A program made the position numbers and the translations under genes. From Coriobacteriia bacterium (GTDB taxonomy: Bacteria; Actinomycetota; Coriobacteriia; WRKU01; WQUG01): a DNA stretch of 47,361 nucleotides. Each line of letters starts with the position of its first letter. Positions within the stretch are counted from its first letter, which is position 1. The notes beneath the pieces were generated by a model. The model saw only the letters and a list, made by a program, of their open reading frames with translations, made no database searches and had not been told where the DNA came from. Location: the NCBI GenBank assembly GCA_009781115.1, contig WQYT01000003.1, positions 1 to 47,361 on the forward strand, in the 5' to 3' direction. Positions 1-47,361 of the stretch are shown here, piece by piece.

Positions 1-240
1 GATAAAAGCGATCTGGAAACGCAAGGTCATCGATTCAAAGGGGCCCATCGCGAACACATGGCCGTTGTTCGGCAGGTAGGGATGCAGCGGTTTCAGCAGC
101 AGATCGAACGTGAAAACATAGATGACATGCTGATAGCAGATCAGCGTAGTGGCGATCACCGCGACAATGCAGATAGTCAAGCGCTTGCGCAGCTCTGCCA
201 CATGGTCGAAGAACGGCGCGCGCTTAGCTTGGATCGGCAT
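1..240 (-). CDS. tatC: Twin-arginine translocase subunit TatC (N-terminal part, truncated by window edge)
   Basis: Not in the ORF track. Manual translation from ATG at 240 gives MPIQAKRAPFFDHVAELRKRLTICIVAVIATT...MGPFESMTLRFQIAFI, matching the TatC N-terminal 'H(L/V)xELRxRL' motif and the later 'P.E' motif. It overlaps the end of the upstream tatB-like gene. Confidence 0.9.
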   Translation of the reverse strand, partial: MPIQAKRAPFFDHVAELRKRLTICIVAVIATTLICYQHVIYVFTFDLLLKPLHPYLPNNGHVFAMGPFESMTLRFQIAFI

Positions 241-733
241 CACGCGCCTCCTCTGCTTTTTTATTGATACTGTCGCCCGGGTCTGGGTCTGGGTCTGCCG
301 GACCAGCCACCTGGACAGCTGGCGCAGACGGCGACGCATCGTCTGTGGCGGTCGGGGCAGAGCCATCGGCTTCAGGCGGCGTCGGCGCCGCAGGACCAGA
401 CAAAGACGACCAGATGCTTGAGGCGTCAGCAACAGCAGAACGCGCCTCCCGTAGGGGCGCGGTGGTCTCTTTTAAGGGGTCGAGCAACGTGGCAACATTA
501 TTCTTCAGTTCCTGAGTACCCAGCGGATCTTTCAGGGTCTTCAGCATTTCGATATCCTCCGGGCGGATGACCTGGGCTGTCACTTCTTCAACCTGAGCCT
601 TTGCCTCCCGAAACATTTTGAGCGCCTTGCCCAACAGTTTAAAAATATCAGGAATCTTATCCGGTCCGAATGCGATCAACACGAACAACGCGATGATCAC
701 AAACTCCCAACTGCTTATCCCAAGAAACGACAC
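224..733 (-). CDS. tatB: Twin-arginine translocase TatA/TatB family subunit (TatB-like)
   Basis: N-terminal TM helix with Glu (WEFVIIALFVLIAFGPDKIP), amphipathic helix and long Pro/Ala-rich tail; directly upstream of tatC. Confidence 0.8.
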   Translation of the reverse strand: MSFLGISSWEFVIIALFVLIAFGPDKIPDIFKLLGKALKMFREAKAQVEEVTAQVIRPEDIEMLKTLKDPLGTQELKNNVATLLDPLKETTAPLREARSAVADASSIWSSLSGPAAPTPPEADGSAPTATDDASPSAPAVQVAGPADPDPDPGDSINKKAEEARDADPS

Positions 734-772
734 GCGCGACCCTTCTTATACTCATTCACCAGCACTTCTGTA

Positions 773-1459
773 CTACTGTGCCGTATTCAGTTTATCTATC
801 TCTTGCTGTATCTGGGTCTTTAAAGTGCCCGACGCACCCTTTTCTATCGCTGTGCGGAATGCTGCGATTGCTTCTGTCTTGGCATTCTTATCACTTGAGG
901 TTGTCATTGTCAGCAAGTAACCCAGATTTGCCCAGGCTTCGGCGTTAGCCGGAATCTTTTTGGTAACTTCACGGGCTACAACTAAAGCCTGCGCCTGATC
1001 ACTGCTGTAGGCCAGAGCCTGAACATAGAAATTGGCTACCGAGGCATCGGTGGGCTTTAGACTGTTGGCTTTTTTCAGGTAGGGCACAGCCTCCTGATAG
1101 CGGGCAGTCGCATCGGCCTTGGCCTGCACACTGGTTGAGTTCATCAAATCCTGTGCCCACAGAAAATAGGTCTGCGCCACATTCTTATTCGCGTCAAAAT
1201 CGTCAGGCTTGCTCTTGAGCGTCGTCAGCTGCGTTGTGACCAGCGGCTGGTACTGCGCGTTGATTGCGTTTACGGTCGTCTGGTCTGAGGCGTCCTGGGT
1301 GCTGACACTGTTTGAATTTGGGCTACTGTTGCCCGTATTCAAGCCACCGCTGAAAACCTGGAACAATCCTGCCGCCGCCATGCCAACCAGCACGCCAATC
1401 AGGACAATCCAGACAACAACCCGATACCATAAAGGACTATTCTTTTTATCTATTGCCAT
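773..1459 (-). CDS. Membrane-anchored TPR-repeat protein
   Basis: Likely start MAIDKKNS at 1459. One TM helix, a Ser/Asn/Thr-rich linker, then helical TPR-like repeats (EAVPYLKKANSLKP, AEAWANLGYLL, EAIAAFRTAIE). Confidence 0.7.
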   Translation of the reverse strand: MAIDKKNSPLWYRVVVWIVLIGVLVGMAAAGLFQVFSGGLNTGNSSPNSNSVSTQDASDQTTVNAINAQYQPLVTTQLTTLKSKPDDFDANKNVAQTYFLWAQDLMNSTSVQAKADATARYQEAVPYLKKANSLKPTDASVANFYVQALAYSSDQAQALVVAREVTKKIPANAEAWANLGYLLTMTTSSDKNAKTEAIAAFRTAIEKGASGTLKTQIQQEIDKLNTAQ

Positions 1460-1478
1460 ACAAAACCGATCCCTGCGC

Positions 1479-1961
1479 TTATTTGCCGGTAGAAGTTGAG
1501 CCCGTGCCCGTGCCACTGATGTCAGGATGCCCTGCTGGCAACTGCTGCTGACCACTACCCATGCCGCCCATGCCACCCATACCGCCGCCGGTATCAGTCG
1601 TCGTCATGCTGCCGCCCATGTCAGAGCCACCGGTGCTTGCCGTCGGGGTCTGCTGGATTGTCGGAGGCGCGATGCTCCTGCCCAAGAAGATCCCGCCAAG
1701 AAAGCCGATAAGCAAGGTGATGATGGCGACCAGAACAACCACGGTTGTCGAAACGATCAAACCTTCATCCCGGTCCTCATCGCTGCGCGCGGCAGACTTC
1801 TTAGACCCGCCAGATGCGGGAGAAGCTTTACCGCTCGATTTTTTCGTAGGCTGATTAGTGCGTGCAGGCTGCTTTTTTCCGCCAGATTTCGATTTCTGGG
1901 GCGCCGCTGCCTTCGTCGCTTGCTCTTCATCATCAAAAAAGAAGTCGTCCTGCGTACTCAT
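1479..1961 (-). CDS. Single-pass membrane protein with GGM repeats and C-terminal LPAGHP motif
   Basis: GGAGG RBS upstream; acidic then Lys-rich N-terminus, one TM helix, low-complexity tail GGGMGGMGGMG...LPAGHP. Confidence 0.7.
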   Translation of the reverse strand: MSTQDDFFFDDEEQATKAAAPQKSKSGGKKQPARTNQPTKKSSGKASPASGGSKKSAARSDEDRDEGLIVSTTVVVLVAIITLLIGFLGGIFLGRSIAPPTIQQTPTASTGGSDMGGSMTTTDTGGGMGGMGGMGSGQQQLPAGHPDISGTGTGSTSTGK

Positions 1962-2022
1962 ATATGCCTCCTGGAAAAACTTTAGGATGGACGGTCAACT
2001 TATTGAGTATATCAGAATAAAC

Positions 2023-2120
2023 TACCCCGCAGCAGAGACTGCGGGGTATCAACTCAAGCAGACCTGGATTCTGCGACTACGCGCAGAATGACAATCAACG
2101 CAGCAGAGCTGCGAGGTATC
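2023..2120. repeat. Cluster of REP-like palindromes
   Basis: Perfect 10-bp inverted repeat TACCCCGCAG-N6-CTGCGGGGTA (2023-2048) with a degenerate second copy CGCAGCAGAGCTGCGAGGTATC (2099-2120). Between them is a TGTC/CGTC-tagged palindrome that reads TGTCATTCTGCGCGTAGTCGCAGAATCCAG on the minus strand (2064-2093). Confidence 0.65.
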
Positions 2121-2142
2121 AGACCCCAAAAGGAATGAAGCA

Positions 2143-3495
2143 CTAAACCCGAAGTTTATCCCTGATCGTCTCGACGCGCGCTTTGATAGCCGCTCCGTCC
2201 TGCCCGGTCCAGTCACCGTCCGCATACAGGGCCTTACCGCCAACCATCACCAGCACAATATCGGAACGATGCGAGGTGTGCACCAGAGCGCTCTCCGGTT
2301 CGCGTGTGGGCACCTGGGCAGAATGCGTCAGGTCAACAACCACCAGATCAGCAAGCTTTCCCGGCTCAAGCGATCCGACCCGGTCATCCAGACCAAGGGC
2401 GCGCGCGCCATCCAGGGTAGCAAACTGCAAGTACTGATGAGCGCTGAAGAAGCGCTTTCTGGTTGGGGTGCTTTGACTGCGCTGAATCAAAAGGCCATTG
2501 GACATCTCTGCAAACATGCCCATCGTATTTGTTGCCGCCGGGGAATCTGTCCCCAGGCCGATAGTCAGGCCCGCCTCAAGAAATTCATCTATCGGGGCAG
2601 TTCCCATACCAAGCTTTGCGTTACAACGCGGACAGGTGGCGATTGCTACCTGTGAGCGCGCCAGGATCTCAATATCTTCGCGGTCAACCTGCGTACAGTG
2701 GATAGCCAAAAAGCGCGGCACACTGAAAATTTGCCACTGGTCAACATAGCGGACCGGAGACACGCCCGTTGGCAGCCAGAGCGGGGCGGCGGCGTCATAT
2801 TGCTCGCGCACTTCAAAGCCCAGCATTGACGAGCCGTATTTTACGAACTGATACTCCTCCAGGCTACCCGCCAGATGCATGGCGACCGGACGACCGTCGG
2901 CTGCGTAGTCACGGACCGCGCTGAAGAGCTGTGGGTGGCAGGAGTAGGGCGAGTGGGGCGCGATGCCCACTTCAAGACGGTCAGCGTCAAACGCGGCCTC
3001 CCACTCAGCGATATCTGCCAGCGCGCGGTCCATCACCGCGTCAAGCTGGTGGCGCTCCATCCCCTCGACTTCACGGTAAATGACACCCCGCAGGCCAACG
3101 TCCTGCGCCGCGCGGCCCGAAGCGCCCGTCTGCGTAATATCAGCTATGGTCGTAATGCCAGAAGCCAGAGCCTCCAGAGCCCCCAGCTGAGCTGAGTCCT
3201 CCCAATCACGGGCAGTAAACGCCGCTTCATGCGCCATGACTTTCGACTTCCACTGCGCATAGGGCACGTCATCTACAATGCCCCGGAGCGCCGTGTATTC
3301 CAGGTGCGTATGCGCGTCGACAAAGCCCGGGATCAGAGCCGCCAGCCCAAAGTCTGTGACCGGCTCATCTGCATAAGCCCGCTCAAGATCAGACGCCGCC
3401 CCGACTGCAACGATTTTCTCGTCACGGACGACGACGGCGCCGTTTTCTATAGAGGGCGCAGAGACAGGAAGTACATAGCGCGCCTTGATGAGCAT
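2143..3495 (-). CDS. Amidohydrolase family protein (MTA/SAH or aminofutalosine deaminase-like)
   Basis: PGFVDAHTHL (HxH), PHSPY, HLAGS, HCTQ, GTDS and GSLEPGKLAD motifs of the metal-dependent TIM-barrel deaminases. Confidence 0.85.
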   Translation of the reverse strand: MLIKARYVLPVSAPSIENGAVVVRDEKIVAVGAASDLERAYADEPVTDFGLAALIPGFVDAHTHLEYTALRGIVDDVPYAQWKSKVMAHEAAFTARDWEDSAQLGALEALASGITTIADITQTGASGRAAQDVGLRGVIYREVEGMERHQLDAVMDRALADIAEWEAAFDADRLEVGIAPHSPYSCHPQLFSAVRDYAADGRPVAMHLAGSLEEYQFVKYGSSMLGFEVREQYDAAAPLWLPTGVSPVRYVDQWQIFSVPRFLAIHCTQVDREDIEILARSQVAIATCPRCNAKLGMGTAPIDEFLEAGLTIGLGTDSPAATNTMGMFAEMSNGLLIQRSQSTPTRKRFFSAHQYLQFATLDGARALGLDDRVGSLEPGKLADLVVVDLTHSAQVPTREPESALVHTSHRSDIVLVMVGGKALYADGDWTGQDGAAIKARVETIRDKLRV

Positions 3496-3501
3496 GCGAG
3501 T

Positions 3502-4704
3502 TTAAAAACTCCCTGAGGCGTGGCACTTTGCGCAGTCCGAGGGGCTGTGGCATTTAAAGCAACTGGCAACCCCGCTTGCCTGGGAAGCAGCGCCGTGTCC
3601 CTTGAGCCAGGCAGCCGCTGTCGTGTAGGTATAGCCCGCGACATTAGGGTCGCTGTGGTGGCAGCTTGAGCAAGTACTGCCCCCCGCTGTGCCGTCAGTG
3701 TGGCATTTTGCACACGCGGCGGGATTTGCCTGCGCCGCAGCTTTATGATTTGCCGTGAAGTCCGCCGGATGCGGCATCTCGACGCCACCGTGACAGTCAG
3801 AGCAGAACTTCTTCTCGTGGCAGGTGTAGCACTCGTTGATCGTCTTCATCGACGGAACGTTTTTCACCGCCTGAGCATACTTGTCTGGATTTACCTTACG
3901 CTCCGGCTCCTTGGCAATTTCTGCCTGAGCTTCCTTGACCTTGTCGGCCTCCTCGTTTGCCAGCTTGCCATGCTCCGCCATGAAGTCAGGCGCATTATGA
4001 CTTGTGGGCTTCAGGTCGAAGTTGTCCGTATGACAGGTCGAACAGCTACCCTTGGCAGAGGAGAACGGAGAAGGCTCAGCCTGACCGTCATCAGCCAGAC
4101 GATGACAGCGGCAGCAGCCGTTCATAGTCATAAAGTTCGAGTGCCCCTGGTTGGGCTTACCGGTCGCAGGGTCGGTATTGACCAGCGCGATGCCTTCCTC
4201 ATTATGGGCGACCCGGTTATGGCACACCGTACAGGCAATGGAAAGGTTCTCATGAACGTCATGATCGATCTTCAGTCCAGGAGGAGGCGTTACTTTCTGA
4301 ACCGACAGATCGTGGCACTGGGTGCACTGGGCTGACGTCATATGACCGCCGCCCATCGCGACCTCACTGTTTTTGTTCAGAGGAATCTCAAAACCCTTGG
4401 GGCTGGAAAACATCAGAGGTATCTCGCCAACAGCGGCCTCAACCTTTAAGTATAAAAACTCGATGGGGTTGGCGTTTACCGGCTCATGGCACGAAATGCA
4501 CGCGACATTTTTATGCGTTGAGTTATTGTACGATCCGATAGTATCCCTCTGGGCCGAGTGACAGAAGCTGGCGCAGAACCAGTAGGTGCTCGACACGGCA
4601 ACCGCAACAAACACAAATACAAGGAGCGCAACCACTACAACGCCCGTCCAGATGATGGCGCGCGGGCGCGTCACCGGATTACGAAAAGACTCAATCAGTT
4701 TCAT
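3502..4704 (-). CDS. Membrane-anchored multihaem cytochrome c (NapC/NirT-like N-terminus, ~12 haems)
   Basis: N-terminal TM helix; 11 CxxCH motifs (CISCH, CTQCH, CTVCH, CCRCH, CSTCH, CYTCH, CSDCH, CAKCH, CSSCH, CFKCH, CAKCH) plus one CxxxCH (CASFCH). GAGGAA precedes the ATG at 4704. Confidence 0.9.
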   Translation of the reverse strand: MKLIESFRNPVTRPRAIIWTGVVVVALLVFVFVAVAVSSTYWFCASFCHSAQRDTIGSYNNSTHKNVACISCHEPVNANPIEFLYLKVEAAVGEIPLMFSSPKGFEIPLNKNSEVAMGGGHMTSAQCTQCHDLSVQKVTPPPGLKIDHDVHENLSIACTVCHNRVAHNEEGIALVNTDPATGKPNQGHSNFMTMNGCCRCHRLADDGQAEPSPFSSAKGSCSTCHTDNFDLKPTSHNAPDFMAEHGKLANEEADKVKEAQAEIAKEPERKVNPDKYAQAVKNVPSMKTINECYTCHEKKFCSDCHGGVEMPHPADFTANHKAAAQANPAACAKCHTDGTAGGSTCSSCHHSDPNVAGYTYTTAAAWLKGHGAASQASGVASCFKCHSPSDCAKCHASGSF

Positions 4705-4810
4705 GTGCTTCCTCACAACATTTTCCGAGCGTCCCGGGACCCTAAGTTATATCGATAAAAGTTTAGCAGAAATCGCCTGCAATGTGCAGCCCTTGTTCAG
4801 GATTATTTCA

Positions 4811-4845
4811 AGGGGCGCGGTTGATAGCGCATCAACCGCGCCCCT
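4811..4845 (-). terminator. Stem-loop, probable terminator of the glycan operon
   Basis: Perfect 15-bp inverted repeat AGGGGCGCGGTTGAT-agcgc-ATCAACCGCGCCCCT about 20 nt past the ligase stop; the U-tract is weak. Confidence 0.65.
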
Positions 4846-4864
4846 GATCCAGTAAATACTGCGC

Positions 4865-7132
4865 CTACTTTGCGGGCGCAAACGGCCCCGGGGTAGCCGT
4901 AGCCGCCTGCGATTGAGACGCCTTTAGCTCGTCGTAAGCCTGTTTGGCTTGCTGGAATCGTGGGTCGCCCTTTACGCAGAACTGGAATTGCTTGAGTGCC
5001 TCATCCATCTTGCCCTGCCCCTGAAGCGCCAGGCCATAATAATAGCGCAGCGCAAGCCCGTTGGGCATGGCGTCAACCTGCGGCGAAAGCGTTTTTACCG
5101 TTTTGTCATAGTAGGCGTTTGCCTGCTTAGTGTTGCCAAGGCTCTGGTACTGCCCCCCCATCATATTCCAGAAAATGGCGGCATACAGATAGCTGTCATA
5201 CTCATAGGGAGAAAGCTTTAGGAGAGTCGTGATCGACTGCTCGGTCTGTTTAATCTGAGCCGCGGCGTTTTGCGGACTTTTCTGGACGGCTGCCTGTGTC
5301 TTCTGAGTCAGCAGGCTGACTTCGCGGGCACGATAGATCTCGATCGTCGGATTAAGACGACAGGCGCTCTTTGCCTCTGCAATCGAAGCGTCCAGCGCGT
5401 TCTCATCCAGATTGCCTTTATCGTCCTGCGTACTATAGGCGCCTGCCAGATAGTAATGGTGATCGGCCATGATAAAGCGCGTCGCAAACACCGTGGGCAC
5501 CAGCGCAAGCACGACTGCGGCTACCGAAGCGGGCACCACCCAGGGCACCGGATCGATCACGACTGCCCTGGTGCGCGGCACGATCAGAACCCCCAGGAGG
5601 ATCCACAGCAGGAAGCTTGCGCCCGGGATCGATATGCCAAAGAAAAGGTGGACGTTATAGGCAACGACCGCCGCGACAAAGCCGATAAATATCATCCGCT
5701 CGCCCTTGTGCTTATCATCAGGCGCGACACACAGCTTGATCGCCGGGGCAATGACCCAGACCATAAAGGAATAAAAGGCCAGCATCCCGATGACACCGAT
5801 ACCCACCGCAAGCTGCAGGGGAAAGTTATGCACGTTATCGGCAACATTATCAAAGCTCGCGTCCTTGTTGTACACAAAGGGCTCAAACCGGCGAAACACC
5901 AGACGAAACGTATCCGAGCCCCATCCAAAGAGGGGCCGCTCCTTGATCGCACGCAGCGCCGCGCCCCATATCTCAAAGCGCGTCAGGGCGCTGCCTGACT
6001 TAAACTGGAAGATCGAGGTCACCCGGCTCCAGAAGTTCATGACGACCGATTTTGATCCGAGCGAAGTAACCGCCACAAGTACTGCCCCCAGGCCTACGCC
6101 CCCGGCAAAACCAAAGTCGAGCTTCATCCAGCGCGGCTTTTGCTTGATCAGCAGGATGACCGCCAGAATCAGGCCGACTGCGCCGCCGACCCAGATCGAG
6201 CGCGACTTGGCAGTGATCATCACCATGCCATTAAGCACCAGCACGATCCAGTAAAAGACCCGCCAGCTTTTGCGTTCCTCCGAGAGCACCAGGCCCAGCG
6301 TGACAAAGAAGCCAAACGCAAGAAAGCCGGCAAGCAGGTCGGGATTGCCGTAGGTAGAAAACGAGCGGAACTTCTCGAAAGGAAGCTGGCCCCAGGGCAA
6401 CAGATCAAGATTGAGGCTTACGGCCGACTTCAAACCAAAGATATGCTTGCCAATAAACGTGAACGCAGGATTCAGGACCGCAGGGAGCCACTGGAGCAGC
6501 CCATAAAACGCCACGAACAGGCTGGAAAGGCTGAGCGTCCGGGCGAGCAGTTTGATGCGTTCATAGGTCGTCACATACTGCACCGTGACAAAGAACAGGA
6601 TCGCGTAGATCAGGTAGGACCAGAGTCCGTCATAACGCTTATGCTTGCCAAAAAACGCCGTCAACGGCGATACGGACACGACCGTGCTGATGCCAATCCA
6701 AATCAGAAGGCCCGCCAACAGGAGATATATCTTGTGATAGCGAATCTCTCCCCCGTTTTTGAGCAGGTCGATCAGCCAGGAGACCAGCAGGACCAGCGAG
6801 CCGACCCTCAGGACCCACACCTTGACCGTATCAAAGGCGTCATAGGTGACCATCCCCTGGTTCGCGAAAAAGAAGTTCATCGCAAGCGGCACCAAAAAGA
6901 CGAGCGTCAGAAGCACGTAGAACGTGAAGCGCCCTTCGGCTGACATCTCGCGCATCGAGAAATCGCCGATCTCCGGCGCGAACTCGGCGCCGTGCGCGCC
7001 TGCAGCGGCGACGGCAGCAGGCTCAGAGCTGCGGGTCTTTTGCTGGGCCGGCGAAGACTCAGTTTGCGCCGCCGCGTTGCGGAGGGTGGTCGGTTTGTGC
7101 TGCTTTGATTTTGATTTTTTCCGTTTTGCCAT
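4865..7132 (-). CDS. O-antigen ligase / oligosaccharyltransferase family (Wzy_C) protein with C-terminal TPR-like domain
   Basis: At least 12 hydrophobic segments; motifs GNPDLLAGFL, SRSIW, RFEIW, GWGSDTF and DNVHN (conserved His); soluble TPR-like C-terminus. Confidence 0.85.
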   Translation of the reverse strand: MAKRKKSKSKQHKPTTLRNAAAQTESSPAQQKTRSSEPAAVAAAGAHGAEFAPEIGDFSMREMSAEGRFTFYVLLTLVFLVPLAMNFFFANQGMVTYDAFDTVKVWVLRVGSLVLLVSWLIDLLKNGGEIRYHKIYLLLAGLLIWIGISTVVSVSPLTAFFGKHKRYDGLWSYLIYAILFFVTVQYVTTYERIKLLARTLSLSSLFVAFYGLLQWLPAVLNPAFTFIGKHIFGLKSAVSLNLDLLPWGQLPFEKFRSFSTYGNPDLLAGFLAFGFFVTLGLVLSEERKSWRVFYWIVLVLNGMVMITAKSRSIWVGGAVGLILAVILLIKQKPRWMKLDFGFAGGVGLGAVLVAVTSLGSKSVVMNFWSRVTSIFQFKSGSALTRFEIWGAALRAIKERPLFGWGSDTFRLVFRRFEPFVYNKDASFDNVADNVHNFPLQLAVGIGVIGMLAFYSFMVWVIAPAIKLCVAPDDKHKGERMIFIGFVAAVVAYNVHLFFGISIPGASFLLWILLGVLIVPRTRAVVIDPVPWVVPASVAAVVLALVPTVFATRFIMADHHYYLAGAYSTQDDKGNLDENALDASIAEAKSACRLNPTIEIYRAREVSLLTQKTQAAVQKSPQNAAAQIKQTEQSITTLLKLSPYEYDSYLYAAIFWNMMGGQYQSLGNTKQANAYYDKTVKTLSPQVDAMPNGLALRYYYGLALQGQGKMDEALKQFQFCVKGDPRFQQAKQAYDELKASQSQAATATPGPFAPAK

Positions 7133-7135
7133 AGC

Positions 7136-8455
7136 TTACTGAGCTCCTCTTCCCGTCAGAACTACTTTTGCCGTTTCGATAATAATCTGCACATCCATCA
7201 TAAAGCTTTGATGGTAAAGATACATTAAATCATATTTCAGTTTACGCTCGGGAGTGGTGGCATAGCCACCGTTGACCTGCGCCAGGCCCGTTACTCCCGG
7301 TTTGATGTGGAAGCGCTCACGATAACCCGCGATGCTCATCAGATACTCTGCCACAAAGACCGGGCGCTCCGGGCGTGGGCCAATGAAACTCATCTCGCCT
7401 TTAAGCACGTTGACCAGCTGCAGGATCTCGTCGATGCGATACTTACGCAGGATACGCCCGCTGCGCGTGATGCGGGGGTCGTCTTCGGTGGCAAGCACCG
7501 GGCCGGAGAGTTGCTCCGCGTTACGGCGCATCGTGCGAAACTTGATGATCTTAAAGGGTCGCTCACCGCGCCCGACCCGCTCCTGACAATAGATGACTGG
7601 CCGGCCATCGTCTATGAGGATCGCGACGGTGGCAATGAGCAAAAGCGGGCTTGCGACAATCAGGAACAAGGCAGAAAGCAGAAGGTCGAACAGGCGCTTG
7701 ATCGCCCGCTGATAGCGCCTTCTACCCGACGAGGCGATCCGCATGAGCGGTATGTCGCCTAAAATCGTGTCGGTATGCCCGATAAATATCTCATAGAGCT
7801 CCGGGACCACGTCAACGGTCAGGCGTTGTTCATCAGAAAGTATCAGCTGCTCAATAAACTCGCGCCGGCCAGCAGGATCGGCGATGATGATGCGATTGAT
7901 CTCGTCTGCGGCTACGCGTTCATGAAGCGCTTCGAGCTTTGGCGCGGGCAGTATGCCTGCCAGCGTCCAGCCCCATTTGCGGCGCTCCTCCAGATAGCGC
8001 GCGACCTCAGCTGCCAGCGCGGAGTCACCGATGACGAGCGTGCGTTGCTCAGGCCAGCGGATGTGCCCGAAGCGCAAAAACAGCAGGCGCCAGCCAATAG
8101 CCAGCACCAGAGAAAACGCCCAGGCCAAAGGAAAGGTCCAGCGCGGAAACGCCGTGGTTGCCGTGCCCCCCAGAAACGCCACGGCCACGCTCAGCAGGAC
8201 GGCCAGCGTGACCGCCTTAAAGGCCGAAGAGCTGACCCCCCAGGGCGTGTCGATGTTTTCAGGCTCATAGAGGCCATAGATCCAGCCGGAGAGCAGATAG
8301 ATAATGGTGACAAACGGGGCCATGACCAGAAAGGCGTGAAGATTGCGCGCAGGGATGTGCCCGAGGAACCGCAGAACAAACGCCGCCGTAAGCGCCGCGC
8401 TTGCAAACAGCGCGTCAAGAAAGACCGAGAGGAAGTAGAACCGGAAACGTGACAT
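7136..8455 (-). CDS. Initiating polyprenyl-phosphate glycosylphosphotransferase (WcaJ/WbaP-like)
   Basis: Four N-terminal TM helices, a Rossmann-like linker, and a C-terminal Bac_transf domain (KRLFD, KFRTM, DDPRIT, DE..QL.NVLKGEMSFIGPRPE, KPGVTGLAQV). Confidence 0.92.
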   Translation of the reverse strand: MSRFRFYFLSVFLDALFASAALTAAFVLRFLGHIPARNLHAFLVMAPFVTIIYLLSGWIYGLYEPENIDTPWGVSSSAFKAVTLAVLLSVAVAFLGGTATTAFPRWTFPLAWAFSLVLAIGWRLLFLRFGHIRWPEQRTLVIGDSALAAEVARYLEERRKWGWTLAGILPAPKLEALHERVAADEINRIIIADPAGRREFIEQLILSDEQRLTVDVVPELYEIFIGHTDTILGDIPLMRIASSGRRRYQRAIKRLFDLLLSALFLIVASPLLLIATVAILIDDGRPVIYCQERVGRGERPFKIIKFRTMRRNAEQLSGPVLATEDDPRITRSGRILRKYRIDEILQLVNVLKGEMSFIGPRPERPVFVAEYLMSIAGYRERFHIKPGVTGLAQVNGGYATTPERKLKYDLMYLYHQSFMMDVQIIIETAKVVLTGRGAQ

Positions 8456-8456
8456 C

Positions 8457-9584
8457 TCAGGCCAGCGCCTCCGTATAAACCCGCGTCGTTGCGGCCACCA
8501 TCGCGTCCGTGCTGAAGTCGGCCAGGGCCCGGGCCTGAGCCTGGGCGCCGAGACGAGCGCGCAGCGCGTCGTCTGCCAGCAGGCGGTTGATCGCCGCGGC
8601 CAGAGCCTCAGCGTCGCCTGCCGGCGCCGTCAGGCCGGTTACGCCGTCAAGGTTGGCATAGGTCACTCCCGTGGGCAGGTCACTGCTGACAACGGGCGTG
8701 CCCGCCGCGTGGGCTTCAATCTGGACCAGGCCAAAGGCCTCTGAAGGCGAGGTCGAAGGCAGGGTCAGCACGTCAGCGGCATGATACCAGGCTGCCAGCT
8801 CCGCATCGTCAACCCCGTCGATGATATGCAGCCGCTCGCTTGCCCCCGCTGCGGCGGCAAGGCTCGTCAGCACCGCGCGCTCAGACCCTGTGCCAATGAC
8901 CACGAACTGCGCATCTGGCACCAGGGGCAGCGCTCGACCCAGCACCTCGACGCCCTTGTAATAGACCAGCCGCCCCACGAACAGCACCAGCGGCGCGCCG
9001 CCAAAGGACGCGCGCAGCTCGCGGGCGCGCTCGATTGCCGCCGGATCATGCGCAATGCGCTCGACCGGCAGGCCAAAATTGACCTGTCGGCATTTGGCGG
9101 CGCGCCCCGCCAGATTGGCCGAACCCTTGATTAACTGAGGCGAGGACGCGATAATCAGGCGCGCGCGGTCAAGAAAACGATTCAAAAAAGGCTGGTAGAA
9201 GCGCAGAGCCAGCTTCTGACGGACGATATCTGAATGATAGGTCACCACATAAGGCGCCGTCTTAGAAGCCGCCTGGAGGGTCCACTGCGCCTCTCCCCAG
9301 GGATAGGGAAAGTGGAAGTGGAGCAGGTCTGCGCTTCTGGCCTCATGGGCCAACACGCGTCCAAAGTTATGGGCGATGGGCGTGGAGGCGACTTCCGTGC
9401 GCCGTGGCAGACGTAGCACTTCGACCCCGCAGATGACCTCTTCTGCATAGCGATGCTCGTTGTTGCAGACAATCACGCGCACCTGATGGCCCGCGACCGC
9501 CAGGGCCTCAGCCAGGTCGCGGACATGAAACTCGATGCCTCCAATGTGGGGCGGGTAGTACTTGTTGACCAGCGTCAGGCGCAT
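8457..9584 (-). CDS. Glycosyltransferase family 4
   Basis: YYPPHIGGIE, FVGRLVYYKG and EAFGLVQIEA (ExxxxxxxE) motifs. Confidence 0.92.
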   Translation of the reverse strand: MRLTLVNKYYPPHIGGIEFHVRDLAEALAVAGHQVRVIVCNNEHRYAEEVICGVEVLRLPRRTEVASTPIAHNFGRVLAHEARSADLLHFHFPYPWGEAQWTLQAASKTAPYVVTYHSDIVRQKLALRFYQPFLNRFLDRARLIIASSPQLIKGSANLAGRAAKCRQVNFGLPVERIAHDPAAIERARELRASFGGAPLVLFVGRLVYYKGVEVLGRALPLVPDAQFVVIGTGSERAVLTSLAAAAGASERLHIIDGVDDAELAAWYHAADVLTLPSTSPSEAFGLVQIEAHAAGTPVVSSDLPTGVTYANLDGVTGLTAPAGDAEALAAAINRLLADDALRARLGAQAQARALADFSTDAMVAATTRVYTEALA

Positions 9585-9587
9585 CGG

Positions 9588-11060
9588 TCAGTCGACCGGA
9601 TCTGCGATGAGGCGGCCTATACCCGGGATATCAGCGGCCTGCGGCTGCTCGACGCCCGTCGTTACCAGCCAGTATCCGGCGTTGAGCAGGCGATCAGTTG
9701 CCTGCTGCGTAAGCGCTTCGGCATAGATTCGCACCAGCGGCTCAGTCCCTGAGGGACGCAGCAGCAGCCATTGGTCATCGTCAAAGCGCAGCTTCAGCCC
9801 ATCGTGGTCGGTGGCGTCGCACAAGCTGAGCCCCGTGACCTGCGCGGGCCTGAGCGTGGGGATACGGGCTAAGAAGCCCTCCATCTGCTCCGGGCTCAGC
9901 CGCACGTCGATGCGCCGGTACTTCATGTCGCCGACCCGCTCATAGATATCTTCCATGAGCGCCTTCAGCGGCTTCTTGCGCGCGGCCATCACATTGACAA
10001 GCAGGATCGCCATCAGCAGCCCGTCACGCTCAAGCAGATGCCCGGGGATCCCGATGCCCCCGCTCTCCTCGCCGCCGATGAGCACCGGGCGCTCGATCAT
10101 CTGCTCGTAGACCCACTTAAAGCCGATCGGGGTCTCGATGCAGTCGCAGCCAAGCGCACGCGCGATGCGGTCAACCAAGACTGAGCCCGCGCGGGTCTTG
10201 ATGATCGCGCCCGTCTGCCCCTTGTCTTCTACCAGGTAAGTCGCCAGCAGCGCCATAAGTTTGGGAGGCGCTATCCAGAGGCCTGTCTCGTCAAGCGCGC
10301 CAATGCGATCAGCGTCGCCGTCGGTAATCAGCGCCGCCACACTGCCGGTGGCAAGCACCGCCTCGCGCGCCGGGGCCACCCAGGGCTCTATCGGCTCAGG
10401 ATGCAGGCCCCCAAAGCCGGGATTGCGCTCATCGTGGATTTCATGGACGGTCACGCCCGCCTCACGCAGGAGCCCGGCCAGAGCGCCCTGGCCGGCGCCG
10501 TAGAGCGGATCGACCACGACTTCCACTGGCCAGGCAGCGATGGCGCGGGTATCTATCTGGGCGCGCAACGCCTCCAGATAGGGGCTGAGCAAGTCCTCAG
10601 TCTCGACCTCAGCGCGCGCGTAGTCCGCGTGCTGCGGAAGCGCGGCTACAATGCGGTCCGTAAATTCGGGGAGCGCCGCGCCGCCGTCGGCCAGGCGCAC
10701 TTTATAGCCCAGATAGCTGCTGTCGTTATGGCTGGCCGTCAGCATCACCGCGCCGACCACGTCTGCGCGACGTGCCGCCGCCCAGCACAGTGTTGGCGTC
10801 GGGATGATGCGATCGGACAGGATCACGTTGACGCCATGGGCAGCGATGACCTCTGCTGCCAGACGCGCAAAGGCGTCGGCGCGAAACCGCGCGTCATAGC
10901 CTACCAGCAGAGTAGCGCCGGGTTGCGTGGACACGTCCGCAAAGACCTCCGCGGTCGCCTGCGCGAGGCGCGCAAGAGAGTCGCTCGTGAAGTCATCGCC
11001 GATGACCGCGCGCCATCCGTCAGTTCCAAAATGGATAGCCGCCTGCTCCGCCTGCTCCAT
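9588..11060 (-). CDS. Phosphoglucomutase/phosphomannomutase family protein
   Basis: FGTDGWR, TASHN (phosphoserine loop), DGDADR (metal), GEES and RPSGTEP motifs. Confidence 0.95.
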   Translation of the reverse strand: MEQAEQAAIHFGTDGWRAVIGDDFTSDSLARLAQATAEVFADVSTQPGATLLVGYDARFRADAFARLAAEVIAAHGVNVILSDRIIPTPTLCWAAARRADVVGAVMLTASHNDSSYLGYKVRLADGGAALPEFTDRIVAALPQHADYARAEVETEDLLSPYLEALRAQIDTRAIAAWPVEVVVDPLYGAGQGALAGLLREAGVTVHEIHDERNPGFGGLHPEPIEPWVAPAREAVLATGSVAALITDGDADRIGALDETGLWIAPPKLMALLATYLVEDKGQTGAIIKTRAGSVLVDRIARALGCDCIETPIGFKWVYEQMIERPVLIGGEESGGIGIPGHLLERDGLLMAILLVNVMAARKKPLKALMEDIYERVGDMKYRRIDVRLSPEQMEGFLARIPTLRPAQVTGLSLCDATDHDGLKLRFDDDQWLLLRPSGTEPLVRIYAEALTQQATDRLLNAGYWLVTTGVEQPQAADIPGIGRLIADPVD

Positions 11061-11069
11061 AGGGACTCC

Positions 11070-12254
11070 TTATCCGATTAATTCATTGAACAGCTTGATA
11101 TAGCTTTCAAGCATCTTCTTCTCGCTGAACTGTTCGCGCGCCCGCGCAGCGCCCGCCTCGCCCATCTTACGGGCGCGCTCAGGATCAAGCAACAGCTCTT
11201 TGAGGGCTGCGGCAAACGCCTCCTTGTCTTCCGGCGGAACCAAAATGCCGGTCTCGCCATCAGCGACCACCTCAGGGATTCCGCCGGTCTCAAAAGCAAC
11301 CACCGGCTTACCGTGCGCCATTGCCTCAAGCGCGACAACCGCTACCGCCTCAGAGCGCGAAGGCATGGCCACGACATCGCTGACGCGATACCAGCGCGAG
11401 ATCTGCGGCGCAAAGCCCATGATCTCAAAGTGATCGGCAATGGCCTCCTTGCGCAGCCAGGCGTTGAGGGCCTCCTTATCAGGGCCGGTGCCCGCCACCC
11501 GGAAGTTTGGCGCCGCTATCGTGGTGTCAGTAGGCCAGTCGCGCAGGATACGCGCCGCAACCTCCTCAAGAATATCGACCCCTTTGCTCTCAACCAGATT
11601 GCGGGCGACCGCAAACACCAGCGGACGGCCCGCAAGCCGGGCATCGTCTTCGGGCATCTTGGGCGCGCCAGAACCCGTCAGATTGACGGCGGCGTCAACA
11701 AAGGCGTCAGCGTCGATGCCGTTGGGGATCACCACGATCTCTTCTGCGGGAACCCCGTTTTCTACCAGCGCGTCAGAGACTGCCGCAGAAAGCGCGACGT
11801 ACACATCATTGTATTTACGCTTGGTCTGGCCAATAAGCTCCTTGGGAGAAAATGAAACCTTGCCCCCGGAAAAATCGAACGCCGAAGACGGAATGCGCGA
11901 CACGATGTTGACCACGTGCGCGCTGTCCGGCGCGCCGCGACGCACGAGCATGTTGGAAAAAAAGCTGGTGCCAACCACCAGATTGGCATTCATGCGCCAG
12001 GCCATATGATGAATGCTGCGCTTGAGGCGCCCCATATGAAATGCGCCCATCGCTACCGCGTCAACTTTGGCGCCCGCCTCGATGGCCGCGTGCGCAAAGC
12101 CTGAGCCCGCCGCAGCTACCACCCCTACCTGCGCGCCCGCAGCAAGCAGGCCCTTGACAAGCGGTATCGCGCGCGTGCCATAACGCCCGATATTGGGGCC
12201 AGAAAAACTATTTACGATAACAACGCGCAGATTTTGTGCCGACTGATCAGACAC
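11070..12254 (-). CDS. Glycosyltransferase family 4
   Basis: VIPNGID, ESKG and SEAVAVVALEAMAHGKPVV...GGIPE motifs. Confidence 0.9.
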   Translation of the reverse strand: MSDQSAQNLRVVIVNSFSGPNIGRYGTRAIPLVKGLLAAGAQVGVVAAAGSGFAHAAIEAGAKVDAVAMGAFHMGRLKRSIHHMAWRMNANLVVGTSFFSNMLVRRGAPDSAHVVNIVSRIPSSAFDFSGGKVSFSPKELIGQTKRKYNDVYVALSAAVSDALVENGVPAEEIVVIPNGIDADAFVDAAVNLTGSGAPKMPEDDARLAGRPLVFAVARNLVESKGVDILEEVAARILRDWPTDTTIAAPNFRVAGTGPDKEALNAWLRKEAIADHFEIMGFAPQISRWYRVSDVVAMPSRSEAVAVVALEAMAHGKPVVAFETGGIPEVVADGETGILVPPEDKEAFAAALKELLLDPERARKMGEAGAARAREQFSEKKMLESYIKLFNELIG

Positions 12255-12291
12255 GATTCACCTCTCAGCTAGAACTGACTTCTCGCGTTTT

Positions 12292-12300
12292 ATTGTAACA
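12292..12300 (-). promoter_or_regulatory. Putative internal extended -10 promoter (TGnTACAAT)
   Basis: The minus strand reads TGTTACAAT in the 85-nt gap upstream of the GT starting at 12254. Confidence 0.4.
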
Positions 12301-12339
12301 TTTGGACGCCTGCTCCACGGACTGCCTACAGCGCTGGTC

Positions 12340-13497
12340 CTACCAGCTGCAGAGACGCTCGTAGAGAGCAAGCGTTGCTTCAGCCGACTGGTGCCAGCTG
12401 AAGGTCGCCGCACGCTTGTAGGCCGCGGCAGAAAGCGCGTCAACGAAGTCCTGGTCGCGCGCGATGTGAAGCAGCAACGCGGCAAGCTCCTCGGGGTCAT
12501 CGGGCTTGAAGTAGACCGCCCCGGCCCCCTCGCCTTCGCCCAGAACTTCTGGCAGCGCACCTGCGTGAGCAGCCAGGATCGGGGTCGCAAAGCTTGCCGC
12601 CTCAAGCGCGCAGGTACCAAAGCTTGCATAATGCGACGGGGCAACAAAGGCAAGCGTATGAGCATAGAGCCAGCGCAGCTCCTCATCGGTAACCCGGTTT
12701 GTGAAATGAATCAGTTCTGAGGCTGCCAAGGGCAGTCGTGGCGCAAGTTGCCCTGATCGGTTCTTGCCAACCAGCAGCAGGCGAGGACAGGCCCGCACAT
12801 CAAAACCCGTCAGGGCGGCGGCCTGCTGGAAAAAGTGCCCGAAGGCCTGCACCACAACAGAAAGATTCTGGTAGGGCTGCGCGTTGCCCATCGCCAGGAA
12901 AAACTGCGTCGGCGGCAGGCGGTGCATGAGGTCGGGCATCAGTTCTTTGCCCGTGGCGACAAAGTCGTCTGCCGCCTTAGGGATGACGCAGAGCCTGTCT
13001 GCGGCTACAGGAAAGCGGCGCGCAACAACATCTGCCGCCTGCTGCGTGGGCACGATGAGCGCCTGGGAAGTCTTGGCTGCGCGGGCGACCAGACGCAGGG
13101 GTCCGCGGCACTGGGGCGCGGGTATCAGGCTGTCTTCGAGGACAAGCGGCGCCAGGTCATGCAGCGTAGCCACCAAAGGCGTCTTTGTCCGTAGACCCGC
13201 CACAGCAGGATCGAGAACATGCACGACCTCAGGGTCGAGCCGACGAATAATCCGGGAAATCTCACGCAGACCCGCAGGCGTTGCCGGGTCCTTGCTCAGC
13301 GTGATCACCTGGCATTTCTGCCGGCGCTCGCTGAAGGAGGTCTGGCCGGCAGCCACGATAAGCGTGAGCTGAGGGCGCGTCTGCGACGGCAGCTGAAGCA
13401 GGCCACCCACAAGTCCGCGTGCATAACGAACCAGACCAGGGCGAGAAGAAGTGGCCACGACGGCAACAGAAAGCCGGATCGACGGACCGTCAGACAT
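12340..13497 (-). CDS. Glycosyltransferase family 4-like, with degenerate catalytic motif
   Basis: Likely start MSDGPS after GGAGGA; ATLHDL, LYAHT..FVAPSHYASFGTCALEA and FSW motifs. Confidence 0.8.
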   Translation of the reverse strand: MSDGPSIRLSVAVVATSSRPGLVRYARGLVGGLLQLPSQTRPQLTLIVAAGQTSFSERRQKCQVITLSKDPATPAGLREISRIIRRLDPEVVHVLDPAVAGLRTKTPLVATLHDLAPLVLEDSLIPAPQCRGPLRLVARAAKTSQALIVPTQQAADVVARRFPVAADRLCVIPKAADDFVATGKELMPDLMHRLPPTQFFLAMGNAQPYQNLSVVVQAFGHFFQQAAALTGFDVRACPRLLLVGKNRSGQLAPRLPLAASELIHFTNRVTDEELRWLYAHTLAFVAPSHYASFGTCALEAASFATPILAAHAGALPEVLGEGEGAGAVYFKPDDPEELAALLLHIARDQDFVDALSAAAYKRAATFSWHQSAEATLALYERLCSW

Positions 13498-14710
13498 GCG
13501 CACGTTCCTCCTCCTGCACAGAATCGATAACATCCTGATAACACGCGACGGTTTGCTCCACCATCGCCTCAAGCGTGAACGCGGCGTCAACATGGGCTTT
13601 GGCCCGGGCCGCGCGCTGCTGGCGTTGCTCCGGGTTCCCGATCGCTTCTGTGAGCACTTCTGTGAGCGCAGAAAGGTCATCTGGAGGCGCCAGCCAGCCT
13701 TCCTGCGGAGGCAGGATCGCCTCCTTGTTGCCCCCTACGTCAGTCGTCACGATCGCACAGCCCGCATCGGCCGCTTCAATGATTGTGTACGGGAAGCCCT
13801 CCCAGAGCGACGGCAGGACGAACAGGTCGGCCGCCACAAACGCCGCCGTCAGATCGGGGCGAGGGGGCAGCAGACGCACCGAGGACGTCAGACCCAGGCG
13901 CTCGATACAGGCGGCAAGTTCCGAGCGCTGTTGCGCGCTACCCGCGCTGATGAGCGCGAGGATCGCGCGGGGGGCCAGGGGCCGGGCCGGGGGCTGGGCC
14001 GGGAGCGCCTGCGGAGCCAGGGTCGCCTCGGCCAGCACCGCGGAGAACGCTTCCAACAGCTGGGGTTGGTTCTTCTGGGGGCAGATGCGTCCCACGTGAA
14101 GAAGCAGCGGAGTATCTGGCGCGGTGCCTGCCTCTTCCCGGAACGCGGCAGACTCGCTGGCCAGAGCCTTGAGCGCCTCCTCCGTGTGCACGGCAATGCC
14201 GTTGTAGATAACGCGGCTGCGCTGCGGATCAAGCAGGCGCAGATGGGCGCCTCGCTCTTTATCGGCCGCACAGACGGTGATGAACTGCGCGGTACGCCTG
14301 CGAAGTACGCGCTCCAGCGCCAGCTTGGCAAAACGGACAGGCCCTCCCTGGTCAGCATGGATGCCATGGACCGTGTAAATCAGACGCCTGCGTGCCTGTG
14401 GGTCTGCCGGTCGCGCAAACGCAGCCGCGCGCGCGCCCTGGGCATGCACAATGTCGGGCGCAAACTGACAGATCACGCCACGCAGCGCCCGTATCGTCTT
14501 CGGGCGCAAGGCCCCGTCCAGCGGGAGCGGAAAGTAGTCCGCGCCAATTGTGTTCGCAATGCGCGCCAGGTCTCCGCCCGCAGGGGCCGCTATCCCCAGC
14601 CGGACGCCCCGGTCTGCCAGCGCGCAGGCCAGATCGGCCGTGTGGCGCTCCCCGCCACCAGTCGTCGCGTTTGCGGCTGCCACCAGCAAGATGCTCATCG
14701 GGGCTGTCAC
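13490..14710 (-). CDS. Glycosyltransferase family 4
   Basis: GGGERH, IYNGI, VGRICPQKN and WEGFPYTIIEA motifs. Confidence 0.9.
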   Translation of the reverse strand: MTAPMSILLVAAANATTGGGERHTADLACALADRGVRLGIAAPAGGDLARIANTIGADYFPLPLDGALRPKTIRALRGVICQFAPDIVHAQGARAAAFARPADPQARRRLIYTVHGIHADQGGPVRFAKLALERVLRRRTAQFITVCAADKERGAHLRLLDPQRSRVIYNGIAVHTEEALKALASESAAFREEAGTAPDTPLLLHVGRICPQKNQPQLLEAFSAVLAEATLAPQALPAQPPARPLAPRAILALISAGSAQQRSELAACIERLGLTSSVRLLPPRPDLTAAFVAADLFVLPSLWEGFPYTIIEAADAGCAIVTTDVGGNKEAILPPQEGWLAPPDDLSALTEVLTEAIGNPEQRQQRAARAKAHVDAAFTLEAMVEQTVACYQDVIDSVQEEERAHV

Positions 14711-15945
14711 GACGTAAGCGCTTTCTCGAAAACTGCAAGAAACTCCTGTGTTTGCGACGCCGTTTCATACTCATTTAGTTGCTCAGAGAGCACCGGGGTC
14801 AACTTTCCCTGTTTCTTTTTGCTTATAAAGCCGCAAAGAAGAACCGCCAGTTTTTCCGGCCCTGCAGGGCAGCTGTTCAGCAATCCAAACTCATCTAAAA
14901 ACGAAACAATCTCTGCGTCAGCGTCGCCCAGATAGAGGACCTGTTTTCCGAGCGCTATCGTGTCATACATCTTTTGCGGGAGCGCCGTTTTGTCCCCCGG
15001 CAAGGTCGAGATGACAGAGATATCTGCTTCCGCCAGTTTTTCCAGGGCAACATTGCGCGGAACAAAGCCGTGGCGCCTTACGTTTGAGGGCGCCCGTGAC
15101 AGGTCCTGTCGATTCTGTCGATTGACGACCCCATAGATATCAAAACGGACGTCCGCTTGAGGAAGCAGCCTGAGCGCCTCGATCACCGGCGATACCGTAC
15201 GTCCTCCGTACAGTTCCCCCGTGTATATCAGGCGCAGTGGTCCCTCCACCACCCGTGGCGACGGCGTCATCTCCTGATCATAGCCATTCTTGATGACCGT
15301 CAGCTTGTCAGACAAAAACGGAAAGGCGTCCCGGTAGTCCTGCGCGCAGGACTCGCTTACCGTGATGATCTGGCTCGCCTGCCTCAGGATCGCCTCTTCA
15401 AGAGCTCTCTCTTCTTCGCTTGCCGGGCTGAGCGGGTTAGTCGTCCACAAGTCACGGTAATCTATCACAAAGGGAACACCGCAGGCTTCTGATATCTCAT
15501 TGACCACGACCAGCGGCTCCCAGTGCGGTACGGTTGCATAGATCAGATCGCAGTCACCTGCCAGCTCCTTGCCCGCCGCTATCATGGGGATCATCCAGGC
15601 GTTTGACTCTCCGGAAAACAGAGGGTACGGCAACGCCGGCGCAGTCACGTTCTTCTTGAACTTTAACAGCCTCTGATACAGCTTATAGAGCTCGACCAGC
15701 CGCCCGCCTGAGAGCCGGACCAGCTTTCTGCGCAGGGTGCCGCCAGAAGGAATCCGAACAACCGTAACGCCTGCTGGTATAAAGTCCAGCAGCGTAGGAT
15801 CCGAGCGCAGAGAGCCCGGCTCATCGACTGTCAATACCTTGACCTCATGGCCCGCCTGCACAAGTCCGCGAACCAGACGCAGCGGTCTGAACACCCCGGT
15901 ATTGGCAACCGGCGGAAACGAGCGTGTGACCACGAGTATCTTCAT
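14707..15945 (-). CDS. Glycosyltransferase (GT-B, GT4-like)
   Basis: SFPP...GVFR, DYRDLW, IKNGYD, YTGELY and PQKMYD motifs. Confidence 0.85.
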   Translation of the reverse strand: MKILVVTRSFPPVANTGVFRPLRLVRGLVQAGHEVKVLTVDEPGSLRSDPTLLDFIPAGVTVVRIPSGGTLRRKLVRLSGGRLVELYKLYQRLLKFKKNVTAPALPYPLFSGESNAWMIPMIAAGKELAGDCDLIYATVPHWEPLVVVNEISEACGVPFVIDYRDLWTTNPLSPASEEERALEEAILRQASQIITVSESCAQDYRDAFPFLSDKLTVIKNGYDQEMTPSPRVVEGPLRLIYTGELYGGRTVSPVIEALRLLPQADVRFDIYGVVNRQNRQDLSRAPSNVRRHGFVPRNVALEKLAEADISVISTLPGDKTALPQKMYDTIALGKQVLYLGDADAEIVSFLDEFGLLNSCPAGPEKLAVLLCGFISKKKQGKLTPVLSEQLNEYETASQTQEFLAVFEKALTS

Positions 15946-17186
15946 GAGCGTCCAGCTTCATCAGGTCGAGTGCGCCGGGCGGTCGTCCCCGCTTGCGCAA
16001 GTACGGCCCGGTATACCTTGGTAAGCGCCTCTCTTTGAACGTCATCGGTATAGCGAGCGCGTTGCGCCAGCGCGCCTGCGCTTAAGGCGGCCCGATGGCG
16101 GGGGTCAGCCTTCAGCTTATTGAGCGCCTCAGCAAGCGCCTCCGGCGTTGCCGGATCAACTAACACCGCGCATTCGTCGATCGACGGGAAGTCTGCCAGG
16201 GCAGAGGTCTTAAACGCGATAGGCGGCAAGCCCGCCGCCAGGTAGTCAAAGAGCTTGTTCGGCAATGCCCCATTCGTCTGGCGCGTGCTGGCATCTGTTC
16301 CGATAAACCCCAGGTCAAAACCCCCAAGAGAGGCGATCACCTCATCGATGGGTACCGGGGCAAGGAAGTCGACTGAATCCTGCAAGTCAAGGCGCTCGAC
16401 CTGGGCAATCAGGGCGGCGAGCTCCGGACCTTGCCCCTGGATCGTGGCCTGGCACCCGGGCGCCATGCCGATCGCTTCGACCAGCAGCGCGACATTGCGG
16501 TTTTTTGCCAGGTTGCCCGAGTGGACTACCTTAAGCGCCGCACTCTGCTTGGTAGCTGCTGGTTTTTGCTGCTTGTCCGTGCGCTGCTCCAAAGAAGCCT
16601 GCCCAAAAGCGCTGTATACGATACTGACACTGCGCGCACCCCACTCCTCACGATACCATCTGCCCAGAAGCGGACTGACCGTGATGATCTGAGCCGCCTG
16701 GGGCGCCGCGCGCTGCTCGGTATCGGACAGATGCTGGGCAAGCGCAGGATCGAGTCCGTAGATAGCTGAGTGAAGATGCTCAGGCCAGTATTCGTAGGGT
16801 TCATAGATAAAGGGGACAGCCCGTTCTTCAGCAAAGAGCGCGACCGCCTCAAGCGAAAAGACATTGACGACATGGATCAGATCGGGATTGACCTTCTCAA
16901 GCAGGCGCCGGCACCACTCGGTGCGCAGGCGCTGCGCATTGAGTGGGTTGAAGTGATTACCAAGGTGCCAGAAAAAGCGACCGACCCTGCCTGCAGGAAC
17001 CGGATAGGGGCGGTAGTCAACGCCCGCAGGAAGCGCCGCGCCCGAGCGTTGTGGTTCCAGACCCTGGTCGATCACGGTCACAGACAGCCCAAGCTGGCAG
17101 AGAGACTGGACGCTGCGTTGCGCCCGCCGGTCAGCAAAGTACAAGGAGTCAGTGATAAAAACAGCCTTCTTATGCTCGGGCATCAT
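15942..17186 (-). CDS. Glycosyltransferase (GT4-like, PNK-F subfamily)
   Basis: D.RAQR, IYEPYEYWP and LPNKLFDYLAAGLP motifs. Confidence 0.85.
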   Translation of the reverse strand: MMPEHKKAVFITDSLYFADRRAQRSVQSLCQLGLSVTVIDQGLEPQRSGAALPAGVDYRPYPVPAGRVGRFFWHLGNHFNPLNAQRLRTEWCRRLLEKVNPDLIHVVNVFSLEAVALFAEERAVPFIYEPYEYWPEHLHSAIYGLDPALAQHLSDTEQRAAPQAAQIITVSPLLGRWYREEWGARSVSIVYSAFGQASLEQRTDKQQKPAATKQSAALKVVHSGNLAKNRNVALLVEAIGMAPGCQATIQGQGPELAALIAQVERLDLQDSVDFLAPVPIDEVIASLGGFDLGFIGTDASTRQTNGALPNKLFDYLAAGLPPIAFKTSALADFPSIDECAVLVDPATPEALAEALNKLKADPRHRAALSAGALAQRARYTDDVQREALTKVYRAVLAQAGTTARRTRPDEAGRS

Positions 17187-18414
17187 CTGTCCTTTGCGCC
17201 ATCATCGCAACAAACGCCTCCCGCAGGCGTTCTGCCTGGGCTTGGCCCACATAGCGCGGAGCCAATGCAGTTGCCCCCGCTTTCATGGCAGACACCCGCA
17301 CCGGATCCTGTGCCAACTGGCGCAGGGCCACCGCCAAAGCGTCAACTGACACTTCTGGCAATATCGTGGCAAAGCTCTCGATATCTTCAAATTCTGTGAA
17401 CGCCGGAGTAGGTGACACGATAGCGCCTAAACCTGCAGCCATACACTCGAAGAACTTGTTAGGAAGCGCTCCCAAAACCTGAAAGTTGTAATCCCCAAAA
17501 ACCGAAATACCCACATCGTAGTGACTGGCTGACACAACGACCTGATCGTAAGGAACCGGCTTGACCACATGGATTCTGTCCTCAAGCCCGCGCTTCTTGA
17601 TTTCATCATGCAGCCATCCCTCAAGAGGGCCGGAGCCCTGAAAGCTCATGTCAACGCCTTCGGTACGGGCTGCGGCTTCAAAGATGAGCTCAACGTTGCG
17701 TTCGGGTCGTAAGTTGCCCAGATAAACGAACTTGACTGTGCTACCGACCGGACGGGCAACTTCAACACAAGTTGGTGGCGCATTGAAAATGACCAGAGGA
17801 ATGCGGGGCAGGTTGAACTCGGTCTGATAGGCGCGCGCCAGTAAAGGCGAGACCGTGATCGCAAGATCAGCCTGAGCCATATGATCACGCTCAGCCGCAT
17901 ATATGGCATGACGTTCACTATCTGAAAACGCCCAGGCAGGCCCTTTACGATGATCGGGCCAATATTCGTACGCATCATATATCAACGCGGCGCCAAGCTG
18001 CCCGGCTGCTTCGGCACACGGCTTCAGCGTGGCAGCATTAATGGCATACACAACGTCAGGCTTCTCATTCAGTACTGCTTTTCGGACCAGATTTTCACTG
18101 AAGACGCCCGCTTTGCGGTCATAGTATCGTGCGCACAGGTTATAGATGATCAGGTTATAGGCGATACGCAATAAGCGATATCTGGTTTTACCCGGAGCAG
18201 GCCCCTGGCGACTAATAAAACGCACCGAGAACGGCTCCTCTGCCTGCGGTTCAGTCCGGGCATTTGGATAGGTCACAACAAAGACCTTCACCGTAGCCAG
18301 ACGCGAAAGCGCCTCAGCCGTTTTGCGCGTTCGGATATCAACAGCGCCACGCGCTACGATACAAACAAGTGGCTTGTTCTGCTTTTCTGTCATTACCTTA
18401 CTCGCTTCAAACAT
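17170..18414 (-). CDS. Glycosyltransferase (GT4-like, PNK-F subfamily)
   Basis: DIRTRK, IYDAYEYWP and LPNKFFECMAAGL motifs; the start may be at 18393 (MTEKQ). Confidence 0.85.
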   Translation of the reverse strand: MFEASKVMTEKQNKPLVCIVARGAVDIRTRKTAEALSRLATVKVFVVTYPNARTEPQAEEPFSVRFISRQGPAPGKTRYRLLRIAYNLIIYNLCARYYDRKAGVFSENLVRKAVLNEKPDVVYAINAATLKPCAEAAGQLGAALIYDAYEYWPDHRKGPAWAFSDSERHAIYAAERDHMAQADLAITVSPLLARAYQTEFNLPRIPLVIFNAPPTCVEVARPVGSTVKFVYLGNLRPERNVELIFEAAARTEGVDMSFQGSGPLEGWLHDEIKKRGLEDRIHVVKPVPYDQVVVSASHYDVGISVFGDYNFQVLGALPNKFFECMAAGLGAIVSPTPAFTEFEDIESFATILPEVSVDALAVALRQLAQDPVRVSAMKAGATALAPRYVGQAQAERLREAFVAMMAQRTDDARA

Positions 18415-18451
18415 TCATACCGCATCAGTCATCACCAACAGTGGCTCGTTC

Positions 18452-19873
18452 TCAAATGAGGGAAGATGACCGAGGTGCATCAGCATAAAACACACCTTCA
18501 AGCTTATCGCAAAGCTCATCAAGAGTAGCAAAATAGTAAGAGCAATATTTGCCAAGAGTATCCATAAAGTCAGCATCCGTGTTGGGAAAGCCATAGCCGC
18601 CCTGGAAAGAATTCCGATATCCTTGCTCAAGCCGCTTAAGAGTAAGCGTAGACTGAGAAGATACCGAAACAAAGGCTTCTTTTACCGTTTCTTCGGAATT
18701 TGATGATTCATGCCTATCCATATACACACTTTCATTGTCAACAAAAGCGAACCAGGGTGGCCTGATATCTTGTTTGAGCAACAAACGCTCATAGGGATGA
18801 GGGTAAATACAGACCGAAAGATCATGAGCCTGCGCATACTTTAAAACAACATCAAGCACACTGGTTGCGGTACGAGCCAACTGATTGTCCAAAAACTCGC
18901 CAGCGCGCACAAGCTCATACTCTTCGGCGCGTACCTGTTGCCTGCCAAAGCGGCGAGCCCATTCTCCTGAGCTGATAAAACCAATGTCGTATACGGCTTC
19001 GGTACGCTTTGGATCCTGTGGATGCGTGGGGATATCAGGACCATACGTCATAAACTTGTTAGCAAGAAGCCATCCTCGTTGATGGAGAAGCTCCGCCTGC
19101 TCTTTCTGGATGTCTGAAGAAACAACGAGTGTGCCTTTTATCTGTGAATAACGCAAGTAATGGTACGGCATCTGCTCCTCAACAAAATAAACGATCTCAT
19201 GCTCGGGCAGGTAATAACTGCAGTATTCGGCAAGCAAATGAAATGCCGGAGTATAGACATCAAAGAAATATAAGGTTCCCAGGCAGTTGGAGAGTACCGT
19301 ATAACGAAGAGCGCGCTCAAAAACCTGCCAAAACCAGACATAGGCATGCAACGACATATCGAAGAAGGCAAAAAATGACAGACGCCTTGCTATCCGTCTC
19401 AAACGTTTCCATGAGCGGAGCCCGACTTCAGGTGGTAACGCAAAAGGAATTTGCTCGAAACCCGGAGCATAGACCTCATCCAGATCAAACGTCTCTATCG
19501 TACGCAAGCGCACCCGGTCGATACAATGAGGAGTTGCCGTGGCAATCACGTGTTCATATCTACGACCTGTACCAACTTCCTGGATGATCTTTTCATAAAC
19601 CCCTTGAAGGGAGCAGGTACAAAGACGGCGAAACTGTATACGATCATTGAACGCCTGTTCGGCATCGTCATCTGACAAACGAGTAAAATCAAGAAAAGCC
19701 GGCAACATAGCTTCCATTTCTTTATGCAAAAGCTCGCCTCCAGCCGGATTGAGGAGACGATACGCCAGCCGAAAACCATCTATGCCCTTATATGAAGCAT
19801 GCTTCAGTCTATTAAAAACAAAACAGAAAAGGAATTTCTGCATGGCTCGTAAGCATGATTTAACTTGTTTCAT
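18452..19873 (-). CDS. Hypothetical protein, candidate CMP-pseudaminic acid transferase
   Basis: 473-aa soluble ORF with GAGGAG RBS directly after pseI; FVEEQ, YPHPYE and SSQST motifs in the order seen in GT-B nonulosonate transferases. The function is inferred. Confidence 0.55.
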   Translation of the reverse strand: MKQVKSCLRAMQKFLFCFVFNRLKHASYKGIDGFRLAYRLLNPAGGELLHKEMEAMLPAFLDFTRLSDDDAEQAFNDRIQFRRLCTCSLQGVYEKIIQEVGTGRRYEHVIATATPHCIDRVRLRTIETFDLDEVYAPGFEQIPFALPPEVGLRSWKRLRRIARRLSFFAFFDMSLHAYVWFWQVFERALRYTVLSNCLGTLYFFDVYTPAFHLLAEYCSYYLPEHEIVYFVEEQMPYHYLRYSQIKGTLVVSSDIQKEQAELLHQRGWLLANKFMTYGPDIPTHPQDPKRTEAVYDIGFISSGEWARRFGRQQVRAEEYELVRAGEFLDNQLARTATSVLDVVLKYAQAHDLSVCIYPHPYERLLLKQDIRPPWFAFVDNESVYMDRHESSNSEETVKEAFVSVSSQSTLTLKRLEQGYRNSFQGGYGFPNTDADFMDTLGKYCSYYFATLDELCDKLEGVFYADAPRSSSLI

Positions 19874-19891
19874 CGATTATTAGCTCCTCTA

Positions 19892-20923
19892 TCAACAAGC
19901 AAGTCCGTCCACCTGTTCCATCCGTAGCGGAGTCCCCCTCTTTACATCACAAGAAGCACACTTACCTAATACCGCCTCATAGTAGCGAGGATGAAGACCA
20001 TCACTTGGTCGGATGCAGCGTACATTCTCTTTCGTGAACATCTCACCCGCAGATATATCCTGTACTACGAACAACGAACGACGGAACCTCAAACTTGCAC
20101 TCTGGCTACCGGTAGGTTCATACTGCACCTTTCCACGCGCCAGAGCGGCAATCCGAATATCAGTGATCATAGGGGCGAACTCTTCGGGCTCCATCGAAAA
20201 GCTGTCATCTGGGCCACCCCCGGAGCGATCAAGTGTGAAATGTTTCTCCACTACGGTGGCGCCAAGAGCAACTGCCGCAACTGCAACCGCTGACCCCAAA
20301 GTGTGATCCGAGAGGCCGACCCCACAAGCGAAACGTTCATACATATCAGGAATCGTGAGTAGGTTTGCTTCCGCGGGCAGCGCAGGATAGGCGCTTGTGC
20401 ATTTCAGCAGCGTGACCTCACCAGAGCCACCCTCTCGCAGCGTCGTAACCGCTTCTTCGACCTCAGCTATCGTGGCCATGCCCGCAGAGAGAATAACCGG
20501 CTTATGCGTGGCCGCGACCTTCTTTAACAGCGGGATATCAATAAGTTCAAACGATGCGATCTTATAAAGCGGTACTTCGAGTTCTTCCAAAAAGTCAACA
20601 GCCGTATCATCAAAGGGAGTAGAAAAGAACAGTATCCCTTCCTTGTATGCAAGATCACGCAATTCCCGATGCCACTCCCAGGGAGTCGCCGCTTCCTGAT
20701 ACAACTCATAGAGAGTTCGACCTGCCCACAGCCCTTCTTCAATACGAAACGGTGGCAGAGCGCAGTCAAGAGTCAGGGTATCGGCTGTATAAGTCTGTAT
20801 CTTGATAGCATCCGCCCCGGCAGCCGCAGCAGCCTTCACGGTCTGACGAGCACGTTCAAGCGAGCCATCATGATTTGCTGAAAGCTCGGCAATAACAAAT
20901 ACTGAGTTCTGATCCTGCGTCAT
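19892..20923 (-). CDS. pseI: Pseudaminic acid synthase
   Basis: IAELSANH, KIQTYTADT, TPWEWH, KIASFE, KCTSAYP, GLSDHT and EKHFT motifs; C-terminal SAF domain (RRSLFVV, IRP). Confidence 0.93.
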   Translation of the reverse strand: MTQDQNSVFVIAELSANHDGSLERARQTVKAAAAAGADAIKIQTYTADTLTLDCALPPFRIEEGLWAGRTLYELYQEAATPWEWHRELRDLAYKEGILFFSTPFDDTAVDFLEELEVPLYKIASFELIDIPLLKKVAATHKPVILSAGMATIAEVEEAVTTLREGGSGEVTLLKCTSAYPALPAEANLLTIPDMYERFACGVGLSDHTLGSAVAVAAVALGATVVEKHFTLDRSGGGPDDSFSMEPEEFAPMITDIRIAALARGKVQYEPTGSQSASLRFRRSLFVVQDISAGEMFTKENVRCIRPSDGLHPRYYEAVLGKCASCDVKRGTPLRMEQVDGLAC

Positions 20924-22467
20924 GATTCTTTGTTTTCTTTCTTCTCCCGCTCACGGATAGCTAATAGCCACATCTTGCCACTACCTTCTTCTGTTTCATC
21001 ATAAAAAAAACCGAGCCGATGCAAAACAGCTTGCGACGCTTTGTTATCTACACGTACCAGAGCCGAAACCCGCCGGATAGTCCCCTGCGAGAACAGCCAG
21101 TTAATGAACTGGGAAAGAGCTTCTGTCATAAAGCCCTTCCCCTCAAAAGCTGCTTCTCCAAGGTAATAAGACAGACGAGCAGTATCGCCTTCCCTCTGCG
21201 CCCCAACCAAACCAAGAGGCTCTCCGCTGGCTTTTTCGAAAAACAGCAGCCGTAATTCAGAAGGGTCGGTTTGATAACGCCTGAACCATGCCTCATGTTC
21301 AACAGTGGTGACAGGACGATCATTGCGCGAATAAGCGCGCACCCGTTCAGAGCTGCGCCAGGAAACCAACAAATCGGTATCAGGGGGGGCTATCTCGCGA
21401 AATGAAAGACGCGCGCTGGACGGAAGTGCCTCTGAAGTGACTATGATAGCGCTTTGCTTTATTGCAGTAAGGCGAAGCATTTCATTGACAACGCGCACCG
21501 CTCCGCCCCCATCAATGACTCGTTCTGATACGGCAGGGCTTTCTGAAGCAAGCAATTCGGCAAGCGACTCGAATGAGACGAGCTTACTGATGCCTCGCTC
21601 AGTGAGTTCATCAGCGATAGGTTTCTGATTATCAGCAACCACCAGCAGTCGGAAAGGAATGCCCAGATAATTCAGCTCCCAACAGGTCGAACCCGCCGCC
21701 GTAAGAGCCGCTGACGTCTTGAGGTATTGAGCAATAAGCATACGCGGATCATCCAGGATACGCATGGATAAGCCCTGATGTTTGAAAGCTTCCGCGATCG
21801 CCCTCTGGTCACTTTCCCCGGGCGCAATAACGATCGTCGAAAAAAAGGAGTTTTCTTTCTCTTTCAGGTCGCCCAAAAGCCCAGCAAGTTCAAGAAAACG
21901 TGAGGTCTGCTCTCCCCCGCCCATAGTAATAAGCAAACACTCATCAGATGACGGCTGACGTCGCTGACGCTCAGCGCGCAAACAGAGAACCTCTTCGCGC
22001 AAGAGCGCATACTGCGCACCCAGCAGGCAGATCCCCTCCGCCCCCTCGTAATCCTCCTCTTCAGCGCCGAAGTTTTGGTTCAAAACAATGTCAGCTGTGA
22101 CCGGAAAAGAGCCTCCGCCATCATCAAATGCCAACACCTGCAACCCATGCTGCTGGAGTTGCAAAACCAGTTCGGTAGGATAATGATATCCGTCAAAGCT
22201 GAGCCATTCCGCGTTATATCTTTTCGCGATCAAAACAAGCTCATTATCCGTGATCTGCTCCTGCCCCACAGTTCCGACCAAATCGATGCCCCGAGCTGCA
22301 AGCTCCTCGCAAAACCATGGGAGCGCCATATTGCCCACAAAGACCGCCCGTCCTCCTGCACGTTGCCATGCCTGGGCAAGCGCAAGGGAACGGACAGCAT
22401 GCCCCGCACCAACCGCCTTGTCAGCATCGACGCAGAGAAGTAGTGTTCCAGGGCTCTCAGAAGACAT
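20920..22467 (-). CDS. pseG: Fused UDP-2,4-diacetamido-2,4,6-trideoxy-beta-L-altropyranose hydrolase (PseG) and GNAT N-acetyltransferase (PseH)
   Basis: N-terminal PseG motifs (GAGHAVRSLALA, DGYH, YALLR, ITMGG, AAGSTCWEL, VADNQ, DGGG..RV); C-terminal PseH-like GNAT domain (WR...VR, EH..WF, GKG, N.AS...H.RLGF). Confidence 0.85.
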   Translation of the reverse strand: MSSESPGTLLLCVDADKAVGAGHAVRSLALAQAWQRAGGRAVFVGNMALPWFCEELAARGIDLVGTVGQEQITDNELVLIAKRYNAEWLSFDGYHYPTELVLQLQQHGLQVLAFDDGGGSFPVTADIVLNQNFGAEEEDYEGAEGICLLGAQYALLREEVLCLRAERQRRQPSSDECLLITMGGGEQTSRFLELAGLLGDLKEKENSFFSTIVIAPGESDQRAIAEAFKHQGLSMRILDDPRMLIAQYLKTSAALTAAGSTCWELNYLGIPFRLLVVADNQKPIADELTERGISKLVSFESLAELLASESPAVSERVIDGGGAVRVVNEMLRLTAIKQSAIIVTSEALPSSARLSFREIAPPDTDLLVSWRSSERVRAYSRNDRPVTTVEHEAWFRRYQTDPSELRLLFFEKASGEPLGLVGAQREGDTARLSYYLGEAAFEGKGFMTEALSQFINWLFSQGTIRRVSALVRVDNKASQAVLHRLGFFYDETEEGSGKMWLLAIREREKKENKES

Positions 22468-22475
22468 CGCTTACC

Positions 22476-23621
22476 TCAGACGAAAAAGCGCGTGAGTCTG
22501 CTGATGACCAGATTTTGCTGCTCGGAACTCAGCGCAGGAAACAGTGGGATGCTTAATGCGTCATTCCCGTAAGCTTCCGCTTCAGGAAAATCACCCGGCT
22601 TGAATCCCAGTCGGCGATAATACGGTTGAAGATGGATCGGCTCATAATGAAGGTTCACGAGAATGTCTTCAGCCCGCAAAGCCTTGCCGATCTCGTCTCG
22701 GCGCCCTTCTGGCACGCGTAACACATACAGATGACGCGCGGAAAGACACTGCGGATCCCCTTGCTGGAACTGATAAGGCGTATCAATAAAACACCCATCA
22801 TAGCGTTTCGCAAGTTCATTACGCTGGGCCACCCAGGCATCAAGCCGAGTCAATTGACTGAGGCCTAACGCGCACTGGATGTCAGTGATTCGGTAGTTGA
22901 AGCCAAGTTCAGTCTGTTCATAATGCCAGGGAGTACCGTCGGGATATTTCATAGAGTTCAGGTCGCGCGTAACCCCGTGGCTACGAAGACGACGCAGGTG
23001 CTCAGCCAGCTTTTCATCATTGGTAAGCACCGCGCCACCCTCGCCTGTCGTAATATTCTTAACAGGATGGAAACTCAGCACTGTGAGATCTGAATACGCA
23101 CAGCTGCCCACCTTCACATCATGGTAGCTTCCTCCGAGCGCATGGCTCGCATCCTCAACCACCTTGAAACCATATTTTTGAGCCAGCTGAGCGATCGCGG
23201 CCATATCACAAGAGAGACCGGAATGATGTACCGGGATCACAACATCAGGCAATCGTCTTGCGCGCTCTGCCGCTTCAAGTTTCTGTTTTAACTGAGCAAC
23301 AGAAAGGTTGTAGGTAGCAGGATCAATGTCAACGAAATCAACATCTGCGCCTGTGTAGCGCGCGCAGTTGGCAGAAGCGACAAATGAATTCGGAGTCGTC
23401 CACACTAATGAATTGTGGCCAACCCCCAGGGCGACCATCGAAAGGTGCAGCGCAGCGGTCCCGCTGGAAACAGCGACAGCAAATCGTGAACCACAATATG
23501 ACGCAAGCGCCTCCTCGAACAAATCCACAGTCGGACCTTGTGTCAGCCAAGCCGAACGTAATTGCTGAACAACCGCCTGGATATCTTCTTCAGAAATCGA
23601 CTGCGTACTATAAGGGATCAT
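22476..23621 (-). CDS. pseC: UDP-4-amino-4,6-dideoxy-N-acetyl-beta-L-altrosamine transaminase
   Basis: MIPYSTQSI..., LTQGP, SFHPVK (PLP Lys), TTGEGG, RSHG and LGFNYR motifs; AAAGGAG RBS. Confidence 0.92.
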   Translation of the reverse strand: MIPYSTQSISEEDIQAVVQQLRSAWLTQGPTVDLFEEALASYCGSRFAVAVSSGTAALHLSMVALGVGHNSLVWTTPNSFVASANCARYTGADVDFVDIDPATYNLSVAQLKQKLEAAERARRLPDVVIPVHHSGLSCDMAAIAQLAQKYGFKVVEDASHALGGSYHDVKVGSCAYSDLTVLSFHPVKNITTGEGGAVLTNDEKLAEHLRRLRSHGVTRDLNSMKYPDGTPWHYEQTELGFNYRITDIQCALGLSQLTRLDAWVAQRNELAKRYDGCFIDTPYQFQQGDPQCLSARHLYVLRVPEGRRDEIGKALRAEDILVNLHYEPIHLQPYYRRLGFKPGDFPEAEAYGNDALSIPLFPALSSEQQNLVISRLTRFFV

Positions 23622-23656
23622 CACTGGACTCCTTTCGCTGATATCACCAGCGATCC

Positions 23657-24355
23657 TCACTCGTTTTCCGGCCACAGCCGACGATACTTCATTTCTGCCA
23701 GTATCCAGTCCTGCTCCGTGTCAATATCCTGAACCTGTTCGCGCGGCAACACCAGGGCAGTCGTTGTCGGCCCAAGCAGTGAACAGTTCTCATCAAAACC
23801 ATCCGCCTTAATCCAATACCATTGACCAGCATCGTGATAGAGGAGCTCCAGGTCTTGAGAGCGCGTCAGGTTGTTTTCAGGTTGCGTCAAAGAGACTCTT
23901 CCCCGAGCATTAAGACGCAACGCACGTTGCGGAGGATACGAAAAACTCGCCACTGGGCATACCACTGTCGCATCAGAACCAAGAAGTAGCCGATAGCCTG
24001 TATGAAGATCCTCGCTGGTACACAGGGGCGCCGTCGCCAAAAGGCAGCATATCTCCTGGGGGCGTCTGCCCTCAGCATCCAATTCCTCCAACACTTCAGC
24101 GACTACCTGAGCCAGCGGGGAATGATCGCCAGATGTTCGCGCCGAACGCACATAAGGAACCGTCGCGCCATAATTCTTCGCGCAAGCAGCTATCTCTGAA
24201 TCATCGGTCGAAACAATGACTTCCTCGAACAAGCCTGACTGTTTGGCACAGTCGATCGAATAGGAAATAATCGGCTTGCCAAGAAAAGCATGGGTGTTCT
24301 TATGAGGGATACGTTTGCTCCCACCTCGTGCTGGTATTAAACAGACCGGTTTCAT
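23657..24355 (-). CDS. pseF: Pseudaminic acid cytidylyltransferase
   Basis: IPARGGSKRIPHKN, STDD, ATAP, YHDAGQ and QDIDT..DW motifs. Confidence 0.92.
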   Translation of the reverse strand: MKPVCLIPARGGSKRIPHKNTHAFLGKPIISYSIDCAKQSGLFEEVIVSTDDSEIAACAKNYGATVPYVRSARTSGDHSPLAQVVAEVLEELDAEGRRPQEICCLLATAPLCTSEDLHTGYRLLLGSDATVVCPVASFSYPPQRALRLNARGRVSLTQPENNLTRSQDLELLYHDAGQWYWIKADGFDENCSLLGPTTTALVLPREQVQDIDTEQDWILAEMKYRRLWPENE

Positions 24356-25368
24356 GTAAGTGGCTCAAAAGTAGGATCAAGATGTTCGATAATCAATGAG
24401 CGTAAGTCCTCGACAGTCAACCAATGATCATTGGAGCCTGAATTATATGAGAACCCATCCGGACATGAAGTCGCGTTATGAGCTTTCTTGAACTCCTCGA
24501 TATCCCAGAGTGGGATTGCTGGAAGAATCACATACTTATCGCCCAAATCCAGAGTAGCCAGCGCATCAGTAACCGTGATCATCTCTTCATGCAGCTTCTC
24601 CCCTGGGCGGATGCCAACGTTTTTAACGGGCACAGAAGGAGCGACCGCCTCTGCAACATCCGGAAGATGATAACTCGGGATTTTAGGAACAAAAAGTTCG
24701 CCGCCCCACATATGTTCAAGTGCATACAGACAAAGACTGACACCCTCTTCAAGACTGATATTGAAGCGGGTCATACGTGAATCAGTGATAGGCAGGGCGC
24801 CTTTGAAACGCTCCTCCAGAAAAAATGGTATGACCGATCCTCGGGAACCCATCACATTGCCATAACGAACCACAGAAAAGCGTATGTCATTCTGGCCACG
24901 ATAATTGTTCGCTGCAACGAACAGTTTGTCGCTGCAAAGTTTTGTGGCGCCATACAAATTGATGGGGCCTGCTGCTTTGTCTGTTGAAAGCGCAACGACA
25001 CGCTTGACGCCCGTGTAATAAGCGGCTTCGATAACATTCTGCGCACCGATGACATTGGTCTTGATCGCCTCGAATGGATTATACTCACATACTGGAACAT
25101 GTTTAAGCGCCGCCGCATGTACCACCGTATCAATACCCTGCATGGCGAGTTTCAAACGCCCCAAATCACGCACATCACCGATAAAAAAACGCAACTGAGG
25201 ATACTCAGCGACCGGATAGCATCGAGCCATCTCGGTTTGTTTCAGCTCATCGCGAGAATAGATGACGATACGTTCAACCTCAGGAAAACATTCAAGTACG
25301 GTCGATATGAATTTTTTGCCGAATGAGCCTGTGCCACCCGTCACCAGGATCGATGTTCCAATAGGCAT
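24352..25368 (-). CDS. pseB: UDP-N-acetylglucosamine 4,6-dehydratase (inverting)
   Basis: TGGTGSFG, SRDELKQ, HAAALKHVP..EYNP, STDKA, YGATK, RYGNVMGSRGSV and RPGEKLHE motifs. Confidence 0.95.
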   Translation of the reverse strand: MPIGTSILVTGGTGSFGKKFISTVLECFPEVERIVIYSRDELKQTEMARCYPVAEYPQLRFFIGDVRDLGRLKLAMQGIDTVVHAAALKHVPVCEYNPFEAIKTNVIGAQNVIEAAYYTGVKRVVALSTDKAAGPINLYGATKLCSDKLFVAANNYRGQNDIRFSVVRYGNVMGSRGSVIPFFLEERFKGALPITDSRMTRFNISLEEGVSLCLYALEHMWGGELFVPKIPSYHLPDVAEAVAPSVPVKNVGIRPGEKLHEEMITVTDALATLDLGDKYVILPAIPLWDIEEFKKAHNATSCPDGFSYNSGSNDHWLTVEDLRSLIIEHLDPTFEPLT

Positions 25369-25573
25369 TAACTACTTCCCTCCAGGCCAGAGTATGACGT
25401 ATTGATATCCGATAGATATGCTTTTTCTCACCGCATACCTATAAGCATTGCGAAGTGATCGTCCTTTCCAGATATCCTCGCAACTGAGTTCAATTATAAT
25501 ATAGAGATCATACCGAGGAGTAAATGAGCACAGACGCAGGATAATATCGTATCCTCCTCATAAGGCGAAAGAA

Positions 25574-26530
25574 GTGATCATGACAAAACTTAAAGGCGCG
25601 GTAATCGGTTCGGGCAACATGGGACGCCACCACGTGCGGATCATGTCGCAGTGCGAAGATGTTGAACTTGCTTACGTTGTTGACACAAACATCACCACGG
25701 CCCGTGAGCTCTGTGCCCAATGGGGTGGCGAAGCGCTTCCTTCCATCAATGAAATTGCGTATGCCGACGTCGCTATTGTCGCAGTCCCGACCCAGCTGCA
25801 CGAAGAAGTTGCTCTGGCTTTGATCAACCGTAAGGTCAACCTTCTGATAGAAAAGCCCCTCGCAGACAGTCCCGCAGCTGCACAGCGCATCGTTGATGCT
25901 GCAAAGAAGGCAGGGGTCGTTTTAGCTGTCGGGCATGTTGAGCGCTTCAACCCCGCCATACAAGAGCTTAAACGTCGCCTCAAAAAGCCCCAGATGATCT
26001 CGATCGAGCGTCTTTCCCCTTATCCGTCACGTATAAAAGACAGCGTCGTCTATGACCTGACGGTGCATGATGCCGATCTTGCCTGCTGGCTGACGGGGAG
26101 CGAGCCAACAGAAGTGCATGCGGTCGGAGCCAAGGTCCTCAGCGACAAGATCGACATTGCCTCGACCCAGATCAAGTTCGCCAACGGCTGTATCGCCACT
26201 TTACAGACTTCCCGCATCACGCAAGATAAAGTTCGCAGAATACTGGTCTCAGAGACCGAGCGTTTTTTCAAGGTCGATATGCTCAAGCAGGATGTCGAGA
26301 TCAAACGGAGCGCCCGCGTCGAAAACAAAACGGAAGATGGACGCACTAGCTACACGCAAGAAACCATCAGCGAGATCCCCGGCATCGCATCAGGCGGAGA
26401 GCCCCTGCGCAAAGAACAGGAGGACTTCTACCATGCCGTCAGAAACGGCAGCGATCCGACGGTCACGGGTGCTGACGGGCTGCGCGCGGTCGAACTGGTA
26501 GATCAGATCGAGAAGCTTACCGCTGCGTGA
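25574..26530 (+). CDS. Gfo/Idh/MocA oxidoreductase (WbpB/WlbA-like UDP-HexNAcA 3-dehydrogenase candidate)
   Basis: GSGNMGRHH, EKP, GHVERFNPA and DLTVHD motifs. Confidence 0.85.
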   Translation: MIMTKLKGAVIGSGNMGRHHVRIMSQCEDVELAYVVDTNITTARELCAQWGGEALPSINEIAYADVAIVAVPTQLHEEVALALINRKVNLLIEKPLADSPAAAQRIVDAAKKAGVVLAVGHVERFNPAIQELKRRLKKPQMISIERLSPYPSRIKDSVVYDLTVHDADLACWLTGSEPTEVHAVGAKVLSDKIDIASTQIKFANGCIATLQTSRITQDKVRRILVSETERFFKVDMLKQDVEIKRSARVENKTEDGRTSYTQETISEIPGIASGGEPLRKEQEDFYHAVRNGSDPTVTGADGLRAVELVDQIEKLTAA

Positions 26531-27539
26531 TCGCGATTGGAGCGCCTTTTGATTTGATCGAAGCATCGACTGCTTCGAGAACCTGCACCACATGAAGGCC
26601 ATCGTGCCCATCGGAAAGAGGCGCCGTATGATTCTGACATGCTGCCACGAACTGGGCAACGACCGCTGAGAGCGGCTCTTTGAGCGGCACATAGGGAAGC
26701 TCGATATCCCCAAAACGCAGAGTCGGCGTGCTGTTGTACGTATCCGACTGAGCAGGAGCTTCGACCCCTTTGTCATAGATGATTATCTTCTCGGAAGGCG
26801 CCATGTCATCAAACACCAGCATCTTCTTCGTACCAACGATCGTAAACTTGCGCGTCTTGTGAGGGTCAAGCCAGGATACGTGGATGTTGACCATCTTGCC
26901 ACTGTCAAATGACAGGTTGGCAAAGACCACATCTTCGATACCGGGTGTGATATAGGATTCCCCGGAAGCAGAAACACTGGTCGGAGTCTCGTCCAGCAGG
27001 TAGAGCGCAATCGAAACATCATGGGGCGCCAACGACCAGAACGCATTCTCATTTTGGCGCACTACACCCAGGTTCAGGCGCTGCATGTAGAGATAGCGTA
27101 CCTCACCCAGCTCGCCAGAATCGATGTAGTTCTTGATCCACTGGATGGCTGAGTGATATTTCAGCAGATGGTCAACCTGAAGCGTCAACCCGCGCGTGTC
27201 CGCCAGATCGACCAGCTCATGAGCCTCCACAGAAGACAAAGTCAGAGGCTTTTCGACAAAACAATGCTTGCCCGCTTCAAGAACCTGCTTCGCAACAACA
27301 AAGTGCGAAGGCGCCGGCGTTGCGATCGCCACCGCATCAATGTCATAGTCAGCCAGAAGCTCGTCGACTGAAGCACAAGTCGCAACCTCAGGGTAGAGTG
27401 CTGCGAACTTCGCCCGATTTCCCTCGGCTGCGTCAGCCAGAGCTACAAACTTAATGTCGGGGCTCTTCGCAAGATTGCGCGCGATATTCGGACCCCAGTA
27501 ACCAAACCCGACCATACCCATCTTCAGTTGTTCTGACAT
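26517..27539 (-). CDS. Gfo/Idh/MocA oxidoreductase (WbpB-like)
   Basis: GFGYWGPN, VEKP, WSLAPHD and SWLDP.K.R motifs; GAAGGAG RBS before the ATG at 27539. Confidence 0.85.
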   Translation of the reverse strand: MSEQLKMGMVGFGYWGPNIARNLAKSPDIKFVALADAAEGNRAKFAALYPEVATCASVDELLADYDIDAVAIATPAPSHFVVAKQVLEAGKHCFVEKPLTLSSVEAHELVDLADTRGLTLQVDHLLKYHSAIQWIKNYIDSGELGEVRYLYMQRLNLGVVRQNENAFWSLAPHDVSIALYLLDETPTSVSASGESYITPGIEDVVFANLSFDSGKMVNIHVSWLDPHKTRKFTIVGTKKMLVFDDMAPSEKIIIYDKGVEAPAQSDTYNSTPTLRFGDIELPYVPLKEPLSAVVAQFVAACQNHTAPLSDGHDGLHVVQVLEAVDASIKSKGAPIAITQR

Positions 27540-27602
27540 ATACTGAACTCCTTCATATTGTTGATGTCCTGACAAAGTTTACGCTTTCCAAAAAATCATC
27601 CT

Positions 27603-28775
27603 CTAAAACTCTATAATGGCGCGAACCATACGTTCGGCAGCATGCCCATCCCAGTAGGGCGGGCGATACGAGCGCCGAGGTCGATCCTTTACCTGCTTAA
27701 AACAAGCACGCATATGCTCGTAGTTACCGCCTGCCAACAAGTTCGTTCCTCCGGCATCAATATAGGTCTCTGGCAATGCCGCCGTCTCGAAAAGGATCAG
27801 CGCTGGCGTCCCCAGTACGCAGCACTCCCCCTGCAAGCCACCGCTGTCTGTCAACATAAGTCGCGCTGTTTGATTGAGACGCAACAGCACCAGATAATCA
27901 AGTGGCTCCAGCAAGAGAATGTTCGGATTCTTAAGGACAGACTCCCATAGTCCAAAGCTCCGAAGACGCGCCCGAGTCCGAGGATGAACGGTCCAAAGCA
28001 ACGGCATCTCTGTTGCAACGTCTTTAAAAAGGCATACTATATCAGCTAGCCTGTCTTGTTCATCTACATTCGAGGGTCTATGGAGTGTGACTACACCATA
28101 GTGTTCCTCTTTAATCGATTCAAGCCCTGGGTGCTGCTGTCCCGGTATGATTGCTGTCTTGATGCTTGCGGCGAGGTTGAGTCGTGCCGCACGCCTGCTT
28201 TGAGCATCAAGCGTATCGATCATGATATTTCCTGCCAGGACAATGCGCTTTTCAGTAAAGCCTTCAGCCTCCAGGTTCTGTACCGACAGGGGGTCAAGCG
28301 CAAATAGCAGATCCGACATGTTATCAGCGATGATACGGTTTTGCTCTTCCGGCATCAGGAGATCAAAATTACGCGGCCCTGACTCGATATGCGCCACCCG
28401 GATACCCAATCGTTTTGCGATCAGAGCGCAGGCCGCAGTCGCATTGATGTCGCCTACAACTACAACCCAATCAGGCTCTGCCTCCTGGCAAACCGCCTCG
28501 AAAGCCATCATCGTCTTACCAAGTTGTTCCCCATGGCTGCCTGAACCAATCCCCAGATTGATATCAGGCGCCGGGATTTCAAGCGTTTCAAAAAAATCAG
28601 CTGACATTTCCGGATCATAATGCTGCCCGGTATGGAGCAAAATGTGCTCAATGCCAGGCTCATTACCCGCGATTGTCGCTTCACGAACATTATGCCTGTC
28701 AATGGCATGGATAAAGGGCGCTATCTTCATGAAATTTGGCCGCGCGCCAACTACACTTAAGATCTTTATGTTCAT
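27603..28775 (-). CDS. wecB: UDP-N-acetylglucosamine 2-epimerase (non-hydrolysing), WecB/WbpI-like
   Basis: GARPNFMK, HTGQHYD, MPEEQNR, TLHRPSNVD, TDSGGLQ and WDGHAAER motifs. Confidence 0.85.
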   Translation of the reverse strand: MNIKILSVVGARPNFMKIAPFIHAIDRHNVREATIAGNEPGIEHILLHTGQHYDPEMSADFFETLEIPAPDINLGIGSGSHGEQLGKTMMAFEAVCQEAEPDWVVVVGDINATAACALIAKRLGIRVAHIESGPRNFDLLMPEEQNRIIADNMSDLLFALDPLSVQNLEAEGFTEKRIVLAGNIMIDTLDAQSRRAARLNLAASIKTAIIPGQQHPGLESIKEEHYGVVTLHRPSNVDEQDRLADIVCLFKDVATEMPLLWTVHPRTRARLRSFGLWESVLKNPNILLLEPLDYLVLLRLNQTARLMLTDSGGLQGECCVLGTPALILFETAALPETYIDAGGTNLLAGGNYEHMRACFKQVKDRPRRSYRPPYWDGHAAERMVRAIIEF

Positions 28776-28828
28776 GAATAAACCGTTATCAATCTAGCTT
28801 TCATGCGAATACTGCGATCATCGGACTC

Positions 28829-30754
28829 CTAGCTATTTTTTTGCGCAGTAGGTGAAGCTTCATTAAAAGCATCTGCTTCCACCCCCACGCCGTCTAACAC
28901 CAGCAGCTGACTGCTGAAGAGCTTGGCATAGATATCGTCACGCTCGATCAGTTCCACATGAGTACCGCGCTCAACGATCTCGCCGTCTTTCATGACATAG
29001 AGCTGGTCGGCTTTCATGACGGTAGCCAGGCGATGGGCTATAACGATGATGGTCTTTTTGCCGTGGAGTTTTTCAAGCGCCTGCTGGATATATCCCTCCG
29101 ACTCGCTGTCCAGCGCAGAGGTCGGCTCGTCAAGCACAAGGATCGGAGTATCTTCCAGCAAGACCCGCGCCAGTCCAATACGCTGGCGCTCACCCCCTGA
29201 GAAACGTACGCCAGAATCCCCGAGGTTCGTATTCAAACCCTGGGGCAGATCATAGACGAAACTCGCGTAGGCGCCGTCCAGCGCAGATCGGACCTGTTCC
29301 TCTGTCGGCTCAAAACCAAGCCCGTATATCAGGTTGTTATAGACCGTATCATTAAAAAGCATGGCCTGTTGGGTCAAGTAGCCGATCGAACGGCGCAACT
29401 GACCCAACTGGTACTCTTTGATGCTGTGATTGTCATAGAGAATCTCACCCGAATCAGCCTCCCGCATGCGCGCAAGAAGTTCGACCAGCGTAGATTTCCC
29501 CGCCCCGGAACGCCCAACAAAAGCCGCAAAAGATCCAGCAGGGATTGTGAAGCTGATATCTTTTAATACGTCACTTCCTGCAGAGAGCAATGAGCCATCA
29601 GGACGATAGATGTCCGGATATGAGAACTCCACATGTGACAACTCGATACCTTGGTCGAGTTGCGTGAAAGGAATTGACCCTGAATGAATGGTGTTGCTTT
29701 TTGCTGCAACACCGATAGTTTCATGTAAAAGCTTGACGCTTGCCATATTGGTGGTTATCGCCTGACGATTCGAGTTAATCGCACTGATCTTCGCATTGAT
29801 CTGCGTCAGGATATACACGATCAGGACGATCTGCGGCAAACCCATGCCAACAACAGCCACACAGATAAAGAGCGTAGCGAAAGCGGCAAGCATCATCAGC
29901 GGCTGCGACGTGATCTCGATAAGCGCGCTTCGAACAGCCATCTTCACGCCCACATGAAACATTTCATAACTGAAGTCTTCAATAAACTTTTTCTCTGGTA
30001 CTTTTTGATCCCGCATCTTCACCAGGCGGATGAGGTTCATACGCTCAACAACCTTAGCGTACATCTCCTGCGTACGGCGCACAACATACTTGCTGAAAGC
30101 GCCGATACGCTTGATGTTAACGCGTGTTACGATCATGACAAGCGCGCCCGCTGCCAGGGTACACAGCGTGACCAATACTGACATCTTCAGCAGGATGGCA
30201 ACATAGACCATCACAAGAAGCGCCGTCATAAAGAAGGTAACGACCGAGATAAAGGCAGAGCCAGAGGCAGATGAAAGATTCATCACGACATTGACGCGCT
30301 CCCCAACCCCATAGCGGTCGTAGAAGTCCGGGTCAGCGTCATAGAAGGTATTGAGTGCTTTCATGCGCGCCCGGATCGCGATGCGTCCAGAAACCCGAGC
30401 CGAGTACCAGGCGTTAATAAAATAGACGATCTGACGCAGGAGGATCGGAGCAAACGCCATGATCAGAAGGTTCACAAGATTGACCTGGATATGAAATACT
30501 TTCATGAACTTTGCGATGGCAGTCCAGATAAAATTTCCACTGATCTTGTAGCCTGACTTAGACTGGATGAACTGCAGGACCGGCAACAAAAGAGTCAGAC
30601 CAAGGCCATCGAGAAAAGTAAAGATAACGCCCAGGGCAATAAGATTGACGACTTCAATCCGCTTGACATCTACGTTCTTTGCCAGGCGACGCACCGCATT
30701 GATCTTCGTGAACTCTAAAACGAAGTCCTTCGCTTTTTTTATCATCTGCCTCAT
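28829..30754 (-). CDS. ABC transporter, fused TMD-NBD (PglK/MsbA-like lipid-linked glycan flippase candidate)
   Basis: N-terminal TM domain; Walker A GRSGAGKS, signature FSGGERQR, Walker B ILVLDEPTSALD and IAHRL; located inside a glycan locus. Confidence 0.85.
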   Translation of the reverse strand: MRQMIKKAKDFVLEFTKINAVRRLAKNVDVKRIEVVNLIALGVIFTFLDGLGLTLLLPVLQFIQSKSGYKISGNFIWTAIAKFMKVFHIQVNLVNLLIMAFAPILLRQIVYFINAWYSARVSGRIAIRARMKALNTFYDADPDFYDRYGVGERVNVVMNLSSASGSAFISVVTFFMTALLVMVYVAILLKMSVLVTLCTLAAGALVMIVTRVNIKRIGAFSKYVVRRTQEMYAKVVERMNLIRLVKMRDQKVPEKKFIEDFSYEMFHVGVKMAVRSALIEITSQPLMMLAAFATLFICVAVVGMGLPQIVLIVYILTQINAKISAINSNRQAITTNMASVKLLHETIGVAAKSNTIHSGSIPFTQLDQGIELSHVEFSYPDIYRPDGSLLSAGSDVLKDISFTIPAGSFAAFVGRSGAGKSTLVELLARMREADSGEILYDNHSIKEYQLGQLRRSIGYLTQQAMLFNDTVYNNLIYGLGFEPTEEQVRSALDGAYASFVYDLPQGLNTNLGDSGVRFSGGERQRIGLARVLLEDTPILVLDEPTSALDSESEGYIQQALEKLHGKKTIIVIAHRLATVMKADQLYVMKDGEIVERGTHVELIERDDIYAKLFSSQLLVLDGVGVEADAFNEASPTAQKNS

Positions 30755-30834
30755 GGTACTAACCTATTGGAGTTTATCGGGTAATGGATACGTAGCCTTT
30801 TGGCTTGCGTCTCATAGCCCTGCTCCTTATTTCC

Positions 30835-31938
30835 CTACAGGACACTCAGCACCGTCGCGATGACTTCGTCCTGCTGCTCTTTTGTGATGCCGGGAAAACA
30901 GGGTATGCCCAGGCACTTATTGTCACAGCCTTCGCTGACCGGCAAGCTGGGAGTCTGCCAGCCGGGCAACAGCGTCAGGGCTTCCTGCAAGTGCAATGAC
31001 ATCGGGTAGTAAACCGCGTTGCCGATGCCTGCCGCCTTGAGCGCCGCCTGGATGGCTTCGCACTTATCGGACTTGATGACATAGAGGTGATAGACCATCT
31101 GGCCGAAGTCACGCTCGACTGGCGTCTCGATCTCTGGAGCATCTGCGAACGCAGCGTCGTAATACTTCGCAGCATCATGGCGCTGGCCATTAAATTCGTC
31201 AAGATAAGGCAGTTTGACTGAAAGGATCGCCGCCTGCAGGGTATCAAGGCGGGAGTTCCCGCCAAACACCGTGTGATGATACTTCACGGGCGAGCCATGC
31301 TTGGCAAACAGGCGCGCGGCCTCGGCAAGTTCGGCGTCGTCGGTAGTGATGCAGCCACCATCCCCTGCACAGCCGAGGTTCTTGCTCGGGAAAAACGAGA
31401 AGGCCGCCGCCTTCGCGAGCGATCCGGCCCGCTTGCCTTTATAGGTGGCGCCTATCGCCTGGCAGGCGTCCTCGAAAACCAAGAGCCCGTGCTTCTCGGC
31501 GATGGCGTTGATAGCGTCCATGTCGGCACACTGCCCAAAGATATGCACGGGCAGGATCGCCCTGGTCTTTGGAGTGATGGCCGCTTCGATCTTTTCTGCA
31601 TCGATGTTGTAGGTACCCGGCTCAATGTCAACGAACACCGGCGTGGCGCCCACATGCTGGATAGCCTCGACGGTGGCAAAAAACGTCCAGGGAGTTGTTA
31701 TGACCTCGTCACCTCGCCCAATGCCGGCAGCATACATGATCAGGAACAGGGCGTCGGTACCATTGCCGCATGAGACACAATACTTCGTGCCGCAGTATGC
31801 GGCGATCTCATCTTCGAGTTGTTTGACCGGGGCGCCCCCGATGAAGCTGGAGCGCTCGAAAATGTCTGCGATCGCAGTATCAAACTCGCTCTTATGCTCG
31901 TGATATTGCAGGGTGAGGTCCAACAGTGGAATAGCCAT
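30835..31938 (-). CDS. DegT/DnrJ/EryC1/StrS aminotransferase (WbpE/WlbC-like)
   Basis: NGTDAL, EDACQA, SFFPSKNLG (PLP Lys) and NSRLDTLQAA motifs. Confidence 0.92.
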   Translation of the reverse strand: MAIPLLDLTLQYHEHKSEFDTAIADIFERSSFIGGAPVKQLEDEIAAYCGTKYCVSCGNGTDALFLIMYAAGIGRGDEVITTPWTFFATVEAIQHVGATPVFVDIEPGTYNIDAEKIEAAITPKTRAILPVHIFGQCADMDAINAIAEKHGLLVFEDACQAIGATYKGKRAGSLAKAAAFSFFPSKNLGCAGDGGCITTDDAELAEAARLFAKHGSPVKYHHTVFGGNSRLDTLQAAILSVKLPYLDEFNGQRHDAAKYYDAAFADAPEIETPVERDFGQMVYHLYVIKSDKCEAIQAALKAAGIGNAVYYPMSLHLQEALTLLPGWQTPSLPVSEGCDNKCLGIPCFPGITKEQQDEVIATVLSVL

Positions 31939-31988
31939 AAATCCATCTCCTTGTAAGGTTACGTATATCCAGCACGCTGATACAAAGC

Positions 31989-33224
31989 TTATCTCAGCGA
32001 ACTATACAATTCTATCAGTTTAGGCTTCTGAGCATCCCAGCTGAAGCGGGGCGCTGTTGCCAAAGCTTTACGTTTCATCTCGGAAACTTCTTCTGGGTGG
32101 CCGATAAGATAATCAAGCGCCATGAACAGATCCTCGGGACACTGTTGGTCATAGAAAAACCCACAGCCGGTCTCTTCGATCACCGACCTGATGAATGTTT
32201 GTTGGCTTGACGCCACGATACCGAGCCCTGCAGAAAGATAATCAAACAGTTTATTGGGAGAACACATGATCTCATTAAGATTTCGGGCTTGCGAATTGAG
32301 CAACCCCAGGTCGAAATCCTTGCTTGAGTCCACGATCGAGTACGTGTCAACAGGCGGTATGATCCGTATGAAATCCTGGGTATCGCTTGCCTCGATCGCT
32401 TTCCTGATAGCTGCCTGGTCATCACCATGACCCTGCAAGGTGAACTCGATCTTGCCACGGTAGCGTGCCATCTGCCCGATGAGCTGCGGAAAATGAAAGA
32501 AACTCCTCAGCCCCCCCAGAAACAGGATGCGTAGCGGCTGGTGTGCCGGGTCTGCCTGAGGGACACACGTGGTAGATCCGTTATAGATGATGACCGGTTT
32601 GGCTGAGGGTTCATAGAGGGATGAAAGGTACTCACCGATCTTTGGATTCACGGTTATAAAACCATCCGCCTGTTGCAGGAGCCGTGACTCCTCCCGCCTG
32701 AATCGCTCCTCCGCTTTGGGCTTCAGCCCTAAAAGTCCGGGCGCCAGGAAGATCTCATGGGAGTCGTAGACGAGTTTTGCCTGATTACGCTGCGCAAGAG
32801 CTGCGCCTGTTGCCAGCATATCGAAGTCGTTTGCATGTATGGCGTCGTACTGATCATTTCGCAGGGCTTCAAGTACCGGGTGGCGCACGGAGGCAAACAT
32901 CTTCTTCCGGTACGGATTGAGTATGAGCGTATTGACCGCGACCCGGATCGGATACAGCGTGGTCTCTCGCCCCAGATCGGTAAGCCACCGGGGCAAGCTA
33001 TAGGGTTTGACCAACAGGAGTCGATACGGCAACTCATCAGCTGATCCTGGGTAAGAGCGCCCAAAACCTACGAGTGTGACCTGAGCTCCCGCTTCGACCA
33101 AAGCCGCACATTCCTTTTTGACCCGGGAGTCACGCGACGTATCATTGCTGACCAGCGCGCAGATACGCATACCTGTCAGAGGCATTTCTTCTTGTGTTGA
33201 CGAGCGACGTCCTTCCCGCTGCAT
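31989..33224 (-). CDS. Glycosyltransferase (GT4-like), tandem paralogue 1
   Basis: DSRVKKE, YDSHE, SPNKLFDYLSAGL and FSW motifs; start MQREG chosen by alignment with the paralogues. Confidence 0.85.
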   Translation of the reverse strand: MQREGRRSSTQEEMPLTGMRICALVSNDTSRDSRVKKECAALVEAGAQVTLVGFGRSYPGSADELPYRLLLVKPYSLPRWLTDLGRETTLYPIRVAVNTLILNPYRKKMFASVRHPVLEALRNDQYDAIHANDFDMLATGAALAQRNQAKLVYDSHEIFLAPGLLGLKPKAEERFRREESRLLQQADGFITVNPKIGEYLSSLYEPSAKPVIIYNGSTTCVPQADPAHQPLRILFLGGLRSFFHFPQLIGQMARYRGKIEFTLQGHGDDQAAIRKAIEASDTQDFIRIIPPVDTYSIVDSSKDFDLGLLNSQARNLNEIMCSPNKLFDYLSAGLGIVASSQQTFIRSVIEETGCGFFYDQQCPEDLFMALDYLIGHPEEVSEMKRKALATAPRFSWDAQKPKLIELYSSLR

Positions 33225-33226
33225 GC

Positions 33227-34477
33227 TCAACGCGCTTCCTGCCTGAGCCCCTGATAGAGCTCGACCAACTTCTTCTTCTGAGCATCCCAACTGAAGCGTG
33301 GCGCCACCGCAAGTGCGTTGCGTTTCATAGCAGTGACCTCGTCTGGATGCTCAACCAGATAGGCGAGCGCCTCCAGCAAGTCTTCGGGCTCTTTCTGGTC
33401 ATATACAAATCCACAACCGGTCTCCTCGACTACTGAGGTCAAAAATGTTTCCTGCTGCGCAACCACCGTCCCAAGCCCAGCAGAAAGGTAATCGAAGAAC
33501 TTATTGGGGGAACACATGACCTCGTTAAGCGTACGGGGAAAGATATTATTGAGCCCCAGATCGAATTCAGCGATTGAGTCAACGATACGTGTTGTGTCAA
33601 CAGGCGGCCTGATCGTGATGAAATCGCCCGATTCGCTTTCCTCAATTGCTCGCTGTACCCCCCCATCACGATCAAAACCCTGAAGGGTCAGCGTGAGCTT
33701 ATCCCGGAATGCAGTCATCTGCGGAATAAGGCGTGCGAAATTGAAATAGCGCTCAAAGGTACCAAGAAAGAGTACCCGCAAAGGATACTGCGCTGGCTGC
33801 GCCTGATCCACGCAGTGCGTTGCCCCGTTATAGATAACTACCGGTTCAACAGGCGGACCGTATTGCTGCGTAAGATAGTCGGCTATTGTTGGGTTAACGG
33901 TAATGAAGCCAGAGACCTCCCGAATGAGGCGCCTTTCAGAAGCCCTGAGAACCTCCATTTGGCTTTCATCCCTGTCAAGGCGTCCGGGCGCCAGATAGAT
34001 CTCGTGAGAGTCATAGACGAGCTTTGCGCCTGAACGTCGCGCCAGCCTGGCGCCCGTAGCCAACATATCAAAGTCATTAGCGTGTATCACGTCAAAGGCG
34101 CGGCCACGAACCGCTTGCAGGATCCAGGGACGCACGGCGTTAAAATCGCGCCGACGGATCGGCTTCAGCGACAGGTTGACCGCGACCCTGAGCGGATAGA
34201 AGACCGTCTCGCGACCCCAGCGCGCATACCACTCAGGGATAGGGTCCGTTTTCTGGGTCAAGATAAGCTCATAGCGCAATTGAGTGATGTCTCCCGCATA
34301 GGGTTTGGCGCCTGTTTGCCCAACAAGTGTTACCTGAGCGCCTGCCTCAGCCAGAGCCGCACATTCTTTCTTTACCCGGGAATCCATTGAAGTATCATTG
34401 CTGACCAGCGCACAGATACGCATCCCCTTAAGAGGCAATCCGTCAGTATTCTCTGTTCTTTGCTTTTCCGGCTGCAT
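33227..34477 (-). CDS. Glycosyltransferase (GT4-like), tandem paralogue 2
   Basis: Same motifs (DSRVKKE, YDSHE, SPNKFFDYLSAGL); likely start MQPEK. Confidence 0.85.
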   Translation of the reverse strand: MQPEKQRTENTDGLPLKGMRICALVSNDTSMDSRVKKECAALAEAGAQVTLVGQTGAKPYAGDITQLRYELILTQKTDPIPEWYARWGRETVFYPLRVAVNLSLKPIRRRDFNAVRPWILQAVRGRAFDVIHANDFDMLATGARLARRSGAKLVYDSHEIYLAPGRLDRDESQMEVLRASERRLIREVSGFITVNPTIADYLTQQYGPPVEPVVIYNGATHCVDQAQPAQYPLRVLFLGTFERYFNFARLIPQMTAFRDKLTLTLQGFDRDGGVQRAIEESESGDFITIRPPVDTTRIVDSIAEFDLGLNNIFPRTLNEVMCSPNKFFDYLSAGLGTVVAQQETFLTSVVEETGCGFVYDQKEPEDLLEALAYLVEHPDEVTAMKRNALAVAPRFSWDAQKKKLVELYQGLRQEAR

Positions 34478-34488
34478 ATCCAACTCTC

Positions 34489-35739
34489 TCAACGCTTGAG
34501 TGATTGATACAACTCAACCAATTTTTTCTTCTGAAGATCCCAGCTGAAGTAGGGCGCTGCCACAAGCGCCCTGCGCTTCATCCCGGAGACTTCGCCGGGG
34601 TGCTTCTGCAAAAAATCAATGGCGTCAACCACACTTGAATGGTCCGGGTAAAGATATCCGCATCCCGTTTCATCAACGATCGTCCTGAGAAAGACCGCTT
34701 CTTCTGAACCGACAAGAGCAAGGCCCGCGGAAAGATAATCGAAAAGCTTATTGGGAGAAGCCATCTTCAGGCTCACGTTGATCTTTGTATCAAAATTGCA
34801 AAGCCCCACATCAAAACCAGTAGCGCTCTTTACGATGTCAGCAGTAGGAACAGGAGGAATAATCCGCACGACATCTTGCAAGTCAGCGTCTATGATAGCT
34901 TGCCTCATGTCTCTTTCCTGACTTTCGTAACCAAAGCCCTGAAACACTAATTCAAACCCACGATCAAGGCGGGCAAGCTCAGAGATCATCGCGGGAAAAT
35001 AGTAGTAGTAGGCAAAGTTCCCCAGATAAAGGATCCTTAACGGCCGATGCGCTTCCTGGGTGCTCTCAGCGACCTCGGTACCTCCGTTGTAGATCACAGA
35101 AGGTATTTCCGGCAGATCGTAATAGTCCTTGAGGTAGCGTGCAAGAGACTCGTTCACGGTGATGACCCTGGCGCAATCTTTAAGAAGGCGCGCCTCGACA
35201 CGGCGCAGTTTCTCCAGCCTTTTCTGCCCCACATGGGCAAGGCGATTATCTGCCAGAAATATCTCATGTGAGTCATATACCAGCCGTGCACCTGATCGTT
35301 GCGCCAGCTTTGCGCCCGTTGTAAGCATATCGAAGTCATTAACATGAACCACGTCAAAAGCGCGCCCGCGCACTGCCTTGAGCATCCAGGGACGTGTTGA
35401 GGTGAAATTACATCGACGGATCGGCTCCAGCGAAAGATTGACCGCGACCCTGAGCGGATAAAAGACCGTCTCGCGCCCCCAACGCGCGTACCACTCAGGG
35501 ATCTTTATTCCCTGGGTCAAAATGAGTTCATAGGGCAATTGCGAGATATCGCCCGGATAAGGATCAGGTCCAGCCTGACCTATAAGCGTCACGTGCGCCC
35601 CCGCCTCAGCCAATGCCGCACATTCCTTCTTTACCCGCGAATCGATCGAGGTATTATTACTGACAAGCGCACAAATACGCATGCCGCACAAAGGCTGGCT
35701 CTGGTTGTTCTGACCTTCGGTTGCTTCCTGAGATTGCAT
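34489..35739 (-). CDS. Glycosyltransferase (GT4-like), tandem paralogue 3
   Basis: Same motifs (DSRVKKE, YDSHE, SPNKLFDYLSAGL). Confidence 0.85.
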   Translation of the reverse strand: MQSQEATEGQNNQSQPLCGMRICALVSNNTSIDSRVKKECAALAEAGAHVTLIGQAGPDPYPGDISQLPYELILTQGIKIPEWYARWGRETVFYPLRVAVNLSLEPIRRCNFTSTRPWMLKAVRGRAFDVVHVNDFDMLTTGAKLAQRSGARLVYDSHEIFLADNRLAHVGQKRLEKLRRVEARLLKDCARVITVNESLARYLKDYYDLPEIPSVIYNGGTEVAESTQEAHRPLRILYLGNFAYYYYFPAMISELARLDRGFELVFQGFGYESQERDMRQAIIDADLQDVVRIIPPVPTADIVKSATGFDVGLCNFDTKINVSLKMASPNKLFDYLSAGLALVGSEEAVFLRTIVDETGCGYLYPDHSSVVDAIDFLQKHPGEVSGMKRRALVAAPYFSWDLQKKKLVELYQSLKR

Positions 35740-35751
35740 AGTCAGTCTTTC

Positions 35752-36492
35752 CTACTGATTCTCCAGCAACTCTTCTTCTGCGACCGGGCGCACCGATTTA
35801 GCTGGCACACCCATCACGAGCATATGAGCGGGCACGTCACGGGTCACGACTGAGCCGGTCGCGATGAAACTGTCTTCACCGATCTCGATCCCCGGGAGGA
35901 TATGAACGCCGCCGCCCACGCGGGCGCCCCGTCGGATCATGCAGCCTCGCATCTCTTTCAGGCGCTTCTCGGTACGCCCCATGTAGTTGTCGTTGGTCAT
36001 GACGACCATCGGCGCAATGAAGACATCTTCCTCGACCGTGACATAGGCGGTCACATACGCCCCTGACTGGATACGTGTTCGCGAACCGATAGTCGTGTCG
36101 TTTTCGACCGTCACGCTGCGCCCTACGATCACGTTGTCGCCGATGACGCAGCGCTCGCGCACGCCAGCGTTATCCCCTACGATGCACTCTGAACCGAAGG
36201 TCGTGCCCGCCATGAGCACGGTATGCGAGCCGACCGAGCAGCCATCCCCCAGCGTCAGCGGGCTCAGCACGCCGCCGCCCGCTGTTGAGGCCTTGCCCAA
36301 CTTTGGCTGCTTACCTAGGAGAGCAAAATCAGACACCGTGCAGTTCGCACCGAGCCGGGTTCCTGCCTTTATCGTGACCTGATTACCGACGGTAGAATGC
36401 GCGCCTATGGTGACGCCTTCTTCGATGATGACATTCTCGCCAATAGAAACAGTCGGATCAATATGTGCCTGCACAGAGATCAGATTAGCCAT
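35752..36492 (-). CDS. Hexapeptide-repeat N-acetyltransferase (WbpD/WlbB-like)
   Basis: Left-handed beta-helix hexapeptide repeats; VFIAP.VVMTND and VVTRDVP...VMGVPA motifs; GAAAGGA RBS. Confidence 0.88.
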   Translation of the reverse strand: MANLISVQAHIDPTVSIGENVIIEEGVTIGAHSTVGNQVTIKAGTRLGANCTVSDFALLGKQPKLGKASTAGGGVLSPLTLGDGCSVGSHTVLMAGTTFGSECIVGDNAGVRERCVIGDNVIVGRSVTVENDTTIGSRTRIQSGAYVTAYVTVEEDVFIAPMVVMTNDNYMGRTEKRLKEMRGCMIRRGARVGGGVHILPGIEIGEDSFIATGSVVTRDVPAHMLVMGVPAKSVRPVAEEELLENQ

Positions 36493-36639
36493 GATGATCC
36501 TTTCATTAATCTTACTCAAAAAAACCGTTCAACCACTACGCTTCAAGCATACCCTACCGCCTCTGGCGAGAACACCTCCCCGGGGCCTCTGTCGCACACT
36601 TGATACCCTTGTTCCTTTACCGCCACGCTGAATAATCCC

Positions 36640-36648
36640 TGCTATAAT
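36640..36648 (+). promoter_or_regulatory. Extended -10 promoter (TGnTATAAT) for the L,D-transpeptidase gene
   Basis: TGCTATAAT lies about 40 nt upstream of the ATG at 36688. Confidence 0.55.
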
Positions 36649-36687
36649 GGGAACGCTTAGTTTTTTCTCGTAGATTTGGATTGAAGT

Positions 36688-38469
36688 ATGAGACAGTATT
36701 CAAAAACCCTCCTGATTGTTGTGGCAGCTCTGTTCGTTTTAAGCATGCTTCCGCTCAGTAGCACGGGAGCATCACCGCAGGGCTCAAATACCACGACTGA
36801 TACGGCATCGACCACAATGCCTGCCGCACCGGCCCCTGCCGCGTCTGCTGCGTCAGCCGCCCTTCTGGCTACTGCGGCTGCCCCCGCCTGGAATACCTAC
36901 CAGGAAACCAATCACAACATCGCCTACGCAGGCGCCTGGGGCAAAGCTTCCTCTTCTGCAAGCTCCGGCGGAGCGGTGTGGCTTACTTCAGCCAAAGGAG
37001 CTTCTGCTACCTTTACCTTTACCGGAACCGGCGTCGAGTGGGTTGGCATCAAAGCGGCTACCTACGGGACCGCTTCGGTCTCTGTTGATGGAGGCAGTGC
37101 AACTACGGTCAAGATGACTGCTTCTTCTACCTCATACCAACAGGCGCTCTTTCATAAAGAGGGACTGGCTAATAAGACCCATACTCTGAAAATCACCGTC
37201 ACCTCTGCTAAGCCCAAGCTCGTCTGTGTGGACGCCTTCAAAGTACAAGGTATCGCCGGTGTTCCTGATCCGGCTCCACGCCCTGCAACGCCTTCAGGCA
37301 ACGGTTGGGTTGCCTACTCTGAGACCAGTAGCTACCTCAACTACTATGGCCCCTGGAGTAAAGTGGCCTCTTCTGCCAGCGCAGGTGGAGCCGTCAAGCT
37401 AGCCACCAAGAAGGGCGCCGCCTTCCAGATTCGCTTTAAGGGAGACGCGATCGAATGGGACGGCATCAAAGCTGCTACCTATGGTAAAGCACAGGTCACG
37501 CTTGATACCGTCAGTCAGGGAACGGTCAACCTAACTACTAACAGCACCTACCACAAGCAAGCGCTGTTCCGCAAAAGCGGACTGGACGCAAGCAAAGTCC
37601 ATACCTTAACGGTGACGGTTGCCTCTGAAGCTCCCAAGCTTGTCGGTATCGACAACATCATGGTGCATGGCGGTTCTGCCCTTAGCTTTGCGCCGGCAAC
37701 AACGGCTGGCAATGGCTGGAACGCCTATGAGGATACGTCCTCCTACATCAGCTATTCAGGCTCCTGGAATAAAGCGACCTCTTCTGCCTGCATCGGCGGC
37801 GCGGTCAAGCTCAGCAGCAAAAAGGGCTCGTCGTTTCAGGTAACCTTTAAAGGGAGCGCCATCGAGTGGATCGGCATCACGGCAAAAACCTATGGTTCTG
37901 CAACCGTCGTCCTTGATGGGGACACCCAAAAAGCAGTCAACCTGAACACCTCAACAACCCAGTACAAGCAAGCGCTCTTCCATCGCGAAGGCCTGGATGC
38001 CACCAAGAACCACGTCCTGAAAGTCACCGTTACATCTTCTGCGCCCAAGCTCGTCTGTGTTGACCGCATCCTGGTCCTCGGTCATGCTATCTTGCCAGTA
38101 GCGCCGACCTATGTCGATGTTGATATCTCCGAGCAGACCCTCCGGTATTATGTGAAGGGTAAGCTTGTCCTCACATCCCCGGTCGTGACCGGTCGCCCAA
38201 GTATGCCCACCGTCCAGGGCACGTTCTCGGTCTACCTGAAGTCCCGCAACACCTATCTCACCGGTCCTGGCTATCACACCATGGTCAGCTATTGGATGCC
38301 GTTCTACAAAGGATACGGATTGCATGACGCAGTCTGGCAGGCAAAGTTCGGCGGCACGCGCTACAAGGACGGCTATGGCAGCCATGGCTGCGTAAACATG
38401 CCGCTCGCCAAAGCGCGCGACCTCTACGGAATGATCGCAGTCGGAACAAAAGTGATCGTTCACCAGTAA
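36688..38469 (+). CDS. Secreted L,D-transpeptidase (YkuD) with three tandem beta-sandwich (putative carbohydrate-binding) repeats
   Basis: Signal peptide and Ala/Thr/Pro linker; three ~138-aa repeats starting at about 36889, 37306 and 37717; C-terminal YkuD domain VDVDISEQ...VVTG...LHDA.W...GSHGCVN. Confidence 0.88.
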   Translation: MRQYSKTLLIVVAALFVLSMLPLSSTGASPQGSNTTTDTASTTMPAAPAPAASAASAALLATAAAPAWNTYQETNHNIAYAGAWGKASSSASSGGAVWLTSAKGASATFTFTGTGVEWVGIKAATYGTASVSVDGGSATTVKMTASSTSYQQALFHKEGLANKTHTLKITVTSAKPKLVCVDAFKVQGIAGVPDPAPRPATPSGNGWVAYSETSSYLNYYGPWSKVASSASAGGAVKLATKKGAAFQIRFKGDAIEWDGIKAATYGKAQVTLDTVSQGTVNLTTNSTYHKQALFRKSGLDASKVHTLTVTVASEAPKLVGIDNIMVHGGSALSFAPATTAGNGWNAYEDTSSYISYSGSWNKATSSACIGGAVKLSSKKGSSFQVTFKGSAIEWIGITAKTYGSATVVLDGDTQKAVNLNTSTTQYKQALFHREGLDATKNHVLKVTVTSSAPKLVCVDRILVLGHAILPVAPTYVDVDISEQTLRYYVKGKLVLTSPVVTGRPSMPTVQGTFSVYLKSRNTYLTGPGYHTMVSYWMPFYKGYGLHDAVWQAKFGGTRYKDGYGSHGCVNMPLAKARDLYGMIAVGTKVIVHQ

Positions 38470-38489
38470 GGATCAAGAAGGATCATACC

Positions 38490-38524
38490 AAAAAAGAGAG
38501 GGAGCTGAGCTCCCTCTCTTTTTT
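38490..38524. terminator. Bidirectional rho-independent terminator
   Basis: AAAAAAGAGAGGGAGCT-g-AGCTCCCTCTCTTTTTT between the convergent LDT and GH25 genes. Confidence 0.9.
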
Positions 38525-38561
38525 AAAACTGTTTTCCAATTAGCCTTCCAGCGGGCAGACT

Positions 38562-40349
38562 TTAGGGTTTAAAGGATACACCGGTTGGGTTGCGTGAGCT
38601 GTATGAGGCCACTGTTCCCCAGGTTGTAGTTGTGGTCTTATCCCAGGCGCGTACCGTGTAGGTGTATTTGGCGCCCTTAGAGGTCTTGGTGTCAGTCCAG
38701 GAGCGCACAGCAGGACCTACGCTGGCAACCCTGGTCCACCCGGAGCTTCCCCTCTTGCGATAGACGTAGTAGCCATCGGCGTTCTTGGAGCCCACCCACG
38801 TGACTTTGATAGCGTTGGAGCCCGACTTAGCGCGCACAGCAGGCTTCAGCTGGGGCATATTCAGGTAACGGATGTAGATTCCCGGGCTCTTATAGCCGCC
38901 AGTGCTTGAGCCTGTGTAGGCACGCACCATGTAGGCATGGGCGACGCCTGAGGTCACCTTCTTATCAACGTAGCTGGTGATACTATCCCCGCTTATGACA
39001 GCCATCCGCACCCAGCTGCTTCCCGTAGCAGCAGTCCTGCGATAAACCCGGTAGCCCTGCGCACCAGCAACTTTGCCCCAGGTGAACTTGGTGTAGCCCT
39101 TGCCGTTTATCACCGACTTCAAAGCCGGAGTCGCCACAAAGGTCGCAGAGACCCCCGTGGGATTATAACTGCTGAGCAGCGAGCCCTTATAGGCGCGAAG
39201 AGTGTAGGCGTACTTGGTGGCGCCCGATACCTTGGAATCGATATAACTGGTTGCAGACGGCGCAACTTTTGCGATCTTTGTCCAGGAAGTGGCGGCGCCC
39301 GCTTTACGATAGAGATAGTAGCCGTCAATACCTGCAATCTTATGCCACGTGATGGTAACCGATGAGGCCCCTGGCTTCGCAGAGCCCAGGAGAGGCGTTG
39401 CGGGCGGCGGCACAGGCGCAGACGCAGGAACAGTAAAGAAGTCAGAACGGTACTGGATCGAAACATCCAGCGCCGCGCTCGCACTCATCCCCGTAAAATA
39501 TGCCCGGGATGAATATTGCCAGGCGCCATAGGTCGTATTTTGCAGCGCGCTTGAACTGGGAGTGCTTAAAAAATACTGAGCGATCCACATATTCTTAGGC
39601 CCGAGCGTCGTCGCGTTCATCACACCTGACGTTACCCACGAAAGCGAACAGTAGTAGCGCACATTGGCAAAACCGGCGGCATTAAGCGTCTTTGCAAAGG
39701 TAAGCGAGGCAGCCGTCCAGTCATAGCCAGATGACGTGCCCTCCGCGTCCTCGATCATCATGGTAGATATCGGGAGCCCGAGCGCATCAGCACGCGCGGC
39801 AAAATGCCGGGCCTCAGCCGCGATGCTGTTCGGGTCATACACATAGTGATAGGCCGCAACCTTCAGGCCGGCAGCTTTTGCATACGCGATCTGCTGCGCT
39901 GCATAGGGGTTACTGTAGGTTGTTCCCTCGGTGAGCTTTACCACCACATACTTAACACCGCTGAGCTTCAGGGTGTTGAAATCGGCTTGTGTCATCCAGC
40001 TCTGCCAACTTGCCACATCGACGGCATCGGTACGCGGCAGTGACGCGTCCGGCGGATAGATGTTGGGCGGAGCTGCAGCCAGCATTGGCGGAAGGGGAGC
40101 GGGAGCAGTGACAAGCGGGGCTCCTGTGCGTTGTGGCGCTGGCACTGACGCATGCGAGGCATCAGGTGCGATCGTCGATCCCATCGCATGGTTGTCATGG
40201 TTGTCAACGCTCCCGGACGCCTGGGGCGCAGACGCAGGCGCCAAAGACGCCGCCTGGGCAGACGCGGGCGCCGGGGCCAGAGCCAGAAAAGCCCCTGCCA
40301 GCAAGGCCATCGTGAGCGCAAACGCGAGAGATTTCTTCAAAAAATGCAT
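38562..40349 (-). CDS. Secreted GH25 muramidase (lysozyme) with three C-terminal fibronectin type III-like repeats
   Basis: Signal peptide (APASA); DVASWQ, KLTEGT, AYHY, DAE (DxE), WIAQY and WQYSS motifs; three W...GY.(L/V)YR...W...Y.(L/V)RA repeats. Alternative GTG start at 40358. Confidence 0.88.
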   Translation of the reverse strand: MHFLKKSLAFALTMALLAGAFLALAPAPASAQAASLAPASAPQASGSVDNHDNHAMGSTIAPDASHASVPAPQRTGAPLVTAPAPLPPMLAAAPPNIYPPDASLPRTDAVDVASWQSWMTQADFNTLKLSGVKYVVVKLTEGTTYSNPYAAQQIAYAKAAGLKVAAYHYVYDPNSIAAEARHFAARADALGLPISTMMIEDAEGTSSGYDWTAASLTFAKTLNAAGFANVRYYCSLSWVTSGVMNATTLGPKNMWIAQYFLSTPSSSALQNTTYGAWQYSSRAYFTGMSASAALDVSIQYRSDFFTVPASAPVPPPATPLLGSAKPGASSVTITWHKIAGIDGYYLYRKAGAATSWTKIAKVAPSATSYIDSKVSGATKYAYTLRAYKGSLLSSYNPTGVSATFVATPALKSVINGKGYTKFTWGKVAGAQGYRVYRRTAATGSSWVRMAVISGDSITSYVDKKVTSGVAHAYMVRAYTGSSTGGYKSPGIYIRYLNMPQLKPAVRAKSGSNAIKVTWVGSKNADGYYVYRKRGSSGWTRVASVGPAVRSWTDTKTSKGAKYTYTVRAWDKTTTTTWGTVASYSSRNPTGVSFKP

Positions 40350-40405
40350 TCTTTTCACCTAACCCATTTTACGCCCTCTGCAAACGGGAGGGCACAGCAC
40401 ACCCG

Positions 40406-41722
40406 TCAGAGCCTTAAGATATGGCCGCCCGTAAAGTCTTTCATCGCGTTGCGCGTGTCAAAGATCAGTTGAGCGTGTTCTGCCACCAGGGCGTAGTCAA
40501 CTTCAGTGTGCGCAGTCAATATCACCACCGCATCGGCAGCCTCGATCTCTGCTGCCGTCAGCTCTACGCGATCGATCTGGTGCCCGTCGAACTGATAGTC
40601 CGGCACAAAGGGGTCGTGATAGACAACGTCGGCTTCACGGTCCAGCAGGTGATCAATGACCTTGACCGCCGGGCTCTCACGCATGTCATCGATGTCGGCC
40701 TTGTAGGCCACGCCCAGCACCAGAACACGGGCGCCTGCCAGTGACTTGTGCTGCATGTTAAGCGCCGCCATCAGGCGGTCGGCCACATAGTAAGACATAT
40801 TCTCGTTGACCTTGCCCGCCAGCTCGATAAACTGCGTGTGGAAATCGAACTCGCGCGCTTTCCAGCTCAGGTAGTACGGATCAATGGGAATGCAATGCCC
40901 GCCCAGACCGGGGCCAGGATAGAAGGGCATAAAGCCAAAGGGCTTTGTCTTGGCCGAGTCAACGACCTCCCACATGTTGATGTCCATGCGCTCGCAGAGT
41001 TGCACCAGCTCATTGACCAGCGCAATATTGACGCAGCGGAAGATGTTTTCCAAGAGCTTGCTCATCTCGGCTGCGCGCGCGGTGCTGACCGGCACCACCA
41101 CGTCCAGGAAGCTCCGGTAAAACGCCACCGCAAGCTCGCCGGAGCGCGACGTCACGCCACCAACGACCTTGGGGGTATCCTTCGTATGATGCGTCGGATT
41201 ACCGGGATCGACGCGCTCAGGAGAAAACGCCACAAACACATCAGTCCCGACCGTATGACCAGCGCCTTCAAGAATCGGCACGATGACCTCGTCGGTCGTC
41301 CCTGGATAGGTGGTTGATTCAAGCGTGACCAGCGTCTCGCCGCGCAGGTGGGGGGCGACAGACTTCGTCGCCTCGACCATAAAGGTCACATCAGGGTCGC
41401 GCATCTTGTCAAGCGGCGTAGGCACACAGATGGCAATCGCGTCGCACTCCGCTGCGCGGGAGAAATCCGTCGTTGCCTGCACCAGGCCACCGTCCACCTG
41501 CTGCGCAAAAAGCTCGCTGTCAACATCGGCGATGTAGCTCTCGCCCGCCGCTGCCGCCGCAACTTTTTCTTCAGAGATATCAAAACCGATAACCTTATGC
41601 CCGGATTGCGCCATGGTGCTTGCCAGGGGCAGGCCCACATAGCCCAGCCCAACCACTCCATAGATGGCTGTCCCGTCCTGGAGCTTTTGCTCCAGCGTCT
41701 TGTCCGTTTGATTAATTGCCAC
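40406..41722 (-). CDS. Nucleotide-sugar (UDP-GlcNAc) 6-dehydrogenase, WbpA/WbpO-like
   Basis: GLGYVGLP, CVPTP, ESTTYPG, SPERVDPGN, GGHCIPIDP (catalytic Cys) and D.RESP motifs; GGAGG RBS before the GTG at 41722. Confidence 0.92.
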   Translation of the reverse strand: MAINQTDKTLEQKLQDGTAIYGVVGLGYVGLPLASTMAQSGHKVIGFDISEEKVAAAAAGESYIADVDSELFAQQVDGGLVQATTDFSRAAECDAIAICVPTPLDKMRDPDVTFMVEATKSVAPHLRGETLVTLESTTYPGTTDEVIVPILEGAGHTVGTDVFVAFSPERVDPGNPTHHTKDTPKVVGGVTSRSGELAVAFYRSFLDVVVPVSTARAAEMSKLLENIFRCVNIALVNELVQLCERMDINMWEVVDSAKTKPFGFMPFYPGPGLGGHCIPIDPYYLSWKAREFDFHTQFIELAGKVNENMSYYVADRLMAALNMQHKSLAGARVLVLGVAYKADIDDMRESPAVKVIDHLLDREADVVYHDPFVPDYQFDGHQIDRVELTAAEIEAADAVVILTAHTEVDYALVAEHAQLIFDTRNAMKDFTGGHILRL

Positions 41723-41755
41723 GTTTTTCCTCCATTTTCTCAATCAACCTGTGAT

Positions 41756-42655
41756 TTATTTGCCGTTCGTGCTCTCACTGCCCGCAGACATCAGCACGGC
41801 GAGGAGCTCTCGCAGCTCGCCCGCATAGCGTTCGTCGCGCAAAGCGAGGGTAATATTAGCCTCAAGCCATGATAATACATTTCCCGTATCAAAGCTGCTC
41901 TCCGGCTCAACTTCAACCGCATACAGTGGTTCAGCGTCCAGAAGCGCCAGCAGCGCATCGGTCAGCTGGATCTCGCCACCTGCCCCCGGCTTGGTGCAAT
42001 CCAGAAGCTCCATCAGATGCGGCGTCAGCAGATAGCGCCCCATGATAGCCAGATTGCTGGGCGCCACATCCGGCGACGGCTTTTCGACTAAGGCGTTCAC
42101 GCGATAGCATGGCGCCTGCGCGGCCGCCTCAAGCTCAGCGACCGGCTGGGCGCCAATAATGCCATACCGGCTGAGGTGCTCGTCGTCAACACGCTCGACC
42201 GCAATGACAGAAGCGCCGGTCTGCTCGTAAACCGCCTGCAACTTTGGCAGAATGTCGCAGCGCGGCACAACAATGTCACCCAACAGCACAAAGAAGGGTT
42301 CGCTGTCAGTGAAGGCCGCCCCACAGTGCACCGCATGCCCCAGCCCCAGCGGGGACTTCTGGCGTACGTAATAGAGCTGCGCCAGATCTGAGACCTGCCT
42401 GACCGACTCAAGATACGCGCTTCCCTTGTCGCGCAGGTTCTGCTCAAGTTCGACCGAACGATCAAAGTGGTCCTCGATCGCGCGCTTGCCGCGTCCGGTG
42501 ACCAGAAGGATCTGATCGATACCGGCTGCAGCCGCCTCTTCGATCACATACTGCATGATGGGTTTGTCTAAAACGGGCAACATCTCTTTTGGCTGGGCTT
42601 TGGTGACCGGCAAAAAACGCGTACCTAAGCCAGCTGAGGGGATAATCGCTTTCAT
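41756..42655 (-). CDS. galU: UTP--glucose-1-phosphate uridylyltransferase
   Basis: AGLGTRFLPVTKAQPKEMLP, LGLGHAV, VEKP and GEIQLTDA motifs. Confidence 0.93.
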   Translation of the reverse strand: MKAIIPSAGLGTRFLPVTKAQPKEMLPVLDKPIMQYVIEEAAAAGIDQILLVTGRGKRAIEDHFDRSVELEQNLRDKGSAYLESVRQVSDLAQLYYVRQKSPLGLGHAVHCGAAFTDSEPFFVLLGDIVVPRCDILPKLQAVYEQTGASVIAVERVDDEHLSRYGIIGAQPVAELEAAAQAPCYRVNALVEKPSPDVAPSNLAIMGRYLLTPHLMELLDCTKPGAGGEIQLTDALLALLDAEPLYAVEVEPESSFDTGNVLSWLEANITLALRDERYAGELRELLAVLMSAGSESTNGK

Positions 42656-42720
42656 ACGTGAATCCTCACTTATTCTCATCTGCAAAAAGTCTGACTACTA
42701 CCTGTAGCCCCGCCGCACTA

Positions 42721-44031
42721 TCAACTGCCGCCCGGCGCCATGAACGATTCGACCGCAAGCTCAGTCATAACCTCTCCGGCCGCGGCGACCGTGTCCGCGA
42801 TCTCCTCACGGGTCATTGCCAGCGAGGCAAAACAGCACTCGAACTGGCTGGGCGCAAGCCAGATGCCACGCTCAAGCATCTTGCAGAAGTACTTCGCGTA
42901 GCGCTCCGTATCGGCCAGCGCCGCCGTCTTGTAGTCCACAACCGGGCCGCGGGTAAAGAACAGGCAGGTCAGCGCGCCAACCTGTGTGCCAAAGGCCGGA
43001 ATGCCGGACACATCAGCCGCCTGCTTCAGACCGCTGGCGAGCAACTCGCCCTTTTCCTCAAGCTCCTCATAGACGCCGGGGCGACCCAGGACCTTCATCG
43101 TTGCGATCCCGGCTGCCATGGCAACCGGGTTGCCCGAGAGCGTACCAGCCTGATAGACAGGCCCTGTCGGGGCCAGCTGCTCCATGATCTCGCGCCGGCC
43201 ACCAAAGGCGCCCACCGGGAAACCGCCGCCGATGATCTTGCCAAGGGTCGTCAGATCCGGCATGACACTGTAACGCTCCTGGGCGCCGCCGTAGGCAACC
43301 CGGAAGCCCGTGATAACTTCGTCAAAGATAAGCAGCGCGCCGTGGTCATCGCAGAGTGCGCGCAGGCCCTCCAGGAAGCCCGGCGCCGGCGGTACACAGC
43401 CCATGTTGCCAGCTACCGGCTCAACGATGAGCGCAGCAACCTGGTCAGGATTGTCCTTAAACGCCGCCTCAACCGCCTCAAGATCGTTGTAGGGGACCAC
43501 GATCGTGTCACGAGCGGCGCCCTCGGTCACGCCGGGCGTCGAGGGGATGCCCAGCGTCAGCATGCCAGAGCCCGCGGCTACCAGCAGCGCGTCGCTGTGA
43601 CCGTGATAGTTGCCGTCGAACTTGATGAATTTCTCGCGCCCCGTAAAGCCGCGCGCCAGACGGATGGCTGACATCACAGCCTCCGTGCCAGAGCTGACAA
43701 AACGCACCATCTCGATGGAGGGCACCGCCGCGCAGACCATCCGGGCTGCCTCGGTCTCAAGCTCAGTCGGCGCACCGTAGGTTGTGCCCAGCTCCAGTTG
43801 GGCGCGCACCGCCTCAAGCACTTCCGGATGGCCGTGACCCAGGATCATTGGCCCCCAGGACTGAACAAAGTCGAGATAGGTAGTACCCTCGACGTCAGTG
43901 ATATGGGCGCCTTGCGCCCGGGCGACAAAACGGGGCGTGGCGCCTACGCTCTTATAGGCGCGTACCGGCGAGTCAACTCCGCCGGGGATGTAGCGCTGCG
44001 CTTCTGCGAACAGATCGGATGAAGTGGGCAC
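42721..44031 (-). CDS. hemL: Glutamate-1-semialdehyde 2,1-aminomutase
   Basis: [38 protein letters not shown] and [10 protein letters not shown] motifs. Confidence 0.96.
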
Positions 44032-44134
44032 GGGGACTCCTTTTTGGACGCGATCTTGCCGTTAGCTATTGTACCATCGCGCGTGAAAAATCACGGGTGC
44101 TCCACGAGAGCGGACATGAGAGAGCCCGCCCCCT

Positions 44135-44164
44135 TGTCATTGCGAGCGTAGCGAAGCAATCCAG
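44135..44164 (+). repeat. TGTC/CGTC-tagged REP-like palindrome
   Basis: TGTCATTGCGAGCGTAGCGAAGCAATCCAG shares the TGTCATT...CGTAG...AATCCAG frame with the element at 2064-2093. Confidence 0.7.
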
Positions 44165-44204
44165 ACAGCTGGCAGCAAGATGTGAGACGCCGACCGGGTT
44201 GTTG

Positions 44205-44309
44205 TCACTTGGTCAGCGCTGCCAACACTGCTTATCCGGCCTTGGCCCCTTTTGTCACTGCCTGCCTCTTACTTGGTCAGCGCTGCCAGCGCTGCCTGTC
44301 CGGCCTTGG
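44205..44309. repeat. Degenerate direct duplication of the nrfA 3' end
   Basis: 44205-44245 matches 44269-44309 at 36 of 41 nt (offset 64 nt). Confidence 0.8.
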
Positions 44310-45564
44310 TCACTTCCAGGGAGTGATCCAGGCACTGGTTTGCCACGGTTGGATTGTGGATGCCCTTGCTGTTCTCATTCATGATGAAGTCGAGGAACCA
44401 CTGAGCCTCGCACTCCTGTGCGCGCAGCGGATCCAGCTGAGCGTCAGTATACTTGCCGCTCTTGTTAGCCGCAGCCAGGTCGTTGGTAAAGGCGGCCAGC
44501 GCAGTACCGTCGGTGTTGATCTTTGCGACAAAGCCTGCCTCTGATGACTTGATCAGCTGCACCAGCGCAGCGTCATCAGAATGACAACCGGCACATTCAT
44601 CCTTGCGGATTGTTGCCGAATAGAGCGGGCCGGTCATCTTGTGGCTGGTTTTGCCACCGCCCAGCTTCTCCATATGGCAGTCAGCGCAGGTCAGGCCGGC
44701 GCGCCCGTGGATGCTGCTGTCGCTTACCACCAGGTCATACTCCGGATGTTGAGCCTTGAGCATCTTGGCGCCGGTATTTGGATTAACATGATCAGAGTAG
44801 CCGATCTTTTTGTAGAAATCGAAAATCGCAAACGGGTCAGTCATCTCTTTTGGCATCGTTACTTCGCCGCTTGTCGGATCAAAGTAGTACTCATTATGGC
44901 ACTGCCCGCACGCCGCGTTTGCCGGCTGCATCTGGCCACCCTTGATCTCGTTGGCAAACGCCGTAGTAAAGGCGGTGCGGATTGCGCCCAGGTAGGTCCC
45001 GTTAGCGGTCTGCTTGGTCTGAGATCCAGAGCCGGGATAGTTCTTGTGGCAGTCGTAGCAGGTAATAGACTGGGTAATCGTGCTGGTATTTACAGCAAAG
45101 GGCACCTTTGCAAGACTCTGGCCGCTCTTCTCCATAATCGTGAACTGAGACGACTTGCAGGCATAGCAGACAGAATTTGACTTTGCGCTGATGCGCGGGC
45201 TGTCCTTGGCGTCTTGCAAGGCGTCCAGGTGAGGCCGCGGCGTGTCATAGGACTTCGCAAACGCGCTGCCTGCATAGATGGTGTTCAGGAAGGGAAATAT
45301 CTTAAGGTAGCTCTGCACGGGTTGCAGTGGCTGAGTGTCCTCCTCAAACGTCTTGACTTCCTCCGGAAACTGCGACGCCCATTGCGCCGGCATCTTGACA
45401 TCGGTGATCGATTTCACATCAGCAAAGGTCTCCGGAGAAGTTGAGGCAACCGCTGCGTCCGCCGGGCTCTTGCCTTTACAGGCGCTGAGCGTCAACACCC
45501 CGGCAGCCATGAGCAAAACGACCGTCCACAACACCAGTATCCGTACCCGTATCTGTCTCTTCAT
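44269..45564 (-). CDS. nrfA: Ammonia-forming cytochrome c nitrite reductase (pentahaem NrfA), predicted lipoprotein
   Basis: CYACK (CxxCK) plus CYDCH, CGQCH, CADCH and CAGCH; CHNEYYF, KAQHPE and ENSKGIHNP motifs; lipobox LSAC. Confidence 0.9.
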   Translation of the reverse strand: MKRQIRVRILVLWTVVLLMAAGVLTLSACKGKSPADAAVASTSPETFADVKSITDVKMPAQWASQFPEEVKTFEEDTQPLQPVQSYLKIFPFLNTIYAGSAFAKSYDTPRPHLDALQDAKDSPRISAKSNSVCYACKSSQFTIMEKSGQSLAKVPFAVNTSTITQSITCYDCHKNYPGSGSQTKQTANGTYLGAIRTAFTTAFANEIKGGQMQPANAACGQCHNEYYFDPTSGEVTMPKEMTDPFAIFDFYKKIGYSDHVNPNTGAKMLKAQHPEYDLVVSDSSIHGRAGLTCADCHMEKLGGGKTSHKMTGPLYSATIRKDECAGCHSDDAALVQLIKSSEAGFVAKINTDGTALAAFTNDLAAANKSGKYTDAQLDPLRAQECEAQWFLDFIMNENSKGIHNPTVANQCLDHSLEVTKAGQAALAALTK

Positions 45565-45648
45565 AGCGCTTTCTCCTCCATCATCGTTCCTGACTCCTTA
45601 TACGTTAAACGATAGTTTAATCATAAGCGTTCGTCTGGCGAATTGTCC

Positions 45649-45662
45649 GTTGTTTTTCCAAC
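45649..45662. promoter_or_regulatory. Putative Crp/Fnr-family operator GTTG-N6-CAAC upstream of nrfA
   Basis: Palindrome GTTGTTTTTCCAAC centred about 30 nt upstream of the 5' edge of a minus-strand -10 TATGAT (45620-45625), i.e. about -42. Confidence 0.5.
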
Positions 45663-45694
45663 AAAATGGCGCTGAGATGTGTCATACTGGGGAT

Positions 45695-46366
45695 ATGAAA
45701 AAAGCTGAGGATTATAGTTTGCTGATCCACCTCTCCCCTTTATTCAAGGGGATTTCAAAAGAGGAATCCTTGCAGCTGTTCTCCTGCCTGGAGGTGCGCC
45801 ACCACAGCTACCGCAAGGGAAATTATGTCTTTTTGGCCGGGCAACACACTACCGATATCGGCCTGCTTTATTCTGGCCAGCTTGATATCTTGCAGGATGA
45901 CGTATGGGGAAACCGGCGCATTCTTGAACGCGTGACCCCCGGGGAGATGTTTGCCGCCGCGTTTTCCTGCGCTGATATTGAGCGGATCCCCATCAGCGTA
46001 CGCGCGACCCAGCCCAGCGAAGTGCTGCTTTTTGACTATCGCAGGGTACTTACGACCTGCAGTTCTGCCTGTCAGTTTCACACCCAGCTCATCTTAAATA
46101 TGCTTGAACTGCTGTCGCGCAAGAGCATCGCGATGATGGAGAAGATCGGCAACATCACGCGCCACAGTACGCGGGAGAAAGTCCTGTCATTTTTGTCACA
46201 GCAGGCACAACTGCGCCAGACACAAAGTTTCGAGATATCTTTCAACCGCCAGGAGCTGGCCGAATACCTGGCGGTCGACCGCAGCGCGCTTTCCACTGAA
46301 CTTGGCCGCCTGCGTGACGAGGGAGTGCTGCGGTTCTCCAAGAACCACTTCGAGCTGTTGAGTTAA
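45695..46366 (+). CDS. Crp/Fnr family transcriptional regulator (HcpR-like)
   Basis: SPLFKGI, cNMP-like beta-barrel (G..FA), C-x3-C-x2-H (CSSACQFH), and C-terminal HTH (RQELAEYLAVDRSALSTEL). The true start is MKKAED at 45695. Confidence 0.92.
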   Translation: MKKAEDYSLLIHLSPLFKGISKEESLQLFSCLEVRHHSYRKGNYVFLAGQHTTDIGLLYSGQLDILQDDVWGNRRILERVTPGEMFAAAFSCADIERIPISVRATQPSEVLLFDYRRVLTTCSSACQFHTQLILNMLELLSRKSIAMMEKIGNITRHSTREKVLSFLSQQAQLRQTQSFEISFNRQELAEYLAVDRSALSTELGRLRDEGVLRFSKNHFELLS

Positions 46367-46391
46367 CGCCTAATGATGATTCTGCCCCGGG

Positions 46392-46651
46392 CAGAGGCGC
46401 GCCGGGTCGTCGCGCCCTACGGGCCGGGCGCTGATCAGAACGTTTACCAGCTAGCGCCAGCATGAGATGCCACCCCGAACAGACGGCGCGCCGAGAGCGT
46501 CGCGCCCTACGGAGCGAGGGTCAATCAGAGTCGTCACGGCTGGCGCCTGGCGATTCTTTTATCTGATGCTTACCTGCTCACTCTGGCGGTAGCTGGTTAA
46601 CGTTATAACTGGCAACGACTCTGTAGGGCGCGACGACCCGGCGCGCCTCTG
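46392..46651. repeat. GTAG-tagged REP cluster (three copies, REPIN/BIME-like)
   Basis: GTAGGGCGCGACGACCCGGCGCGCCTCTG at 46623-46651 (+), its exact reverse complement at 46392-46420, and a variant copy at 46485-46510 (-). Confidence 0.85.
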
Positions 46652-46664
46652 GTCGGAGCGGCGT

Positions 46665-47360
46665 TCAGATGCGCTCGAAATCGTCAGAATAGCGCGTGAT
46701 ATCATCTTCGCCCAGGTAATCGCCTACCTGTATCTCGATGATATGCAGGTCGCTGGCGCCGCGGTTCTCCAGGCGATGCTTCGTGCCAATGGGATTATAG
46801 ACCGACTGCCCTGTCCCGACCTGGATCTCCTCGTCGCCCTGCGTCACGATCGCCGTGCCTGCAACGACCACCCAGTGCTCACTGCGACGCTCGTGGCTCT
46901 GAAGCGACAGGCGCGAGCCCGGCGTCACGACAATTTCCTTGACTTTGAAACCGTCGCCCTCTTCGACGATCTTCCACGTGCCCCAGGGACGCGCGCTGAC
47001 TTTTGGCTCGCGCAGCTCGGGGGCGCCACGGGCGGCAAGCGCATCGACGACCAGGCGCACATCCTGCGCGCGATCGCGTGGCGCCACCAGGGTCGCGTCG
47101 CTCGTGTCAACCACCAACAGGTCTTCGACGCCGAGAGTTGCCACCAGGCGCTCCGGACTGTAGATGAGCGTGCCAGTGCTGTCAACCGCTACGCCATCGC
47201 CGATGACGCGGTTGCCCGCTGAGTCCGGCGCCGCCAAGTCCTCCAGTGACAGGAGCGAGCCCACATCTGACCAGTCCATCGTCGTCGGAACCACCGCCAC
47301 GTGCGCGCTGTGCTCAAGCGCCGCGTTGTCGAAGCTCACCTTCGGGAGCGTCTCGAACAG
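46665..47360 (-). CDS. manC: Mannose-1-phosphate guanylyltransferase / mannose-6-phosphate isomerase (C-terminal part, truncated by window edge)
   Basis: SFDNAALE, WSDVGS, VDT.DA.LV, RPWG, LSLQSH.RRSEHWVVV, HRLEN and GDYLGEDDI.R motifs; the frame is open to the window end. Confidence 0.93.
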   Translation of the reverse strand: MFETLPKVSFDNAALEHSAHVAVVPTTMDWSDVGSLLSLEDLAAPDSAGNRVIGDGVAVDSTGTLIYSPERLVATLGVEDLLVVDTSDATLVAPRDRAQDVRLVVDALAARGAPELREPKVSARPWGTWKIVEEGDGFKVKEIVVTPGSRLSLQSHERRSEHWVVVAGTAIVTQGDEEIQVGTGQSVYNPIGTKHRLENRGASDLHIIEIQVGDYLGEDDITRYSDDFERI

Positions 47361-47361
47361 C

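Follow-up and report, generated by a model that had tools for sequence, protein, structure and literature searches.

The window analysed here, a stretch of 47,361 nucleotides from a Coriobacteriia bacterium (contig WQYT01000003.1), carries a glycan locus at 4865-42685, nearly all of it on the minus strand (Table 1; Pfam was run on 40 window ORFs and NCBIfam on 20). The locus raises the question of how its glycan is exported and onto which acceptor its Wzy_C enzyme may transfer it. The initial annotation had described an initiating phosphoglycosyltransferase (PGT; Bac_transf by Pfam), ten GT4-like enzymes, a fused ABC exporter and a Wzy_C ligase with a TPR-like extension. All of these were found, and its coordinates were right, with GalU as the far end. 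It had also listed wzx, wzz, LCP and wzm/wzt as absent, and Pfam indeed found none of the Wzx, Wzz, LCP and ABC2-type Wzm domains in the window ORFs; teichoic-acid genes were also absent from the window (Pfam). By hydropathy, the ligase, the PGT and the ABC exporter were the only multi-span membrane proteins in the window. We believe, with a probability of roughly 0.4, that the locus encodes an undecaprenyl-PP (Und-PP)-linked, ABC-exporter-dependent heteroglycan pathway whose product is transferred by the ligase, most likely to a protein acceptor as for WsfB.

Table 1. Features of the glycan locus, in window coordinates.
Feature	Coordinates	Strand	Basis or remark
GC-rich hairpin, terminator-like	4808-4847	-	directly 3' of ligase stop codon
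Wzy_C ligase	4865-7132	-	755 aa; Pfam Wzy_C
Bac_transf PGT, large, N-terminal TM helices	7136-8455	-	Bac_transf 2.9e-64; TIGR03025
GT4_a, core	8457-9584	-	Glycos_transf_1 1.3e-36
PGM/PMM-family sugar-phosphate mutase, core	9588-11060	-	four PGM_PMM domains (Pfam)
GT4 b-g, six genes	11070-12254, 12340-13680, 13490-14710, 14707-15945, 15942-17186, 17170-18414	-	Pfam
GT-B-like protein, 473 aa	18452-19873	-	atlas neighbours
Pseudaminic-acid (Pse) island: PseI, PseG-GNAT (PseH-like) fusion, PseC, PseF, PseB	19892-25368	-	NCBIfam
GFO/IDH/MocA oxidoreductase, WbpB-like sugar 3-dehydrogenase	25574-26530	+	NCBIfam, below cut-off
GFO/IDH/MocA oxidoreductase, WbpB-like sugar 3-dehydrogenase	26517-27575	-	NCBIfam, below cut-off
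WecB-type UDP-GlcNAc 2-epimerase	27603-28775	-	wecB 253.3 bits, cut-off 210
Fused ABC exporter	28829-30754	-	ABC_membrane + ABC_tran
DegT aminotransferase (WbpE-like), GT4 h/i/j, hexapeptide N-acetyltransferase (WbpD-like)	30835-36519	-	Pfam
GT4 tandem triplet h, i, j	31989-33290, 33227-34492, 34489-35739	-	Pfam
YkuD L,D-transpeptidase and GH25 muramidase	within 36688-40358	+ (YkuD), - (GH25)	Pfam
NDP-sugar 6-dehydrogenase (WbpA/WecC-like)	40406-41743	-	TIGR03026 427 bits, above cut-off
GalU	41756-42685	-	galU 318.3 bits, just under cut-off 326.8

Wzy_C was the sole Pfam domain of the ligase (residues 297-453, 8.2e-19, 68.3 bits, cut-off 31.7). The AF2 model (pLDDT 85.8, pTM 0.86) comprises a Lys/Arg-rich, disordered N-terminus of about 60 residues, a WaaL fold with 12 TM helices (62-520), a 13th TM helix (532-565) and a TPR domain (577-745). 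In VIA-align, residues 62-520 superposed on WaaL 7tpj_B with Z 18.8 and an rmsd of 4.8 over 358/403 residues, and the next membrane fold was FtsW (Z 11.3). The top Foldseek match was 7tpg_B (E 1.2e-5), and the family profile, searched against solved structures, retrieved WaaL 7tpg_B (E 1.6e-7) as the sole membrane protein. In this profile, R311, R385 and H435-N436, invariant in 36/36 family members, aligned with R191, R265 and H313-N314 of 7tpg_B, of which R191, R265 and H313 are presumably the catalytic WaaL residues. The pattern H[NSQ]x9Gxx[GTY], which we take to be a motif of the WaaL superfamily, was present in 35/36 members versus 22/2000 shuffles. The Wzy_C domain, the 12-TM superposition and the Arg/His of the external loop place the enzyme in the WaaL superfamily (GT-C_B, Wzy_C). 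The catalytic Arg and His of WaaL-like enzymes are given in part in PMC12800693.

The tail resembled many TPR proteins by structure (VIA-align, Z 12-14.7) and also matched TPR proteins in the PDB, and the family profile matched a consensus TPR with E 1.7e-31. Within it, E644, D646, R696 and D723 were invariant in 36/36 members, and Y645 and Y648 were kept in at least 90%. The 13 modelled helices and the Lys/Arg-rich N-terminus place the TPR domain at a predicted position outside the cell. The Wzy_C enzyme with a TPR-like extension of the initial annotation is supported, with a WaaL-like fold and an external tail. Such a tail is not proof of a protein substrate, because polysaccharide-export scaffolds can carry TPR domains too.

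The exporter is a TMD+NBD half transporter of the ABCB/MsbA-like kind. Its top NCBIfam scores were MsbA 338.5, HepA 324.8 and PglK 175.8 bits, none of which reached its cut-off, and MsbA was the nearest half-size solved chain (E 1e-70). The earlier label of a PglK-type flippase is not supported, since the cut-off of the PglK model (NF050066) is 1000 bits. What the exporter has in common with PglK and Wzk is that it is a type IV ABC exporter with fused TMD and NBD, encoded among glycan genes. Orthologues (E<=1e-120) were found in 69/301 class genomes and in none of three ligase-free families. In 24/68 genomes (G000 left out), the exporter lay within 30 kb of the ligase.

The middle and far parts of the locus encode sugar synthesis and chain extension. 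PseI (487.5 bits), PseC (518.2 bits), PseF (286.2 bits) and PseB (497.3 bits) all exceeded their NCBIfam cut-offs, and the PseG-GNAT fusion remained under them (PseG 123.5 against 153.55 bits, PseH 31.8 against 93.1 bits). The GC content of the Pse island was 47-53% versus 57% for the genome, and tblastn found no match to the island in the congener G010. A Wbp-like diacetamido-sugar set is formed by the 6-dehydrogenase, the two GFO oxidoreductases (209.8 and 143.7 bits against NF040723, UDP-GlcNAc 3-dehydrogenase, cut-off 450), DegT, the hexapeptide acetyltransferase and the WecB-type 2-epimerase. DegT, the ABC exporter and the acetyltransferase were 79-84% identical in the congener, and the order HemL-GalU-dehydrogenase-WecB-ABC was syntenic in G007. 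By tblastn, GT4 b, c and d were common to the congener (87%, 57% and 71%), and e, f and g were without counterpart there, with a 25% match to f at most; h, i and j were mutually 50-59% identical. The 473-aa protein, the single ORF left without a family, had no Pfam or NCBIfam match. Its atlas neighbours were LA_1612/PFTS/LIC12162 O-antigen and capsule proteins and, by structure, GT-B glycosyltransferases; two homologues in G004 (23-28% identity) adjoin NeuB-like and CMP-synthetase-like genes. We regard it as an eleventh putative transferase and a candidate pseudaminic-acid transferase. One long, non-repeating oligosaccharide is a possible product. The wall enzymes YkuD and GH25 are embedded in the locus and may have a tie to the glycan; in the congener, YkuD is retained at the edge of the locus, and in locus L015 a YkuD gene lies directly 3' of the ligase.

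A different picture was obtained for the four genes at the other end, namely the PMM-like mutase, GT4_a, the PGT and the ligase, which were syntenic across environmental Coriobacteriia. The ligase was found in 144/301 class genomes and in 0/140 genomes of three families; it was present in 42/44, 13/14, 13/14 and 19/20 genomes of families f5, f8, f11 and f12. Across 80 loci its identity ranged from 33 to 79%, with the PGT, GT4_a and mutase neighbours kept. The PGT (TIGR03025 EPS_sugtrans, 366.5 bits against an NCBIfam cut-off of 295.55) immediately preceded the ligase gene in at least 52 of the 65 related loci with at least 1.5 kb upstream. GT4_a was within 4.5 kb upstream in 53/60 loci (46-84% identity), and the mutase was found in 48 of the 56 loci with at least 4.3 kb upstream. 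Around the ligase, two genomes of the same family, G004 and G007, had the four-gene core alone. Their ABC exporter was elsewhere, together with other GT4 and nonulosonic-acid genes, and this second locus gave no PGT match. Judged from these comparisons, the locus appears to be modular, with a variable outer block and a core that is kept throughout an uncultured branch of the class, which is new in this analysis. In locus L019, the ligase adjoins the dcw cluster of cell-wall genes.

Beyond the ligase stop codon, the hairpin has a stem of about 18 pairs with a 15-base perfect inverted repeat (-34.2 kcal/mol, z -4.95), and 0/200 shuffles folded equally well. It is without a long T run and was missed by a terminator pattern scan; we consider it a terminator-like end of the glycan operon. 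A multihaem cytochrome gene adjoins the ligase. The cytochrome was rejected as a dedicated ligase target, since a strong hairpin separates the two genes and minimal loci lack it.

The host, a gut actinobacterium of the Gram-positive type, is a Coriobacteriia MAG with a completeness of 87.5%, so genome-level absences are provisional. LpxC and Omp85 gave no match in it, and the control genomes were positive (matches in 4 and 7 of 14 known genomes). Cultured members of Anaerosomatales, an order within the class, are described as Gram-positive in PMC9686372. The initial annotation had assumed a monoderm actinobacterium and proposed to look for lpx genes; the class, the missing LpxC and Omp85 matches and the cultured relatives agree with it. 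An LPS O-antigen ligase would use a lipid A-core acceptor, for which these markers give no indication in this genome. However, the step from absent lipid A to a protein acceptor overlooked the glycolipid route of the monoderm enzyme TacL, as set out in PMC5727136. In the host genome, no SLH or CWB2 anchoring domain, and thus no S-layer target of these types, was found, nor was flagellin. We tentatively place proteins as the most likely acceptor class.

From gene content, fold, topology logic, synteny and distribution, we infer all enzymatic steps, the flippase role, the en-bloc transfer and the acceptor as follows. The PGT would prime the lipid carrier and GT4_a would add the second sugar. Up to nine further GT4 enzymes and the GT-B-like candidate pseudaminyltransferase may then lengthen the chain in the cytoplasm, using the sugars made by the locus, presumably Pse, a 2,3-diacetamido sugar or uronic acid, and hexoses. 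The MsbA-like exporter would flip the finished lipid-linked glycan. The 755-aa WaaL-fold enzyme would move it en bloc onto an external acceptor hydroxyl and free Und-PP, while its external TPR domain may select or hold the acceptor. This would most likely be Ser, Thr or Tyr of secreted or surface proteins, making the enzyme an O-oligosaccharyltransferase like WsfB. The core would fix the reducing end read by the ligase, leaving the outer block exchangeable.

The glycan could instead be joined to a lipid. In such lipoglycan assembly, a TacL-like ligation would join the Und-PP-glycan, once flipped, to a glycolipid of the membrane, giving a membrane-anchored macroamphiphile of the kind needed by Gram-positive cells, and the TPR domain would dock wall-synthesis or export partners. 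A ligase that is near-universal in most class families, mostly single-copy and beside cell-wall genes would suit a housekeeping lipoglycan equally well, and the dcw neighbourhood fits a housekeeping envelope role. The natural acceptor of WaaL, whose fold the enzyme resembles, is a glycolipid, and TacL, a monoderm Wzy_C enzyme, uses Glc-diacylglycerol as the acceptor for an Und-PP-linked chain (PMC5727136). We nevertheless consider this rather unlikely, because TacL appears in that source as a protein of 397 aa without an extra domain, whereas an added helix and a 200-aa TPR domain are present here. The genome also has better TacL candidates among its shorter Wzy_C paralogues, one of 477 aa (C13) and one fused to a TagF-like domain (C1).

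The enzyme might also be a Wzy-type polymerase of flipped repeat units, the polymer then being fixed to peptidoglycan by LCP as a wall polysaccharide or capsule. The Pfam family Wzy_C includes polymerases, and Gram-positive capsule loci usually begin with a Bac_transf PGT and GT4 genes. The genome has two LCP genes; both lie in housekeeping contexts, and a TagO-like gene and TagF-like genes elsewhere in the genome likely give the LCP enzymes their own substrate route. The Arg/His set does not decide the matter, since it is common to the five Wzy_C paralogues that the genome encodes, the Wzx-adjacent one included, so it marks the superfamily and not ligase versus polymerase. Yet a Wzy enzyme works with Wzx and Wzz/PCP partners, and the initial annotation was right that this set is missing: the window has no Wzx, the host genome yielded no Wzz/PCP, and the one Wzx gene of the genome, on C24, adjoins another Wzy_C paralogue. 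What is found linked to the ligase is the ABC exporter, and the top structural match is the ligase WaaL, with no solved Wzy among the matches listed. A repeat-unit-specific enzyme would not tolerate the change of glycan genes between congeners and family members, and an enzyme kept while these genes vary suggests a ligase that reads the reducing end. A polymerase is accordingly improbable, and the Wzy_C enzyme probably acts as a ligase, en bloc from Und-PP. It is very unlikely that two adjacent systems are present, in which the core makes a short glycan such as a disaccharide and the ABC/diNAc/Pse/GT4 block a separate exported polysaccharide, its genes being mere neighbours of the core in this genus. 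In G004 and G007 the core lies apart from the outer block, GC is 60-64% over 8-16 kb versus 47-54% over 18-32 kb, and the minus-strand genes, interrupted by the plus-strand oxidoreductase gene, form at least two transcription units. However, the outer loci examined had no match to the PGT query and the core no flippase, so that each supplies the other's gap, and besides the single PGT of the window the genome has one other Bac_transf (C97).

To our knowledge, only Pmt-type mannosylation and LCP-mediated glycosylation have been described for proteins of Actinomycetota. If the protein-acceptor reading is true, this would be the first protein glycosylation of the oligosaccharyltransferase type in the phylum. 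It is conceivable, although less likely than not, that Coriobacteriia of the environment and of termite guts, together with related MAGs of Actinomycetota, have a general, TPR-guided en-bloc O-glycosylation of secreted or surface proteins. The glycan would combine a conserved reducing-end core, built by the PGT and GT4_a, with strain-specific outer sugars, in this case Pse and diacetamido sugars. Among the targets could be the multihaem, membrane-anchored cytochromes often found beside these ligases.

Among known systems, PglL, PglS and TfpO share the en-bloc transfer from Und-PP, the WaaL-like form and a catalytic His and Arg (PMC12800693, PMC12645811), and PglS carries a periplasmic C-terminal domain (same sources). 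PglL_A and/or Wzy_C_2 mark the PglL/PglS class according to PMC12645811; Pfam (E<=0.001) listed Wzy_C alone in the ligase, which does not support the earlier likening to PglL. Campylobacter PglK is a fused ABC flippase like the exporter here, but its model scored far under the cut-off. All these systems are from diderm hosts. WaaL of Cupriavidus metallidurans (7TPG/7TPJ) has the common fold and the aligned Arg/Arg/His, but its 403-residue chain is without a 13th helix or TPR, and the host here showed no lipid A or outer-membrane markers. TacL of Streptococcus pneumoniae is a monoderm Wzy_C ligase with an Und-PP-linked donor (PMC5727136). It differs in its Wzx-flipped, polymerised teichoic-acid donor, its glycolipid acceptor and its lack of a TPR domain; at 755 aa with a helix and TPR, the enzyme here departs from the TacL type of about 400 aa without extra domains. 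WsfB (Paenibacillus alvei) and WsaB (Geobacillus stearothermophilus), compared by description, are of another phylum, use Wzm/Wzt exporters rather than a fused MsbA-like one, and have an S-layer target, for which no S-layer gene, SLH or CWB2 was found here. The earlier likening to them is not supported as to this target but applies to a TPR-tailed Wzy_C in a monoderm, where the enzyme likewise ends an Und-PP glycan pathway. WsfB and PglL have a C-terminal TPR motif and WsaB a TPR neighbour, WsaA (PMC2943079); a Wzy_C with a C-terminal or adjacent TPR in a monoderm, as that source describes, is what the tail at 577-745 presents. The Geobacillus S-layer glycan route is ABC-transporter dependent and has no polymerase (PMC2943079). 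In Helicobacter pylori, the WecA-Wzk-WaaL route has no polymerase; its parts are an initiating transferase, GTs, a fused ABC flippase and WaaL (PMC2841628), and it is a precedent for the polymerase-free ABC/ligase pathway that we propose here.

The Wzy_C protein and three genes beside it (the mutase, GT4_a and the Bac_transf phosphoglycosyltransferase, PGT) probably form a core that serves en-bloc glycan ligation in monoderm Actinomycetota and is conserved class-wide. In this genome the core is fused to a block of Pse and diNAc genes that is specific to the strain. For the ligase part of this reading, we estimate a probability of roughly 0.7. Six-frame ORFs of the window were scanned against Pfam and NCBIfam. 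A nearly unbroken run of minus-strand genes leads from GalU to the Wzy_C gene. The gene inventory of the initial annotation (PGT, GT4 enzymes, fused ABC exporter and TPR-tailed Wzy_C) was recovered in full, including its count of ten GT4 genes (3 + 6 + 1; lettered a to j). No Wzx, Wzz, LCP or ABC-2 (Wzm) domain was found by Pfam in any window ORF, in agreement with its statement that wzx, wzz, LCP and wzm are missing. The ligase, PGT and ABC exporter are the only multi-span membrane proteins of the window. The YkuD L,D-transpeptidase (593 aa, with a CE2_N-like domain) and the GH25 muramidase (598 aa) both lie inside the glycan locus. On contig C35 of the host genome, a SpoIID protein adjoining an LCP gene likewise carries a CE2_N-like domain.

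Features of the glycan locus in transcription order, followed by flanking features and related loci on other contigs of the host genome
Feature	Position	Strand	Placement
GalU	41756-42685	minus	first in transcription order
NDP-sugar 6-dehydrogenase		minus	after GalU
GH25 muramidase and YkuD transpeptidase	36688-40358	GH25 minus, YkuD plus	after 6-dehydrogenase
Hexapeptide acetyltransferase		minus	after GH25/YkuD
Three GT4 (h, i, j)	31989-35739	minus	after acetyltransferase
DegT aminotransferase		minus	after GT4 triplet
Fused ABC exporter		minus	after DegT
WecB-type 2-epimerase		minus	after ABC exporter
Two GFO oxidoreductases		one on plus	after WecB-type epimerase
PseB, PseF, PseC, PseG-GNAT fusion, PseI	18452-25368 (with 473-aa gene)	minus	in this order, after GFO pair
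473-aa protein, unannotated	within 18452-25368	minus	after PseI
Six GT4		minus	after 473-aa gene
PGM/PMM-family mutase		minus	after six GT4
Seventh GT4 of that stretch		minus	between mutase and PGT
Bac_transf phosphoglycosyltransferase (PGT)		minus	directly before Wzy_C gene
Wzy_C ligase, 755 aa	4865-7132	minus	last of run
Membrane-anchored cytochrome, twelve CXXCH motifs	3502-4716		downstream of ligase
Other respiratory flank	44269-45564		
Second glycan/respiratory cluster (locus L010)	5306-18140		contig C24
Wzy_C/TagF-like fusion (locus L012)	7005-9827		contig C1
1819-aa surface protein (locus L098)	12519-17978		contig C6

Thirty-six members of the ligase family were aligned (A1), and a profile of the membrane core was prepared (A2). 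In all 36 members, R311 is invariant, alongside a cluster of invariant residues in loop 361-436 (among them R370, R385, D407, R410, D432, H435 and N436). Identity among 29 distant members was 62% in this loop, 46% in the membrane core and 26% in the tail. A PDB search with the single ligase sequence returned TPR matches only; WaaL was reached with the family profile. The membrane-core profile matched one solved membrane protein, WaaL of Cupriavidus metallidurans (7tpg_B, E = 1.6e-7), with R311, R385 and H435-N436 of the ligase aligned to R191, R265 and H313-N314. We take the WaaL motif to be H[NSQ]x9Gxx[GTY]. The confident AlphaFold2 model of the ligase (pLDDT 85.8, pTM 0.86) ranked 7tpg_B at the top in Foldseek (E = 1.2e-5). 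In an exhaustive structural comparison with VIA-align, 7tpj_B reached Z 18.8 (rmsd 4.8, 358/403 residues, model residues 62-520), and the second-best membrane fold was FtsW (Z 11.3). Solved Wzy, PglL and TacL chains appeared in neither the Foldseek nor the VIA-align list, an absence that is uninformative on their folds.

WaaL has a topology of 12 helices. In the model, a 13th helix (residues 532-565) lies past the WaaL core, and TPR helices span residues 577-745. This region matched many TPR proteins at Z 12-14.7, and the family profile matched the consensus TPR (E = 1.7e-31). The N-terminus is rich in Lys/Arg and is expected inside, so helix counting on the model predicts that the catalytic loop and the TPR domain would both face outward. 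Among the stand-alone TPR proteins of the host genome, no similarity to the ligase tail was found. In the Atlas, Wzy_C+TPR proteins with lengths of 600-790 aa fall into large clusters, and the architecture is widespread. The phyla seen most often in these clusters are candidate-phyla-radiation groups (Doudnaibacteriota, Magasanikiibacteriota, Minisyncoccota and Falkowiibacteriota), Chloroflexota, Verrucomicrobiota and Acidobacteriota, with Actinomycetota also among the main ones.

Of 301 genomes sampled from the class, 144 had the ligase (E<=1e-30). Because of the relatedness of the genomes, this and the other distribution counts are descriptions rather than tests. Most families were near saturation (f5 42/44, f8 13/14, f11 13/14, f12 19/20, f23 11/14), and three lacked the ligase (0/33, 0/28 and 0/79 genomes, the last mostly one genus, 0/72). 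The ABC orthologue (E<=1e-120) was found in 69/301 genomes and in none of the same three families. By hand count, and leaving out the host, 24 of 68 genomes had it on the contig of the ligase at a distance of no more than 30 kb; in the remaining genomes, it was mostly on a different contig, in fragmented assemblies. A single TAG flagged in the ABC orthologues proved to be the natural stop codons of the genes.

A scan limited to one genome per species yielded 171 relatives; tblastn with all window proteins was then run on the 80 loci retained. The PGT was directly upstream of the ligase in at least 52 of the 65 loci with at least 1.5 kb of upstream flank. Where the flank was sufficient, GT4_a was near the ligase in 53/60 loci, the mutase in 48/56, and PGT, GT4_a and mutase together in 40/56. 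Two loci with a ligase identity of 43-48% (L015 and L019) had no glycan-related gene nearby beyond the core; their flanks carry topoisomerase I, a YkuD gene or an mraZ-mraW-PBP-murE-murF-mraY cluster.

The outer block varies even within the genus. The congener G010 (79% identity) has the ABC exporter, DegT, the acetyltransferase, both GFO genes and GT4 b/c/d/h, and tblastn found no match in it to any Pse gene, the 473-aa protein or WecB. The GC content of the Pse island with the 473-aa gene is 47-53%, that of the core genes 60-64% and that of the genome 57%. The low GC and the lack of a G010 counterpart indicate that this segment was probably acquired horizontally. GT4 h/i/j form a tandem triplet (50-59% pairwise identity) within the diacetamido-sugar gene set; its counterpart in G010 has two copies (65% and 36% identity). 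G004 and G007, of the same family, have minimal cores at the ligase and an ABC orthologue in a second locus. The second locus of G004 contains DegT and GT4 genes resembling h, i, j and f, along with a NeuB-like synthase and a CMP-synthetase-like gene, and the 473-aa protein has two homologues there; the second locus of G007 reads HemL-GalU-dehydrogenase-WecB-ABC-GT4. With the window PGT as query, no match was found in either second locus. Thus no flippase belongs to the core, and the outer block has neither an initiating enzyme nor a ligase; this complementarity is our main reason for reading both as one pathway. In this pathway, the core would start and ligate the glycan and the outer block would supply the flippase. 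It is very unlikely that core and outer block are two separate systems; this estimate concerns locus organisation, and it overlaps the acceptor readings and is not additive with them.

The exporter is a half transporter of generic ABCB/MsbA-like type. Its NCBIfam equivalog scores were all below cut-off (MsbA 338.5, HepA 324.8, PglK 175.8 bits), and its closest half-size solved chain is MsbA. The label "PglK-type" was therefore not borne out as membership and holds as a functional analogy. Pse synthesis is a well-supported prediction, with four enzymes above the NCBIfam cut-off. A diacetamido-uronic acid may also be made, judging from Wbp-like genes, most of which fall short of the equivalog cut-offs. 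The 473-aa protein is similar to GT-B proteins from O-antigen/capsule loci, and its homologues lie beside nonulosonic-acid genes in G004; for these reasons it is a candidate Pse transferase. The closest described logic to this locus is that of Helicobacter pylori, where WecA, GTs, the ABC flippase Wzk and WaaL work without a polymerase (PMC2841628).

We believe that the Wzy_C enzyme is likely a ligase that transfers the glycan en bloc. The enzyme and two reducing-end enzymes are kept together while the other glycan genes change, the enzyme is linked to an ABC exporter and not to Wzx, no Wzz was found in the host genome, and the closest structural relative is a ligase. A Wzy-type polymerase is unlikely on this evidence. 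The Arg/His motif was considered as a discriminator between the two and rejected: R385, H435 and G446 are kept in all five Wzy_C paralogues of the host genome, including a 686-aa one beside the only Wzx of that genome, and so mark the superfamily only. That paralogue belongs to the cluster on C24, which has a repeated triad: Wzx, Wzy_C (686 aa), TPR (270 aa), NHL-repeat (424 aa) and two multihaem cytochromes, then a weak Wzy_C-like protein (672 aa), TPR (261 aa) and NHL-repeat (438 aa). Three other loci (L029, L031 and L054) have the ligase followed by TPR, NHL, multihaem cytochrome and ResB/CcsA, as on C24; the association of Wzy_C proteins with cytochromes is thus recurrent. On C1, a 940-aa fusion of Wzy_C with a TagF-like CDP-glycerol glycerophosphotransferase is a candidate teichoic-acid ligase/polymerase, adjoined by a second TagF-like gene, GtrA and GT2.

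The host genome has 1.98 Mb in 128 contigs, with 57% GC, and the window is its contig C3. LpxC and Omp85 had no match in this 87.5% complete genome, and the expected control genomes were positive in the same searches. Where close homologues of the ligase carry a name, they come from MAGs assigned to Coriobacteriia, Actinomycetes or Thermoleophilia. Among named records, L014 (titled Coriobacteriia) is the nearest, with 59-88% protein identity over matched neighbours. Cultured Anaerosomatales, an order of this class, are described as Gram-positive (PMC9686372). The four-gene core is present in MAGs from this order (L052 and L054). The monoderm host proposed earlier thus has good support, as far as an incomplete genome allows, and on the present data lipid A is excluded as the acceptor. 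The initial annotation had moved from the lack of lipid A to a protein acceptor; the lack of lipid A markers stood, and the further step did not, as it overlooked the glycolipid route of TacL, a Gram-positive Wzy_C enzyme joining an Und-PP-linked chain to a glycolipid (PMC5727136).

A protein acceptor is our tentative choice, and protein glycosylation is put forward as a hypothesis at somewhat less than even odds. It is favoured by the outward TPR domain, with polar and aromatic residues invariant in the family, and by the C-terminal TPR motif stated for WsfB and PglL and the TPR neighbour WsaA of WsaB (PMC2943079). Two further points in favour are that wall polymers have their own TagO-like/TagF-like/LCP set in the host genome and that its shorter Wzy_C paralogues would suit a TacL role better. 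A TacL-like glycolipid acceptor appears rather unlikely for this enzyme. Counting against a protein are the failure to find SLH, CWB2 or flagellin proteins in the host genome, or PglL-class domains in the window by Pfam, and the lack of a fixed neighbouring target beside the ligase. Peptidoglycan or another wall polymer is among the other outcomes that share the remaining probability. The adjacent multihaem cytochrome was considered as a dedicated target and rejected as unsupported. Its orthologue is downstream of the ligase in 25 of the 53 loci with at least 8 kb of downstream flank and is missing from minimal loci, a hairpin (-34 kcal/mol) separates the two genes, and its neighbourhood is respiratory, with cytochrome c maturation and menaquinone-type genes. 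Both flanks of the locus are respiratory (the twelve-CXXCH cytochrome, NrfA-type cytochrome c552, HemL, TatA and a CcmH-like TPR protein), which is unusual for a termite-gut Coriobacteriia relative. The C6 surface protein, with 11 DUF11 repeats and Cna_B, has an LCP gene at a distance of about 3 kb; it is plausibly a wall-anchored adhesin and possibly a glycosylation target.

If the acceptor is a protein, Actinomycetota would gain an OTase-based glycosylation route with a compact conserved four-gene core, open to testing and engineering. If it is a glycolipid, the locus would show an LPS-like logic of lipoglycan building in these Gram-positive lineages. Either acceptor would give a function-level handle on the Wzy_C+TPR architecture common in uncultured monoderm groups. 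Keyword matches for actinobacterial PglL-type oligosaccharyltransferase O-glycosylation concern Burkholderia tools, and a search on Coriobacteriia O-antigen ligase with multiheme cytochrome found no literature treating this enzyme. Pmt and LCP glycosylation are described in actinobacteria, and experimental proof exists for WsfB. The core-plus-variable-outer design is common to this locus and LPS, and Bacteroidota O-glycans have it likewise. Systems of this kind are already represented by WsfB/WsaB, by WaaL with Wzk, and by TacL; what sets the present one apart is its phylum, a TPR-tailed architecture that is fixed and includes a 13th helix, and the combination of a core with a variable part.
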